Shown here: positions 1-64,000 of the stretch, piece by piece | Position numbering within the stretch: position 1 is the stretch's first letter | How the letters are laid out: every line of letters begins with the position of its first letter | Source of the DNA: Marsupella aquatica | Taxonomy: Eukaryota; Plantae; Marchantiophyta | Length of the DNA: 64,000 bases | Direction of reading: 5' to 3' | Assembly: GCA_973895155.1 (NCBI GenBank) | Contig: OZ316895.1 | Location: 11,086,184 to 11,150,183 of the forward strand | Notes under the pieces: generated by a model | Told to the model about the DNA's origin: nothing | Seen by the model: only the letters and a program-made list of their open reading frames with translations | The model's database searches: none | Program-made: the position numbers and the translations under genes

Positions 1-138
1 TTCTTGTTTGCAGTATTCTAGGTTTGCTTTTATGAATGCAGGCATATGCATTCTCGCCTTTGATGCCACAGGTTTTGATTGGATGACAATCTTTATCTTG
101 GTGTAATTCGTTTTTGTTTCCGTTTGGTTTTGTTTTAG

Positions 139-1457
139 GGACTTCGATGAACAGGGAATTATCAGGGACATTGTTCAGAGTCACATACTGCAAAGCATTG
201 CTCTCTTTGCGATGGAACCTCCAGTGAGCCTTGATGGGGAGGACATAAGAAATGAGAAGGTCGTAGTTCGTCTGTTACCTAGCTTTCCTGACTGACCTTT
301 CACAGGCTGTCTTCGTTTGTTGGGGCCTATTGGTATTTAATGCTGGAGATGCTGATCTACGGTGGAATGAAAGATTGAAGGTTCGCTCTTGTGTTTTTTG
401 CAGGTAAAGGTGCTCAGATCGATGCGGAGGCCAACATTTCAGCATGATGTGGCATTGGGCCAGTACAAAGCCAGCATTTCCAAAGATGGGAAGTCCAAAG
501 TTCGAGGTTACTTGGACGAGCCTGATGTGAATCCAAACAGCTTGACACCTACATTTGTGGCGACAATACTGTACATTGATAATGCCCGTTGGGATGGAGT
601 TCCTTTTCTAATCAAAGTAGGCAAGGGTCTAATCAAGCACGCGTGAGTTTTCTACCTAATCACGTGTATCAGGCCAGATTTATATTCTCCTGATTTCCGC
701 AAAAGAGGATCGTCTCCTGGAACATTGTCATCAGGGATACTTTAGCTTTGTTCTGAACAAAAGTATTTGTAATGTGATTCGTTCTTCGTTGAACTATCCG
801 GTTTCCCTTTACCATCATGAGAATGTACTAGTTTGCTTTGGACAGGGTGGAGATCCGTATTCAGTTCCATCATGTTCCTGGAAATCTTTATCGAGACCTG
901 CTGGGTTACAACCTGGAGGCCTCTACAAATGAGCTCATTCTCCGGGTACAACCTGATGAAGGTGTGTTCTTGAAGATCAACAATAAGGTACCAGGACTGG
1001 GTACACAGTTGGACACAACAGAACTGAATTTGCTGTTCAGTGAAATGTAAGTTTTTTCTCATCCTGCTCATCTGAGGTTCACTTTCTACATATGAAAGAA
1101 GTTTTCCAGTCGAGCTTTGTGTTTGATGTGTTTCCGTCCGTTCGCTCTGGATCCTTTGAAGGTGAATATAAATTTCTACAATTAAAAAAGCATAATGACA
1201 TCCTGATGTGCTGCAGGTATGGTGATTACGACATTCCAGACTCATATGAGCGCCTCATTTTGGATGTCATTAATGGTGTTAATCATTTGTTCATTCGTGG
1301 AGATGAGTTGGAAGAGACGTGGAAACTTCTGACTCCCTTGCTGAATGAGATGGAATCACTGAAAGTTGCTCCAGAGCTTTACACATTCGGAGGGAGGGGA
1401 CCTATCGGAGCTTATTATCTTGGTGCCACACATGGTGTGAGATGGGCTGATGAATAA
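139..1457 (+). CDS. G6PD: Glucose-6-phosphate 1-dehydrogenase, G6PD4/P0-like, 3' part; exons 139-259, 404-642, 846-1046, 1217-1457 (5' exons outside window)
   Basis: GT-AG introns join in frame to [46 protein letters not shown]...[16 protein letters not shown]...[12 protein letters not shown]...[12 protein letters not shown]...[15 protein letters not shown]...HGVRWADE*; [16 protein letters not shown] and the WADE tail resemble the G6PD4 class. Confidence 0.93.
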
Positions 1458-3693
1458 CCCACATCAACGGGGTTCACACAAAGAAATTCGTCGACAAGCA
1501 GATCCCGCAAGGGTGATCTATTACACCTTCAACGATTTTGGTTTTCCATATGCTGTTGGATGAGGTCTGGAATCGGAGTTCCATGCCGTGTAATTGAATT
1601 TGGTTGACTGTACATCAAAGACTTACCTTGGAAGTGGTGGTCGACTTTGGCAAACATAGGGTGTACACAGCTCTTCTGAGGTACAAAGTGCATATAGGGG
1701 GTCTTTGAATTGCTGATATCCTGTACTCTCTTGTAATTAGCTCAGAAACAGCCTTGATGACTTCCTACTTTCACACGCCTGTGTTTTCTCATGTCTAGAG
1801 TGTAACAGCATGTAACACATTAAATTGATTTTCGTTCGGGAGTTTTAGGGAACTAGATATGCTGATTAAGTTTTTGTGAAGAAATGACTACTTTTCCTTT
1901 GGTTAAACCCCAATTCTCGGATCTACCGCCGCATTGGTTGAACTTTAGTTCACAATTGTGATTGTGATAGGGGACGAGAATGTATGGTTGGAAGTGTGTT
2001 GTCAAAAACTACCCTAGTGCCATTTTGACTTTGAGCAATTATTCTAATTTTAAATATTACAAGAGAATATTACAAGAGTATAGATCTGTCGCCTCATAGC
2101 CCTCATTCTCTTAATCAAGAGTCAAGATCAAGAGTCAAGATCTGTCGCCTCATAGCCCTCATTGAAAAACGATCAGGGCAGGAAAGAGACATTAAGAAAT
2201 CGAGAGAGAAGCAAGGAGATCGAAAGAGACATAAAGGGAGAACTTAGAAACTCCCGAAAGCAGCAAGAAGAAAAATCAAAATTCATAAGGACAACACGAA
2301 AACGGCAACAGAGAATTGATAAGAAGCAATCCTGAGAAACGAAACTGGCATAAGACGTAAAGGCTCAGTCAAGAACCATTAGAGATTCAAGAGAATGAGG
2401 AATTGAGGAGATTGTGGACAGAATTCAGAAGGGCAGACTCGAAGAGGACTCGATTTTCGAAAAGAAGAGTTCCGAAGAGCAAAACGATTGAAGCAGGAAG
2501 AGCAGGAAGGAGATACAGCACAACGAGAGCATTTGCACTACGAAAGTGAAGAATAACGCAGCAGCAGCCAAACGACTAGAAGATCAGACGAGAGGCGATA
2601 AGGACCATGGCTTACTAAAACCTCAGAAGGAAGAAACTATCGAATCGAAGAGAATAGGAAGCCAGAAAGGACCCAGGCGAAAGGGAAGCAGCCTCATACT
2701 TGACAGCAGTCGAGCAAGGAAGAAAGAATTGAGAAGGAGTCCGCGAATGAGAGAGCCGGCCAAGAATTGAAAGAAGGCAATTAAAGTGAAGAATAGAAGG
2801 AAACTCGAAAAGAAGCAAAGAAAGGCAAAGACAGGAAGGAGAAGACAGAATCGAGCAACGCAGCGAGAAGGCGTGAATTAGAAAGAGGCGAAGAGCGAAA
2901 GCAAAGGCTGCGAGTAGGACTCAAAGGAGAACAAATTTGATAAAAAAACGAGTGAATCTGAGAATCGATAAGAACAACACTCACACTCGATCGAGAAAGG
3001 ATAATACAAGGCGAAACCATAAGTGAGAGAGCAGAATCGAAGAGGCACAGATTCAGAAGGCGAAAAGAAGAAGAAACAAAAACCCCATAAGGAATAAACG
3101 GAGAGGAGAAACAGCCCAAAACTGACGAGAACCCTGAAGAAGGATGAGGCGAGAACGAGATTGACCGAGAGAAGCGAGAACGTGAGGAACCAAGGAGGCA
3201 AAAACGCAACAAAGGGAACCAAAATATCAAAGAAAAATGAGACTTAACCCGCTAAGTGCAACCCTCCTTAACCACAAAACCCGTCAAAGCAATTTTCTCA
3301 TACAAAAGAAATTATGCACTAAACCAGGGAAGCGCAGATAATCGCAAACCATTCACAACTGCAAACCAAAAACAAAGAGAATTTCATTTACAAGAGAACC
3401 TAGTGCAGTTAACCACATACACAAGGAAAACCAAACTTAAGTGCAAACCCTAAAGCGCACACCACCCTTTAAGCTTAACCTGCATGCGAAATTAAACCTA
3501 AAATGCATTTAGGGTTAACAAAAAAGAACCTTATATTAATAAGGCAAAACCCTAAAAAGCAAAAAAACGAAAAAGAAAAATCAATTTTTTTGATTTTCCA
3601 AAAGCGCATAGAACCCAAAACTACACAAAACTCATCAGGCACTAAGAACCAACCTATCTTATAACCCTTGCATACGCTATAACCAATACGATA

Positions 3694-3753
3694 CCTAAAC
3701 CTAACCCTAACCCTAACCCTAAACCTAAAACCCAAGACCAAACCCTAAAACCC
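3694..3753 (+). repeat. Telomere-like (A)AACCCT / telo-box repeats just upstream of the Bianca gag ATG
   Basis: cctaaacctaaccctaaccctaaccctaaacctaaaaccc...aaaccctaaaaccc. Confidence 0.7.
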
Positions 3754-4493
3754 AAAGAAATGGCATCCATAGAGAAGTTGAACTTTCTCCCCCTTGACCA
3801 TCGAAGGGGAGAACTACCTCTCTTGGACACTAGACGTTAAAGCTAACCTAATAGCTAAAGACATATACGAAACAATCATAACCGATCAGGGCACAACAAC
3901 CCAACAGAAGGCGAGAGTCTTGGTGTTCATAAGACACCACCTCGTAGAACCATTAAAGCTGCAATACCTTAACGAGGAAAATCCCAAGAACCTTTGGGAT
4001 CAACTCAAGGAAAGATACGATCACACTAAGACCATACACTTGCCTAGAGCCCGCCACGACTGGGCTAACCTCCGTGTCCAAGACCATACGTCTATAGTTA
4101 ACTATAATAGTGAGCTATTCTGCATCACATCCCAGTTGGCCCTGTGCGGCCAACCAATCATCAACGAAGAAATAGAAAAGATACTATCAACCTTCCACTC
4201 AGGCAACATCATACTCTCGGCATAATATAGAAATATTTTGAACTTATAGCTCACATGTTACTAGCCGAGAGGCATCAAGAGTTACTATTCAAGAACTCGA
4301 AGATGCGACCTCGGGAACCCTGCCATCACCCCCAACCACCGAGACAAACTTTGGTCAACCTTCCAGCATCAGAGGAGGCCAACTGGGCAGCTTCAACTGC
4401 AACGGTAGAGGACGATCGGCCTTCAGAGGAGGAAGATGTTGAGCATAGACGACATTCGTAACGGCAAGCCCATGAACCATCCAACGCACAAGA

Positions 4494-4782
4494 GTCGACA
4501 CAGAGAGATACGTGGTTCACCTCCACATGAGGCTACGTCCACGGGAACACACAAGAGCTTTACTACACTCTAGGCCGACCGGCCATACCAAGCATCCACA
4601 GCACAAGCTCTCCCTATCTCTCAACTAGCTCCGTAACAATGAGCCTAAGTTCCACCAGGGTCTAGCATCAGCCCTCGCTATATACACAACAACACTACCG
4701 CTAACATTAGCTAAGTCCTAACCCGAGTTAGACTAACTATGGTTAGCTCATGAGACACACAAGACTAGAGCAATATCTAACA
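4494..4782 (-). repeat. 3' LTR of Tork-like Copia
   Basis: Direct repeat of 9804-10089; adjacent PPT. Confidence 0.92.
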
Positions 4783-4978
4783 AACTCCCCCTTGACTCTT
4801 GTCTTGGGGACTGAACTAAATGTTACCATATGGAATCCTCAGCGGGAAGTTCTAGACAATCACCAAACCAGGTCTCCCCCTAAAAACCACAAGGGTTAAC
4901 TAGAACTAAGCCGTAGCCAAACAAGAATGAGTAATCCACATACAAATAGTCACACATTGCTAAATAACTTTACTTGCA

Positions 4979-7900
4979 CTACAACTGCAAAACCTGCAAA
5001 GTAGCACGGTGTCTTGAGAAACTCTCCAAAGGAATCACTTTGGTAAAGGCATCGGCGGGATTGAGCTTTCCATCAATCTTGACTAGCTCAAAAGTTTTAT
5101 CAGACACTGCTTGCCTGATAAAATATTACCTGATATCAATGTGCTTCACCCTACTATCCATCACCTGGTTAGCAGCCAAGTAAAGAGCACTCTGACTATC
5201 ACAGTTTAGAGACATTTTGCCATGCTCTAAACCCATCTCCGCGATCAACTTATCCAACCAAATTGCTTCCTTTGCTGCTTCTGCTACTGCAACATACTCT
5301 GCTTCTGTAGTAGACTGAGATATGCACTTCTGCAAGGTAGATTTCCAACTGATACATCCTCCTCCAAGAGTGTATACAAACCCAGTTGTAGACCTCCTTG
5401 TATCCAGACAGCCTCCATAGTCAGAATCTACATAGCCAACTAACGTTCTATCTGATCTGTTATCAAATAGAAATCCATAGTCCTGTGTTCCTCTCACATA
5501 CCTGAGAATCCATTTCACAGCTTCCCAATGTATCTTCCCTGGATTTGACATGAATTTGCTGACCTTGCCCATCGCTAGGGCCAAGTCAGGCCTAGTACAA
5601 GTCATCAAATACATCAGACTGCCTACTGCCTTCTCATAAGGAATCTTAGCCATCAGACCTTTCTCCACAGCATCCGTAGGAGAGAAGGCCGATGATAACT
5701 TGAATGCAAAGCTAAAGGAATACTCATTGGCTTACAGTTTTCCATGTTGAATCGTGCAAGTACTTTCCTCGCATACTGGCCCTGACTCAAGCACAACTGT
5801 CCAGTATCAGAGTTCCTAAAAATCTCCATCCCTAAGGTCCCCTTGGCCTTACCAAGATCCTTCATCCTGAATTCTGCACTCAATTTCGCCTTGAGACTGT
5901 CAACCTCAGATTGATCTTTAGCCACAATCAACATGTCATCCAATCACATAGATCACCAGAATGATGAAACCAAATACATCATTCTTGACTGATTTCGTAT
6001 ACAAACAAGGATCATACACCATCCTTGTAAAACCTTGAGCAAACATGAAATCATCAAACCGCTTGTTCCACTGTCTGGGAGACCGCTTCAATCCATACAA
6101 GGACTTGAGCAATCTGCAAACTAAGTTCTCTTGGCCCTTCTTCATAAAAACTAGTGGCTGTCTCATGAAGATCAACTCTTCCAAGTTGCCATAGAAAAAA
6201 GCAGTAACAACATCCATCTGATCCATCACCAGACCAAAAAACACAACAAGCTGACACAAGATCCGAATTGTGGAATACTTAGCCACCGGTGAAAAGACCT
6301 CATTGTAATCCACTCCTTTCTCCTGAGTGAATCCCTTGGCAACAAGCCTTGCCTTGTAGATCTTGTCTCCACCCTCTGAAGGACTGTCGTTCAACTTGTA
6401 AATCCACTTGTTGTCCACCACTTGCTGACCTCTTGGAAGCTCCACCAGCTTTCATGTCTTGTTGTCACTCAAAGATTGCAACTCCCTCTGCATTGCTGCA
6501 TTCCACTCATGCTTCTGCTCTGAAGCACAAGCCTCGCTGTACGAAGAAGGCTCTCCTTCTTCCAAGATCAAAGCCATGTCATCATCATCAGGTGCAATGT
6601 CAATATCATCTAGCTTAGATGAGTCTGCCCATTGACCATACCTGGTAGGAGCTCTAGTAGAACGACTGGAAGTTCTTCTAGTAGATGACTCAGGCTGATC
6701 TGCTACTGCTGCTGGCTGAATTTGAGGTACCCCAGCAACAATCTGCTCCTCTTGTTCCATCACAGGAACCAGCTCCAAGCTCAGAGCTTCTCCATCTCTC
6801 CTGTCATGAACAACATCATGACTAATCTCCCCCTCAACCCGGTCTGGGATGGGAGATTTCTCCTTGTTAGTATGGGAGTCCTGAGAACTCTCCCCCTCCT
6901 TTGATGATCTGGATTCATTAAAGGACACATCTCTACTGACAATTAGCTTACAAGTTACTGGATCTCATAACCTATAACCCTTTACACCTTTCTGATAGCC
7001 AAGGAAAATGCACTTCTTTGACTTGGACTCCAGCTTGAAGCTGGGAAGGTGTAAGCATATAAGCATCACATCCAAAAATCCTTAGATGTGAGTAATCTGC
7101 TGGACGCCCGTACCTCATTTCAAATGGCGTCTTGAATCCAAGAGAACTCGATGGAGAAAAATTTACCAAATAAGTTGCAGTGTTGACAGCTTCAGCCCAA
7201 AACTCATGTGGTAAGCATGATTGACTCAACATACTCCTCGAGCGGTCCAATAGTGTTCGGTTGAGTCTCTCAGAAATACCATTTTGTTGAGGAGTATAAC
7301 TTGTTGTGAGATGGCAGGTAATCCCCTACTCCTTACAATATGTTCCAAATTCACCAGAACTGTATTCACCGCCGTTATCCGATCGAAGATATCTCACCTT
7401 ATTACCAGTCTGATTCTCAACTTGGGCTTTCCACTCCTTAAAAGTGGCAAAAATATCAGACTTACTGTGTAGAAAGTATATCCACACATACCTTGAGTAA
7501 TCGTCAATGAACGTGACATAATATAACCGTCCAGAATGTGAGGGAGTAGGGGCTGGACCCCACACATCACTATGTACATACTCAAGTACCTCCTTGCTGG
7601 TGTGAGTTCCAACTCCGAAGGGTTTCCTATGCTGCTTCCCTAGCACACAGTGCTCACAAAATTCCAACTTACAAGATAGCAAATTAGAAAGTAATCCTTT
7701 CTTCTGAAGAATAGCCAAACCTTTTTCACTCATGTGGCCCAAACGAAAGTGCCACAGCTAGGCCGTCTCCTCATGAGATAAGGTTACATTGGCTTCATCA
7801 CAAACTACACTGCCCTCCAAAATGTATAGATTGCTATGTCTATTTCCTTTCAATACAATTTTAGTACCAGTTGAAACCTGAAGGACACCATTAGCAGAAC

Positions 7901-9248
7901 TCCACTGATGACCATTTGCTTCTAAAACTCCAAGTGAAATGAGATTTTTCATCATGCTGGGAATATGTCTCAATTCCTCAACGTTCTCACAGCACCATCA
8001 AACATCTGAAATCTTACAGATCCAAGTCCAACAACTTGACATGGGATTTCATTTCCCATCAACACTGACCCGTTGGAAACCATGTAAGAACTGAAAAAAT
8101 CTCTCCTAGAGCAAATGTGAAAAGTATATGCACTATCTAGAATCCAATCATCACTACCTGGATTTGACATTACATTGAGAGCATAACCTTGACATCACAA
8201 TATGTCATCATCATCGAGTAAATCTACCTCATGCGAGCTCGATGTCGCATTAGCAGATGCAGTAGGAACCTTTACTCGACAATCCCTTTTCATGTGGTCA
8301 GGCTTGCCACAATTCCAACATGCAAGAGGCTTCCTCTCTTGCGATTTTCCTCTGGATTTAGATCTCCCCCGTGATGTAGATCTAAACCTGTTCTGTCCAT
8401 TCGTGCGCTGCACTGCTCTTCCCCTTTTCACATTGAGCCAGTGCCAGAAGAAGATGTTGTCTATGATTGACCCAACTTCTTTTGAACATCATCAGACAGT
8501 AAAGAGCTCACCACCTCATTATACGAAATGGACTTCAGATCTATGTACAAGAGCACCTATTTCAAGCCCTGATAATACGGCGGTAAGGAGCTTAGCAGAA
8601 GCAAGGCCTTATCCTCATCTTCAACTCCTTTTCCCAGGTTTGACAGATCCACTGCTAGACTGTCAAACTCATCCAGGTGATCCTGCATCTTGCTCCCTTC
8701 CTTGAGCCTGAGGCTCATCAAGAGAGACTTCTTGTACAGTCGGTCTGACGCATCTTCCAGGTAGTACTTCTCTCTTAGAGCCTTGAACAGTGACGCGCAA
8801 TCCGCATAATCATCCAGCTACTTCATGATGTGCGGCTTGAGATATAGCATCACTGCGTTGACAGCAATCACCTGCTCCTGTTTCCATTGTCTCACAAAAA
8901 TCTCCTCCTCTCCATCATACTACTCTCGTGAAGAGAGCAGATGAGCTAAGCCCATGGCCCGTAGAACACCCTTCACTTGCTTCTCCCACGGCAAGTAATC
9001 AGTACGACCATCATACTTCTCCACCTCAAACTTCACTCCTCCAAATCTAGCCATCTCCCTCTTCTTCCCAACTACCAAAACTCTGATAGTAAGACAACTT
9101 CCTCCACTGCACGCCGCACCGGTGATGGTACCGGTGTAACTAGTTCCTCCTCAAACGGTAGCAGCTCCTCCTCAGACTCTCCGTTTGACCGTCGCGATCC
9201 AGAAGCTCCACCGACGCCAATTCTTCCAGTATCCTCCGAGTCACTCAT
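4979..9248 (-). pseudogene. Copia gag-pol polyprotein (Gag, PR, INT, RT, RH) with several stops and frameshifts
   Basis: [84 protein letters not shown]. Confidence 0.92.
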
Positions 9249-9803
9249 ATGAAACAATCACAAAAAAATGTTTTTTTTCAAAACTTCTCATAAAACTCAA
9301 AAATCAACACCGCCACGTAGCCCATGAAGCTAGGAGTCCAATACTGAAAGCCAAAATCAAAATCAAAATTCGATGGAAAAGTTATTCAAATTTTGGTCGG
9401 GGTGGGTAAAACCTTGGGAAACTCCCCCGTTTTGACCACCTCAGAGAATAACCAAAATATCCAGTACAACCCGTTGTTGGAATTGCAATGTGATCGGTGC
9501 GCTGCATTGCTACTTCCAGTGGCAACATCCTCGCCGAAAAATAACCAAAAAAGTTATTGTTCGGCGGACGGAATCTTTGTCGGACGGCCAAAAAATAGCT
9601 CTCTGTTTTTTGGAAATATTCCTGCACAGTCCGACAGGTCTCACAGGGGGCCATTCCCCCTGTCGGAGCGATTAAAACGGAGGGCGGCAGGTCCCGACGC
9701 AAGAGGAAACAAAGGGGAGGAAAAACTGCAATAAAAAGTGCCCTAAAGGGGGTGCAAAGCCCTTTAAATAAAAAATACTTGTATAAAAAGGCGCATCCAC
9801 ATC

Positions 9804-10089
9804 GTCGATACAGAGAGATACGTGTTCACCTCCACATGAGGCTACGTTCACGGGAACACACAAGAGTTTTACTGCACTCTAGGCCGACCGGCCATACCAA
9901 GCATCCACAGCACAAGCTCTCCCTATCTCTCAACTAGCTCCGTAACAATGAGCCTAAGTTCCACCAGGGTCTGGCATCAGCCCTGGCTATATACACAACA
10001 ACACTACCGCTAACATTAGCTAAGTCCTAACCTGAGTTAGACTAACTGTGGTTAGCTCATGAGTCACAAGACTAGAGCAATATCTAACA
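9804..10089 (-). repeat. 5' LTR of Tork-like Copia
   Basis: Direct repeat of 4494-4782; begins TGTTAG on the minus strand. Confidence 0.92.
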
Positions 10090-10720
10090 GAAGATAGTTC
10101 GGAGGCGAAAGATCCAACTACCTCAGGGGGAGAGGCAGAGGCTGCAAAGTTGGAGGAAGCCGCGGACGAGGAAGATCAAGCTTCACCTACACCCGTGGAG
10201 GAACGGGAAGACCAGGAAGACCAGCCCAACAGGGCAATCCATCCCGACAATACTCAGGAAGACCCGCCGTGGAGTGCTTCTGATGCGGCACCAAGGGCCA
10301 CCCACATAAATTGTGCCGCATTGTGACGCCGCCGGTACGGCAGTTAATGAGTGATTCGGTCTTGTGACGCCGCCGGTACGGCGGTTAATGAGTGATTCAG
10401 TCTAACTGCGCTCGGCACGCGTGTTAGGTGGGTCTTAGGCCGCTATTATTAGCATAACGACAGTATTTAGGTAATCATTAGGGGTAGGACATCATTAGGC
10501 AATAAGGGGGACTTCAGGTTCGGGCTGGCGGCGGGTCGCTATTCGCACACCCGGGTTACGAGCGTGGGAGGGCCCCTCCCTCGGGTCCGTATAACAAACT
10601 TAAGGAAGCGGCCACTAACGCACGCTGACTCGGACCGGCGGAGTGGCCGGTACACCACAAGCGTGAGCGGTTCAGCCTATGGGCGTCGAGGAGACGTCGG
10701 GGATCGACAAGCCCTCAAAG

Positions 10721-10727
10721 TATAAAA
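10721..10727 (+). promoter_or_regulatory. TATA box ~108 bp upstream of the A1 LTR gene (equivalent in A2 at 25749-25755)
   Basis: TATAAAA conserved in both copies in a GC-rich context, upstream of ATG 10829 / 25857. Confidence 0.55.
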
Positions 10728-11090
10728 GGGGAGCCAACCCTTTGTAGTGCACCAGTCCATCAGTCCGCGCGCCAGCTTCGACCCCAGCTCTCTCGTTCTC
10801 TCTAGGTCGCCACTACTATCTCCTCTGAATGTCGCACACGATCCTCTCCAGCTTGGCCATTCGATTCTGGACGCAGTTCCTATCTACCGGAAGGCACTTG
10901 GCCGATTCATTGAAACACGCCAACCCGCGCCGATACAAAATCGAACGCGAATACGAGAGAGCCATCCGCCTAGCAGGACGACACCACTACATCCTTAACT
11001 TTGACTACCTGTCTCAGAGCGAGCTTTACCGACCAGCAGAGGTATCTGGGTACTTCTTCAACGGGGACAAATATATCGGGTTCTGGGAAG

Positions 11091-11388
11091 CTCAGGGGTC
11101 TCACTATACGGATGCCTCCCTATCACCTGCGACGTTTTTAGGCCTCGGACCCCCTAAAATGTAAGAAATTTTTTTATTTTTTCAACCCCTATAAAGTTGG
11201 AATATTCTTGGAATATTCCAAAATTTTGGTTATAAGGACCCTAAGTCTTCTTATAAGTCTCAAAATTGGATTTAAAAGACCCTATTGTTCTTCTCAGAAA
11301 ATTCTTAAGTCTTCCCTTTGAACCAATAAAATGACCCTATACTTCGTCGCACGTGATATGCCATTTTTGTGGAAGTGAAACCCCCGAG
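11091..11388. mobile_element. 298-bp MITE with 15-bp imperfect TIRs and 8-bp TSD
   Basis: TSD CTGGGAAG (11083-11090, 11389-11396); TIR CTCAGGGGTCTCACT / CTCGGGGGTTTCACT; absent from the homologous site in A2 (~26111). Confidence 0.93.
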
Positions 11389-13080
11389 CTGGGAAGCATT
11401 GCTTCGGCTTCCGGACGAGGTCTTCAACATCCCGAGTACAATCGACCTGCAGCGACATCACTTCGACCACATCCCTGCCCAGGTTCGGGCTGTCATTAAC
11501 GGCGAGTCCAGTACCAACCGTTCGACAAGGGCGTCCGCACTCGCTTTGGAGAACTTCTACCAGCACCTGTAGAGCTTCATAGGAACTCGGCCATCGACCA
11601 ACATGACCAACTCAGCCGTGCTCGTACCCGTACCCGTGCCCATGCAACCCCAGCCTCAACCTCAGGCTCAGCTTCAGCTTCAGCCTCAGCCGCAGCCTAG
11701 CCAAACCCCACCACCTATCACCCAGCCAGCACAGGTACGCTCCGTCATCAACGCTGTGGATCTTAGCGATGACGACGAGGCTACCCCACCCTTGACCAGG
11801 CGGCCCAGAGGAACAAGCGCTCGGGGGGCCGATACTATATCGTCCCCACCCCCTGCTCCGACCCCAAGAGCGGCCCTAGCAGACAACCTGGTGACCGTGG
11901 CCGCCCCGGGCCCGTTACCAACGACAGTGGCACTCCCCAGGCCCGATCGGGAGGATGGGGAAGTATCACCTTCCCCGAGTCAGTCACGGGGAAAGAAGAG
12001 GAAGGAATCCGCCACTGCATCCGGGTTACCATTGGCCACGGTAGCCGTAGCCAAGGTGACGATGCACCGCATGGGGAAAAACGTTCACAGCAACATCCTC
12101 CATCCCAAGCATGCGGTGTACCTGAAGACTCAGGGATTTGAGCACCTCGCCTCTCTCCCCTGGAACACTTGCAGGTACTACGGGGAGGACATGACAGAAT
12201 TCGTCAAGAATTATGACGACGTACGTCAACAGACTCGGCTGCGGGGAAGGAATATGTCCCTCACAGAAGAACGGCTCAAGATGATCTTCGGGTTACCCGA
12301 AGGTGACCATCGAGTCGAATCACGGGCTCCCGGGGGCAAGGGGGCCAAGTACCAATCTTCAAGTTTTCCCTCAGAGGGAGCAGTAGACAACGGGTTCGTG
12401 ATGAGGACCTGCCTCATGCCCGAGATAGCTGAGCGGCTGGAGTTCCAAAGGTACGCTCTCCACATGATGGAACCCCGGGGGAGATCTCCGCCGCCCAGGT
12501 TATCCAGGTCGAGAACTATCGACCTAGGAAATGGGCGTCGTACTTCGCTAAGAAATTCCATGAAGAGATGGAGCGGCGAAGGAAGACGCTGTACATTGGC
12601 GGGAAGGCGTATTTTGCTAGCCACATCGAAATCATTCTTGAGTGGTACACCGGTTTGATCGACGAACCCTTCCCCGCATCAACGTTACAAAGCTGGTCCC
12701 CCTGGGCCCCCAACGTTATTAATAATGGACCGGACGTGCGAACGGCCGAAGGGTACATTTAAATCAATTCCAGATTAATTTTTATAATCGACTTATAACC
12801 AACAAGACCATATTTTATATGACAATCTCTTTATAACTATTCCAAGGCATCCAAAATGCCGGCCAAAATAATTTGCTTGAAGGGGGCCAGTAATATGGCA
12901 TGACACACGTCATGATGAGATTGGTCCACATGGCACGCCCTGAGTGGAGTTTAGTGTAACAAATACTTGTGGTGAATAGGATGAGTTATGAAAGTATTTG
13001 GAGTTTTGAGGGTTTAGGGTGAAAGGTTTTTGGGGGTACATTTCTAGGGGGTTTTGGGTGTTTGCAGGGCAAAAGTTTAG

Positions 13081-13272
13081 GGGGAGTACTCAATCCCAAG
13101 GGAATGAGCCCTGGAATGAGTCAAAGGTCCGGGGCAGGGGGAGTAAACAATCCCCAAGGGAATGAGTCGAAGGCCCGGGGCAGGGGCCGGGAATACTCAA
13201 TCCCCAAGGGAACGAGTCGAAGGCCCGGGGTCAAAGTGAGTCCAAGGGAGTGTCAAAGTCGGGGTCGAAGGG
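13081..13272 (+). repeat. Imperfect ~50-bp subterminal tandem repeats (3-4 copies) in the DNA transposon
   Basis: Recurring caatccccaagggaatgagtcgaaggcccgggg-like unit. Confidence 0.75.
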
Positions 13273-16200
13273 AATTAGGGCTCAGCTTCAAGCCGCCGGA
13301 TTTCACATAGTGCTACCAAGTCGAGAGGTTCGGTTTAGGCTGAGGGAAGTGGAGCTTGCAGGTTGGCTACGGACCTTGGATGAAGGAAGCTATGGGGCCT
13401 AAATGAAATGTTGCGGGTGGAGGCCGACACTTGATGCTTGCGAAAGTGGCGTTTGACGCAAAGCGGGACGTTGCAAGGCTGGGAGGCGTGCACTGGCGGG
13501 ACCGACTGTGGGAGGCACACCTTTTTTGGAGTTTTGTTTAGGGGTAACTTTCCTTACACTGCCCACTGTTTACGTAGAATGATCATACTTTCCATTGTTT
13601 ATGCATGCATACACTTTACTAACTATGAAAGCTCGTAACCTACTACCAGCTATTGCCCGAGCTACCGTCGATCTGTAAGAAGGGTGAGGCGCGGGTTGAG
13701 GTGTTGTTGTGGCTATTGTTGATCTGCGCTTAGTGCCGTTTGTCTGCTGGAAGCCCGGCCAGCGGGAAGCCCAGGCATCTGAAAGAGGTCCGACTCCCTC
13801 TGCTCACTATCTTACTCGGCTCACTACCTTACTCCGCATAGTACGTGATTTCAAATATTTTGGTATGCACTGCACTTCCCGCTCCACTTTCGACTATGGT
13901 CAACTCCTCTTTGTTTTGAAATTGCGGCTCACAGCAGGGCTGAAATGTTGCAGAAAATGAAAGGTGGTATGCCTTGGGTGTTGTGGGAAGCGACATTGTC
14001 TATGTAAGGTTTGCTATTGTTGCTATTGGAGCGCAGCCCCGAGTATGCGTGCAACTGCAGACGGTGTCTCAAGCTGTCTGTAGGAGGCCCACAAATCCTA
14101 GCATGCTGCAATGCAAAAAGGTCCAAATCAGTGTCTTGCCTTTTCACCACCCTGCACACCCTCTGCTCATTGTCGTTGTCTATGCAATTTAGTTTTTCAT
14201 TGTATCCTGAAGCTTTACAAGCTTTCATGTTGAGTCTGGTCGTGGCGTTTTCCCGGGCGTTTTGGCAATCCTGTGTTAATTGAATGTTGGGCCCGACTGT
14301 ATCTGTTGCCGCTGCCGTTTGGAATTTGTTGGATATGGTGCTCTCTGCTGATTCCCACATTGTCGTGCTCAGTGCTGTCATCTTGTTAATGTGGGCTATG
14401 GCTTACTGATCCGTAAGTCTACTCGCAAGCAATCCAGATAATTTTATGTTCTAATGTGTGACAGGAAATGTGCTGTCTCCTCTTTCCTCTTTGCTTGACT
14501 TATTCCTTTGCTTTTGATCTTGTCCGTGTATCTCAATCTTGGGCAGCTATTTTCATTTACATAGTGACTGTAAAGCTTTGCTAGTTGCTTACATTGTAAT
14601 GGTATTTTGCTCTCCATTACAGTTGTTCTTCTGACTTGTTCGATGGCATTTGACTGTCCAATACAGCGATGAGCCAGCTGCGTTGAGTTCTTTCAATTTG
14701 ATCAGCTGTTGGGAGAGCGTTCGGGACGTTGAATTTGAGCTGGTGGCCTCCGAATTGTTGAGATCAGTCAGTCTTGGGTGAAATCCAGTGTTTGCGTGAA
14801 AAGGTCCGTGCTCTTTGCTCTTGACGTCTCTGTTTGACTTGGACCCTCAATTTGTTTCACGGGGATTGCAGCTTTCGTCTTTCATAGAGTCCAAGTCTTT
14901 CTCGATTACATTACTGTGTACTTGTAGATGTCTTCCAATCGGAGGTACGCTCTGTGTTTCACAGGGATTACAACTTTCATCTTTCACAGAATCCAAGTCT
15001 TTCTCGATTACAAGGCTTCTTGTTTAATGTGGGTGCCAATGCCTGTGCAGTTGTAGATGTGTTTGGTTTTCTAAATGCTAATATTTTTTGTGATTGCAGA
15101 GTTTTTTGTTTGGGTGAGCGCTGTCCACCTCAAAAGACTACAAGCGATTGCAACAATCAGGTCATTTTCAAACTATCTAATCGTTTCTTTTGCACAATGT
15201 CATAGTGATTTTCAAATCTATTGGTATATCATTTGCTCTTGTTCAATCAGAGTAGCAAAGCATGGTGAACTCCTATTTGTTGCTCCATCGTGGCCTGCAT
15301 CGTGGTTAAATTTGTGCTTCAAATGTGTGCAGAAGTTGTCGCTCTTGCTGTCCGGGCATTTTACTTGTCAAATGTGCGGCTACTGCTGCGGAAGTCCCTG
15401 TGGAAGGTGTCTGCCATAGGCCAGTGGAAGGTGTCTGCTTTTGGGTAGTTTGCCTCTCAGTTCTCCTTTGTGTCCATTGTACTAGTCCAGGAATAATTGT
15501 GGGGTAGAAATGTCGTTGTTTGATCGAGAACCACAATTAAGAACTTTGGTATATGAGATGGGAAGCGATGGACGTAGCAAAGCTGAGCTGAGCTGAGAGT
15601 AGATAGAACAATTTTGCATCACGGCAAAGCGATGAAGAAGATTGATCATGGCCAATTTTTCCGATCATGGCTCTAGACAACTGACATGATTTTGTCCAAT
15701 TCTCACATCCGATGACACAAGCAAACCAGTATTACAGAGTAGTAAGTGGCTTTGCACTGCACAGTGAGTTGTAAAAAGGGAAGTATCGACCAAAACCCCA
15801 CTCAAAGATTTAGATGAGGTCATGAATGAGGAGTCGAATACAAAGCTGAGCTGCTATGCGCGGCTACCCCGGCGCGTTGAGGAGCTGAGGGATTTCTTGT
15901 GTTTTGGGGTTTCGTGTTTTGGTTTTTCTTTGTTGAACGAGATTCGGCTTGCAGTCTATGCAATCATATGAGGATTTTGGTGGTCCGGTTTGAAGGTGTA
16001 ACAATTCTGCCATCTCGTTCTCCTTTTTGGCATTGACTTCAAACACAGCTTCTGCTGCTTTGCCTACATTCCCCTTCTCCCTTCCCTTGTTTCCCAAGCC
16101 AAGATAGTAATTCACGATTGATCGCAGCTCTAATCCTCATTTCGGTGTCATATTTTGTGTTGCTGGTTTGTTTACTTTATCTTGTTTGTCCGATACCAAG

Positions 16201-17767
16201 TTGCAGTACACTTGTGAGATTTTCTGTGTGTCCAATAAGACCTTTCTCTTAACCCCTCAATCTCAGCCATTCCATCACTCAACTCCTTTAATCTCATATG
16301 GATCGATCCAAGCGAGAGGCATCGATTTCATGCTCCTCTGCTACTTCTGCGCCTTGTTCCTGCTCCTTTCACAGCATTTGTAGGGGCAGGGACTAGATGG
16401 ATTTTGAGCAATTCGAACAAGCAGCGGATTGCATTATTCAAATAACCCATTGAAATATCCTATACAGATTGCAATATTAAAAAACCCACTTCATTTGCTC
16501 ATTGCAATAGTATTGCGTAACTTTATTTTATCACCGAATGTAGCAATTCTCTTAGTAGGTCATTACTGAAATGCGGGCTGAAATGGTAACAATTTCAATT
16601 GCCCATGATAATTGTGTTGCATTACTATAATGAGACGAAATTGAATTGCTATTTACTTAATGCCTTTTCTCTTTGCTTCTCACTCTTTGTAGGAGGGAGT
16701 GATCATTGAGACTGTATTACTTATGCCCCTATGCCCCACCTCCAGAAGGAAACATGTCCCACACACTGAGTACATTGTAAGGTAAGATTTGGGGGATCAT
16801 TGATGTTCCTGTATATGGCAATGCCTTCCTTTTCCTGGCATTACCCTTCTAAATAGTCCCACTGCAAACTATTTTTAAAGATATTCCTTAAACTCATTTT
16901 TTGTTGTCATTTACACAGATACTCATACACCTCTGAAGTCAGGAAGGACAGACGCCCCCAAGTGTTGGGTTCCACCATCACAAGGTATCCAATCAATTTT
17001 GCATTTTGTACTATTTCCTTCTGGATTACCGTATCTGTAATGTCTCCACAGACGCTAATTGACAGGCATTGTGTGTTGCTGAGGTAAGTTTTCAGCTTTT
17101 CATTTCCAGGTCCTGTTTGCAATTTCCTTCCCTGCTATTGCAAGTGTTGGTTTGCAGGTTCCTCAAGTTCATTGGGACCCTGGGGAACTAATGCCCCCAG
17201 AGGAGACTTGCTGGAAGTGATGACCCAGCAGTCTAGCGCCCCTTGAATGAGAGAGCAGGTTGCCTGGGAGGGGGGGGGGCCTTGGAGTTGATTGCCAATG
17301 GCATTCCTGATTAGAGCCCAAAGTGTTAGGATTTGGTTGGTCCGGGATTGGCAAAGAATCCAAATTCTTGGGGCATTTAGGGTCGATAGGGACTAAGTCC
17401 AAGTACACCGTGTTCGAGTGGAGGGAATTGGAGTGTGGGCAACCCGACTGTACATGCTAAGCACACATGAGCATGTTACAGATCCCAATCCCTCTAGTGC
17501 TTACATTGACATTGGAATCCTTGTCAGCAAAGGGGCCACCCTTCCCACCCGAGATTTCTCGGAGAAAACTGACTTGGATCTGTAGAAGCCAATCACCAAG
17601 AGCAATGGCCGGGATGGGGCAAGGCTCTCTTGGGGGTTGGTCCAATGGATGTGGTCTCCCAAGCAGTGGGCTGCTGTAGATGTTCTGTACTAGGGTATTT
17701 GATTGGGAAATGCTTGAATGTGACATGTCCATTGTATTTCTTGCAGGTCTGAATCTGTGATTTTTTC

Positions 17768-20700
17768 ATGCCGCCTGTGCCTGTATTTCTCGTTGACCAT
17801 GAGTCAGGGACCAGAAAACACTCTGGGACCATTAGTTGTCTCCCTGGATGGACCTTGGCGGATGCTAGGCAGAAAATGGTGGATTTGGAACTTTGGGACT
17901 TTGATTTTGATTTTATTGATAGCGTGGGAGGTTGTAGATTGCGTGCTGCTTGGGAAAAAGGCAACCTCATTGATGATTGTGATGGAAAGATTGTCATCAT
18001 CCCAAAAATACAGTCTCTGCCCATCCAGAAAGTGGGGGTAGATGTTGGAAGCAGCAATGCCTCCAATGCTGAGGCTCTGAGTAAGAGCGTTAGTGACAGA
18101 GAGTGGCACACTGAAGTTAGGGTAGAACCTGAGATACAGTGGGGACAACAGGACTTGCCTCTACCTGTTTCACCCCCAACTTCACCTCTCCCTAATGTAC
18201 CTGTGGATGATGATCCACATGTGAGTTTCCAGTCAACAACTATGTCAAATGATCTGGCCAAGCTCTGGGTGTCCAGTGTTGACAAGTTGAAGGAGCATAT
18301 GGTCTTCATAAAGTGTGAGGACCACAAGTGGAGCGTCAAAACTTGGGACAATGGTGGTGTTCCATGTGGTAAGATAGAGTGTTGCGAGTGCAACACTAAT
18401 ATATCTGGATCATCTAAGTATGTTATGGATAGGGTGTCTGTCACTAATTGTTTCACAAATTTCAAACAGAAGCATTTGATCACCCCAAAGCATGCCAAAA
18501 ATGTGGCACATAATAGGGGGCAGAGAGTAGACTCTGTTGAGATCAGTCGAAGGGCTGCAGCTTCCTCCTTGAACGATCGTGCAACTCTTGACATGCATGT
18601 TCAGATAGTTGAAAGGCTCAATGAATCTGAGCCTGTGTCCAAACCTACCTTCTACATTGTAGGTGATGTTCAGAAGGAGCCTGTGGAGAAGTTAGAGCGG
18701 TTCAGAGTGGGGTGCCATTTTTGCTCTGACGTGTTCACTTTGGTACCCAAGCAACGTAATCTGGAGGTTAATCTGAAATCCCATTGCATCTCTGCAAATC
18801 ATCTATCAGTAGTGGCTAGGAGTTTGAAGCCACCACCTGGTGCACCAATACTGTCAGGAAGGTCAGGCAGACCTCCCAAGGATGATAAGAGGGATGTTCG
18901 CCAAAGAACCATTAATGGGTTCTTAACCCGGCAGGCCAGAGATATTGCTTCCAGCAGCCGGTCAGGAGGGACAGCTGGAGGGAGTGGTTCAGGAGGGAGT
19001 GGTTACAGTGGAGGTTCAGGCCATTCAGGGGATGTGACAGGAGATCCAGGTAAACCCCACCCTTGGTCATTGTTGTGTTGGGGATTGTGGCGGAACTCAG
19101 TTCAATATGGTGCAGTAATCAGGCCTATCAAGGATATCCTATTAGATCAGCCAAAGGTTGATAGAGCATGGTACGCAGAGTCAGGGGTAAAGGCAGAGGT
19201 GTGGTGTCTTCTAGGCCAAGAATCTTGTTTGATAGAAGGACTGTTCAGGCACGTGAACTGTAGTAGAGCATCACGGCTTCTTGGTGGTTTTCAAGATCTG
19301 ACTTGTGAAGAATGTTACAGTATTGCAAGGATGGGTGACTTCCGATTAAGAGCCTTTAGAGAGGACATTGCAGTAGAGAAAAGAGGTACTCGAGGAACCG
19401 GTAAGGGTAGACGGTTGGCATATCTCACAATTCCTGAGATTCAAGAACAAGCCAAAACTTACAAGAGAAACATTTCGTCTCTCAGAAAATGTCTCAGAGC
19501 TCAGCAACACCGCCTGTGCATGCTGGGGGCCCGAGTCCCCACTTTGAGAGATCTTTGCAAAGAGTCTGGAAGTAGGAAAGACATGTACAAGTTTTGCAAT
19601 GACATAGTCTTGGCTCACCAGCGTGGTGCATTTGGTGGGAGAGAGGCCCTATGGGACTTGTTGCGAGATGTAGCTGCAAATCTTAATAGGAAGAAAGAAG
19701 GAAACACCTTTCGGCCTGGCACTAAACTTCTTTCCCAGATATTGTTCCAACACGGTGGCAGGCGTGTGGTGGACTGCTTGCAAAGTAATGCATTAGGCCC
19801 TAGTCTGAACACCCTTCAACGGGACAGGAGAGCCATGGCTGTATTTAGGCCTGGTTTGCATGCTGACCAGTTCAAGTTTGTTGCTGCTGTATACTCTCAA
19901 CTAAAGCAGAGGATGGGGATCACAGGTCCCGTGCCATGCTATTTGGCAGAAGATGAGACCTGTCTTAAGCGGACAGTCAGGTGATTTCATTCCCCTGGAC
20001 AACATCCTACAGTCTGTAGTAAATTTTTGGCTGTTATCCCTCTCCTCAATAGGTCTGTGGCTGACCACTATTGTGGATGGCTGTGTTGCAGATGGCAACC
20101 AAAACATGACACCTTATTGGGGTTTTGTGGGTTGAAAGAGGATCACCAGTGTGTGGTTGGCTTGACAATAAAGGTTGGAGCAGGAGAGGAGGGTTTCAGC
20201 AAAATCACTGATACCTTTGAGAATTACAAAATTGGAAACCAGGCCAGATGTATAGTAGTAAATCCTCTTGCAGAAAGATTTCCTAAATTTTGCATGGTAG
20301 CCATGAGTACATGCGGTAAGTTTACTGCAGATTTTGTCAATCAACAATGGAAGTCCACAGACACTTTGTGGGCTAAATATTGTCTAGACTCAGTTGGTCC
20401 TCTCTTGGGTCATGCTAGTGATGGAGATGCACGAAGGAGAAAGCTGATGCTAGAAGACTACACTGGTCAAAGCTCATATCAAGGGCAAAGACAGAATTTG
20501 AGATGGGAAGGTTGGCTATTGAGCCACTCATTCACTACCAATGGACGTCATACACATGCTGTTGGTTTACATGATCAGGATTACATTCATAATGGAAAGA
20601 AGTTAATAAACCCACTTGATTCTGCTGCCAGAACTTTGAACCTGGGAACAGAGGTGGCTGGAATCAGTAACTTGGACACTCTCCAACGTTTATATAGCAA

Positions 20701-22501
20701 CTTGGATCATGGGTTGAACAAAGGTGATGTTACACGGAATGATAGACAGAATTGGGCCAGTGCACAACGATTATGTAGTAGAAAAGTTGTGAAGGCACTA
20801 AGAATGCTTCGTGAAAGGAAAGATGCAAGAGTTGAGCGAACTCTGGGGACTGAGATGTATCTCACAATATGTGGTGATTACTTGGATATCTTTATGAATC
20901 CTTGTCTCACCTTGAGAGAGCGGGTTGTTCTCTATGCCAAAGTTAGTTTCTTTTTTCGCCTTTGGCGATTATGGTGTTTTCATGGAAATCATAGTGTTGG
21001 AGGTAACACGACAGCAATCAATTTTACTGTGAGTTGTGTCCCTATGCAGACATTTCTTGATATTCAGATATCTGTGCACTTTGTGGTACTTCTAATTATC
21101 CAATTCAGGGATAATTTCAGACATTTGCCAAATGTGCCATTGCATTTGACAGGATCTGATGCATGTGAACAGTTTTTCTCCAAAGTAGGAGGAATGAAAG
21201 GGAATGAGCGTAGTTATGATTTCTCTGAGTTGATTGACTGTGCAACATCGTTGAATAGGTTGGCTGCAATGGATCTCAGCAAAGGGATCAGAGGGGCTGG
21301 AAAAAGTCACAAGAAGCATTGCAATATTTGGATGAAATTGCATCCAATACCGGTACAAGTTGGTACTTCTGTTAATCCTGTAGACTACACAGGTATTGAA
21401 ACCAATGAGGAAGTTGTGGTAGCTCTGAAAGAAGGGTTACTTTTAGCCCAGACTGTAGGAATCGAGTTGCAGATGAATCCATCTACATCTTGTAGGGATA
21501 AAGTATGGTGGGAATCACCTTGGATTACTGAAAAAAAAGGGTCCAAGTTTGGAGGATGGTGTGATGTTAAGGTGGAGGATCTTGCACCTGTTGATAGTGA
21601 TGATGAAGAATCAGGCGGGGAGATCAGGCAAATTGCAGCTAATGTAACTATCCCAACACTTCCAACTGATATGGCAATGGCAGAAAGTAGTGAGATCATT
21701 GAAGATAGTGAAAGGCCAAGCATTGCAATAGTAGGGGATCATTGTTCAGCTGTTATGTCTGAAATGCATTCAGACTTGGTGTATGGACAACCTGTTCTTG
21801 ACATCAGACCAACTGTGAGTTTTGATGGTCGGACTATATACAAGAGCACATTGGTAAGCCAACTAGTTGGTAACCCCAATGTAAGTAAAGATCGTTTGAC
21901 TAGAGTGAAACAGAGCTTGTACTTCAACAATTTAGTTGATGCACCCAAAGATCGAGCAGGAGCAGTCACCATGTTCATGACTGTGGGTAGTGATTGTGGA
22001 GTTCTCTTTGCTGATACAACAGTACAGACTCGGGCCACAAGAGCCACTGAGGCTATACAAAAAGCCATGAAAGGGAAAAGAGCAAGGAAAGAATGTGGGA
22101 CAACAAATGGATATTCTGCTCCCAATCCAAAAAAGCCAAGGGGAGAACCTGTGAACGTTACCACAGTACCTGATACCCTTAAGTACACTTGGTGGATAGG
22201 GAGGGTACAATGCATCCAACGAAAATATCAGGGTCGGGTGATGGGTAGAACAAGACAATCAGTGGATTTACTTGATAGGCCTGGTGGTGAAGAAGCTGTA
22301 AGAGTTCGTTTTGAATGGTTTTCAAGGATTGGAAATAGTAAGCACAGATTTGCTTACAATGTTTGTGATCCTCAGTGGATCGATTTGGATTGTGTGATAT
22401 CAAACGTGACACTATCAGTGAATCCCACAACTCCAAATGTTTTTCATTTGCATCCCGCTGATGCAAATTTGCTGGATGATTTTGCTAAAGCCCATAAGTG
22501 A
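17768..22501 (+). CDS. P-like DDE transposase, ~1540 aa; exons 17768-19980 and 20092-22501
   Basis: GT-AG intron 19981-20091 joins LAEDETCLKRTVR-WQPKHDTLLGFCG in frame; motifs EDET, HASDGDARR, QDYIHNGKKLINPL (DxxH), DRQNWASAQRL, TGSDACEQFFS; two C2H2-like motifs N-terminally; no internal stops; further 5' exons possible. Confidence 0.82.
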
Positions 22502-25500
22502 TTGATACCACAGAAGGGTAAATGGTTATATTCTGAGACTTCAGCCATGCAAGGAGACAAGATTTTTTCTAAGGCAAGTTCTTAAGATCCTGTTTGCTTT
22601 TGTGAACAATTTGATATCCCATTTGATATGACATAGTAAAACATATGCTCATTAGGCTCACATATTACTCCACATAATAGTTTAATTTGGACAAATCATT
22701 AATGTTTTTGATGTAATTTTTTTTATTGTGTTCACTCAGGATCTTTTGAAGATGGAAGACAAGAGGAGGACATATAAGTTGAGAATTTTGCAAGAGTGTT
22801 CTCTTAGTTCAGATAGAAGTTCTGTATGCACTAAACCCTAAATGTGTGCCCGGCCTCTTAGTTCAGAACTTTTGCAAACACTCTTACATGTTTATAGCAA
22901 AATGTTTTCTAGAAATAGTGCTTTTATAAGATTATTAGAAAATAGTTGTATAAGTACTTTTACATATATGCCCTTTATAGACAATAGGTAGATTTGTAAG
23001 CACTGCTTCATGTGCTAAATCATAATGAAGCACTCTTATATGTGCTAGAAACACTGTTAAAGTTAAAGCACTATTACATGTGCTAGAACAGAGTGATTCA
23101 TTGTTATATGTGCTAAAGTTGAGTCTTCTTCTCCATTCCAACACAAATTTTTTTATATAGATACCTATTTTTCTATGGTATACCTTTAATGAGTTTTGTA
23201 TATTTTTTAATATTTTTCAAAAATTTATAATATTTTAAGACCTTTTTAAATTTGATTAATGGTAGATTTATAATTTTTGCAAGGGGTAAATAAATTCTCT
23301 AAAATTAAGTTTTTAAGAATAACAAGAGATAAATCTATCGGTGACCAAAAATAATAAGGGGTATGTGATAAGGGGCTGTACGCACGTATACCCCTTACCA
23401 ATACAAAGGCTGGGGGCCCAGGGGCTGGTCCCAGCTAGGTGGGTTTTTCCGGCATTGGAGAGACGGCCCCAACCCGAGGCCCGAAGTCCAGTGGACACGC
23501 CAGCTTCACCCACCCCACCTCCACAAATAGCTGTAATCATAACCGAGGAGGCGCCGGAGGCGCCGGAGGGGTCGGTCGTCGCAACCGTTGATGCGACCCA
23601 ACTAGCCGGGCTAAGTATAGAAGTTGGTACGGCAAAGGTCTTACCCGAACCCGGGTCTCCCAAGGACCCACTGGTGGCAATTCCAGAGAACCGGACATTG
23701 CTGCAGGAGGACACTCCAGCCCCTTCCAACGTTATGTCCCCAGGGCTGGACGTCACTGCCCCGGCCCCTGCGCGTGTTGACGTCTGCCCGTGCCCAAATC
23801 CGGACAAGCACAACTTGGACCACCTGGAACTCTTCGTACAGGGTACGTTTCTGAACGGGCTTCTAGGAGATTTCTCTCATCAAATTGCCCGGGATACCGG
23901 GGAGTTCATGGCCCGGAAGGTAGCCTGTTTCTTCAATCAGGAGTTGGTTGCCGCAGTAAAGGCAGGTCGGGCCCAGTCGGAGGCCCTTCAGAGGATAGAG
24001 CGGTACCGGGTGGAGTCTGTGTACCTAAAGAACGAAGTGGCAGCTCAAGAGGCTGAGCTTCTGCAACTACAACCCAAGGTTGCAGCCGCCGATGAGTTGT
24101 TAGCAAAGGCGCACGCTCTTACCGCCCTAGTCGAACAGGCCAAAGCTGGGAACGAGGCCGAGATTACATGACTCCGGAACCAGATTGACAGTTTGAAGAA
24201 ACAAGCTGTCACTTGGCAGAAAGACCTGGAGGAGGCCGAGGAGCGAGCCCAACGGGACACGGCGGAGATAGCCACGCTGTAGGCCGAGATAGCGCGGCTC
24301 CAAACCGAGGCCGAGAAGCAGGATCAGCTGGCGGCTAAATTGACGAGCGACGCCCAGCAGCTGGAGGAGGCATGTCAGGAGGCAACAGAGGAGACGGACG
24401 CGGCGAGGCGAGAGAACGAATCTCTACTGGACCAGGTCCAGCTCCTCAAAGCGGACAATGACAGGCTTCAAAGGCAGCGGGATGGCCGTTCCCATTCGGG
24501 CGGCTCTGGCAAGCGTGCCAGGCATTAGCGGCGGAGTAGGAATAGATTAGGATTAGGATTGGCTTAGTCAGGCTCTTGGGACAGGCATCTGCCTTAGGTA
24601 CAGCAGCGCTGCCCTGCTGTCCAGCCTGCGTAGATTAGGATCTTCTAATAAGACACAGCCATTTTCCGGCCTGACTGTCAGCTTAGTTAGAACCTTAGTC
24701 AACGAATCTTCGGCGAGAGGACACCCTGCCCCTCGGCTCTTAGTATTTAGTGCACCCCTCGGTAGAGGCAGGGGGGGTTTTTAGTTTCAGAGTCGGACAT
24801 CCGCGGGATATGCGGGGAGTCCCGACCTCTGGGAATGAAAGAGTACCAAGGGGAGGGGGTAGGACTAAGCTCGTTGGGCGAGTGCGGAGCCGGGCTCCGT
24901 TGTAGTGTGCACCCTCGGCCTTGAACCTGTTCATTCCAGGGCTGTCGGGTCAACTAAGTGTACGCATATGTTCCCTTTGTAGTAAAATCCTTTCCCATCA
25001 TTTTCCTTCATGTAAATCGAGATTGTATGCATGTGTGCGCATATGTGTGTGGGTTTCTTGTATATGGGTGGCAGCGCCAGGCCGAACGCACTACCCGAGA
25101 CATGCACAGGGTGCAGCCTGCGGGTAAGTGGTTGCGAGCACGGGTTGGGGACCTGTATCATCGAATCCGGATCGAAGGCGGACAGCACGAAGGCTTAGAA
25201 GTCCTTAAGCCGGGGTCGATCCTGCTATCGACTAAGGTACGTTTCGGCGGCGGAACACAAACCATACCTAGGAGGTGTCCGTATTTAGCAGTAGGCGCAC
25301 TTAGCGCTAGTTTACGAGAATAAGGTGCATTACGTGCTTCCCTTCCTGCCCGAACCCTCAGATTTACGAGGGATGTGCCCGTCTAAGCTGAAGTCTGAGT
25401 TAAGGCCAAAGCCTACGACGTGACAGGTCTAAATACGCTCGGCACGCGCGTTAGGAATGTCTTAGACCGCTATTATTAGCATAACGACAGTATTTAGGTA

Positions 25501-25856
25501 ATCATTATGGGTAGGATGTCATTAGGCAATAAGGGGGAATTCAGGTTCGGACTGGCGGCTGGTCGCTATTCGCACACCCGGGTTACAAGCGTGGAGGGGC
25601 CCCTCCCTCGGGTCCGTATAACGAACTTAAGGAAGCGGCCACTGACACGCGCTGACTCAGACCGGCGGAGTGGCCGGCACACCACAAGCGTGAACGGTTC
25701 AGCCTATGGGCGTCGAGGAGACGTCGGGGGATCGACAAGCCCTCAAGGTATAAAAGGGGAGCCAACCCTTTGTAGTGCACCAGTCCATCAGTCCACGCGC
25801 CAGCTTCGACCCCAGCTCTCTCGTTCGCTCTAAGTCGCCACTACTATCTCCTCTGA

Positions 25857-28487
25857 ATGTCGCACACGATCCTCTCCAGCTCGGCCATTCGATTCTGGAC
25901 GTAGTTCCTATCTACCGGAAGGCACTTGGCCGACTCATTGAAACACGCCAACCCGCGCCGATACGAAATCGAACGCGAGTACGAGCGAGCCATCCGCCTA
26001 GCAGGACGACACCACTACATCCTTAACTTTGACTACCCGTCTCAGAGCGAGCTTTACCGACCAGCAGAGGTATCTGGGTACTTCTTCAACGGAGACAAAT
26101 ATATCGGGTTCTGGGAAGCATTGCTTCGGCTTCCGGACAAGGTCTTCAATATCCCGGGTACGATCAACTTGCAGCGACATCACTTCGACCACATCCCTGC
26201 TCAGGTTCGGGCTATCATCAACAGCGAGTCCAGCACTACCCATTCGACAAGGTCGTCTGCACTCGCTTCGGAGAACTTCTACTAGCACCTACAGAGCTTC
26301 ATAGGAACTCGGCCAGCAACCAACATGACCAACTCAGTTGTACCCGTACCCGTACTCGTACAACCTCAGGCTCAGCTTCAGCCTCAGCCGCAGCCTAGCC
26401 AAACCCCACCACCGATCGCCCAGCCAGCACAAGTACGCTCCGTCATCAACGCTGTGGATCTTAGCGATGACGACGAGGCTACCCTACCCTTGACCAGGCG
26501 GCCCAGAGGAACAAGCACTCAGGGGGCCGATACTATATCGTCCCCACCCCCTGCTCTGACCCCAGTAGCGGCCCCGACAGACAACATGGTGACCGTGGCC
26601 GACCCGGACCCGTTACTAACGGCAGTAGCACTACCCAGGCCCGATCGGGAGGATGGGGAGGTGTCACCTTCCCCAAGCCAGTCACGGGGGAAGAAGAGGA
26701 AGGAATCCGCCACTGCATCCGGGTTACCATTGGCCACGGTAGCCGTGGCCAAGGTGACGATGCACCGCATGGGGGAAAACATTCACAAAAACATCCTCCA
26801 TCCAAAGCATGCGGTGTACCTGAAGACTCAGTGATTTGAGCACCTCGCCTCCCTCCCCTGGAACACTTGCAGGTACTACGGGGAGGACATGACAGAGTTC
26901 GTCAGGAATTATGACGACGCGCGTCAACATACTCGGCTACGGGGAAGGAGTATGTCCCTCATGGAAGAACGGCTCAGGATGATCTTTGGGTTACCCGAAG
27001 GTGACCATCGAGTCGAATCACGGGCTCCCGGGGGCAAGGGAGCCAAGTACCAATCTTCAAGTTTTCCCTCAGAGGGAGCAGTGGACAACGGGTTCGTGAT
27101 GAAAACCTGCCTCATCCCCGAGATAGCTGAGCGACTGGAGTTCTTGAGGTACGACCTCCACATGATGGAACCCCGGGGGGAGATCTCCGCCGCCCAGGTT
27201 ATCCAGGTTGAGAACTATCGACCTAGGAGGTGGGCGTCGTACTTCACTAAGAAATTCCATGAAGAGATGGAGCGGCGAAGGAAGACGCTGTACATTGGCG
27301 GGAAGGCGTATTTCGCTAGCCACATTGAGATCATTCTTGAGTGGTACGCCCGGTTTGATCGACGAACCCTTCCCCGTGTCAACGTTACAAAGCTGGTCCC
27401 AGCTAGGTGGGTTTTCCCGGCCTTGGAGAGACGGCCACAGCCCGAGGCCCGAAGTCCAGCGCACACGCCAGCTTCACCCACCCCACCTCCACAAGTAGCT
27501 GTAGTCGTAACCGAGGAGGTACCGGATGGGTCGGGTGTCGCAACCGTTGATGCGACCCAACAGGCCAGGCTAAGTATAGAAGTCGGTATGGCGGAGGTCT
27601 TACCCGAGCCCGGTTCTCCCAAAGACCAACCGATGGCAATTCCAGAGAACCGGACATTGCTATAGGAGGACGCTCCAGCCCCTTCCAACGTTACGTCCCC
27701 AAGGCTGGACGTCACTGCCCCGGCCCCCGCGCGTGTGGACGTCTGCCCGTGCCCAACTCCGGATAGGCACAACCTGGACCACGTGGAACTCTTCGTACCG
27801 GGTACATTTCTGAACGGGCTTCTGGGAGATTTCTCCCATCAGATTGCCCGGGATACCGGGGAGTTCATGGCCCGGAAGGTAGCCTATTTCTTCAATCAGG
27901 AGTTGGTTGCCGTAGTAAAGGCAGGTCGGGCCCAGTCAGAGGCCCTTCAGAGGATAGAGCGGTACCGGTTGGAGTCCGTGTACCTAAAGAACAAAGTTGC
28001 AGCTCAAGAGGCTGAGCTTCTGCAACTACGACCCAAGGTTGCAGCCGCCGATGAGTTGTTAGCAAAGGCGCACGCTCTTACCGCCCTAGCCGAACAGGCC
28101 AAAGCTGGGAACGAAGCCAAGATTACATGACTCCGGAACCAGATTGACAGTTTGAAGAATCAAACTGTCACCTGGCAGAAAGACCTGGAGGAGGCCGAGG
28201 AACGGGCCCAGCGGGACACGGCGGAGATAGCCACGCTGCAGGCCGAGGTGGCGCGGCTCCAAACCGAGGCCGAGAAGCAGGACCAGCTGGCGGGTAAACT
28301 GACAAGTGACGCCCAGCAGTTGGAGGAGGCTTGTCAGGAGGCAGCGGAGGAGACGGACACGGCGAGGCGAGAGAACGAATCTCTGCTGGACCAGGTCCAG
28401 CTCCTCAAGGCGGACAATGACAGGCTTCAAAGGCAGCGGGATGGCCGTTCCCATTCAGGTGGCTCTGGCAAGCGTGCCAGGCATTAG
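25857..28487 (+). pseudogene. LTR-encoded gene of unit A2 (~876 codons): N-domain, Pro-rich linker, plant-transposon globular domain, coiled coil, basic tail
   Basis: One continuous frame broken by point stops; most stops are sense codons in A1 and vice versa. Confidence 0.8.
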
Positions 28488-29391
28488 CGGCGGAGTAGGA
28501 ATAGAGTAGGATTAGGACTAGCTTAGTCAGGCTCTTGGGACAGGCACATGCCTTGGGTACAGCATCGCTGCCGTGCTGTCCAGCCTGCATAGATTAGGAT
28601 CTTCTAATAAGACACAGCCATTTTCGGCCTGACTGTCAGCTTAGTTAGGACCGTAGTCAGTGAATCTTCGGCGAGAGGACACCCCGTCCCTCAGCCCTTA
28701 GTATTTAGTGCACCCCTCGGTAGAGTCGAGGGGGGGGGGGTTTAGTTGCAAAGTTGGGCGTCCGCGGTATGTGCGGGGAGTCCCGACCTCTGGGAATGAA
28801 AGAGTACCAAGGGGAGGGGGTAGGACTAAGCTCGTTGGGCGAGTGCGGAGCCGGGCTCCGTTGTAGTGTGCACCCTCGGCCTTGAACCTGTTCATTCCGG
28901 GGCTGTCGGGTCAACTAAGTGTACGCATATGTTCCCTTTGTAGTAAAATCCTTTCCCATCATTTTCCTTCGTGTAAATCGAGATTGTATGCATGTGCGCG
29001 TGTATGTGTGTGGGTTTCTCGTATATGGGTGGCAGCGCCAGGCCAAACGCACTACCCGAGACGTGCACAGGGTGCAGCCTGCGGGTAAGTGGTTGCAAGC
29101 ACGGGTTGAGGACCTGTATCATCGAATCCGGATCGAAGGCGGACAGCACGAAGGCTTAGAAGTCCTTAAGCCGGGGTCGATCCTGCTATCGACTAAGGTA
29201 CGTTTCGGCGGCGGAACACAAACCATACCTAGGAGGTGTCCATATTTAGTAGTATGCGCACTTAGCGCTAGTTTACGAGAATAAGGTGCATTACGTGCTT
29301 CCCTTCCTGCCCGAACCCTCAGATTTACGAGGGATGTGCCCGTCTAAGCTGAAGTCTGAGTTAAGGCCGCAGCCGATGATGTGACACGCAT

Positions 29392-30935
29392 ACCGGCACA
29401 TCTAGCAGAATTATACCAACAGAGTAGAAATAATAAGACTCAAGAGGCACACAACACCTTCCTAGAACAGGATGAGCACTTAGAGAACTACGTCACACAC
29501 GACGAGGCCATGCCTGAGACACATATGACTTCACATCAACAGGATTCCTTACCTCTAGACGACATTAGAACCTGCATTGTAGATAGCAAACATCCCACAC
29601 TATATTAAAGTGCATGGACTATTTCACTCACATTACTCCCTCCCACATAAACGTGACTACCATCATGGGGAGCAACTGGATAGAAGAAGGTAACGGACTC
29701 GCCACAATCACGTTACCTCAGGGCACTACTATCTATATTAAATCTGCTATATATGCACCTAATGCCACGAGAAACTTAATTAGTTTCAAGGACATTAGAG
29801 ATAACGGATTCCATATCCACACTAGCACAGATAAAAACCAGGAAGTAATTCATATTTTAAAGAATACTTCCGATGGAATGCAAATTAAAGAAACACTTTT
29901 TGCGTATCCGTTGGGTTTCTATGTCACACAATTGAATGTTTTTCATTCCACTACGTATGAGATGTCACTATATGACCTTTGCCATACCAGGCTTGGACAC
30001 CTTGGCATGGCCATGTTTCAAAAGATGAATAGAGTAACTCACGGAATACCACAAAACACACGTCCAACAAACCATAATCAGTCTTGCATGGTATGTTCTC
30101 AAGGAAAGTTAATACTTAGACCTTGTCTCCAACACAATCCATGAAATGCCCAAATTCTTGGAACGAGTGCATGCAGACGTATGCGGCCCTATTGAGCCAC
30201 TAAGCGGACCATTTTGATTTTTCCTAGTCATTATTGACGCATCCTCAAAATGGTCGCAAGTTTCATTGCTTTCCACACAAAACATGGTTTTTCCACGAAT
30301 TTTAGCACACATCCTAAAGCTAAAAGCCCAATTCCCTGAAAACCCTATCAAAATGATTAGGGTTGATAATGCCGGCGAATTTACTTCAAAAACATTCAAA
30401 GATTTTTGCATGGCTACAGGGATAGACACTCAATACCCAGTACCTCACGTCCATTTTTAGAATGGCATCGCTTAATCTATCATTAAGAGGATACAGATGA
30501 TAGCAAGACCCATGCTAATGCAAACGCAATTACCCACAACTGCTTGGGGTCACACTGTACTACATGCAGCAGCTTTACTTAAATATTGTCCATTGGCGTA
30601 GAATGACCAAACTCCACACCACCTAGCCTTTGGAGTAGATCCTGGCTTATCACATGTTAGAACCTTTGGTTGCCAAGTACTGGTCCCCATAATGGGACCC
30701 AAACGTACTAAGATGGGACCTTAAAGGCAGAAAGGCATATACGTTGGTTTCAAGTCACCATCCATAATCAGGTACTTAGAACCATCAACTGCTGATGAGT
30801 TTCAAGCGAGGTTCCTTGACTGCCATTTTTACAAAAATGTTTTCCCTAAACTATTTGAAGGGAAACCACAATTTGAATAACCTCGTAACTTAGATTGACG
30901 ATGGCGGACTCAATCCACTATTTGGAATGATCCAC
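29392..30935 (+). pseudogene. Bianca-like gag end, protease and integrase (degenerate)
   Basis: CIVDS protease-like site, RNLISFKDIRDNGFHI, HTRLGH..CMVC zinc-binding motif, ERVHADVCGP, IRVDNAGEF. Confidence 0.88.
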
Positions 30936-32691
30936 TATCGCGCCCCTAACCCGGGCCTTAAATCCGAGTTAGTTTCCTAGTGCAACCTCGACCACCAGTA
31001 GGGGTGAGGGTTCAAGCAAGGAGGTGTGTAGCGGGCCCGATTAGCCCTAAGTTGGGCTAAGTCAATATACTTACCGGTATAATACTTATGCAACTCGTAC
31101 TGGTCATAGGTATATTTGTTTTCCACCGCTAGAATATTCCCATAGTTAGTGACTCGGACTAATTCCCGGCTTGGGGCTTTCAAGCCATCGATGCAACAGA
31201 ACCTTGTGACATGCAATGGGTGGCAATCCCTACCATTAATCCGCACCCGGTACGTCCCTTGAAATGGCGCCTTTGCCCAGACAAAGCATACACACAACAC
31301 TAGTTACTCGCGATAGAATCAGAGGGAAAAGCCTAATTTACTCAACGAAGAATCAATTTACATAGTTGACTCGACTTCTAAGGGGATCAGCAGGCCTAAC
31401 GGCAATTGATGCCCAGTCTCTATGAGGTCCCGCCCTGCGCTTGCCCAGCAAGCTCGACTCTGGCTCTCACTCCTTAGTGCACTCTGACCTTGCTCAGGCC
31501 GGGACTCCCCGTGCCTCGCCTTTCCTTGCGCTAAGATAACTAAGCCTTCTCCCCCTCCCACAACGGAAGGGAAAGCCTAAATACTACGTTTGCAGAAAGG
31601 AGCCGGAAGATACTACCTCCCGGGGTAATGCCTACTAACTAACTACCCTTTGACTAACCGGCTGCACTACCTCTGACCGGCTGACCATCAGTGGCAAGGG
31701 GCGTTGACAGGGGTGGTAGTGGCTAAGTCTACTGACCAAAATCTAGTCTGTTGACGGACTCTATCCTACGTCGGCTGATCCTAATCGATCTTGTCCCTAA
31801 TTCTTCCTACTATGCCGCTAATCGGCGTCTAAGGACAACTATTCTGTCGTTAAGCCTAATCAAAAAGATGTTGCTGACTCAACTACCTTGTGCAGCGCCT
31901 GCTCACACCCTTCGCTAACCACCCCTTACGTGCATGTTGTGGTCGGGCCAGGGTTTGTCCCCTTGTCGAGGCAAGATCTCGAGCTGCCTTGATTAGAGGT
32001 GGGTCCAGGTCTTGCCCGCTAGAGGACGAGCAGGGTAATGCGGTCCTGCAAGGCCTTGTTATCTCGTACCGCCTCCTCTGCCTCGTTCACAGCTTCAACG
32101 GGCTCGGTTTGGAGCCGTACTACCTCTAGGCTGAGCTGGCCGATGGAGTCACGATGGGTCTGGTTCTGCGCCAGCAATTTATCCCGCTCGGCAGAGAGAC
32201 TAGCCACCTGTTGAGCTGGCTGCAAGAATTGGTTGTTGAGGTTGGTCAGGCTGGTAACCCGAGCCAAGGATTCTGAGCGCAACTGAAGTACGGTGTCATC
32301 CCGCTTCTTGAGATCTGCTTGCGCCTCGCTCAACTCTTGGTTTAGTCCATCCCGTTGTTTGACGGTGCGGACTAACTCTTCACGGTGGGTAGTGGCCTCC
32401 TCTTCGAGGTGTTCTACTAGCATTTGGAGGTGCCCAATCTCGTTCCCCTTTGCCATGAGTTCTTCCTCCAAGCGGCTTACGATCCGTGGTTGGTGCTCTA
32501 ACATGAAGAAGGTTGGTTGAAAGTATGTCGAGACCTGTTGCCCGATGTACGTTGCCAGCTCCCCGGCCATAGTTTGTGTGATGCCTAGACAGGAATCACT
32601 CGGCCGGTTAAGTGGGTAAAGCAGGAAGGCACCCTAGGAACACCTTAGTATAGTGACAAAACAAGGAAAATATAAACAATTAGGGGCAACC

Positions 32692-35600
32692 ATGGAACCC
32701 GGGCAGAGGCCGGAGGTAAGGCTGAGGGTGAAAACCCGATTAGGGTTAGGGTTAGGGCGCGTTAAGCGTCGGCGGCTAGGAAGGATCAACGGGAAGAAGG
32801 ACGGGCAGAGGAGAGGGGTAAGGAGCGCTTGCAGGAGATGGTGGCTCATTCGCGAGCACGAACTAGGCAGACGACTACGGGAGGCCAACTACAGTCAGCT
32901 GCTTAGGCAAGCACTCGGGGAGAGAGTAGATACCGACGATCGACCTAAGGAGGGTATGAGCAACGTCAATCAAGCGGCACATTTCTGGGGATGCCTGTTC
33001 GAACGGGCAACTGAGTACATCAAGACTTACGAGGACGAGGAGTCAGAAAGGGCAGCTCGAGAACGGCAGGAGCTCGCTCGATTGTGGGAGCTGCAGAAGA
33101 CGGCTTTCTTAGGAGGCGAACTCATCAAGGACGAGTTCCTGTGGACGCCTACTTCCAATCAACTCGACGATCTTCTGTTTTGCAAAGACAGCGTCGTCGG
33201 CATCCGAGAGGCCATCAAGAACTGCAACGACATACACTGGGAATTAAAGGGTAGCACGGAAAGGTGGACCCAGGCAACGGTGCTAGGAGAAACCTCCACG
33301 GCAGCAGAGATGAAGAGGAAGGGAGCCGTCAACGATGAAGCCACCCCGGCAAAAAGAACGAGGTCGGCGGCACCAAAGAAGCCAGCCGAGCAGCAGAGCA
33401 GGAGGCAGGGAGAAGCCGAAGAGGAGGAGGTCGATCCCATGAAGGCCATTCCAACCAGGGATGACACCTGGAAGGGCTGGGCGGCAACCCTACCGGTGGA
33501 GGTGCAACTACATTTTGCACGGGAGGAAGATGCATGCTTTACGGCCATGCAGACCAAGAAGTACCAAGGCTTCATGGCCGGATCCGGCTTGGAGGCCTTT
33601 GTAAGATTACCATGGCTGAAGCCGGAGGTACCGGAGTCAGACCTATTAGAATTCGTGGGGTCATGGGAACCCGAGACCAATTGCACGAGGATATATGGGA
33701 AGGATTTCTATCTTACTCCCAAGGTGATTGCCGAAGTGTTTGGCTTGCCGATGGGCAATAAGACCAAAGTTGATACCAGGAAGACCTTGCCTGACAAGGA
33801 GTTCCGGTCGTTCCCCGGGCCATCAACGAAGAATGGCTTCTTCCGGAACACCTGCACCAACCCGCACATAGGAGAGATGATCGACTTCTTGCGGGTGACC
33901 ATGCATTGTAACTTGCCGAGGGCAGAGATCGGCAAGGCACAGGTCTATCTGGCAGAAAGGCCAGACCCAAGCCGGGACTACAACGGGTACCTCCTCAACC
34001 AATTGAAGAAGATCTTAAAGGAGGAGCAGCAGGTAATCGGCATGGGGAGCGTGTCGCGGCTTGGCTATCACATGCCGCTGTTGTGCCGGTATGCCAGAAG
34101 TCAGACTTTTGCCCCGGTACTTCCCCTGCAGGTAAGGGCACCCGAGGAAGCTCCAACGCCGAGGCCGTTGGCTGAGAAGCCTCAACCACCTGTTAGTCCT
34201 ACGATCGAGCAGGTGTTTAGGCCCAGGAAGGAAGACTTGCCGATGCAGCAACCAGGCATGCAGAGTCTGCTGAAACTACTGGAGAAAGAAAAGAAATCGG
34301 CATCGGCAACAACAACGGCAACGGCAACAATGCAGGACACTACTACAGAGGTAGGCCTACACCGGCTCACAAGAGAAAACCCCTTTGCTGGAGACAAGGA
34401 GAGAATCAGGCCGGAATCCAAGCCAGGTGTTCGAATGTACGTGGGAACCTCAAGCTCCGAATCTGAGGCAGAATTGCCTGAAGCTCCTACCGAGGAAGAG
34501 GAGAGGGAGAAGCCGGACGTCCAAGAGGTAGAGGAGGCAGTGGAGGACTGCAGCCATGATAATTCCGGCTATGGGTCGGACCATCACGTTCCAGGAGTAA
34601 GGACCTGTGGCCGGTTTGTCCCCACACTTCCAAGGGTAGTGCGAGGGGACCCCAACCAGCAGAGTAGCCCTGAGTCTCCCCCACCAGATGTTGCTCCCCC
34701 GAGCTTCGACGGCATAAAACAGACGGTGCAGGAATTTCAGGAGCGAATCAAGCAGGAGGAAGAGGCCGCCCTGGCTAAGGAAAAGGATTTACCAGGAGGA
34801 GATTGGCCGGAGGACATCAGGCGGCTAGCCGAAAAAGGAAGCAAACCTCTAGCCATGATTGAAGAGATCCGCAGGACGGCTTGGGAGCAGAGGCCACGAT
34901 GGGCGATGCCGATCACTTCTACTTACTCCACCTACGCTAAGAATAGAGCCATGGAGTATGGTGAGATGTGTGGGGAACTTGCGCTCGGCATCTTTGGAGA
35001 GGAGTTGGAGGTAGGACCCTTTTTCCATAGGGAGCAGTTGGAGAAGCACCAATTAGAAGAAGCGGTGGCTTTAGAGAGAAGCAAGAAGGACGAGGTCATT
35101 CGGCGGCTTAGGAGGATGGAAGCCGAGATTGAAGATCTAAGGGCGGCCAAGAAAGCCCAAGATGAACTGCGGATTAAACGACATGAGCTGAACATCATGC
35201 AGGGGCAGTTGGACACCGCGCAGGCTGATAATCAGAATATCAAGGATAAACTGACTCAGACGCAGGAAGAGTTGGCCGACACGATCAAAGAGAGGGAGAA
35301 GTGGAAGCAAGAGCTGAAGAATACAGAGGAGGCCCACATAACAGCCAACAGCCGGGCCATGGCGGAGACCCAAAGAAAGGAATGGGCGTTGAAAGGGGAG
35401 CTCGAGAAAATCCGCGGAGCCCTTGAGCAGAAGGAGGTCGAGTTAGGGAAATCCTATCAAGGGATTATGGCGCTGCAGCAGGAGCTTGCGTCCCTGACGG
35501 CCAGCTTCAAGGCCGACCTAAGGGAGAAGGACGAGATGCTCGAACAGACTTACGCCAAGATGAACCAGATGGAGTCTGTCATCATTGCAGAGCTCGACAA

Positions 35601-35859
35601 GGAGCTAAGAGCAACCCAGGAGGAGAGGGCTACCTTGAAGAAGGAATTGGAGGAAGCCCACAGGGAGCAGGAGGAGGCCAAAAACGAGCTGGAGGGGGCA
35701 CGTAAGGACCTGGATGAAACCCAAGAGGAGTTGGAGGAAATCACGAGGAAGATGGAGAACCTACAGCGGCGGGCCGACAACCAAACAGAGCGGCTGAAGA
35801 AACAGGCCGGCTACGTATCTCATGACCCGATGAAGGATCTGTCCAGTATATGTGTGTAA
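32692..35859 (+). CDS. Intact LTR-associated protein (~1055 aa from first ATG; alternative ATG 32956): N-domain, plant-transposon globular domain, acidic/Pro linker, long coiled coil
   Basis: Uninterrupted ORF; GLEAFVRLPW...EFVGSWEPET...LTPKVIAEVFGLPMG aligns by eye with A's GFEHLASLPW...EFVKNYDD...LTEERLKMIFGLPEG. Confidence 0.78.
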   Translation: MEPGQRPEVRLRVKTRLGLGLGRVKRRRLGRINGKKDGQRRGVRSACRRWWLIREHELGRRLREANYSQLLRQALGERVDTDDRPKEGMSNVNQAAHFWGCLFERATEYIKTYEDEESERAARERQELARLWELQKTAFLGGELIKDEFLWTPTSNQLDDLLFCKDSVVGIREAIKNCNDIHWELKGSTERWTQATVLGETSTAAEMKRKGAVNDEATPAKRTRSAAPKKPAEQQSRRQGEAEEEEVDPMKAIPTRDDTWKGWAATLPVEVQLHFAREEDACFTAMQTKKYQGFMAGSGLEAFVRLPWLKPEVPESDLLEFVGSWEPETNCTRIYGKDFYLTPKVIAEVFGLPMGNKTKVDTRKTLPDKEFRSFPGPSTKNGFFRNTCTNPHIGEMIDFLRVTMHCNLPRAEIGKAQVYLAERPDPSRDYNGYLLNQLKKILKEEQQVIGMGSVSRLGYHMPLLCRYARSQTFAPVLPLQVRAPEEAPTPRPLAEKPQPPVSPTIEQVFRPRKEDLPMQQPGMQSLLKLLEKEKKSASATTTATATMQDTTTEVGLHRLTRENPFAGDKERIRPESKPGVRMYVGTSSSESEAELPEAPTEEEEREKPDVQEVEEAVEDCSHDNSGYGSDHHVPGVRTCGRFVPTLPRVVRGDPNQQSSPESPPPDVAPPSFDGIKQTVQEFQERIKQEEEAALAKEKDLPGGDWPEDIRRLAEKGSKPLAMIEEIRRTAWEQRPRWAMPITSTYSTYAKNRAMEYGEMCGELALGIFGEELEVGPFFHREQLEKHQLEEAVALERSKKDEVIRRLRRMEAEIEDLRAAKKAQDELRIKRHELNIMQGQLDTAQADNQNIKDKLTQTQEELADTIKEREKWKQELKNTEEAHITANSRAMAETQRKEWALKGELEKIRGALEQKEVELGKSYQGIMALQQELASLTASFKADLREKDEMLEQTYAKMNQMESVIIAELDKELRATQEERATLKKELEEAHREQEEAKNELEGARKDLDETQEELEEITRKMENLQRRADNQTERLKKQAGYVSHDPMKDLSSICV

Positions 35860-37135
35860 AATGTTAATAGTAGTAGTAGAAGGTTAGCAGCGTCCCATGC
35901 CGCTAAGCCGCGGAAACGGCCTCGCCAAGCACGAAACCTGCGGGAATCGGCTTGAGCTGGGGGGTTTCTTGGGTTTAGGGAGCCATGGGACGCACCACAG
36001 TTTGGCTAAACTTCTGGACCAGGTCGTAGGCCATGGTCCCCGGGGCTACTTGGTAGTCCTCCATCCTCTTGTGCATTGTGGTTCCTCAACTGGGGCGGTG
36101 AGCTCCTCCGTAGTCTGCAATGGGGAGGGGAAGGTTTCTTCAGGTGGTGGAGGGATTGGGGGTGGTTGTACTGGGGGTAGCGGAGGTTCGACGGAAGGGG
36201 GCGGTGGAATATCAACGGGAGGAGGTGGCAGAGTATTAGTTGGGGCCGCGGGCTCAGGGTTTTCCCGAGACGCGGTAGTCCGCTTGCTCCTGGTTGCAGG
36301 GGTGATATTAGTCGGGGCTGAGGTAGCCATGTTCTTCCCCCAGGCCTCCCGCTGCGCTTTGTACCAGGCGAGGATGATGGTGATGTGACTTCCCAGGTAG
36401 GTCCTTCCCCCGATAGACATACCTCCTTGAGCCCGCTTAAGCTCCCACGAGGACCTGCAGTAAAAGAATTGGGCCCAGGTCCGCCGTTTGTATTGTTCCA
36501 CCTGTACGATCGTATAGAGGGAGATCTCGGATCGTGGCTCAATCATGTGTAGGGTTGTCTGTGACGGGGTCCCCCGTCACTCGAAATCATGAATAATGGG
36601 TTGCAGAGGGGTGTGCCTTTTTAATAGCCACTATAAGTAAGCCATTTTTTAATTTTTTTTAGTTATTTCCGCCATTGTAGGTTGATGATGCCCCGGGTGA
36701 CTTTGTATTCTTCCTCTCGTAACAATTCTAAGATTTGTGGCGACCTAAGCAGGCAAATATTTTGGGACCTTAAAAAGCTAGAGGGCCAACCCCATTGGAA
36801 TTATCGTTTGCTTGAGCTATCGTTGCCACCCCCCTTGTAATTTGAAGAAAAGGGAGCTTTGGGGGGATTAAAATTCCCCATTAGGGAGCCCTGCGAGTGA
36901 CCAGGTGGCGCCCGGGAAACCTAGCCCTTGCATAGGGAGGCGCGCCACGCGAGCGAGGGTGCCGCAAGCCAGGGGCTCCCGTGAGCCGGGCCCAAAGGAC
37001 ACGTGAGTGAAGGAGGGGGGGTATTAAACCCTCCCGCAAGGAGGGAGCAGGACCGGGCGAGCCCTGCATAGGGTCGCGAGCCCACCAGCCGCAGCCGCAA
37101 GTAGACGCAACGGTGAGGGGGAGAAAGCGAGAGGC

Positions 37136-37329
37136 GAGCCGGGGCGCATGGCTTGTGCACAGCCGGGAGGTACCGGGCGGCTTGCCGGAGCCGGGAGGAG
37201 CCCGCGAGTAAGAGCCCAGGTGAGCCGAGCCGGGGCGCATGGCTTGTGCGCAGCCGGGAGGTACCGGGCGGCTTGCCGGAGCCGGGAGGAGCCCGCGAGT
37301 AAGAGCCCAGGTGAGCCGAGCCGGGGCGC
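37136..37329 (+). repeat. 91-bp GC-rich tandem repeat (2.1 copies) in the LTR; also at 48210-48403
   Basis: gagccggggcgc recurs at 37136, 37227 and 37318. Confidence 0.85.
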
Positions 37330-38031
37330 GAGGCGCAGCCGGGTCGCAGCCGGGAGGAGAAGATCGCGGAGTGGGGAGGGGGGCAATTAAGTTCCCTTGG
37401 GAAGGGCCCGCATGAGGGGCTGTGAGTAGGGGGAATTAAATTTCCCCGGCCTTGGAGGACTGGAGGCCACCGCGAGTATGCCCCGGAAGGGAGGCGCGAG
37501 GCGCTCCCGCGAGTAGTGGGGGGAGATTAAATCCCCCATTAAAGCGCAGCCGGGATGCTTCGGAGGGCAGGTCAGAGGGGGGCAGGTACGCGCGCGGCAG
37601 AAGGGGGGAGAAAATACTCCCCGATACACGGGTTAGTCAATACCCAGGAGAGGGCAGCGAACGGCACCTGGTGCTTAGGGGTATACTTAAGGGGGGCCTG
37701 CGCCCTTAGGAAAGCCACCACTTCTTACGTCCCCCTTAACTTTTTTCTTGCTTCCCTTGAGATGCCGAAAGCTTCCCTCAAAACTGCTTCTTTGTAAACA
37801 GTACCCTGGTTCTTGGTTCTCCAATTTTTTTTCCCCTTTCTCTCTAGCTCGGCATGGAATTGGGGGACTCACTGTCTCCGAGCATTAACGGTGGCTGCAA
37901 TGAATTATGTCTGGGAAATTGAGATTGGGTCATTGATTGATCGGGATACGGGGGCTGTTTCGGGCCAGGGAATTGACATTGCTACGGGTGACGGGATTTG
38001 GTGATTGAGGATTTGATTTCGGGATGCACGA

Positions 38032-39885
38032 ATGCTAGATCAACCGGAGTTCAGTGTGGCACGCATTCGGAGATACAAGGCTGCTTACCGTGACTACGTG
38101 GAGACTTTGATTTCAAGGGAGAGAGAAGAGAGAGAAGCTACGATGAGCACGGGATTGGCAGCAGGTTCCACGCCGGTGGGTAGGAGGATTTTTCGTCGAA
38201 TTTATCCCAAGACCTCCGCCAAGGTGATGGAGGATTGTCGGAATATTTTCCAAGCCACCGGGGTTACAGAATTCATGAAGGTGGAGATTACCATCCCCCC
38301 GGGGAAGAGCTGGGACATTGAGGCCGGGATGGAGTTACGAACGGAGGGAATCTACTTTGAATGTCTCAAACGTGTAGTGCCCCATGTAGAGTTGGCTAGG
38401 CTGCTATTTCTGGAGAATCAGAAATTCTCATTCACACCTCGGCACATCAGGGGAGAACTCACGTTGAAGATGGTGGCCACTTGGGTGATTAATCCCACCT
38501 CCACCACTGCCATCCCTCTTTCCGTTGTCAAGGATGTTGAGTATAAGGGATTCCTGGCCAAGGTTCATCAACGGGTCCTTGGCAACGTGCAATCAGGGGT
38601 GGTGAATGAAGAACATTTCGTGGTAGCTATGGACATCAAGAACCACCCAGCCCATGTGTACGGATGGTGGTACTACGGGTTGAAGAAGCTGTTGGCCGCT
38701 GACCTCGGGAGTGTGAAACCAGGTGGGGCTATACATTTGATGGGGTCATTTGTATTGGCCAGGGCAGAAGGGTTGATTGGTTCCCCGGGACAGGAAGACA
38801 CGGAATCATCTCTCACCACGGAGATCCGGAGTATTTCCACTACCGTTATCGGGAAGCTCACGGAGGAATCATCGTCGGCTGGTGGGGATGAAGATAGAGG
38901 AGAAGAAAACCAGGATGAGGACTACACATTGGAGTGGCTTGAATCACTCGTGGGAGATCCGAAAGAGCCCCTGGCCTACAACATTCCGGATGTTTACCTG
39001 GCAGAGCTACGGGATTTCAGAGAGGGAGTCCATGAGGGACTCAAGCTAGTCCACGCATTGAGAGATTCTCTCAAGCACACCACAGCCAGAGTAGAGACGT
39101 TAGAGCAGAGTACCCTGTCTCTGAAGGAGGTGATCAAGGCCAAGGAGGAGACCATTCATGAGAAGGTTAAGCTTCTCCAAGCAGCTCACGTAGAGATCTC
39201 CAACTTGAAGGGAGCCTTGTCCACCAAGGCCAAGGAAGCAGAAGAGGTGGGAGCATTGAGACAAGCATTGGCCAAAGAGAAGCAGAATTCTGGAGAAGTG
39301 GTGGAGTGGAGAAACCAGGTGGGAGCACTACGGAGTCAGGTGGCCGCCTTTGAGACACGAGCAAAGAGGAGTGAGGCCTTGAGTCTGGGGAAACGGAAGA
39401 GCCCCGACACTCCTAGCTCCACACTTTCTCCGGATTTGATCTCCCAGGCTATTGAGATGGTGGTGAAGGAGGTTAGTGGGAAGTATGGGCCCTTGTTGGA
39501 TGGAGCCAAGAAGAGTCAGGAGAAGAGCAAGGGCTTGGAGAAGAAGCTCCGGGAGGTACAGAAATCATTACGGGAGGCTCAGGTCAGTACAGGGATGCCA
39601 CCCAGGTCTGTCACCCCCGGGACTCCCATGGCCACAGGGCAAGTTCTACCGTTGGAGTTGCGGTCCGGAGAAGAGGCTACCCTATGGAAGGACACCATTG
39701 GTGAGGGGTACATTAAAGCGTGGCAGGCCTTGGCCAATTTGAGAAAGCAGGGGAGCACTAGCACAAGGAGTACCCCGGTAAAGAAGAAGAGAAGTGAAGT
39801 GGCACTCACTCCAGTGGAGAGTGATGAGGAGGCCCACTCACGGGGCTCAAGCCAGGGCACCGTGAGTGAAGAGGAGGAGGATTAG
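38032..39885 (+). CDS. Intact 617-aa ORF lying wholly inside the 5' LTR (globular domain plus coiled coil, KKKR/KRK basic patches)
   Basis: ATG-to-TAG ORF, duplicated in the 3' LTR. Confidence 0.8.
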   Translation: MLDQPEFSVARIRRYKAAYRDYVETLISREREEREATMSTGLAAGSTPVGRRIFRRIYPKTSAKVMEDCRNIFQATGVTEFMKVEITIPPGKSWDIEAGMELRTEGIYFECLKRVVPHVELARLLFLENQKFSFTPRHIRGELTLKMVATWVINPTSTTAIPLSVVKDVEYKGFLAKVHQRVLGNVQSGVVNEEHFVVAMDIKNHPAHVYGWWYYGLKKLLAADLGSVKPGGAIHLMGSFVLARAEGLIGSPGQEDTESSLTTEIRSISTTVIGKLTEESSSAGGDEDRGEENQDEDYTLEWLESLVGDPKEPLAYNIPDVYLAELRDFREGVHEGLKLVHALRDSLKHTTARVETLEQSTLSLKEVIKAKEETIHEKVKLLQAAHVEISNLKGALSTKAKEAEEVGALRQALAKEKQNSGEVVEWRNQVGALRSQVAAFETRAKRSEALSLGKRKSPDTPSSTLSPDLISQAIEMVVKEVSGKYGPLLDGAKKSQEKSKGLEKKLREVQKSLREAQVSTGMPPRSVTPGTPMATGQVLPLELRSGEEATLWKDTIGEGYIKAWQALANLRKQGSTSTRSTPVKKKRSEVALTPVESDEEAHSRGSSQGTVSEEEED

Positions 39886-41067
39886 AGTGGTCGTACGGAC
39901 GTGGTTGTACGGCCCCTGGACTTTCCAAATTTTTTGTGAGGGGTCACTCACGGGCTTGTTGGAAAGAGCTCGCGGAGCTGATTCCAACAAGAGGCGGCGC
40001 TCCTCAAACGGAGCCAGGATGAGCAGGTTATGGCCCGACGAAGTTGTGTTTACGGGATACAGAAACGGTCATAACTTGGTCGTCCAATGTCCGTTTAGAG
40101 AGCGGTTGAGTGATTCGTGATCAGGAGGAGGAGAGCTATCCAGGGGTGAACTCAGAAGTGCAAGTGGAGGGGCGCCTAGTTTCGGCCATTGTGGGGTTCC
40201 TTGCAATTTCACGGTTCACGGAGTAACATTGGGGCACCGTCGAAGGCACCGTCGGCCCCATTGTTAGTTTAGGGTTTAGGGTTTTTAGACGCATGTGTGT
40301 GCCGCATGGTTTTAGTTTAGGGGTTTCTTAGTGAAGGGTTTAGCGGCGCCGCTAGGGTAAGCCGCCATCGTTGTGGCCCCGTGAGGGGTGCTTTGGTGTG
40401 TTTTTTGGTATTTAGGGGGAGAGCCCCAGAGTAGTGGGGGGGGAACTCAGCGTAGTACTTGGATGCTTTGGAGTAGCTTTTGTGAGTAGCGCACCGATTA
40501 GGAGAAGTTCAAGCCAGAGTAGTGAGGTGGAGAACGTAGCACTTGTCCCCGGGAGGCAGGAGTTGGGCAGACGGCAGGAGGCCGGGTTGCCCTTGCATGT
40601 GTTACGAGAAACACCAAGAGATATGGATTTGGCTTGAGGTTCCAATATTTTGTGTGTCACTTGTGGTTGCTTGTGTTGTTTGTTTTCCTCCCCTAGTGCG
40701 TGTGGTCGGTGTCATTGTGGAAACATTTGCCCTTGTCACTAGTGTTCAAATCTTATTGTAAATGTTGGTATGCTTGCCCAAGAGAGGAGGGGGGTGGTGA
40801 CATCACTCACCCGGTGGGCATGAGTTGTAGATGGTAGGACCAGTCCCTTGGACTTGATCAAAAACGGAGAGACCAATCGGTAGACTTGATCAAAAAATAC
40901 ACTTCCGGGAGCGGAATCAAACATACTCATACTTAGGTGTGGAAATCCTCCAAATAGCGTCCCTCCACGACCCCGTAATACGATACCAACGGTTTAAGCA
41001 AGGAAAAGTACGGTTTGCACGTATTAATCGTTGGACAGGCAAGTGACATAAGTGTGGTCCTTGTTTT

Positions 41068-41085
41068 TGGCGCCGCTGCCGGGGA
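41068..41085 (+). other. Primer binding site, tRNA-Asp type
   Basis: TGGCGCCGCTGCCGGGGA, one base from the Athila-type TGGCGCCGTTGCCGGGGA. Confidence 0.8.
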
Positions 41086-41300
41086 CCCTTCTTCTTGTTT
41101 GACTACACGAAGAGGGGAGCTACGTCTATTTGGAATTCAAGCCTATCAACCACAATGCAACTTGCGACGGTTGATACGTGAGAAGTTTGTTGGTTACTTT
41201 GTTATTGTACGTCAACCACAACGCATCGTGCGACGGTTGATATTCACAAAGATTGCTTTCTGAGACAATGGTGTGAGTTTGGAATGCAGGTCTCAATGGG

Positions 41301-44300
41301 ATGCCGAGAGGGAGAAGGGGAGGTAGAGGAAGTCCCCAACACACACGTACCCCACTACCCGAGCTAGAAGGGGGGCCCTCTTGGATTGGGACCAGACGAC
41401 GTGTTGCTGCCGAAGAACGCTTACGGCTTGCAGAAGAGAGGAGGTTGCCACTGGTGCTGGAAGAACAAGTTGGTGTGCAACCAGGAGAGGCTCAACGTAA
41501 TGAGGCCATACGCCTAGACGAAGAGCCAGACGTAGATCACGAGCTAGAAGAAGGAGAGCCCTTTGTGTTGGTGCAGTCTGAGTTGCAACAAAATCTCATT
41601 CCAGAGCTCACTGCATTGCCACAAATCGTCTCACACCTATCATCGGTACTGTTACCAGTGGCCCAACGTACGCCATTACCACCTGTGTTGATACAGGCAC
41701 CAGCTGCACCGATGGCAGCTGCACAACGTACCCGTGTTCAGTACGTACCCTTCAAGGGGAGACCAAAGGATGATCCAGACGAATGGATTGAGGAGTTTGA
41801 AGGGATTGCCGAAGCTAATGGGGAGTCTGCACATAAGCTCACTATCATTCCTGGAATGATGAGAGGGGAGGCAGGCCCATGGTTTATTTCGTTGTTGCCC
41901 AACGTAAAAGCCGATTGGGCTTTGTTCAAGCAAGCCTTCTTGAAGGAGTTCAGATCCATCGGAGTGGAGGCCACGTCGCTATTGAAGGTGGGCCAACTTA
42001 GGATGAAGAAGAAGGAGTCATTACGGAGGTTTTTGCAAAGGTTCCAGAAGTTAGTACGACGGATACAAGCCCGTACCGATGATGCTATGCGTCAAGCGTG
42101 GTTTGTAGCTGCCCTACCAAGCAAGATGGGGTTCTTTGTACGTCAAGCCAAGCCAACCACATTGGCTGAAGCTATTGCAGCAGCGGAGTCATACATTGCA
42201 GCTGATGCCACAAGCAAGCGTTGCCAAAGAAAAAAGCTGAAGCCGGTTGACAGTTCGTCTAGTGATGAATCCAGTGGATCTGAGTCGGATAGTAGTGATG
42301 AATCTGAGGATTCTGAGAGCGCTACGGAGTCGGACACTACGGGGTCAGAAGCTGAGAAGCGAAAGAAGAGGAAGAAGAAGTTGTCCAAGAAGACCAAGAA
42401 GTCGTCTCATCGAGAAGTGATGATACCCACGGTGGCCATTACCCCATTATCTACGGCAAGACGTCTCAAGGAGCAAGAGGCCAGGTATGATGAGTTGATA
42501 GAGCAAATGAAAGCGTTGAAGGTGCACTTTGCAGGTCTCAAGCCAGAGAGGAGGAAGGTTCCAGTAGAGAGAGCCAACGTGTGGTGCACCAAGTGCATGA
42601 AGTTTGGTCATGCCCCGAAAGAGTGCCCAGCGGGAGAACCAGCCAAGGTTTTCCAAGTACGGGAGGAGGACGTTGAAGGAGCCAGCTACTCAACCTCTTC
42701 CTATGCAGCGGAGGGGCCAGTTGAGTACTTCATGGAGGAGCCACCGGAGTCCAATGTGTATAGTGTGCAGCCGCTCAACCCGGGACCAAGGAGCATTCAT
42801 GGGATCTCAACTAACGCTCAAGCACCCCCATATGCTAACTATTCCAACGCTACTCCCGGAAATAGGCCACCGTATCCTGGAGTGAGGAAGATCCCTATTT
42901 GTTACAATTGTAGAGTGGCTGGCCACTACGCTAACGTGTGCCCGGAGCCCACACATCAAGGGAACGGAGATTTTGCCCGGTTGTGTCAATTGTGCAAGGG
43001 GGAGGGTCATCTTGCACCACACTGTCCAACCTTGGAAGCAATCAAGGCTCAACAAGCTGGAGGACCGGAGAAGAAGGGACCACCACCCCCGCTCAAAGAA
43101 GCTAACGTCAACTTTCTTGCCACGGAAGCGGTTGACCCGCTTGAGTTCATCCCTGCAAAGGAGTTGGTCACCAAACGGGAAGAGCCCGTAGTGGACGTTC
43201 CCAAGCAGAGGCTGGTCACCATCAAGGAACAGTTAGTACCATCAGTCGTTGTAGTATCTCCAGTTGTGGAGGCACCTTTGGTGGTCGTTGTCACTGCGGA
43301 AGTTGTTGAGCACACACGGTCCCCAAGTCATGAGTGGACTCACGCTGAAAATTTGCCGGAGGTGGACAGTGATGATGAGAGGAGACACTACTCTTGTTAC
43401 CGGGTCTCCACTCGGTCTGGGAAAAAGAAGGACAAGTCTGAACTCAAGCAGAAGTACAAGGAGGTGCATCAAGCTTCCACATCGGGCACCTCACACGAAC
43501 CGGAGGTGCCACCCATGGAAGATAGCGACTTTGACCGGGATAACCCCAAGTTGTTCTACCCAAAGGTGGGAGAAGAGGTACGCAAGCAACTGGAGCAACT
43601 AGAAGCACAAGCCATGCAAGCGGCCATTGACAAAGACCTAGAGGAGGCAAAGGCCAGAAAGAAAGCGGAGGAGAAGGTTGTTCGTTGGAAACCAGGAGAG
43701 GAGGTCATCCCACCCATACCTCCTGCAACTGCGTACAACATTGCTCAAGATATTCTAGATTGTCCAGCCAGTGCCACGATTGGGCAACTGCTACGTGATA
43801 GCTCCCTCTACCGCCGCCAAGTCAAGGAGATTCTTATGAGGAGGAGACGTAGACGAAGGTTACCCAAAGTCGGGGTTGACCCCATACAAGTCAACTGGGT
43901 CACGGAGGATTTGGGTGCCCCAGAACTCACGGTATACATCAACGGATGTGCAATACGGTTTGTACCGGTGGACGGGGGCTCGGGAGTCAACATCATGACT
44001 GAGGAGACGGCAAACCGGTTGGGGTATACGGAGTTAGAGCCACCAGCACGTGCCATGAGGTTGGCTGATGGTGCACGGGTGGTGCCGTTGGAGTGTCTCA
44101 CCAAGATTCCAACAATGATTGGGGGAAAATCTTTCCCCCTCAACTATTTGGTGATGCGACCCGTTCGGCCATACGGTTTTCCCATCTTAATTGGCAGGCC
44201 ATGGTTGTATGTGGCCAAGGTCACCAGTGATTGGGGCAAACGGCAATTTCGGTTTGGCACCCCCACTATTACCATTCCCTGGTCAGCGGAGTCACCTCAA

Positions 44301-47300
44301 GGGGAGACTACCTCTATGGAAGAGCAATATGATTCAGAGGTCACCTCAGATGAGGACGAGGATGAAGTATACATGGTGAAGCTGATTTCTCATCTGACGG
44401 AGGAAGATGTATTTGGCCCACAAGCTGCTACCCCCGAGGAGAGAATTCAGGAGGTACCACTTGACCAAAGTTGTGTTGTGCAGAAGAAAACCAGAGAAGA
44501 GCCACCTACACCACCAATGGCCCAGCTTGTTGATACTCAGGAGGAGGGCCAGGAAGCTCAAGCCATCTTGTTTGACGATGAACGAAGGGAGGAGTGGTTG
44601 AATGACCTCTTGGATGAAGAATTTAGAGAGGAGCTACTGTCACATTACAAAGAATCTGATGTGGAAGAAATGATGGCCCATGTGACAAAAGATCCACCTC
44701 CAACCCGGCCAGACCAGGAGGACAGTGATGCACCTGTGTATGGAGGGATGAGGCTCGCACGGTTGGAAGAGACCTTTGATGAGGAGACACGCAACAAGCT
44801 GGACGTGATCAGGCCAGAGCAGTACACCAAGGTGGAAGTGGGTGAGGGCAAGACACTCAACATTGGTAGTAAGTTGGATGCTACGGAGCAACGCAAGATT
44901 CAAGAATTGTTGAAGGAGTACCAAGATTTGAAAGGAGTGCCACCTGAGTTTGGTGAGCACAGCATTGACCTGATGTCAGGAGCACGACCTGTGAGGCAAC
45001 GCCAATACCGCCTCAACCCCAAGTACTCACTCATGGTGAAGGAGGAGATTGACCGTTTGTTGGATGCAGGCTTCATTTATCCAGTCATGCATAGTGAGTG
45101 GGTGTCACCCATCGTGATCGTGCCCAAGAAGAAGGGGCCAGACGGGAAGGTGAAAATACGGGTGTGCCAAGATTTTCGAAAGTTGAATGAGGCGACCAAG
45201 AAGGATCACTACCCACTGCCGTTTACCGATATCGTGTTGGATATGGTAGCTGGTTGGGAGATTTACAGCTTCTTGGATGGCTACTCTGGCTACAACCAAA
45301 TTTGGATACGGGAGGAGGACCAACTCAAGACGGCTTTCACTACGGAGTGGGGGATTTTTGCATTCCGTAGAATGCCTTTTGGGTTGTGCAATGCCCCTGG
45401 CATGTTCCAGCGGCTCATGATGAATATATTTCACAACTTTTTACGCAGGTTCTTGGAGATCTTTATTGACGACTTTGCTGTCTATGGCAAACGAGTCAAG
45501 CATCCGGAACACTTACGGTTGACTTTTCAGCGGTGCCGGGAGACTTGCTTGAGGCTGCATCCTGAGAAATGTTTCTTTGGAATTGAGGAGGGAACCCTAT
45601 TGGGCCACAAAGTGTCTACTCGGGGGATTGAAGTTGACCGTGAGAAGGTGGCCGTGTGGGTAGCAGTCTCATTTCCCAAGAACGTAAAGGAAGTGAGAGG
45701 GTTCTTGGGGTGTGTTGGATACTATCGACGCTTCATCAAAGACTTTGCCAAGGTAGCCATGCCACTCACCTCCATGTTGAAGAAGGGAAGTGAATTTGAA
45801 CCTACTCCACCCCGACAGGCTGCTTTTGATGAATTGAAGAAACGTTTGCTAGAGGCTCCCGTGCTCATTACGCCCAATTGGAATAAGGAGTTCCATGTCT
45901 ATGTAGACGTATCAGGATTTTGCATCGGTGCCGTTTTGAGTCAGTTAGATGATGATGGAAGGGACCATCCCATCTACTTTTCCAGTAGGCAGTTGGCCCC
46001 GACAGAGAAGAACTACTCACCCACCGATAGGGAGGTACTTGGTATTATTTACGCTTGTAAAAAGTATCATCATTATTTGTTGGGATACAAGGTTGTGTTC
46101 CACACGGATCACAATAGCTTGAAATACATGGTCAACAAGCCAGATCTGTCCGGAAGAATTGCACGTTGGGTTTTGTTGCTGCAGGAGTTCAACTATGAGG
46201 TGAGAGTGAGACCGGGGAAGAATCACAGCAATGCAGACTTCTTCTCCCGTATTGAGGGAGCATCTGACTCACAGGAGATCGATGATCGGTTCCCGGATGA
46301 AGAAGTGTTCAGCGTGACTACGGAGGCCACTACTTGGTATGGAGAAATTTTGGAATTTCTCCGTACGGCGAGAGTTCCCTCACGTTTGGGCCCGGAGAGA
46401 GCAGCAGTGTTTTTACGTAAGACAGGTCCCTACTTGCTTGTGAAGGGAGTACTTCACAAGTACGGCATGGATGGCCGCCTTCGTCGTTGTTTGGAGGAAG
46501 CTGAGATACGTACAGTCATGGCAGCACTACATGAGGAGGAAGCTGGTGGCCACTTTGCACGGGAGACCACCGCAAGGAAAATACTAAATGCTGGATATTG
46601 GTGGCCAACTCTCTTTCGGGATGTACACCGGTACATCCAGCGATGTGATCCGTGCCAGCGGCAAGGCAAGCCAGGGCCCTCCTCACGCCACCCATTGGTG
46701 CCCATACTTCCTCTTGCACCCTTTGAGAAGTGGGGGGTTGATTTCATTGGCCCCTTCACTCCCATCACTAGAAGAGGGAGGAAGCGCTACATCATTCTTG
46801 CAACGGACTATGCCACAAAGTGGGTGGAGGCCCGAGCCATTGCCAAGGATGATGCCAACACCACGGCACGTTTTTTGTACGAGCAGATTTTTACATGATT
46901 TGGTCCCCCATTGGAGCTGGTGAGCGACAGGGGTACTCACTTTCTCAATCATACGATTGAACGTCTGACGGAGAACTACCTGATCTCACATAGGAAGACC
47001 ACTCCGTACCATCCTCGAGCCAACGGGCTCACTGAGAGAGCAAACGGGATCATGGGCAAGATTCTTAACAAGACGGTATCAGCTCACAAGACAGATTGGG
47101 ATTTGAAGTTGTTGGCTGCTACTTACGCCTACAACCTGGCTCACAAGACTACCACGGGCCACAGCCCCTATTTCCTTGTGTTTGGACAACACTCTCTTGT
47201 GCCGGTGGAATTTGAAGTGCCCACCATTCGTATCCTAACACGGGAAAGGGAAGGGGAAGAAAGAAGTGTAGCTGCACGGATCCAACTGTTGGAGCAACTC

Positions 47301-47666
47301 ACTGAGATAAGAGAAGAGGCTTTGACCCGTACGGAGCAGGAGCAAAGCAAACGGAAGTCACATTACGATTCCCGTCTCCGTTGTGTGTCAATTGAGAAGG
47401 GAGATTTGGTACTCCTGTACGACAGTCGTTTTATGCATTTCCCCGGGAAGTTGCATACCCGTTGGATGGGGCCCTACGTAGTGGACGCCGTCTACTCCAA
47501 CGGCTCGGTTCAACTCAAGACGTTGGAGGGGCAACTACTCAACACCCGGATCAATCAAGAACGCTTGAAGAAGTACTACACGGAGGAGGAGTATGGTGCT
47601 CGCGGGGGCGCTTTGCAATTAAGAGGAGAGCTATGTGACGGGGTCCCCCGTCACTTGAAATCATGA
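41301..47666 (+). pseudogene. Gypsy gag-pol (~2120 codons, one frame) with a single premature TGA at 46896-46898 in integrase
   Basis: Three CCHC knuckles, VPVDGGSG protease, RMPFGLCNAP and FIDD in RT, YVDVS RNase H, GGHF..CDPCQ, WGVDFIGP, SDRG, NGLTER, WMGPY; no chromodomain. Confidence 0.93.
47621..47630 (+). other. Polypurine tract of element C
   Basis: AAGAGGAGAG 3 nt before the 3' LTR. Confidence 0.75.
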
Positions 47667-49105
47667 ATAATGGGTTGCAGAGGGGTGTGCCTTGTTAATA
47701 GCCACTGTAAATAAGCCATTTTTAAATTTTTTTTAGTTATTTCCGCCATTGTAGGTTGATGATGCCCCGGGTGACTTTGTATTCTTCCTCTCGTAATAGT
47801 TCTAAGATTTTTGGCGACCTAAGCAGGCAAATATTTTGGGACCTTAAAAAGCTAGAGGGCCAACCCCATTGGAATTATCGTTTGCTTGAGCTATCGTTGC
47901 CACCCCCCTTGTAATTTGAAGAAAAGGGAGCTTTGGGGGGATTAAAATTCCCCATTAGGGAGCCTTGCGAGTGACCAGGTGGCGCCCGGGAAACCTAGCC
48001 CTTGCATAGGGAGGCGCGCCACGCGAGCGAGGGTGCCGCAAGCCAAGGGCTCCCGTGAGCCGGGCCCAAAGGACGCGTGAGTGAAGGAGGGGGGGTATTA
48101 AACCCTTCCGCGAGGAGGGAGCAGGACCGGGCGAGCCCTGCATAGGGCCGCGAGCCCACCAGCCGCAGCCGCAAGTAGACGCAACGGCGAGGGGGAGAAA
48201 GCGAGAGGCGAGCCGGGGCGCATGGCTTGTGCGCAGCCGGGAGGTACCGGGTGGCTTGCCGGAGCCGGGAGGAGCCCGCGAGTAAGAGCCCAGGTGAGCC
48301 GAGCCGGGGCGCATGGCTTGTGCACAGCCGGGAGGTACCGGGCGGCTTGCCGGAGCTGGGAGGAGCCCGCGAGTAAGAGCCCAGGTGAGCCGAGCCGGGG
48401 CGCGAGGCGCAGCCGGGTCGCAGCCGGGAGGAGAAGATCGCGGAGTGGGGAGGGGGGCAATTAAGTTCCCTTGGGAAGGGCCCGCATGAGGGGCTGTGAG
48501 TAGGGGGAATTAAATTTCCCCGGCCTTGGAGGACTGGAGGCCACCGCGAGTATGCCCCGGAAGGGAGGCGCAAGGCGCTCCCGTGAGTAGTGGGGGGAGA
48601 TTAAATCCCCCATTAAAGCGCAGCCGGGATGCTTCGGAGGGCAGGTCAGAGGGGGGCAGGTACGCGCGCGGCAGAAGGGGGGAGAAAATACTCCCCGATA
48701 CACGGGTTAGTCAATACCCAGGAGGGGGCAGCGAACGGCACCTGGTGCTTAGGGGTATACTTAAGGGGGGCCTGCGCCCTTAGGAAAGCCACCACTTCTT
48801 GCGTTCCCCTTAACTTTTTTCTTGCTTCCCTTGAGATGCCGAAAGCTTCCCTCAAAACTGCTTCTTTGTAAACAGTACCCTGGTTCTTGGTTCTCCAATT
48901 TTTTTTCCCCTTTCTCTCTAGCTCGGCATGGAATTGGGGGACTCACTGTCTCCGAGCATTAACGGTGGCTGCAGTGAATTATGTCTGGGAAATTGAGATT
49001 GGGTCATTGATTGATCGGGATACGGGGGCTGTTTCGGGCCAGGGAATTGACATTGCTACGGGTGACGGGATTTGGTGATTGAGGATTTGATTTCGGGATG
49101 CACGA

Positions 49106-51659
49106 ATGCTAGATCAACCGGAGTTCAGTGTGGCACGCATTCGGAGATACAAGGCTGCTTACCGTGACTACGTGGAGACTTTGATTTCAAGGGAGAGAGA
49201 AGAGAGAGAAGCTACGATGAGCACGGGATTGGCAGCAGGTTCCACGCCGGTGGGTAGGAGGATTTTTTGTCGAATTTATCCCAAGACCTCCGCCAAGGTG
49301 ATGGAGGATTGTCGGAATATTTTCCAAGCCACCGGGGTTACAGAATTCATGAAGGTGGAGATTACCATCCCCCCGGGGAAGAGCTGGGACATTGAGGCCG
49401 GGATGGAGTTACGAACGGAGGGAATCTACTTTGAATGTCTCAAACGTGTAGTGCCCCATGTAGAGTTGGCTAGGCTGCTATTTCTGGAGAATCAGAAATT
49501 CTCATTCACACCTCGGCACATCAGGGGAGAACTCACGTTGAAGATGGTGGCCACTTGGGTGATTAATCCCACCTCCACCACTGCCATCCCTCTTTCCGCT
49601 GTCAAGGATGTTGAGTATAAGGGATTCCTGGCCAAGGTTCATCAACGGGTCCTTGGCAACGTGCAATCAGGGGTGGTGAATGAAGAACATTTCGTGGTAG
49701 CTATGGACATCAAGAACCACCCAGCCCATGTGTACGGATGGTGGTACTACGGGTTGAAGAAGCTGTTGGCCGCTGACCTCGGGAGTGTGAAACCAGGTGG
49801 GGCTATACATTTGATGGGGTCATTTGTATTAGCCAGGGCAGAAGGGTTGATTGGTTCCCCGGGACAGGAAGACACGGAATCATCTCTCACCACGGAGATT
49901 CGGAGTATTGCCACTACCGTTATCGGGAAGCTCACGGAGGAATCATCGTCGACTGGTGGGGATGAAGATAGAGGAGAAGAAAACTAGGATGAGGACTACA
50001 CATTGGAGTGGCTTGAACCCTGGGCCCTAAGTGTTACTAATACAGGGAGGACGTGCGAACATCGCAAGGGTGTTTTTAATGTAATGCAAACTAATTTTTA
50101 TAATAGTTTTTAAAGTAGGCAACATCCCTGTATATATATTCAGCACAATATTAGTAATAAGGCTCTTATCAAATACATGTCAGATTAATCTTATGCAAGG
50201 GTACCCAAAATGCCAAGTACACATGTCACTATATGGTTGACACACATGTCATCACTTTACTTGCGCACATGTTCATATAGTAAATCAGATATTTAATTAT
50301 TTGTCGTCATAAGGCAAGTTTGGTTTCGTGGGCTTTAGGAACACTGAGAGGATAGTGCAGCCATGCTTGTCTGTATACTACAGGAAGAACTATAATTCTC
50401 TGGTACTAATTTTGTTTAACTATATAAAATATGTACCCTAAACAAAGGCGTAACATACAAGTCCCCTATGCAAAATAAAGTCTTATCTATTTCAGTATGA
50501 TATTTGCAATTTTAAAAATTCAAGGATGTTTTCAATTCCTTGAAAAACTATATTATAATTTACAAAAGGATAAAATTTAATAAGAAAAGTTAATATTTTT
50601 ACATTAACAAGGGGATTTTTTTTGTGAACAAAAATATTAAGAAGGGGTACATGGGGGGTGTCTGTTCTCAGGGGGGTTCACTTTATATAGTAAGAGTGAG
50701 GGCCCAGGGGGCTTGAATCACTCGTGGGAGATCCGAAAGAGCCCCTGGCCTACAACATTCCGGATGTTTACCTGGCAGAGCTACGGGATTTCAGAGAGGG
50801 AGTCCATGAGGGACTCAAGCTAGTCCACGCATTGAGAGATTCTCTCAAGCACACCACAGCCAGAGTAGAGACGTTAGAGCAGAGTACCCTGTCTCTGAAG
50901 GAGGTGATCAAGGCCAAGGAGGAGACCATTCATGAGAAGGTTAAGCTTCTCCAAGCAGCTCACGTAGAGATCTCCAACTTGAAGGGAGCCTTGTCCACCA
51001 AGGCCAAGGAAGCAGAAGAGGTGGGAGCATTGAGACAAGCATTGGCCAAAGAGAAGCAGAATTCTGGAGAAGTGGTGGAGTGGAGAAACCAGGTGGGAGC
51101 ACTACGGAGTCAGGTGGCCGCCTTTGAGACACGAGCAAAGAGGAGTGAGGCCTTGAGTCTGGGGAAACGGAAGAGCCCCGGCACTCCTAGCTCCACACTT
51201 TCTCCGGATTTGATCTCCCAGGCTATTGAGATGGTAGTGAAGGAGGTTAGTGGGAAGTATGGGCCCTTGTTGGATGGAGCCAAGAAGAGTCAGGAGAAGA
51301 GCAAGGGCTTGGAGAAGAAGCTCCGGGAGGTACAGAAATCATTACGGGAGGCTCAGGTCAGTACAGGGATGCCACCTAGGTCTGTCACCCCCGGGACTCC
51401 CATGGCCACAGGGCAAGTTCTACCGTTGGAGTTGCGGTCCGGAGAAGAGGCTACCCTATGGAAGGATACCATTGGTGAGGGGTACATTAAAGCGTGGCAG
51501 GCCTTGGCCAATTTGAGAAAGCAGGGGAGCACTAGCACAAGGAGTACCCCGGTAAAGAAGAAGAGAAGTGAAGTGGCACTCACTCCAGTGGAGAGTGATG
51601 AGGAGGCCCACTCACGGGGCTCAAGCCAGGGCACCGTGAGTGAAGAGGAGGAGGATTAG
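49106..51659 (+). pseudogene. 3'-LTR copy of the 617-aa gene, broken by CAG>TAG (49985) and the MITE
   Basis: Near-identical to 38032-39885 apart from these lesions. Confidence 0.9.
50018..50709 (+). mobile_element. 692-bp non-autonomous TIR element related to the 10.7-kb P-like transposon
   Basis: TIR CCCTGGGCCCT; TSD GGCTTGAA (50010-50017, 50710-50717); absent in the 5' LTR; both subterminal regions align with those of 12700-23423. Confidence 0.93.
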
Positions 51660-54600
51660 AGTGGTCGTACGGACGTGGTTGTACGGCCCCTGGACTTTCC
51701 AAATTTTTTGTGAGGGGTCACTCACGGGCTTGTTGGAAAGAGCTCGCGGAGCTGATTCCAACAAGAGGCGGCGCTCCTCAAACGGAGCCAGGATGAGCAG
51801 GTTATGGCCCGACGAAGTTGTGTTTATGGGATACAGAAACGGTCAGAACTTGGTCGTCCAATGTCCGTTTAGAGAGCGGTTGAGTGATTCGTGATCAAGA
51901 GGAGGAGAGCTATCCAGGGGTGAACTCAGAAGTGCAAGTGGAGGGGCGCCTAGTTTCGGCCATTGTGGGGTTCCTTGCAATTTCATGGTTCACGGAGTAA
52001 CGTTGGGGCACCGTCGAAGGCACCGTCGGCCCCATTGTTAGTTTAGGGTTTAGGGTTTTTAGACGCATGTGTGTGCCGCATGGTTTTAGTTTAGGGGTTT
52101 CTTAGTGAAGGGTTTAGCGGCGCCGCTAGGGTAAGCCGCCATCATTGTGGCCCCGTGAGGGGTGCTTTGGTGTGTTTTTTGGTATTTAGGGGGAGAGCCC
52201 CAGAGTAGTGGGGGGGAACTCAGCGTAGTACTTGGATGCTTTGGAGTAGCTTTTGTGAGTAGCGCACCGATTAGGAGAAGTTCAAGCCAGAGTAGTGAGG
52301 TGGAGAACGTAGCACTTGTCCCCGGGAGGCAGGAGTTGGGCAGACGGCAGGAGGCCGGGTTGCCCTTGCATGTGTTACGAGAAACACCAAGAGATATGGA
52401 TTTGGCTTGAGGTTCCAATATTTTGTGTGTCACTTGTGGTTGCTTGTGTTGTTTGTTTTCCTCCCCTAGTGCGTGTGGTCGGTGTCGTTGTGGAAACATT
52501 TGCCCTTGTCACTAGTGTTCAAATCTTATTGTAAATGTTGGTATGCTTGCCCAAGAGAGGAGGGGGGTGGTGACAGCACTCACCCGGTGGGCATGAGTTG
52601 TAGATGGTAGGACCAGTCCCTTGGACTTGATCAAAAACGGAGAGACCAGTCGGTAGACTTGATCAAAAAATACACTTCCGGGAGCGGAATCAAACATACT
52701 CATACTTAGGTGTGGAAATCCTCCAAATAGCGTCCCTCCACGACCCCGTAATACGATACCAACGGTTTAAGCAAGGAAAAGTATGGTTTGCACGTATTAA
52801 TCGTTGGACAGGCAAGTGACATTGTCCGTATGAAGTCAGCCGCTCCATACAGACTAGGTTGGTGCATGACCCTTGCTTGTATCCGTTGTCTATCTTACCC
52901 TTGGGTTTGAAGTGCCGGGGTGTATACTCCTTATCCCAAATTTGGAGTTCAACCGACACCGGCCCAGCTGGCAGACAAAAGATCTATGCCAACTGATGCT
53001 CCGTAAGTGATAAGGTCTGCCCTGAAACCTTGGTGGTCGTTACGTTAGTGTCAAAGTTGGAGATGAACTCATAAACCTCCTTTGGCCTAGCTGCGCTAGG
53101 TCTCCATAGCAAGTGAGCAAACTGCTCCAACTAATGCTCCTTGAGATAGTCCGCATGGTCGGGTTTCTTGATCGCCGTCTAGACTACCTCGAGGATGCGG
53201 ATTACCTATAATAAGTTAGGCTGTTGATTATCCGAGGGCCGTTGTCGTGCCGAAAGATTTTGGCTCAGGAATGGCTTTTATAGGGGATGATGGATGAGGC
53301 CTCCCGGTTGGGTTGCGTGCATGCTGACTCGGAGGGGCTACTTGGTTGGATGGATTGAGGTTTGGTGATTGGGTGACTCGTCGTCACCAGGTTTGGTGTT
53401 TGGGTGAGTCACCAGGCTTGGAGTTTGGATGAGCCTCACTGATGGCAGCTGGCTCAGGCTAGATGGTTGGGTTTCCGATGCTACTTAAGACTTGAGCCTT
53501 GGCTCATTGAGGTTGGCGGTTATCTATTGAGATCTGTTGAGTTTCATTCTGTGAGTTTCGCTCCGTTCTGTGAAACTCAACTGTTGTGCGGCGATTTTGG
53601 AGTTCTGTGCGAGTGTTGGATCCAGGTGTGGAGTTTTCAATCCAGGCAGGGATTTCTCGAGTTTGGAGCCTCGTTGGTCCAGGCCCAAGTTTTGTGAGAG
53701 TTGTTTTAGACTAGTGGAGTAGCTAGTCAAGTTTTGGTTTTGTGAGCTAAGGAGGAGAGTTTTTCCGTCAGATTTTGAGTAGATAGTCACTCGAGGAGTT
53801 CAGCTCAACAAGTTAGAGGTAGCGGCCCACCGTAGGGCCAGCTACCAGTCTCTTGCAAGCAAGCTTACTCGAGGACACCCATTCTAACCTTTGTGAGAAA
53901 AGTAAAAAAAATAAAGGAGTGAGAGTTTGCTCCGAAAAGTGCTTGTTGCCTATCCCAATTGCAGCTAGAAATGTGGAGTTTGTCCTCGCGACACCGCCGG
54001 GTCTAGTTGGTCGGTGGGTTGGCCGGGGCAGGTGTAGGGGCGGCGTTGGTTTGCGCTGTTGATGCGGGGGCCGGCGTCATCTTTGCCCGCTTCCGAGAAC
54101 GTTGCTCAAGCTGCGGACTAACACGCTCGAAACCCGAGGAACACTCGGTGTTGTTCATGGGACGGACTTGGGACCGGTTTGGTGGTACGCCGGTGGTCAT
54201 CGGCTGAGGGGCTGGGGGTGGTGTCGGGGTAGCCATATCCCAATTGAAGGCGTTGGAGCTTTCCCCAAGGAACGTAAGATTGCGCACCGCTTCCTGTTAT
54301 CTACTGATGTCTTCTTGGCACTTTTTGGCTACGATTTGCTGGTCGAGGTAATCCGGGATCTTGTCAAACTCCGCTTGAGTCAGCCGCTGGCTGCCCTTCA
54401 GCCTAAAGAACTTTGCTGGGACTTCAAAAATTGCCTCTACTACCGATCTAAGCCCCTCCTCGCTGATATATAACTCGGTGATGTAGTCCCGCAGCTCGTT
54501 GTAGCTGGAATCCTTTGTGATGGTTGTCTTCTCACAGTTAACGTGTGCTACCTTAGCCACCAACTTCGCGTACCTTTGTTCACGGTAAGCGGCTTTCTCG

Positions 54601-55241
54601 GGGCAAGAATACCAATAAGTCTTGGAGAACTTAGCACCTACCTCGCCAAACAAGGTCCAAAATCCCAAGGCTATAAGGGTCATACTAACCTTTGTAGTCT
54701 AGTTTGTTGAGTCCGCGTCCCCGCTCAACAGTTTTGCTTGCTGGTGGAGGCTTCACTCGCCCTGACTAAATCCCGCCACAATCCGCTCTTACCCTTCGAT
54801 AATTTCCTTGTAAAAGTTAGCTTGATTCGAGAAAAAGGCAAGAGGGAATGGCAGCAATCGCGAATTCTGAAAGGTATGAATGAGCAAATGGGCCGCGGCG
54901 CCATTGACTCAGCTCTTATGGAGGTGCCAGGGTGAGCCCGAGCGTGAGAGGGCAAGGCCATTTTGGTCGTTGATAATGACCCAAAGTTGGGTGTCTCGTT
55001 CCAAGCGTGATCCCCTAACGGAGTTTTACTCCGTCGCCGCCACCGTACCTTGGTCGATCGTAATAATCCCCTTTCCTTAATTTGTAATTATTTAGTCAAC
55101 TAACCTACTCCTAATCTATTCATAATGGCAAGGATGGCTATTCATGCTACTCTACGCTATGGCTACGGTCCTAATGACCGTATAAGTCCTAATCTAGGAC
55201 CTGCGTTAGGTTAAGTGACACATTAACCGTGTCACATCCAC

Positions 55242-57434
55242 CAACACGACAATGCAAAAGAAGCAGTCCGTAGGATATCACAACTAACAAAGATTGTGGA
55301 GCAAATGCCAGATGCATTTACAGACATTGCACAGGTGACCAGATCACATATCCCTGCCGCAAATGCTCCCGCACGTCTACAAGAATCCACACAACTGGCC
55401 ACGGACCAATCACCAAGAGCAAAACATGGACGTCCTTTGGGATCTAAAGATACCCAACCAAGGCAAAGAAAAACAACCACAACAATATCACCTATAATAC
55501 CAGAAGTGATACCTACACCAAGTCCTGTGGAAATCCTAGAAAATGAAGAAATCTCAATTCACTACATGAACACTAGGACCATCTGGAACAAAAACAATAT
55601 TGCCATGGATGACAACTTTGCCTACCATATTTCCCAAAATATCACGGATACACAACCTGACCCTAAAACAATCAACGAGGCACAAAATGCCTAGATTGGT
55701 CAGAATGGGAAAAAGCAATTAACTCATAATTGGATTCACTAATTAAACGCCAAGTGTTCGGACCTATTGTCCTAGCACCAACAGATACCCACTTAACGGA
55801 TTATAAATGGACATTCGTGAAAAACATAAACGCACAATGCCAAGTTGCAAGACATAAGGCACGCCTTGTCGCGAATAGATACACGCAAATACCTAGGCGT
55901 GACTTTGACTTGACATATGCACCAGTGATGGATGCAATAACCTATCGATACCTAGTTGGCTGTTCCCTAGGTCATCAACTAAAGATGAATCAAATGGATG
56001 TCGTCACAGCATATTTATATGGATTACTGGATACAACCATATACATGAAAGCACCCCCAGAATTAATAAAATGACACACATATCATATTCAGGGGGAGCA
56101 TAAGACAAAGCAAAACCCATCCACATCTCTACCTTATACCACAAAAAGACCCCAGGAAGGGAAAACAGGGCATGGTGGACCTATAATCCATCAAACACCA
56201 TGTAGTGGACCTATTGCCCTTCGTAAGAGTGGACCTATTGTCCCTCCAATACATAAATCCATGCCTTTGGCCAAGGATGGATATGTTGTCCAGATCATGA
56301 GATCTTTATATGGACTAAAGCAAAGCGAAAGAATGTGGTATTAGAGATTTAAAGATGAAATGTTGAATATGGGTTTTACTAATGAAAATATTGCTCCTTG
56401 CTTATTCATTAAAAAACATGATGAGGAATTTTTAATAATTGCCGTCTATGTAGATGACATTAACTTATTTGGACACCTCAACTTATTACAACACACCATT
56501 AAGATACTAAACCGAGTATTTGAGATGAAATACTTAGGCCAAACCCACTATTGTTTGGGCCTACAATTTGAACACCTACTTGATGGTATACTTTTACATC
56601 AGAGCACCTACACCACCAAAATCCTCAAACAATTCAACATGGACAAGGCACATCCTCTAACTTCTCCTATGGAAGTATGATCTCTAGATAGAGAAAAGGA
56701 TGCATTCAGGAAGAGAAATGAAAATGAACCACTACTTGGTCCTGAAAAACCATACTTATCAGCAATAGGAGCGCTCATGTTTCTAGCCAACCAGACATGA
56801 CCAGACATTTCCTTTGCAGTAAACCTACTAGCCAGATACACTGCACAACCTACCATACGCCACTGGAATGGCATAAAAAGAATAATGTGCTACCTTCAAG
56901 GAACTATTGATATGGGACTATATTTCCCTAATAACACTAATAAGACCTTAACAAGATACGCAGACGCTGGATATTTATCAGACCCAAACGACGCTAAATC
57001 ATAGACTGGGTACGTATTTCTATATGGTACTACAACCATTTCCTGGAAAAACACTAACATGCACTTCATCTAACCACGCCAAGATTATTGCATTATATGA
57101 AGCTAGCAGAGAGTGTATTTGGCTAAGAAGAGTAATCGACCATATTAATACAAATTGCGGCTTACCAACACTAACCGGATTTACTACACTATTCAAAGAC
57201 AATCAAGCATGTGTTGAACAGGTCTCAAAAGGATTCATCAAAGGAGATCGCATCAAGCATATCGCACCAAAATTCTTCTTCACCCACAAACAACAAGGAG
57301 ACACCATTCAAGTGAAGACGATTACGAGCAAAGACAACCATGCAGATTTATTCACAAAAGCCTTGACTCCGGCATTACATACTATTCATTGTCAAGGCAT
57401 AGGCTTACGCAGACTATCAAAACTCAGAGATTAA
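55242..57434 (+). pseudogene. Bianca-like integrase tail, reverse transcriptase and RNase H (degenerate)
   Basis: KARLVA, QMDVVTAYLYG, SLYGLKQ, IAVYVDDINL, RYADAGYLSD, KHIAPKFFFTH, ADLFTKAL; multiple stops. Confidence 0.9.
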
Positions 57435-57637
57435 AAATAATATTTAACTCTAAATAGCCATAAACTTTTGTACTCTTATTTGTAAAGGTGGTTGTACTTT
57501 TCCCTTGCAGGAGTATGAGAGAGTTTTAATGAGATAACATCTCCATAAGAACAAAGTACAAAATCTAAGACTTTTGTTGGAGGACTTAACTAGTATAGAG
57601 TTGCTTGCATTACTTCCATAATACAATCAAGGGCAAG

Positions 57638-57769
57638 TGTTAGAATACCATAGTTAAGTCACTAGGGTCACTTACCTAACCCTAGTTAGGAACCTTGTAA
57701 CCCTTCATACTATATATAAACATCACCCGAGGGAGAAGGTGTGATTCAGTTGGAGATTATAATCTAACA
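57638..57769 (+). repeat. Putative short (132 bp) 3' LTR of the Bianca-like element
   Basis: Purine run AAGGGCAAG precedes TGTTAGA...TCTAACA inverted termini; internal TATATAAA; no second copy in the window. Confidence 0.65.
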
Positions 57770-59713
57770 ATTTCAATAAAAAGTGAATAGTAAACAAAAG
57801 AAAGAGCAATAATTGGAAACCGTCACTAAATCACCTTTTAATTGAAAAGAAGGAAAGAATGATTTTTTTAAATACTACTTTTTATACATTAATAACACAA
57901 CTTTAGCAATCTACATAGAAAATAAAGTTCTCTTGCATGAAACCTATGGGTAAGCCTCCATAACCTTGACGGAGCATACCTCATTTAGCAAGAAAAATCT
58001 CAAATGTCCTAATCAAATAAAAGCTTGAATGCTACTAGAATTATTGATAACACAACATTCTATGGCATGTCTTGGGCCAAACCCTCCACTAAATATGTAT
58101 TTTAGTGGTACTTGTCACATTTTGCTCTATCTAAGATAGCCCTGGAAGGCAGTATCCGCAAATTGTTGGAGTAAGTGCTACGTACTTTGATGTTTTGCTA
58201 AAAAATCATTGCGCACAAAGGTCCAAAACATAATTTTTGCCATAATAGAAGAATGGGGAATATAAAATGAGCGAATGGGCTTTGAGGCAACACAAACATT
58301 CAGATTCTTTGCTCACTTCAAGTGTTTGAATTCAATGGCAGTAGAGTATATTGGTATAAAGTTTAGTTTGATACTCTGATGGGGCCCCTGACCATATTGC
58401 CCATTTACTTCCACCATATCTTTCAGCTTACTCTGACCACATAAGTTTAGGTCCCCAAAACCCCTTAAAAAAATGGTGGCCCCAATCCTTTGGACATAAA
58501 TCACTCAACACTTGGGAAAATGTGAGGTGACAGAGCTCTGTACACAAAATACTTAACTTTTGGGAACATTGGAGGTCACAACCTTTGCACAGACAATAGT
58601 TGGACACTTATATATCTACAACGTCCTAAATGCTCGAAGCTTAGAAAAGCTTGACACCCGAAGCTCACTGAGGTCACAGTCCTTCGCACCCAAAATATTT
58701 GACGATTGAAAATCTTGACTTGATCAACAACTAGCCTGATTAGATATAGATGATACAAAATTTGCAACAATTTATTATTATTATCATTCTCAATTTGTCT
58801 TTGCCTTCAAAAGAAACTGTTATTATTTTCATTTTGTCTTTGCTCTCCTATGTGCATGCACTTTAAATTATTTTCAATTGTCAAAGGTCTACAGACTTCA
58901 CTCTAGATTGTAGAGTTGGTTTCCATGACACTAGATGGCTGATTGCCTGATTACAACAGGCGGCATCTACGAGTGGGACCCAAAGTTATCATTTACGAGC
59001 CTTGACTCAAGGATTCTACTAATAAATGAGTTTAGAAAGACGACGCCGGCAGCATCATTCTAGACTTCCAATTGTGCCAACTCAAGCGGACATAACAAAA
59101 GAGTTCTGAAAAGGCGCTGGCAGCATCTAGTGATTGGACTGAAGGGTACGTCATAATAAATGACTTTTGAGGTAGCATGTAAGAGTGGGACCCATCAATC
59201 AGGCTTGTAGTGTTGCAAAGATATGATGAGAGAAAAAATGGCAAGGTGAAAACATCAAAATACTTGTTTTGTCTTCTTTGGATTAGGGAGATTTTTGTTT
59301 GAATAATGAAAGGTCACCATAAAAGAAAGTATAAATTCAATGGTCAGAAAATGTTCCTTCCAAAAGTGAGTTTTACAAAAGTGAATTTGTAAAAGGACAA
59401 TACATCACTTTTGGCTGGATAGAGTATTATAGTAATAGATATGAGACTACTAAGGAACCTACTTTTTATATTCTTGAGATATGTAGTCACACATTTATTA
59501 GTGTGTGTGAGACTAAGAAGGGAGACTAAATAAATGATGATGAACAGTGATTGGAACGAAGAGACGACGCCTGATATATATATTATTATTATTATTATTT
59601 TGAAACTCCTTTATATATGGGAACCAATAATAGATTGGAACGAAGAGACCTAGAATGTAGCCTGATACTTCGACCACAAACAAAACTGATTCCACTTCGT
59701 ACAAACAAACTCC

Positions 59714-59784
59714 GCTTGAAATCCTGGGAATGCTTGAAATGCTTGAAATCCTGGGAATGCTTGAAATGCTGGGAATGCTTGAAA
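59714..59784 (+). repeat. 9-bp-unit minisatellite (GCTTGAAAT / CCTGGGAAT)
   Basis: About 8 mixed 9-mers in tandem. Confidence 0.8.
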
Positions 59785-60923
59785 GACAGCTTCGTGTGGG
59801 CGAGGCCCGCCGGCTTTGCCCCATCGAGTTCTCCTCCCGGAGTTGTTCGTTCCTGATGCGCGCTGTGGCAGTACGGTAACGGGTAACGGCTCGCGATCCT
59901 GCCAAATAATAATAATGGTTCACAATCGTTTCTGATATCTCCTGGCCGAGGCCATTTAATCGTTCCGCGTTCACGATTTGGAAGACGATCTCGAGGATTC
60001 GAGTTGAATGGCGATGGATAATGGATTATTTATTTCGGAGTTTCCTCGATGGTGGTCTGCGGCTCGCCCGAGGAAAGCCTTCGAATCTGTGCCGTTTGGT
60101 GTATTCGTACTGACGATTCTAATCTCGACAGAACGTGCAAGTAGTACGCCTGCCTCGCCTTCGGGTGTGGAAGTTTATGCTGCGGAGGAATTTGATTTCT
60201 ACGCAAGTTTAGGAGGACATTTTCCACGGGTAGGCGATGTTCATCGCCAATCGTAGATCGCTGCTGCAGGGCTTTTGCGTTGTGAGAGAGCAACAGCACG
60301 CGGAGAATAGCGGATGTGGTGCGGACTGCGGAGTCCTGGGCATCATTCAAGGTCTTGTATTGGGATGGAGGTGCCTTGCATGTAGGGCCTGGTAGGAATG
60401 TCGTGCTCTGCCGGACTAATCCAAATTTAGTAGGCGTGGATGTGGATGTGGATGAGGATTCGGTTTTAACATAAACTGATTTGAAGCTTTACGTCGAAGG
60501 TGACACATCTGTAGGCCGGCCCTGAGATATGGCTAGAGGAATCTTCACGAGAACCATCAACAATTAACTGGATCTGGAGGAGTGATAAGGGAGTGATACT
60601 TCAGATCTCCAGCAAACGGGGTGGAAAAGTTTGTTTCAGAAATGCGATGGTGTACATTGTCAATTGGTCAATAGTTACTGGCCCCCATGTGAACTGGGAA
60701 TGTGTAGCTACCAGCCGGGCCTTGAATCTGTAGAGATGATCTAGAGTGGAACAATCCGGAAACCTCCGGGCTTATTTTTTGTTCTTGATTTGAGGTATCA
60801 AGGCAACATTATAACGCAGTGGCATCGTCTATTGACTTCCATCGTGATGTGAATCGCCGCCCGCAGGTAACGTGAGCTCCGAAAAATGTAAATTTTGCTC
60901 CCTTCCTAGGACTTCATGTGAAG

Positions 60924-62720
60924 ATGAAATTTCATGGCTTCACGCGTGGTGGAAGGAAACTCGAGGGTGCCAACCACAACCTTCGATGGGTAATATTTTT
61001 GCGGTTTTCCTTCCTGCTAGGACTGATCTGTTTTGCAAACCACGCCTTCTCAAATTTCGGGCGGAATTGGACGTACACCTCGCCGAACGAAAAACATGAG
61101 CATGACCACGGCCTCAGTAGCATGGTTCTCACCAGGCTCTCGCCTGATAAAGAGCTAATTGCTGCGATCAAGGAAGCCACGCGACTGGCCGCCGGAGGAA
61201 CCGAGCCTGCTCCTTTGACAGAAGAGGAGCGCAGGCAATGGGATCTCGCCAATCCGTGCAGGAGCCGCCTCGGTCTCAAATCGATATATGCCCGCAGGAA
61301 GTACGCTCCAGATGTGGACGATAATCTTAGATTGGACATAGTTCTACAAGAGTACGCCAAGCTTCATAGGACTTGTAGGCAGAGGGTGGGTAACCTCAAG
61401 GAGTACTTCCTAGCGAGGAATTCCAGCATACCCGGATGTAAGTTCGCAATAGCGGACTACTCTGAGGGGGGCGGGCTGGGCAACAAGATCCTGGCGGTGA
61501 CGAACACGGTGTTATACTCGATTCTTACACAGCGGATCGTCCTGGTTCCGGCCGCAACTCTCGTGCCGGCTCTAATGTGCGAGCCTTTTCCTGGCTCTTC
61601 GTGGGTGCTTGAGGCAGGCAATGGTGCCGATTCGAGCTTCCCAGTGCCGCCATTCGATGCCGCACACGTTGGGAAGTGGATGTATTTCGACGCGGTGTAC
61701 AAGGAGCTTGACGATGCGAGACTGAGCGAGGGGGAAAACTCTACACGACCCCCACCGTCCAGCATTTACTCTTCCTCGATGACGGTCTATCAATATCAGC
61801 CGGATAGCAGGTTTTTCTGCGACGCGGAGCAAGAGAGCTTCACTGGTGTTACGTGGCTCTACTTCACGGGATGCATCTACATGATCCCAAGGTTTTTCGC
61901 CCTACCCTCATTACGGCCGACGTTGGAAGCTCTTTTCCCGGACAGACTAGTTCTCACGCATATGGTGAGGTCCATAATGCTGCCGGAGGATCTCGTGTGG
62001 GAGAGGACTCTGGAAAGCTATAAATCTAACTTGGAAATAGCCGATCGCCGCATCGGCGTGCAGGTTCGATACAGGCGGAATTTGGAAGAGTACATGACAA
62101 TGAATCCTATCATCAACGACAGACTGATGAAGTGCGCCGTTGACAACGGAGTCCTTCCACCTTTCCTCCAGACCAACGCAACGGATGCCGAGCTGAGTGG
62201 AGATGGACGAGTGGTGAAGCTGTTTATTGCGTCGCTTTTCACGGGATTTGCAGACATGTTGTCGGAGACATATCTACCTCATCCGAAATCGACTGGAGAG
62301 GTCGTTAGCGTGGTTCAGCTATCGAGTGAGGCCAAGCAGAAGTATGGATTAGATGTTGATAGACAGTCCTTGCTGGAGATCATGATGCTCAGCTTTTCGG
62401 ACGACATATTCGTTACTCCCCTCTCGACCTTTGGCGGGCTGGCACAAGCTTACGGTGCACTTGTACCATGGATTATCGACTTCAGATATGGCTACCAATT
62501 TGGACCGTGCAAGCGCGGGCAAACGGTGGACTTGTGCTATCAGGAGGCTCATTTCAGTTACTCGTGCCCTCACGATGTAGATGTTAATGGCAAAGTCATC
62601 TCCGAGGTCGTTCCATATATCAGGAATTGCCTCCAGGTCGATTCCCAACCAAACATACCACCTGGCTTCCAACTCATCACCGCTATTCCATCCAAGTCTG
62701 GGCAGCAGCCGGAAGCTTGA
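60924..62720 (+). CDS. FUT: GT37 xyloglucan-fucosyltransferase-family protein, type II membrane, intronless CDS (~598 aa)
   Basis: N-terminal TM (WVIFLRFSFLLGLICFA); GGLGNKIL..LYSILTQRIVLV, LMCEPFPGSSW, RIGVQVR, LSFSDDIFVTPLSTFGGLAQAYG. Confidence 0.9.
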   Translation: MKFHGFTRGGRKLEGANHNLRWVIFLRFSFLLGLICFANHAFSNFGRNWTYTSPNEKHEHDHGLSSMVLTRLSPDKELIAAIKEATRLAAGGTEPAPLTEEERRQWDLANPCRSRLGLKSIYARRKYAPDVDDNLRLDIVLQEYAKLHRTCRQRVGNLKEYFLARNSSIPGCKFAIADYSEGGGLGNKILAVTNTVLYSILTQRIVLVPAATLVPALMCEPFPGSSWVLEAGNGADSSFPVPPFDAAHVGKWMYFDAVYKELDDARLSEGENSTRPPPSSIYSSSMTVYQYQPDSRFFCDAEQESFTGVTWLYFTGCIYMIPRFFALPSLRPTLEALFPDRLVLTHMVRSIMLPEDLVWERTLESYKSNLEIADRRIGVQVRYRRNLEEYMTMNPIINDRLMKCAVDNGVLPPFLQTNATDAELSGDGRVVKLFIASLFTGFADMLSETYLPHPKSTGEVVSVVQLSSEAKQKYGLDVDRQSLLEIMMLSFSDDIFVTPLSTFGGLAQAYGALVPWIIDFRYGYQFGPCKRGQTVDLCYQEAHFSYSCPHDVDVNGKVISEVVPYIRNCLQVDSQPNIPPGFQLITAIPSKSGQQPEA

Positions 62721-63252
62721 GCTCTTCTCATTTTCCAACTCGAGAAAAGTGAAAGATTGCATTTGTTGAACAGCACGCTCGTATTCAGCGTGCTGTGGAG
62801 AGGGAGAGATTCACTAGAAAGATTGAACCCATAGCGAAAATGGAGCGTGTTATATTGTACCGTCGTTAGATCACGAACCATTGTAACATAGCTTAAACGG
62901 AGCTTGTGACGTTGTACCATCGTCAGATTTCGCGAAATGTGGTCACCAGAGAAAGACATACGGATCAATCATGATCAATGGTCACAAGAGAAAGGCAGAT
63001 CAATCTACGGTAGGAAAGACAATATACAACTCACAAACAATGTAATCACTAAATCCTATAGCGGATAATTCGCCTTGATAACCGGTGGAGTGGAGCCAGG
63101 ACAAACTGAGTAGTGGAGCTGATCCGAGTGTGATCTCCAAATGATGCTTTGGCACTTGGAAGTGTAGATCCAAATAACTTCCTATGAAAGGCTAAGTTAC
63201 TGTCAACACCCTCGCTCTAAGGGCTAAAGTGTTCCTAAGCAGATAGGAAAAG

Positions 63253-63714
63253 ATGGGGCACATAATGGCGCAGATGCAGATCAGAATGTCGTGGACCTGC
63301 TGGATATATACAGGTATGTGGCTGATGTTGTCAAGCTTGCGAAAGGTGGTTTCTTTAGTGGATCTAAAGCTGGAACATCTGCAACGGAGACTAGCTGAGA
63401 AGACAAGCCATGGGATAGATGTGGATGATGGTAAGCAAATGCTGAAACCCGTGACAGACAGCGTAGTGAATTGTTACATTCTCACAAAGTCGAGGAAGCA
63501 GATTGGGCCTTATGAGCTGATGTCCTATAGATGTATAAATAGAGCGTGGCAGGATGCGTTGAAAAATACAGAAGAGTGGACAGCCTTGGAATGGATGAAA
63601 CGTGAAGTATCGAGCAGAAAGTATAAGTCTCGTCAGGAACAGATTCAAAGGTATTGGTTCAATCTTCATGACTTACAAGAAGAGATCCAGAAAAATCCAT
63701 GGAGTAAAGTATAA
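63253..63714 (+). CDS. Small F-box-like ORF (start uncertain, possibly an exon or relic)
   Basis: PVTDSVVNCYILTK...LMSYRCINRAWQDAL...EW resembles a degenerate F-box motif. Confidence 0.4.
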   Translation: MGHIMAQMQIRMSWTCWIYTGMWLMLSSLRKVVSLVDLKLEHLQRRLAEKTSHGIDVDDGKQMLKPVTDSVVNCYILTKSRKQIGPYELMSYRCINRAWQDALKNTEEWTALEWMKREVSSRKYKSRQEQIQRYWFNLHDLQEEIQKNPWSKV

Positions 63715-64000
63715 ACCATTTCAGGATGGCAGCATTGCAGCAGAAATGTGTGGGTGTTCAGAGTGAGATAATACGGTCTTCATGAGATTAGAAAGATCCA
63801 GTACTCCAATGGCTGTTCGATGTCGTTCAAAATGTGGTCGGGACAAGGCCTTGGTAAGTACATCAGCAGGTTGCTGATCGGTTGGAATGTATTTTAGACT
63901 GATCTCCCCCTCAAGGACGCATTCCCGAAAAAAATGATGGTGAACTTCAATGTGCTTAGTGCGTGCATGAAAAATTGGATTACGGGCAAGCTTGATGGCG

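Follow-up and report, generated by a model that had tools for sequence, protein, structure and literature searches.

Solo-LTR-like units of a liverwort carry homologous genes with a predicted VANC21-like core domain

Introduction

The stretch of Marsupella aquatica DNA analysed here (64 kb, hereafter the window) contains four units of three families, A, B and D, which start with TGTGA(C/T), encode related proteins and, as the sequence-only reading had stated, carry neither gag nor pol. What kind of element is such a unit, and what might its gene do? What the extra ORFs of plant LTR retrotransposons do has been described as an open question (PMC7264820), and sequence-specific anti-silencing by an accessory protein has been shown for DNA transposons (VANC, TnpA). 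The explanation that we favour, with a probability somewhat short of even, is that high-copy Ty3/gypsy families left A, B and D behind as solo LTRs, each with a homologous gene under selection, whose product has a predicted VANC21/plant-mobile-domain (PMD) core and counteracts silencing by binding DNA sequence-specifically.

Boundaries and nesting of the units

The units, their interruptions and the inserts in A_inner are arranged as follows.

10322..10362, + strand: first 41 bp of A_outer, with TGTGAC start and left target site duplication (TSD) CGCAT
10363..25425, + strand: A_inner, TSD GGTCT, sitting 41 bp inside A_outer
10721..10727, + strand: putative TATA box of A_inner, 108 bp upstream of the ATG
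11091..11388, no strand assigned: MITE-like insert of 298 bp in A_inner, 8-bp TSD
12700..23423, no strand assigned: DNA transposon of 10.7 kb in A_inner, TIR CCCTGGGCCC, 8-bp TSD
25426..29386, + strand: remainder of A_outer, with GTGACA end and right TSD CGCAT
30936..32576, − strand: 3′ part of D, with the coiled coil (32570-32019) and a non-coding end homologous to that of A; TSD TCCAC
32577..35999, + strand: B, TGTGAT..CACCACA, TSD GTTTG, lodged in the gene of D
36000..36559, − strand: middle of D, with the second half of the central domain (36558-36340)
52822..55236, − strand: 5′ part of D, with TGTGAC start, N-domain (54683-54300) and first half of the central domain (53220-52837)

D as a whole spans 30936-55236 on the minus strand. 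Without nested inserts, the units measure 4002 bp (A_outer), 4025 bp (A_inner), 3423 bp (B) and 4606 bp (D). A 5-bp TSD flanks all four, a match expected by chance at about 1e-3 per unit; those of both A copies and B had been recorded before, and that of D had been missed. Both A units and B have TG..CA termini, and the D copy in the window starts with TG and ends with TA. The TGTGA(C/T) starts described earlier are borne out, whereas the (G/C)(T/G)GACA-like ends apply to A alone (GTGACA), with CACCACA in B and GCGATA in D. Searches of the A, B and D units for gag or pol, a primer binding site (PBS) and terminal inverted or direct repeats found none. Public contigs confirm where A stops (29386) and where D stops (near 30936), with mixed flanks beyond, and some contigs skip B exactly.

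Two other arrangements were considered and dismissed: a tandem of two A units, since the two TSD pairs are nested, and a DNA-transposon origin of A, B and D, since these have no TIRs and their TSDs measure 5 bp, in contrast to the 8-bp TSD elements in the window.

Comparison with a full-length Ty3/gypsy element

Element C in the same window served as comparison.

36560..52821, + strand: C, full-length Ty3/gypsy element, TSD TTGTC
36560-41048 and 47634-52821, + strand: LTRs of C (LTR length 4489 bp)
38032..39885, + strand: ORF of 617 codons in the 5′ LTR, with a broken copy in the 3′ LTR
41068, + strand: PBS-like site
41301-46898 and 47052-47666, + strand: gag-pol

The LTRs of C and the A units have the terminal hexamers TGTGAC..GTGACA in common, and the C LTRs likewise hold a long ORF downstream of a TATA-like box. 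The identical hexamers, the TG starts, the 5-bp TSDs, the lack of terminal repeats, the sizes of 3.4-4.6 kb and the terminal DNA common to A and D all argue for solo LTRs. TSDs of 5 bp are found in 93.4% of plant LTR elements, whose LTRs can be as long as about 5 kb (PMC6317226). The solo-LTR status proposed from the sequence alone is plausible in its ends, TSDs and C-like layout, and unproven: no gag-pol element with A, B or D at its borders was seen, and loose ends of public contigs where A and D stop on the 3′ side, 4-9 contigs for each, agreed only to about 0.5 and had mixed flanks with no PBS consensus, in a test that is insensitive, as junction contigs are often too short.

The earlier impression that the DNA of the units is not alignable by eye has to be revised, as non-coding DNA of A and D aligns over the last ~180 bases with a score reached by none of 500 shuffles. 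The C ORF had been tentatively counted among the relatives of the A/B/D proteins. Its homology to them is not significant: the family HMM, with profiles seeded from A, B and D, gave 1.6 bits (equalled or exceeded in 5 of 500 shuffles), and hhalign gave E 0.08 (4 of 100 shuffles). The position of this weak match is the one expected for the first motif; a single-sequence fold of the C ORF was unusable (pLDDT 33).

A protein family under purifying selection

The A_outer and B genes and their central domains lie at the following positions.

25857..28487, + strand: A_outer gene, 876 codons with five in-frame stops, encoding N-domain, Pro-rich linker, central domain, linker and coiled coil
26760-27362, + strand: central domain within the A_outer gene
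32692..35859, + strand: B gene, an open frame of 1055 codons, N-domain from the Met at 32956
33487..34110, + strand: B central domain, with predicted VANC21-like fold

The A_inner gene starts at 10829; two DNA-transposon inserts interrupt it, and it also has a frameshift and stops. All A and D gene copies in the window are broken. The proteins form a single family with N-domain and coiled coil, as proposed before. Pairwise, the N-domain match is weak (E 0.009-0.03), and it becomes clear via relatives from elsewhere (E 1e-13 for A, 5e-12 for D and 6e-5 for B). The central domain, previously attributed to A and D, is indeed homologous between them (3e-14 and 6e-18) and extends to B as well (A-B 1e-16, B-D 3e-8).

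The A gene is under purifying selection, since dN/dS between A_outer and A_inner is 0.30 (bootstrap 0.22-0.41), while the two remaining frames give 0.96 and 1.26. Together with the homology across families, this agrees with the suggested long-term selection on an LTR-resident type of gene. An index-free profile search of proteins yielded 84 clusters of relatives, and all named ones (11 of the 30 looked up) come from liverworts. Among them, P0091 is an intact A-type relative of 906 aa with the same layout. The architecture is retained across families that are only ~25-30% identical, basic residues are conserved at positions 131 and 145, and the net charge is positive in 26 of 35 near-full domains. 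Word-indexed protein searches with B 85-520, with alignment A1 (among longer proteins) and with the C ORF gave no matches; neither metagenome scans with the B domain and P0096 nor viral scans with C and A detected relatives.

Predicted fold of the central domain

The B central domain was modelled with a pLDDT of 93.8. Against 48,161 chains, its best structural match was VANC21 in complex with DNA (9lnk_A; rmsd 4.0, 202 of 208 residues aligned), with a Z of 8.8 that barely exceeds the best Z of 7-8 usual for models without a Foldseek match; the next chain reached 2.3. The domain is predicted to adopt a DUF1985-type fold, at moderate Z. Foldseek on PDB and BFVD returned nothing at E<=0.001 and missed VANC21 (best BFVD match A0A890CAY5, E 0.017), and none of 51 Foldseek chains reached Z>=2 on re-examination. 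PDB sequence searches were empty or gave coiled-coil noise, and VANC21 did not appear in the profile search.

At the level of Pfam, Transposase_32 (PF20167) was matched over the central domain by 7 of 56 scanned relatives, all distant members and all below the curated cutoff of 45 bits (best 1.6e-7, 31.8 bits); the window proteins themselves had no PF20167 match. The Pfam listing for 77 members, which comprised 25 families, did not include PMD (PF10536) or DUF1985/DUF287. In an Atlas feature search, clusters of PF20167 (0.84) and of PF03078 ATHILA (0.83) came up, which are leads only. A W-x-x-E-T..FGLP-x-G stretch of the family resembles PMD.

Relation to known accessory proteins

The closest parallel is offered by VANC21 and VANC6 of the Mutator-like VANDAL transposons of Arabidopsis (PDB 9LNK; PMC5735166). 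Besides the predicted fold of the central domain, the likeness extends to an accessory gene of a transposon, whose product has a conserved domain amid variable low-complexity regions and a coiled coil. There, however, the carrier is a Mutator element, whereas the units here are of TG..CA type with 5-bp TSDs and no transposase. The B model is only 8% identical to VANC21, the family has an additional N-domain of no known family, and target motif arrays were not found in A, B and D. Its relatives are from liverworts, while VANC has been called dicot-specific. The VANC DUF1985 domain is reported to be structurally similar to MAIN/PMD. The literature searched, which covers VANC in part, yielded no paper on a liverwort retrotransposon with a VANC-like gene or with a gene inside its LTR.

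PMD proteins (PMD-A of Ogre/Tat gypsy elements, MAIN/MAIL1) share with the A/B/D family a gypsy-associated extra ORF and a VANC-like structure, reported for PMD and predicted for A/B/D, but the Pfam PF10536 match is absent from A/B/D and PMD was described from angiosperms (PMC5418596). The extra-ORF domains of gypsy elements include PMD and Athila ORF-1, and cellular PMD proteins promote TE silencing (PMC5418596), so that a shared fold does not by itself show a shared function. Transposase_32 and ATHILA ORF-1 resemble the family in the PF20167 matches of its distant members and in the layout of domain plus coiled coil; they differ in that the window proteins lack such a match and the A/B/D gene probably lies inside an LTR. 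The extra ORFs treated in two reviews are located in the internal region and outside the LTR (PMC7264820, PMC6317226).

Transcription signals and a possible mode of action

The TATA boxes that the sequence-only reading had placed at 10721 and 25749 are present, the latter in A_outer. A further candidate signal follows the A gene.

28860..29120, + strand: putative 3′-end signal region with 7 sense TGTA words

The 896 bp of 3′ non-coding DNA in A hold just one antisense TGTA word in total. In B, only 140 bp follow the stop codon and a TGTA cluster is absent, and D has only 2 TGTA words; an R-region interpretation therefore rests on A. Under this interpretation, the gene would occupy a very long R region between the TATA box and the 3′-end signals of the LTR. 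A single LTR would then constitute a complete transcription unit, present in two copies per element.

Full-length elements laid out like C could give rise to the units by LTR-LTR recombination. The protein, oligomerising through its coiled coil, would bind short motifs in the non-coding DNA of its own family, and bound copies would escape silencing, also in trans; solo LTRs could then keep serving the family. Protein genes in or overlapping an LTR are familiar from MMTV sag and lentiviral nef, which lie in U3 and survive in solo LTRs, whereas the TATA box seems to precede the A/B/D gene, whose protein is unrelated.

VANC targets are marked by short motifs that recur, and it speaks against the anti-silencing role that no such motif is enriched in the non-coding DNA of A, B and D. 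Among 7-9-mers, with one copy per family, none was enriched except a C-run in A. We also considered AGTATTTAG, which resembles the VANC21 motif YAGTATTAY and occurs twice in the non-coding DNA of A, as a VANC21-type target and rejected it, as two copies of a 9-mer correspond to chance level.

If the selected gene of these liverwort LTR-like units has a VANC-like fold, it would supply a testable function for extra ORFs, and suggests that solo LTRs, usually seen as dead ends, may remain active in trans. The range of the VANC/PMD fold would then extend well outside the angiosperms. This is relevant to a question that earlier work did not decide (PMC5418596), namely whether host PMD genes derive from gypsy elements or gypsy elements took the domain from the host. 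The widest version of this idea appears doubtful to us: that in liverwort Ty3/gypsy families the LTR itself encodes an anti-silencing protein of VANC type with sequence specificity, making every LTR, including thousands of solos, a self-contained cassette shielding its family, with the domain as an old form of the fold later found in angiosperm PMD and VANC.

Alternative explanations

The units could be solo LTRs with a genuine accessory gene and the protein still be of the Transposase_32/Athila ORF-1 type, serving as particle scaffold, in nuclear import or in integration targeting. The missing target-like motif fits such a role, as do the sole Pfam and Atlas links, which lead to Transposase_32 and ATHILA (function unknown), and the long coiled coil; Athila-domain and VANC proteins have both been modelled as coiled-coil pentamers (PMC13547354). 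We still consider this rather unlikely in view of the structural match, which spans the full length, to the DNA-bound part of VANC21, the conserved basic positions and the mostly positive net charge. That the gene is an ordinary internal extra ORF or captured host gene, trapped within LTR boundaries and decaying without function, would be in line with the broken A and D copies. The dN/dS of 0.30 between the A units already largely refutes it, and the open frame of B, the architecture kept across divergent families and the combination of gene and terminal DNA common to A and D speak against it too, leaving it very improbable.

A different objection concerns the units rather than the protein. 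A, B and D might be single-unit non-autonomous elements with integrase-type ends and only the accessory gene, borrowing RT/integrase or other machinery, rather than leftovers of recombination. All four family copies in the window are solo, B is nearly all ORF, no PBS consensus emerged beyond the unit ends, and public contigs contain A and B in great abundance, with a summed depth (which is not copy number) of 1e5-1e6 compared with 1e3 for copia. Long LTRs, however, are known to yield many solos, the unit ends and layout match the true LTRs of C, and a unit without terminal repeats or PBS has no known route to full reverse transcription. We regard this explanation as improbable and prefer solo LTRs with a VANC21/PMD-like protein.

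Further observations on non-coding DNA

In one of six comparisons, the reversed 5′ end of B matched the A 3′ end weakly (6 of 300 shuffles), a possible sign of an antisense orientation of B. In a contrast that counts weakly for the favoured explanation and is confounded by age, coding content and GC, the observed/expected CpG ratio was 0.86 in A, 0.77 in D and 0.70 in B, compared with 0.41-0.58 in neighbouring copia and DNA-transposon sequence.

Nested mobile elements

Self-comparison and reading of the junctions resolved the mobile elements into two nests, in DNA whose plant identity is supported by G6PDH and xyloglucan fucosyltransferase genes.

Mobile elements and host genes of the window (TSD, target-site duplication)
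1092-1457: G6PDH C-terminal part, host gene
4494-10089; 29387-30935 + 55237-57434: pair of decayed copia-type elements, by motif
10322-10362 + 25426-29386: A_outer, TSD CGCAT, 4002 bp net, host of A_inner
10363-25425: A_inner, TSD GGTCT, 4025 bp net, inside A_outer
12700-23423: 10.7-kb DNA transposon, TIR CCCTGGGCCC, 8-bp TSD
17768-19984 and 20294-22501: ORFs of this transposon, motifs DET / SDGD / HDQD..H..KK / SDACEQFF
30936-55236, minus strand: D, TSD TCCAC, 4606 bp net, splits a copia-type element
32577-35999: B, TSD GTTTG, 3423 bp net, splits D's gene
36560-52821: C, full-length gypsy element, TSD TTGTC, splits D's gene
50018-50709: 692-bp element with the termini of the 10.7-kb transposon, in C's 3′ LTR
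60924-62720: xyloglucan fucosyltransferase, host gene, uninterrupted ORF

The 5-bp TSDs that the sequence-only reading had given the two A units and B were recovered at the junctions, and D has its own as well. The families nest mutually: one A unit lies 41 bp inside another (10322-10402), and B and C lie in D's gene. Two DNA elements with 8-bp TSDs, one of 298 bp and the other the 10.7-kb transposon, interrupt A_inner; the ORFs of this transposon, which look P-element-like, had no match in Pfam or PDB. One copia-type element has 289-bp LTRs and the other is split by D.

Public contigs skipped B exactly in three of four runs, and copia sequence ran on across D's site. Mixed flanks were found at the A end (3/4 runs among the matches listed) and the D end (2/4 runs). 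Summed contig depth, which reflects high repetition and not copy number, was 1e5-1e6 for A and B vs ~1e3 for copia.

A selected gene family in units A, B, and D

As proposed from the sequence alone, the A, B, and D proteins are homologous. Pairwise E values of the central domain were 1e-16 (A-B), 3e-14 and 6e-18 (A-D, for the two halves of the D domain on either side of C), and 3e-8 (B-D); the domain had been noticed in A and D, and B has one too. Run against 1.84 billion representatives with a cutoff of E<=0.001, a profile built from the three units' central-domain pieces returned 84 clusters. Eleven of the 30 clusters inspected were named to species, all of them liverworts (7 Calypogeia fissa, 4 Riccia sorocarpa). 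Four central-domain matches also contain the N-domain. Searched against 366 six-frame chunks, a profile of these four, partly circular as its members were picked with an A/B/D alignment, recovered A (1e-13), D (5e-12), and B (6e-5). One relative, P0009, by itself links A (4e-17) and D (3e-13), while the whole relatives P0091 (906 aa) and P0096 (787 aa) repeat the layout of N-domain, linker, central domain, and coiled coil. A, B, and D did not group together in a tree of 52 domains, whose deep forks were poorly supported. In two Riccia sorocarpa gene models (P0061, P0081), the central domain is linked to a PIF/Harbinger DDE_Tnp_4 fragment; either Harbinger elements may carry the domain as well, or the models may merge neighbouring genes.

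The claimed selection on the gene was borne out: dN/dS between the A copies was 0.30 over 862 codons (0.22-0.41), and 0.24 in the central domain, vs 0.96 and 1.26 in the other two frames. The B frame is open across 1055 codons; the A_outer gene has five in-frame stops, and the A_inner and D genes are broken.

A predicted VANC-like fold

No relevant Pfam family was matched by the window proteins. Among their relatives, PF20167 (Transposase_32) was matched below cutoff by 7/56 scanned (best 1.6e-7) and by 9/77 at E<=10; an Atlas feature search with the relative P0006 returned PF20167 (0.84) and PF03078 ATHILA (0.83) clusters, the lead threshold being 0.9. AlphaFold2 modelled the B central domain confidently (77 rows, pLDDT 93.8, pTM 0.90). 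Foldseek found no match to this model; of 48,161 solved chains compared with it, four reached Z 2. The top match was DNA-bound VANC21 (9lnk_A), an anti-silencing protein of Arabidopsis VANDAL transposons, at Z 8.8 (rmsd 4.0, 202/208 residues, 8% identity), where the best Z is typically 7-8 for models lacking a Foldseek match; the runner-up had Z 2.3. In its favour, the match has full coverage, is well separated from the next chain, and is backed by independent reports that the VANC domain structurally resembles the plant mobile domain (PMD; PMC13547354), itself a known gypsy extra-ORF domain (PMC5418596). A VANC/PMD fold is predicted, and the match probably reflects true homology.

Origin of the units and possible function

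All units start with TGTGA(C/T), as described earlier, but the GACA-like end holds for A only. The TGTGAC start and GTGACA end of A are exactly those of both C LTRs; D runs from TGTGAC to GCGATA and B from TGTGAT to CACCACA. The units had been called unalignable by eye as DNA, yet the terminal ~180 non-coding bases of A and D do align (score reached by 0/500 shuffles); no other pair of 3′ ends had comparable shared DNA in the shuffle test. The long ORF is preceded by 380-550 bp in A, B, and D vs 1470 bp in C. The reported TATA box was found in A, 108 bp upstream of the ATG, and TGTA words behind the A gene number 7 sense vs 1 antisense. B has TATAAA and lacks the TGTA cluster; C and D have merely TATA-like words. 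In A, the gene would therefore sit between promoter and 3′-end signals, i.e., in R.

The units have integrase-type ends, homologous genes, and a signature of selection. By origin they are probably solo LTRs, since no replication route is known for a unit without terminal repeats or PBS, and since C, with LTRs of 4489 bp (3423-4606 bp net for the units), shows that LTRs of such size with an internal gene exist in the window. MMTV sag and nef are precedents for LTR-internal genes. The extra ORFs of plant LTR elements covered by PMC7264820 and PMC6317226 sit in the internal region, unlike the probable position of the A/B/D gene, and their function is called open.

According to PMC5735166, VANC binds to short motifs within the non-coding parts of its own element, and its removal of methylation is family-specific. 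The A/B/D protein lies outside the VANC family by sequence and by carrier but likely works in a similar way. Given the fold, we lean slightly towards an anti-silencing function: by analogy with VANC, the protein would keep its own family's LTRs open and would also act in trans. CpG o/e (A 0.86, D 0.77, B 0.70; C 0.62-0.67; copia and DNA-transposon sequence 0.41-0.58) weakly favours this function in a confounded comparison; the lack of motif arrays found in A, B, and D counts against it. VANC is described as dicot-specific (PMC13547354) and PMD from angiosperms (PMC5418596). We found no such gene for liverwort LTRs in the literature searched; work on the VANC21 structure may treat retrotransposon relatives.

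Element C

The tentative homology of the C LTR ORF drew no significant support: it scored 1.6 bits against the family profile (equalled by 5/500 shuffles) and E 0.08 by hhalign (4/100 shuffles as good), although the weak match coincides with the family's first motif. Across 4488 aligned sites the LTR pair shows 46 differences (about 1%), which indicates recent insertion. The 6.6-kb interior is filled by the polyprotein; archaeal RNase H had no Pfam match there. Within 41049-41086, a PBS-like site (TGGCGCC..), presumably of the Athila/tRNA-Asp type, lies unusually far, 19 nt, past the LTR end. The 5′ part of the LTR carries 91-bp tandem repeats and many AGCCGGG words (37131-37357). Coverage by public contigs is much lower here than over the ORF and the 3′ part, which suggests that the 5′ part varies among subfamilies.

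Follow-up and report, generated by a model that had tools for sequence, protein, structure and literature searches.

An intact P-element-like DNA transposon lacking a recognisable THAP domain in a land-plant genome

An element of ~10.7 kb occupies positions 12700-23423 of the window, the whole 64,000-nucleotide stretch of DNA analysed here. It lies in unit 1 of a tandem of two LTR-like units that are 91-95% alike, and it carries a spliced transposase gene. The features of the locus are as follows.

10322..29386, no strand: host structure, two LTR-like units of 4 kb each in tandem, with TG..CA ends and a 5-bp target duplication (TSD), CGCAT
12692..12699, + strand: left TSD GCTGGTCC (8-bp reading), present once at the empty site, near 27392
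12700..12712, + strand: left TIR, 13 bp, perfect
12713..17767, no strand: left arm, ~5 kb, without a recognisable gene
17768..19980, + strand: coding exon 1, aa 1-737, 50.6% identical to residues 1-731 of Calypogeia fissa P0324
18380..18802, + strand: two predicted matrin/U1-like C2H2 zinc sites, C205 C208 H236 H242 and C316 C319 H339 H345
19076..19315, + strand: predicted C4 zinc domain C437, C498, C513, C516, common across the lineage
19649..19837, + strand: HTH matching the Drosophila P transposase HTH, residues 633-695 on 6p5a 137-199
19952..19954, + strand: first catalytic Asp, D729 (AEDET), D in 103/105 aligned relatives, at the end of the first strand
19981..20091, + strand: GT-AG intron, 111 bp, whose removal restores collinearity with P0324 (737/731, then 739/733)
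20092..22501, + strand: coding exon 2, aa 738-1540, 56% identical to P0324 733-1525
20126..20314, + strand: near-invariant C750 H756 C758 C812 in the catalytic domain, conservation 0.96, 0.99, 1.00 and 0.98
20420..20422, + strand: second catalytic Asp, D848 (SDGD), D in 117/120
20579..20590, + strand: DxxH signature D901-H904, D/C in 120/120 and H in 120/120
21158..21169, + strand: D1094 and catalytic Glu E1097, D in 91/103 and E in 100/103, with a 3-residue spacing like D528/E531
23411..23423, - strand: right TIR, a perfect 13 bp, with G as the 3'-terminal base
23424..23431, + strand: right TSD GCTGGTCC

The TIR CCCTGGGCCCCCA formed a perfect 13-bp inverted pair (12700-12712 / 23411-23423), in line with the 13-bp TIRs of the initial annotation, and 20 of the 30 outermost bases matched between the two ends of the element. 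The 12-bp core of the TIR was found at two places in the whole window, both of them element ends. The target sequence GCTGGTCC was present on the left and on the right, and the chance expectation for such a 13+8-bp match is ~0.0005 per 64-kb window. In the adjacent repeat copy, at ~27392, the target was single-copy; the empty site described earlier was thus recovered, and what had been called a paralogous LTR corresponds to unit 2 of the tandem. Contigs bridged the empty site in 4/4 public runs, skipping exactly 10,732 bases, which is the element plus 8. Because the flanks are high-copy repeat, with a read depth ~100-fold or more above that of the left arm in 4/4 runs, these skips represent empty paralogues and not polymorphism.

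The duplication on both sides bears out the earlier claim of a TSD, but a 14-bp TIR plus a 6-bp TSD (12699-23424) can be made out of these bases too, a reading that had been overlooked and that fits the empty site equally. Judged from the locus itself the TSD would be 8 or 6 bp, and the relatives favour 8. If the ends were CCCC and the duplication 6 bp, the element would differ from P in how it cuts its target. This reading also fits at relative locus L032, and a second junction joined to the left end of the element again carried a C just outside, at 12699. Locus L004, however, had an unambiguous 8-bp TSD, the sole length that fits if its ends are symmetric, and the next base at the right ends of L003, L005 and L037 was A, C and T, respectively. 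Since three of five right ends have a non-G flank, the ends of the relatives comprise three bases, C(C/T)C; these terminal bases were CCC in the element and CCC or CTC in L003, L004, L005, L032 and L037. A G...C target preference would yield the identical overlap, and we regard the 6-bp alternative as unlikely. The TIR/TSD scans covered first 40 and then 38 of 80 relative loci, the longer ones being taken. Both ends were seen in just 3 of the 38; L003 had both ends without a TSD, and most scanned loci gave only AT-rich or GC-repeat chance pairs; end-motif matches in L026 and L039 were discarded as spurious.

The transposase reading frame runs from the ATG at 17768 to the stop at 22499-22501. 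With the intron removed (111 bp, in frame, one stop inside) it encodes 1540 aa without a stop, in agreement with the spliced frame proposed at the outset. A 119-bp GT-AG intron was present at the identical codon in L001, and L003 and L004 read through without one. A frameshift or readthrough at 19982 was ruled out by this common intron and by the collinearity with P0324, and a domesticated host gene was ruled out by the TIRs, the TSD and the empty sites. CpG was depleted in the gene (observed/expected 0.28), which resembles methylated, silenced DNA. The left arm contained short subterminal tandem repeats (~13080-13240) and matched neither the proteins (blastx) nor the loci (blastn) retrieved for comparison. 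Splice-like sites there outline candidate upstream non-coding exons, with AG acceptors ending at 16692, 17051, 17157 and 17746 and GT donors near 16782, 16985 and 17084.

Exon 1 is predicted to encode, in order, a beta-grasp-like start (low-confidence), the two C2H2 zinc sites, the C4 zinc domain, a coiled coil, the HTH and the first catalytic Asp. The C2H2 sites were conserved columns in plant-clade members only; their region gave weak fold matches to SF3a and TUT4 zinc-finger chains (Z 4.5-5.7), and we infer a matrin/U1-like type. The four Cys of the C4 domain were conserved in 33/33, 55/56, 55/55 and 55/55 aligned rows. This domain occupies the place of THAP in animal P transposases and had no match in Pfam or in fold searches of the exon-1 model. 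The absence of a recognisable THAP had been reported initially, and Pfam agreed, with no THAP match at E<=1 in exon 1 or in the relatives; the Cys pattern is C4 plus C2H2. PMC7776569 describes THAP as confined to animals. When the exon-1 model was searched by fold, nothing reached E<=0.001. Its top VIA rows were HPF/dsRBD-like (Z ~7), possibly a widespread fold, and no THAP structure was among the matches listed, an absence that does not speak against a THAP. Searched by words, the N-terminal 470 residues found no homologue among 7,991 candidates, yet plant-clade proteins align there. The window's own HTH model aligned with 6p5a over 62 residues (Z 5.8, rmsd 2.7).

For the core fold, an AlphaFold model of the Riccia relative P0012 (pLDDT 85.6), which shares 50% core identity with the window protein, stood in for the window's own core. 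On this fold, exon 2 is predicted to contain an RNase H core with a helical insertion, an acidic linker and C-terminal domains. Foldseek returned two matches at E<=0.001, both of them Drosophila P transposase (E 5e-10, TM 0.72 on target). VIA-align against 48,161 chains aligned 390 residues of P0012 with 6p5a (Z 19.9, rmsd 3.1), at 14% identity in the structural alignment. The next-best matches were RAG-like (Z 8.5), ISCth4, an IS256/MULE kin (7.3), Transib (6.3), Hermes of hAT (5.5) and piggyBac (4.0), with an rmsd of 7.8 for Hermes and 6.6 for ISCth4 and a Foldseek E of 0.14 for Hermes. The structural check of P against hAT and MULE that had been proposed thus came out for P, with IS256/MULE, Transib/RAG and hAT far lower. 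In the ESM Atlas the top match was an unnamed fungal cluster (0.96), the second a P-transposase cluster (0.95), and the best 10 family-bearing matches all lay in the family or clan of that cluster (10/10); the nearest clusters were unnamed basidiomycete proteins. Pfam PF21787 was found in 4/38 relatives, all under its cut-off, and PF12017 in 2/40, one of them over its cut-off. The window protein itself matched no P-family model in Pfam, and neither exon 2 nor two profiles, when run against PDB sequences, found P transposase at E<=10 or matched any other entry. Taken together, the fold, the protein-language-model neighbours and the weak Pfam matches in relatives support the P-type identity first assigned to the element.

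Four Pfam scans of the window protein and its relatives found no hAT or MULE family and listed no KDZ or CxC family. The window protein also gave no Pfam match to a SUMO-protease domain. Hermes and ISCth4 do resemble the element in the C/DxxH signature and the helical insertion domain, and hAT and MULE/IS256 make TSDs of similar length, but their fold matches were far weaker. Kolobok, Dada, Novosib and KDZ transposases have, to our knowledge, no solved structure; none was among the fold matches listed, and these groups were therefore compared only by Pfam and TSD. Dada targets small-RNA genes. Novosib and Dada are without Pfam domains (PMC5751038).

The five motifs listed in the initial annotation (EDET / SDGD / DYIH..K..INPL / DRQN..SAQRL / GSDACEQFFS) were all present in that order. 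D729, D848, D901-H904 and E1097 were kept in 97-100% of aligned relatives, and D729 appears to be the counterpart of P D230. The C/DxxH signature is a mark of hAT, P, MuDR and Kolobok as well as Dada (PMC9587614). C750, H756, C758 and C812 form a putative extra zinc site, with metal binding predicted from the residues. The GTP-binding residues of P given in PMC7776569 are D528, K385, K400, V401, S409, F443, D444 and N447. Compared by spacing only and not by residue-level superposition, D1094, S967 and D1003 were kept, N958, W959, L1002 and M1006 differed, and no conserved K was found around 943-945; the family-wide columns were S in 51/120 and D/E in 68/113. D1094 is likely the equivalent of the GTP-contacting D528. 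The positions of D528, S409 and D444 and the terminal G thus appear to be kept, and those of K385, K400, V401 and N447 appear to be replaced. We lean slightly towards a transposase that uses GTP. In P, cleavage depends on GTP and the cut at the ends is staggered by 17 nt.

P termini are 5'-CA, and the CCC ends of the element are unlike the CA of canonical animal P, 1360, Galileo and THAP9. Compared with Drosophila P (6P5A/6PE2; PMC7776569), the element is predicted to share the HTH, the coiled coil ahead of it and the split RNase H with its helical insertion, and it has the DDE triad, the D three residues before the catalytic E, the 3'-terminal G and, in the favoured reading, the 8-bp TSD. It differs from Drosophila P in having predicted C4 and C2H2 zinc sites instead of THAP, a CHCC motif lying between the first and second Asp, which are 119 residues apart versus 73, apparent changes at the four GTP positions named above, a larger size (1540 versus 751 aa; 10.7 versus 2.9 kb), and TIRs of 13 bp starting CCC versus 31 bp (PMC7776569). 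The P superfamily has TIRs and 7-9-bp TSDs (PMC3698922), with which the 13-bp TIR and the favoured 8-bp TSD agree, 6 bp also fitting the locus. The zebrafish THAP9 P-like transposon likewise has 13-bp TIRs and 8-bp TSDs but is an animal, THAP-bearing element with 12-bp internal inverted repeats (PMC7776569), none of which were seen in the terminal 400 bp of the element. By description, the Repbase fungal P elements P-1_MLP, P-2_MLP and P-1_PSt are similar in being non-animal with 8-bp TSDs (PMC3164196), and the Chlamydomonas P elements and Novosib in being green-lineage and of P kind (PMC9641971).

The closest named relative was a protein of the liverwort Calypogeia fissa (68% core identity), and a xyloglucan fucosyltransferase domain was found by Pfam in the window; both uphold the land-plant host claimed earlier. 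In trees that took in this lineage alone, the window protein grouped with Calypogeia (support 100), these with Riccia (99), and all named plant rows formed a clade (98). Copies from liverworts and ferns thus make up a single clade within a large lineage that has no name, which bears on the phylogenetic question of vertical or horizontal origin raised at the start: vertical inheritance in non-seed plants is the likely history of the plant clade. The lineage, first proposed as a plant one, is wider than plants, because a named coral protein (33% identical to the window core) belongs to it.

We conclude that the locus very probably holds a complete DNA transposon, bounded by TIRs, whose spliced gene is unbroken and encodes a predicted P-superfamily cut-and-paste transposase of a THAP-less lineage, in what is likely a liverwort genome. 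The predicted domain order is of P type: a coiled coil, then the HTH, an RNase H fold that a helical insertion divides, and a C-terminal domain. By analogy with Drosophila P, the HTH would read the TIRs, and the C4 zinc domain with the two plant-specific C2H2 fingers would replace THAP in holding the ends. The enzyme would then excise the element and link its two 3'-G ends to the target strands at points 8 bp apart; the 8-bp duplication would arise on repair. A bolder version, an unrecorded pan-eukaryotic P branch present in land plants since the liverwort-fern split and intact in non-seed plants, with THAP swapped for other zinc domains and with GTP-free transposition, is conceivable but rather doubtful.

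The low identity in the structural alignment, the failure of sequence to reach any PDB entry, the distinctive zinc sites, the CCC ends, the partial GTP site and the coherence of the group (986 clusters at E<=1e-30) would also suit a distinct sister of P at superfamily level, or a branch of an unsolved C/DxxH group such as Kolobok, Dada or Novosib, with a common fold and a different transposition, for example without GTP. We consider this improbable: the alignment with P takes in the HTH, the split RNase H and the insertion domain as a single unit, the Pfam matches and Atlas neighbours are of the P family, and Kolobok has TTAA duplications and RR..YY termini (PMC9587614), unlike the GCTGGTCC duplication and C..G ends found here. 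Recent horizontal transfer, with an animal or a fungus as the source, or a window that is not plant DNA, could be suspected from the coral and, by Atlas, fungal neighbours. The much higher core identity to the liverwort protein than to the coral one, the grouping of liverwort and fern copies at 98-100, the intron in common with L001 and the fucosyltransferase domain make this very improbable.

A weightier alternative to the element being new is that a P element of non-seed plants or corals is already catalogued in Repbase or Dfam and that only this copy is new. Many transposon families are described solely in Repbase Reports, and the lineage is large. Repbase also holds the fungal P elements with 8-bp TSDs (PMC3164196). 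From the Repbase of March 2022, however, PMC9033089 gives land plants six TIR superfamilies, P not among them; PMC9641971 places P MITEs in Chlamydomonas reinhardtii only, among 21 plants; and the named relatives are annotated as 'hypothetical' or 'unnamed', with one UniRef entry simply 'Transposase'. Prior cataloguing is thus a serious possibility, but we lean against it. No land-plant P element was found in the literature searched, and passages of PMC7466625, PMC8226300, PMC10288648, PMC5718144 and PMC13182070 did not mention P elements of plants; repeat tables that accompany genome papers could list P for non-seed plants. Judged against that literature, an intact THAP-less P-superfamily element with liverwort and fern relatives appears to be new.

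With its short ends and intact gene, the 10.7-kb element is a candidate tool for work on bryophytes, either for tagging or for large cargo. Pfam overlooks the element, which therefore likely falls among the repeats classed as 'unknown' in genomes of non-seed plants. Because the terminal G, which is contacted by GTP, is kept while about half of the GTP residues are apparently changed, the element offers a way to test whether GTP is needed outside animals. If the assignment is true, P would be a seventh TIR superfamily for land plants, green-lineage P being otherwise confined to Chlamydomonas (PMC9033089, PMC9641971).

The 10,724-bp element lies in unit 1 of a tandem of two 4-kb units, with the following layout.

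10322-29386, tandem of two LTR-like units
12700-23423, probable P-element-type transposon
17768-19980, transposase exon 1
19981-20091, intron
20092-22501, transposase exon 2

Its ends form the perfect 13-bp inverted pair that the initial annotation had claimed, and GCTGGTCC is present on both flanks as a target-site duplication (TSD). The chance expectation of this match of terminal inverted repeats (TIRs) and TSD is ~0.0005 per window. The target occurs once in the second unit, and contigs from 4/4 public runs skipped exactly 10,732 bases (element plus 8), which bears out the proposed empty site in the paralogous unit. The skipping contigs represent empty paralogues, since the flanks are high-copy repeat. 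The units start with TG and end with CA, abut without an internal region, are 91-95% alike and share one 5-bp duplication around the pair. Each contains ORFs, such as the one at 11573-12658, which encodes 361 aa and had no significant match in Pfam, and the tandem reached very high depth in four runs. In three runs, contig depth rose several-fold at 16884-17750 and peaked near 17260 and 17635, possibly reflecting a shared or nested repeat within the element's left arm.

The same terminal bases also allow 14-bp ends flanked by a 6-bp duplication. We scanned 38 related loci for ends, and six had plausible C(C/T)C-G-run ends. One of these relatives, L004, was fully bounded, with 29-bp TIRs, an 8-bp TSD and no symmetric alternative. 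In L032, the locus nearest to a coral protein, 8 bp fits, as do 6 or 7, and in L003 both ends were found and the TSD was absent. The bases following the right ends of L003, L005 and L037 are A, C and T, respectively, and a fourth C therefore lies outside the end in these loci. Against 8 bp, a junction from 22285 to the element's left end was observed in 3/4 runs, with C at 12699 once more. In these contigs the transposase gene leads into the element's own left end across 7 other bases, a pattern that insertion of one element copy into another, diverged one may explain. We consider a TSD of 8 bp probable; P superfamily TSDs of 7-9 bp are given in the available text of one source (PMC3698922).

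The transposase gene is a single reading frame from ATG 17768 to TGA 22501. Its only stop lies within a 111-bp GT-AG intron, and the spliced product has 1540 aa, in agreement with the stop-free ORF first described. Homology supports this predicted splice. The 1529-aa protein of Calypogeia fissa (P0324) is collinear with ours (residues 1-737 with its 1-731, then 739 onward with 733 onward), and L001 carries its 119-bp intron at the corresponding codon; in L003 and L004 the frame runs through that codon without an intron. With its unbroken frame and perfect TIRs the copy looks young, and CpG depletion (observed/expected 0.28) suggests that the element has long been methylated.

Elsewhere in the window, a Ty3/gypsy element (36560-52822; 1873-aa gag-pol frame, 41277-46898) has long repeats 98.7-99.3% alike and looks young. 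A 614-aa frame at 60876-62720, which encodes a xyloglucan fucosyltransferase domain (E 9e-50) and is not CpG-depleted, served as plant marker. A 1073-aa open frame (32638-35859) gave only a weak coiled-coil match in Pfam, and a 290-bp direct repeat (4494-4782 and 9804-10089; 96% alike, 5.3 kb apart) may represent the two LTRs of a small element.

Sequence searches of PDB missed P transposase. We therefore modelled the structure of a relative from Riccia sorocarpa (P0012), 50% identical in the core, using 122 sequences (pLDDT 85.6, pTM 0.81). At E<=0.001, Foldseek matched this model only to Drosophila P transposase (E 5e-10, TM 0.72 on target). VIA-align superposed model residues 1-485 on chain residues 144-565 (Z 19.9, rmsd 3.1, 390 residues), ahead of RAG-like (Z 8.5), ISCth4 (7.3), Transib (6.3) and Hermes (5.5) folds. 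Among the superfamilies with structures in these lists, the comparison that the initial annotation had proposed favoured P for the core of this relative. In the window's own exon-1 model (pLDDT 75), residues 633-695 fell on the P helix-turn-helix (HTH) (Z 5.8, rank 17). In the ESM Atlas the top match was an unnamed basidiomycete cluster (0.96), followed directly by a P-transposase cluster (0.95). Pfam was weak: PF21787 was found in 4/38 members (best E 2.6e-4, below cut-off), PF12017 in 2/40, one above cut-off, and neither in the window's protein. The accessible text of PMC9587614 describes a C/DxxH group of transposases and a Kolobok TSD of TTAA. We conclude that the element very probably belongs to the P superfamily in the broad sense and encodes a predicted P-type transposase; it does not qualify for the animal THAP clade.

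D729, D848, D901-H904 and E1097 are near-invariant across relatives, as is a C-H-C-C set between the first two Asp. In line with the initial annotation, Pfam detected no THAP in the window's protein. A predicted C4 domain kept lineage-wide occupies THAP's place ahead of the coiled coil, and plant-clade members have two extra predicted C2H2 sites. All full-length plant-clade members tested (8/8) align from residue 115 or earlier, and 3/3 members outside align only from residue 485 onward. P elements usually have CA termini. The terminal base of our element is G, as in Drosophila P, whose terminal G is contacted by GTP; eight GTP residues are listed in the available text (PMC7776569). Judged by spacing, presumed equivalents of D528, S409 and D444 are kept, whereas K400/V401 would be N/W, F443 L and N447 M, and no conserved Lys lies near the presumed place of K385 in this lineage.

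The organism was named for 19 of the 80 exon 2 matches (Riccia for 16, Adiantum for 3). A profile search gave 986 clusters at E<=1e-30, 3,239 at 1e-10 and 5,753 at 1e-3, the weaker of which may include low-complexity matches. Among the 120 matches listed of 254 for the profile, 22 were named: 19 liverwort, 2 fern, 1 coral (Desmophyllum) and no seed plant. In a midpoint-rooted tree of 38 sequences picked from the fetched proteins, the window's protein paired with Calypogeia (support 100, 68% core identity) and Riccia joined next (support 99). Every named plant row fell in a 16-member clade (support 98), also recovered in a 99-sequence FastTree, and the coral protein (33%) lay outside. The label 'plant clade' is partly inferred, as 6/16 rows are plant-named. 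Outside it, added domains occur among P0102, P0106, P0059 and P0080: SAP, C1 and Tudor (Pfam) and, in one alignment member, probably P0080, a weak OTU-like match. On the sequences compared, the pattern fits vertical descent, one side of the vertical-or-horizontal question raised earlier.

As far as the available texts go, six TIR superfamilies are given for land plants, P not among them (PMC9033089), P MITEs were reported only from Chlamydomonas among 21 plants (PMC9641971), and fungal P elements are on record (PMC3164196, PMC5751038). In our literature searches, none of the articles listed described P elements from land plants; that the element is already catalogued seems rather unlikely.

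P-type cut-and-paste is the most likely mechanism; its footprint is seen in the DNA, and the fold is predicted. The zinc domains and HTH would grip the element ends, the coiled coil would bring subunits into pairs, the DDE site would cut the element out, and the 3'-G ends would be joined to target strands 8 bp apart. CCC-G-run-TACTCC ends surround transposases nearest the coral protein (L032, 965-8467; L037; start of L027), and in cnidarian-like genomes repeats of this type may be moved by the lineage. The complete 6.1-kb L004 (192-6287), with an intronless core and a ~1500-aa match to full-length proteins, is a compact candidate for activity tests.

What the first reader, a model, noticed from the sequence alone, without database searches (positions are those of the whole stretch)
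36560..52821. Gypsy element whose 4.5-kb LTRs each contain a complete protein-coding gene
Seen: a 617-aa ATG-stop ORF lies wholly within the 5' LTR (1.5-3.3 kb from its start) and is duplicated in the 3' LTR; the LTR limits are fixed by TSD, PBS and PPT. Knowledge: extra ORFs of plant Athila/Tat/Ogre elements usually sit in the internal region; the classic LTR-borne gene is the MMTV sag. Inference: an accessory gene (anti-silencing, transcriptional or targeting factor) placed where it survives solo-LTR formation.
Basis: partly seen in the sequence, partly recalled or inferred. Interest (0 to 1): 0.88.

Follow-up and report, generated by a model that had tools for sequence, protein, structure and literature searches.

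The report
Selected gene inside plant retrotransposon LTRs
A plant jumping gene carries, inside its 4.5-kb terminal repeat, a 617-codon gene that evolves under purifying selection and likely encodes a DNA-binding helper that would keep the element from being silenced; terminal repeats are normally non-coding, and two neighbouring repeat-like elements show the same layout.

Summary
The element is real: 36560-52821, TSD TTGTC, LTRs of 4,489 bp about 1% apart, Athila/Tat-like gag-pol whose frame ends 33 nt inside the 3' LTR. The 617-codon ORF lies wholly in the LTR but is intact only in the 5' copy; the 3' copy has a nonsense codon and a 692-bp MITE, and pol has a stop. Against an abundant sister subfamily the ORF's first third shows 24 silent and 14 replacement changes, with no stop or indel (dN/dS about 0.2, P=5e-5). 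It is not a nested insertion. An exact 12-nt copy of the PPT edge 243 nt behind the ORF suggests the LTR grew by a PPT shift that swallowed the usual 3' extra ORF. Homologues exist (27% in a liverwort protein). A link to the PMD/DUF1985/ATHILA/Transposase_32 fold is only a lead, so anti-silencing is inferred. Two neighbouring solo-LTR-like elements also hold long ORFs, of another protein family. I found no plant precedent in 10 searches. This scan has noted LTR-borne genes before in other genomes (fungal, and one giant element), with other proteins.

The parts
36555..36559 (.). Left target-site duplication TTGTC
36560..41048 (+). 5' LTR, 4,489 bp, TGTGAC..GTGACA
   Evidence: blastn match to the 3' LTR; alignment
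36862..37536 (+). GC-rich upstream part of the LTR with four copies of a GGG..ATTAA..TCC motif, a 91-bp tandem repeat (37131-37329) and four GCGAGTA; differs between subfamilies; candidate promoter and binding sites (inferred)
   Evidence: patterns read off the sequence, so their chance figures are optimistic; contig depth about 30-100 times lower than over the ORF
37682..37689 (+). TATA-like box 350 nt upstream of the ORF (candidate promoter of the ORF; inferred)
   Evidence: motif scan
38032..39885 (+). LTR-borne ORF, 617 aa, intact: conserved domain (about 55-245), acidic linker, predicted coiled coil (about 330-450), basic NLS-like motif PVKKKR at 582, acidic tail; no membrane helix
40128..40139 (+). 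Exact 12-nt copy of the PPT/LTR edge inside the LTR; candidate ancestral PPT (inferred), which would give an old LTR of 910 bp
   Evidence: 1 of 500 shuffles reached 12 nt
40267..40284 (+). Telobox-like repeats
40409..40415 (+). TATTTAG box 639 nt before the LTR end; candidate TATA box of the genomic RNA, which would put the ORF in U3 (inferred)
   Evidence: same box 647-684 nt before the end of the neighbouring LTR-like elements
41068..41085 (+). PBS-like motif, 19 nt behind the LTR end; tRNA-Asp type by recall only
   Evidence: no tRNA gene in the window to check against
41301..47666 (+). gag-pol, order GAG-PR-RT-RH-INT, one frame of 2,121 codons with one in-frame stop (46896-46898); ends 33 nt inside the 3' LTR
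   Evidence: Pfam
47621..47633 (+). Polypurine tract, inside the integrase frame, abutting the 3' LTR
47634..52821 (+). 3' LTR, 5,188 bp including the MITE
49106..51659 (+). 3' copy of the LTR ORF, broken by a nonsense codon (49985-49987) and the MITE
50018..50709 (.). MITE, 692 bp, short inverted ends, 8-bp TSD GGCTTGAA
51902..51913 (+). PPT-edge copy in the 3' LTR
52822..52826 (.). Right target-site duplication TTGTC

Best explanation
This is an Athila/Tat-like Ty3/gypsy retrotransposon of a land plant whose LTR contains a protein-coding gene under purifying selection, likely captured into U3 when the element began to use a new polypurine tract directly behind integrase, and likely encoding a PMD/VANC-like nuclear DNA-binding protein that would keep the family's own LTRs active. 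Shown: LTR limits, ORF position, selection on the ORF's first third, pol ending inside the 3' LTR, a second copy of the PPT edge behind the ORF, and breakage of the 3' ORF copy and of pol in this insertion. Inferred: (1) the PPT shift moved the whole former pol-to-LTR region, with its extra ORF and promoter, into U3; (2) each LTR is then a self-contained gene (upstream promoter, ORF, poly(A) in R) that solo LTRs would retain; (3) the N-terminal domain binds DNA and the coiled coil oligomerises; (4) the target is the fast-changing motif array in the LTR. My odds: integral selected LTR gene 0.9; PPT-shift origin 0.55; PMD/DUF1985/ATHILA-type fold 0.6; anti-silencing or transactivating role 0.45.
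For: Selection: all 38 differences listed between this ORF (649 nt laid) and the dominant subfamily in run X4 give 24 silent, 14 replacement, 0 stop, 0 indel. The null mean is 11.8 silent, P=5e-5, dN/dS 0.16-0.23; the two other forward frames give 10 and 7 silent changes and one stop each. Of the 12 indels shown (of 104), 1 lies in the ORF and it is 3 nt. A non-coding contig behind the ORF differs at 47 of 250 nt, against 17-25 per 205-410 nt for the ORF contigs of X3 and X4. LTR location in the family: in runs X4 and X3 the LTR's first 170 bp (depth 6,060-6,210; 1,670-1,700) match the ORF contigs (6,006-6,330; 1,583-1,664) and are about 2.2 times the gag-leader depth (2,754; 719) (depth is only a proxy). 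No nested termini. PPT-edge copy at 40128-40139. Homologues: five unnamed fragments at 44-61% and Calypogeia fissa CAM6083533.1 at 27%, same domain-linker-coiled-coil layout. Atlas model of that homologue: 8 of 10 structure rows at TM 0.55-0.65, among them clusters with Transposase_32, ATHILA, DUF1985 and PMD. Papers link these families: PMD-C resembles VANC's DUF1985 and opposes Polycomb at motifs near teloboxes (10.1101/2024.09.27.615353); VANC and the Athila domain are predicted to oligomerise through coiled coils (PMC13547354); VANC binds short motifs in tandem repeats (PMC5735166). No membrane helix, NLS-like motif present.
Against: No Pfam family for the domain even at E 10. My AlphaFold models had mean pLDDT 41.9 and 40.3 and gave no usable match. 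The Atlas rows are all 'under the bar: name no family', rest on a model of pTM 0.30, and concern a homologue, not this protein. Selection rests on one subfamily pair, one run and about 170 of 617 codons. The copy-ratio pattern is clean in only 2 of 4 runs: in X1 and X2 the LTR-start sites (1,004-10,794; 566-4,830) lie well below most ORF sites, so their main subfamilies have a more distant 5' end or do not carry the ORF in this LTR. The sequence after the inner PPT copy does not begin with TG. Promoter and U3/R/U5 limits are motif guesses. The 11 LTR-LTR changes inside the ORF (5 silent, 5 replacement, 1 stop) show no selection since insertion. The genomic place of the Calypogeia homologue is unknown.
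Confidence: 0.55

Rival explanations
1. The LTR-borne gene is real, but its product is an integration-targeting or RNA/particle factor (for example a coiled-coil tether that steers insertions to heterochromatin), not a regulator of silencing.
For: Long coiled coil and basic motifs. The element sits inside nested elements, within the ORF of element B. The functions of ATHILA, Transposase_28 and PMD-type extra ORFs are described as unknown (PMC7264820; PMC11963269).
Against: The tested members of the suspected fold (VANC, MAIN/MAIL) act on chromatin silencing. The upstream LTR part carries motif arrays and turns over between subfamilies.
Confidence: 0.25
2. The ORF is an ordinary 3' extra ORF of Athila type; the long LTR is an accident of this copy or a minor subfamily (use of an upstream PPT), and most of the family has a short 910-bp LTR starting at the inner PPT.
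For: The inner PPT-edge copy. The region 36900-37900 is 30-100 times shallower than the ORF. In X1 and X2 the LTR start is much shallower than the ORF.
Against: In X3 and X4 the LTR start and the ORF have equal depth, about 2.2 times the internal leader, and a contig at ORF depth spans the inner PPT site (40006-40256). Elements A and B also hold ORFs between LTR-like ends.
Confidence: 0.12
3. The ORF belongs to a separate mobile element or captured host gene that inserted into the LTR before this copy transposed, and the selection signal comes from that other life.
For: Depth steps up near 37900-37940, just upstream of the ORF.
Against: No 12-bp inverted pair and no 9-bp TIR with TSD brackets the ORF; TG..CA pairs with 5-bp repeats number 10 against 5.8 +/- 2.5 by chance. 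High depth runs on through the LTR end into the gag leader, and the loose end at 37938 still shares words with the window. The ORF has no introns.
Confidence: 0.05
4. The ORF is an env-like membrane protein.
For: Sense orientation behind pol, as for env-like ORFs (PMC7264820).
Against: Highest 19-residue hydropathy 1.12, no membrane helix, NLS-like motif.
Confidence: 0.03

Closest known systems
Athila and Tat Z1/Z2 (OTA non-chromovirus Ty3/gypsy) elements with extra ORFs (PMC6317226 passages and supplements 4-5; PMC10508981 and PMC13468544 passages)
   Same: 5-bp TSD, single GAG-PR-RT-RH-INT frame, no extra RNase H or chromodomain, large size, a sense extra ORF behind pol.
   Different: No internal region exists between pol and the 3' LTR; the extra ORF is inside the LTR and so duplicated. 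No Pfam ATHILA hit. The PBS-like motif lies 19 nt from the LTR, outside the 0-5 bp that the survey tested. RT phylogeny not done.
Extra ORFs of Ogre (PMD), Retand (Transposase_28), Grande gene23, RIRE2 and Retrosat2 ORF0 (PMC7264820 main text; PMC11963269 and PMC3485330 passages)
   Same: Accessory gene of unknown function kept under selection; often with a coiled-coil region; nuclear in Grande; suspected DNA binding.
   Different: These are described in the internal region, mostly antisense between pol and the 3' LTR or upstream of gag; here the gene is sense and inside both LTRs.
VANC anti-silencing proteins of VANDAL transposons and PMD-C proteins MAIN/MAIL (PMC5735166, PMC13547354, 10.1101/2024.09.27.615353; passages)
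   Same: Possibly the same fold (Atlas lead through a homologue), a coiled coil, short motifs repeated in fast-evolving non-coding DNA of the element, teloboxes nearby.
   Different: Those are DNA-transposon or host genes of flowering plants. No sequence similarity is detectable, the fold is not established, and no binding or chromatin effect has been shown here.
MMTV sag in U3; HIV nef and foamy-virus bel overlapping U3 (recalled, no call read them)
   Same: A protein-coding gene inside the LTR, duplicated at both ends of the integrated element.
   Different: Retroviral genes with immune or transactivating roles, unrelated in sequence; sag is about half the size by recall.
LTR-borne ORFs of fungal gypsy elements noted earlier by this scan (e1-7508684, e1-7556987, e1-7556810, e1-7552734; unchecked AI notes)
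   Same: Same layout: an accessory gene wholly inside U3, shared by several families.
   Different: Fungal hosts and apparently other proteins; a sequence look-up with this ORF found no look-alike in the scan.

Membership tests
Ty3/gypsy LTR retrotransposon | TG..CA LTRs, TSD, PPT, domain order GAG-PR-RT-RH-INT | tested here: met
Athila (Neumann 2019) | 5-bp TSD; single GAG-PROT-RT-RH-INT frame; no extra polyprotein domain | tested here: met
   one in-frame stop is read as damage to this copy
Athila (Neumann 2019) | PBS complementary to tRNA-Asp next to the 5' LTR | tested here: inconclusive
   Motif at 41068 fits tRNA-Asp by recall only and lies 19 nt from the LTR; no tRNA to compare
Athila versus Tat Z1/Z2 | Placement on the RT/RH/INT tree | not tested
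Filed only as Athila/Tat-like.
Tat with additional RNase H (TatI-III, Ogre, Retand) | Additional RNase H domain | tested here: not met
   Pfam finds one RNase H region only
Phygy / Selgy | 4-bp TSD, tRNA-Trp or tRNA-Ala PBS | tested here: not met
   TSD is 5 bp (lineage table)
PMD / DUF1985 / ATHILA / Transposase_32 / Transposase_28 domains | Pfam profile match | tested here: not met
   No hit at E 1 for the whole protein or at E 10 for the domain and its homologues
PMD / DUF1985 / ATHILA / Transposase_32 domains | Shared fold | tested here: inconclusive
   Atlas model of homologue P0005: TM 0.55-0.65 to such clusters, all under the tool's bar; own models pLDDT about 41
VANC-type anti-silencing system | Short target motifs repeated in non-coding DNA of the element | tested here: inconclusive
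   Repeated motifs and a 91-bp tandem repeat exist in the LTR, but nothing ties them to the protein
VANC-type anti-silencing system | Sequence-specific DNA binding and loss of silencing marks in trans | not testable with these tools
   needs DAP-seq, EMSA or expression in a plant
env-like extra ORF | Transmembrane segment | tested here: not met
   highest 19-residue hydropathy 1.12
Nested insertion inside the LTR | Own termini and TSD around the ORF | tested here: not met
Functional accessory gene | Purifying selection and a conserved frame across copies | tested here: met
   24 silent, 14 replacement, no stop, no indel; dN/dS 0.16-0.23; one pair, first third of the ORF
U3-encoded gene | ORF upstream of the genomic-RNA start, with a translatable mRNA of its own | not testable with these tools
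   only TATA-like motifs seen

The most novel reading that the evidence does not exclude
In a lineage of non-seed-plant Athila/Tat elements the LTR itself has become a complete anti-silencing gene: promoter, VANC/PMD-like DNA-binding protein and that protein's own target motifs all lie in U3, brought there by a PPT shift. Solo LTRs would then be expressed selfish modules that keep their family active in trans after gag-pol is gone, and at least three LTR families in this one window would share the design.
Probability: 0.25. Interest if true: 0.85.

Novelty: new variant of a known kind. Interest (0 to 1): 0.62.

Why it matters
LTRs are treated as non-coding, and solo LTRs as the dead end of a retrotransposon. 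If 4-5 kb LTRs of these plant elements are selected genes, removal by LTR-LTR recombination leaves a working gene behind, and annotation pipelines that mask LTRs miss a whole class of proteins. The inner PPT copy offers a visible route by which an internal accessory gene enters the LTR. The compact unit (promoter, ORF and candidate motifs in one repeat) also makes a long-open question testable: what the PMD/ATHILA-type extra ORFs of plant retrotransposons do.

Tried and rejected
No whole genome is held, so no genome-wide copy set. Word-seeded protein searches found nothing with the whole ORF, nothing with the neighbour's domain among longer proteins, and only P0005 with the profile. Of the 7 hits, P0007 (17 short stretches in a 2,022-aa protein) was dropped as repetitive. 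AlphaFold models were too poor (pLDDT 41.9 and 40.3). Foldseek gave 0 matches at E 0.001 and VIA-align only helix matches, best Z 4.6 and 5.3; VANC21 (9LNK) is not among the rows shown, which excludes nothing. PDB sequence search: nothing under E 0.1. Homology between this ORF and the neighbours' ORF family was not detected (hhalign probability 0.08%; cross hmmsearch). No RNA holder listed; this says nothing on expression. Rfam: 0 matches in 36400-41400. The Atlas does not hold this protein or P0001. Env-like reading and nested-insertion reading rejected as above. Paper searches listed no plant retrotransposon with a gene inside its LTR by title or abstract start; most listed papers were not opened.
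Full report
1. Observation. Self-comparison of the window pairs 36560-41049 with 47634-52822 at 98.7-99.3% in two blocks. Both repeats run TGTGAC..GTGACA and the element is flanked by TTGTC. The 5' LTR is 4,489 bp. The 3' LTR is 5,188 bp because it holds a 692-bp MITE with an 8-bp TSD. Without the MITE the LTRs differ at 46 substitutions and one 1-bp indel (K2P 0.010), so the insertion is young. The 617-codon ORF (38032-39885) is intact in the 5' LTR. In the 3' LTR it stops after 293 codons and is then split by the MITE. The title's 'each contain a complete gene' is therefore wrong for this copy, though LTRs are identical at insertion, so both were most likely intact then (inference).

2. The element. 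Pfam gives GAG, PR, RT, RH and INT in gypsy order, with one RNase H and no chromodomain. Gag-pol is one frame of 2,121 codons with one in-frame stop in integrase, and it ends 33 nt inside the 3' LTR. The PPT lies within the integrase frame, so there is no internal region behind pol at all. The 5-bp TSD, the single frame and the lack of an extra domain fit the Athila row of the Neumann lineage table and not Phygy or Selgy. Liverwort Tat Z1/Z2 elements also lack the extra RNase H (PMC10508981; PMC13468544), so I file it only as Athila/Tat-like; no tree was built. The PBS-like motif resembles the tRNA-Asp type by recall and starts 19 nt behind the LTR, which is unexplained. The host is a land plant (a xyloglucan fucosyltransferase gene lies in the window); the only named homologue of the ORF comes from a liverwort.

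3. Is the ORF a selected gene? Contigs of four public runs of two organism labels hold the family. I laid 649 nt of the ORF on run X4 at a 40% share; all 38 differences were listed and no indel. Judged codon by codon, 24 are silent, 14 replace a residue and none makes a stop. Re-dealing the same changes at random gives 11.8 silent on average (P=5e-5 in 20,000 draws). dN/dS is 0.16-0.23 for kappa 1-6.4. The two other forward frames give 10 and 7 silent changes and one stop each. Limits: one subfamily pair, one run, about 170 of 617 codons, and sites near contig ends are not listed. Over the whole LTR, 1 of the 12 indels shown (of 104) falls in the ORF and is 3 nt long. The 11 LTR-LTR changes in the ORF (5 silent, 5 replacement, 1 stop) look neutral, as expected after insertion.

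4. Is the LTR position a family trait? In X4 the first 170 bp of the LTR are seen at depth 6,060-6,210, the ORF contigs at 6,006-6,330 and the gag leader at 2,754. In X3 the figures are 1,670-1,700, 1,583-1,664 and 719. That is the 1:1:0.45 pattern expected of two LTRs per internal region. Contig depth is only a proxy, and the pattern is clean in 2 of 4 runs. In X1 and X2 the LTR-start sites lie well below most ORF sites, which I cannot resolve. The stretch 36900-37900 is 30-100 times shallower than the ORF in all four runs, so this GC-rich part differs between subfamilies. A nested insertion is not supported: no 12-bp inverted pair, no 9-bp TIR with TSD, and 10 TG..CA/5-bp pairs against 5.8 +/- 2.5 by chance; depth also runs on past the LTR end into the leader.

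5. How the ORF got there (inferred). The 12 nt at the PPT/LTR edge recur exactly at 40128-40139, 243 nt behind the ORF's stop, and nowhere else in the window except the paired places; 1 of 500 shuffles of the LTR reached that length. I noticed the match by eye first, so the figure is optimistic, and the sequence after the copy does not start with TG. If this is the old PPT, the old LTR was 910 bp and the ORF sat where Athila's sense extra ORFs sit; a new PPT behind integrase would move 3.6 kb into U3. A TATA-like box lies 350 nt before the ORF and a TATTTAG box 639 nt before the LTR end, after telobox-like repeats. The same box lies 647-684 nt before the ends of the neighbouring LTR-like elements. 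This suggests, without showing, that the genomic RNA starts behind the ORF and that the ORF has a promoter of its own.

6. The protein. It has a conserved domain (about residues 55-245), an acidic linker, a predicted coiled coil (weak coiled-coil Pfam hits), an NLS-like PVKKKR and no membrane helix. Among 1.84 billion representatives 7 proteins scored E 0.001 or better: five unnamed fragments at 44-61% identity, Calypogeia fissa CAM6083533.1 (596 aa) and one repetitive protein that I dropped. The Calypogeia protein matches in the domain (27%, E 4e-19) and in a second block before and in the coiled coil (22%, E 0.001). Pfam names no family. The Atlas model of the Calypogeia domain gave 8 of 10 structure rows at TM 0.55-0.65, including clusters with Transposase_32, ATHILA, DUF1985 and PMD; the feature search listed PMD and DUF1985 clusters at 0.88. 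All are under the tool's bar, the model is weak, and the two searches count as one source. My own models were unusable. The fold is thus a lead.

7. Likely function (inferred). If the fold is right, its tested members act on silencing. VANC binds short motifs in tandem repeats of its own transposon and removes DNA methylation (PMC5735166, passages). PMD-C proteins resemble VANC's DUF1985 domain and oppose Polycomb at motifs near teloboxes (10.1101/2024.09.27.615353, passages). VANC and the Athila domain are predicted to oligomerise through coiled coils (PMC13547354, passages). The LTR offers candidate targets: four GGG..ATTAA..TCC boxes, a 91-bp tandem repeat and four GCGAGTA in the fast-changing upstream part. 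I put an anti-silencing or transactivating role at 0.45, targeting or particle roles next.

8. Neighbours. Element A (10322-29386, TSD CGCAT) is two tandem LTR-like units of about 4 kb without gag-pol, each with a long, now broken frame: proline-rich stretch, domain, coiled coil. Element B (30936-55236, minus strand, TSD TCCAC, TG at its start but TA at its end) holds a related broken frame, into which the studied element inserted, and an intact 1,055-codon ORF on the other strand. These frames are related to each other (E 6e-15 to 4e-7; E 1e-18) but not detectably to the 617-aa protein. That A and B are solo LTRs rests on termini, TSD and size only. If they are, LTR-borne genes recur in this host with at least two protein families.

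9. What is known. The review PMC7264820 (main text read) places plant extra ORFs in the internal region. PMC6317226 (passages, supplements 4 and 5) classes them as 5' or 3' of the polyprotein and notes LTRs up to about 5 kb. Its element table (supplement 1) was too large to read and could hold LTR-located cases; the 2011 survey by Steinbauerova was not seen. PMC11963269, PMC3485330 and PMC6431247 were seen as passages and describe no ORF inside an LTR in those passages. Ten searches listed no plant case; the library lacks most subscription papers. MMTV sag is recalled. Earlier notes of this scan report LTR-borne genes in fungal gypsy elements and in one giant element, unchecked; none matches this sequence.

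10. Verdict. A real, selected accessory gene inside a plant retrotransposon LTR, intact in one of two copies here, with a plausible trace of how it got there and an unproven function. It is a new variant of a known kind; interest 0.62.

Noticed in passing
window 10322-29386: Element A: two tandem LTR-like units (about 4 kb each) with one shared 5-bp TSD and no gag-pol; each holds a broken frame of about 730 codons (domain plus coiled coil) and a shorter frame before it. The first 41 bp are duplicated at the left end and missing from the second unit.
   Followed up: partly
window 30936-55236, minus strand: Element B: solo-LTR-like, TSD TCCAC, inserted in a copia element; holds a broken frame related to A's, which the studied element interrupts.
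   Followed up: partly
window 32692-35859: Intact 1,055-codon ORF of the A/B protein family on the opposite strand inside element B; its boundaries and TSD were not found; no Pfam family, no homologue.
   Followed up: partly
window 41049-41067: 19-nt gap between the 5' LTR end and the PBS-like motif; standard reverse transcription would leave these bases on the cDNA end, so end processing is unexplained.
   Followed up: no
window 12700-23423: 10.7-kb DNA transposon with an 8-bp TSD and the same termini as the MITE in the 3' LTR. Its two long ORFs (17768-19984, 20294-22501) have no Pfam or PDB match; some motifs recall P-element-type transposases (recalled, untested).
   Followed up: partly
window about 11092-11388: A second, roughly 300-bp MITE-like insertion in element A.
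   Followed up: no
window 4494-10089, minus strand: Decayed Ty1/copia element with LTRs of about 290 bp at 96% identity.
   Followed up: no
window about 29400-30935 and 55237-57650: Decayed Ty1/copia element split by element B, and preceded directly by element A.
   Followed up: no
window 60924-62720: Intronless xyloglucan fucosyltransferase-family gene, 598 aa (PF03254, E 8e-50).
   Followed up: no
window 40409, 28702, 24744, 31583: A GTATTTAG box lies 639-684 nt before the 3' end in all three LTR or LTR-like families, which share no other detectable DNA similarity.
   Followed up: partly
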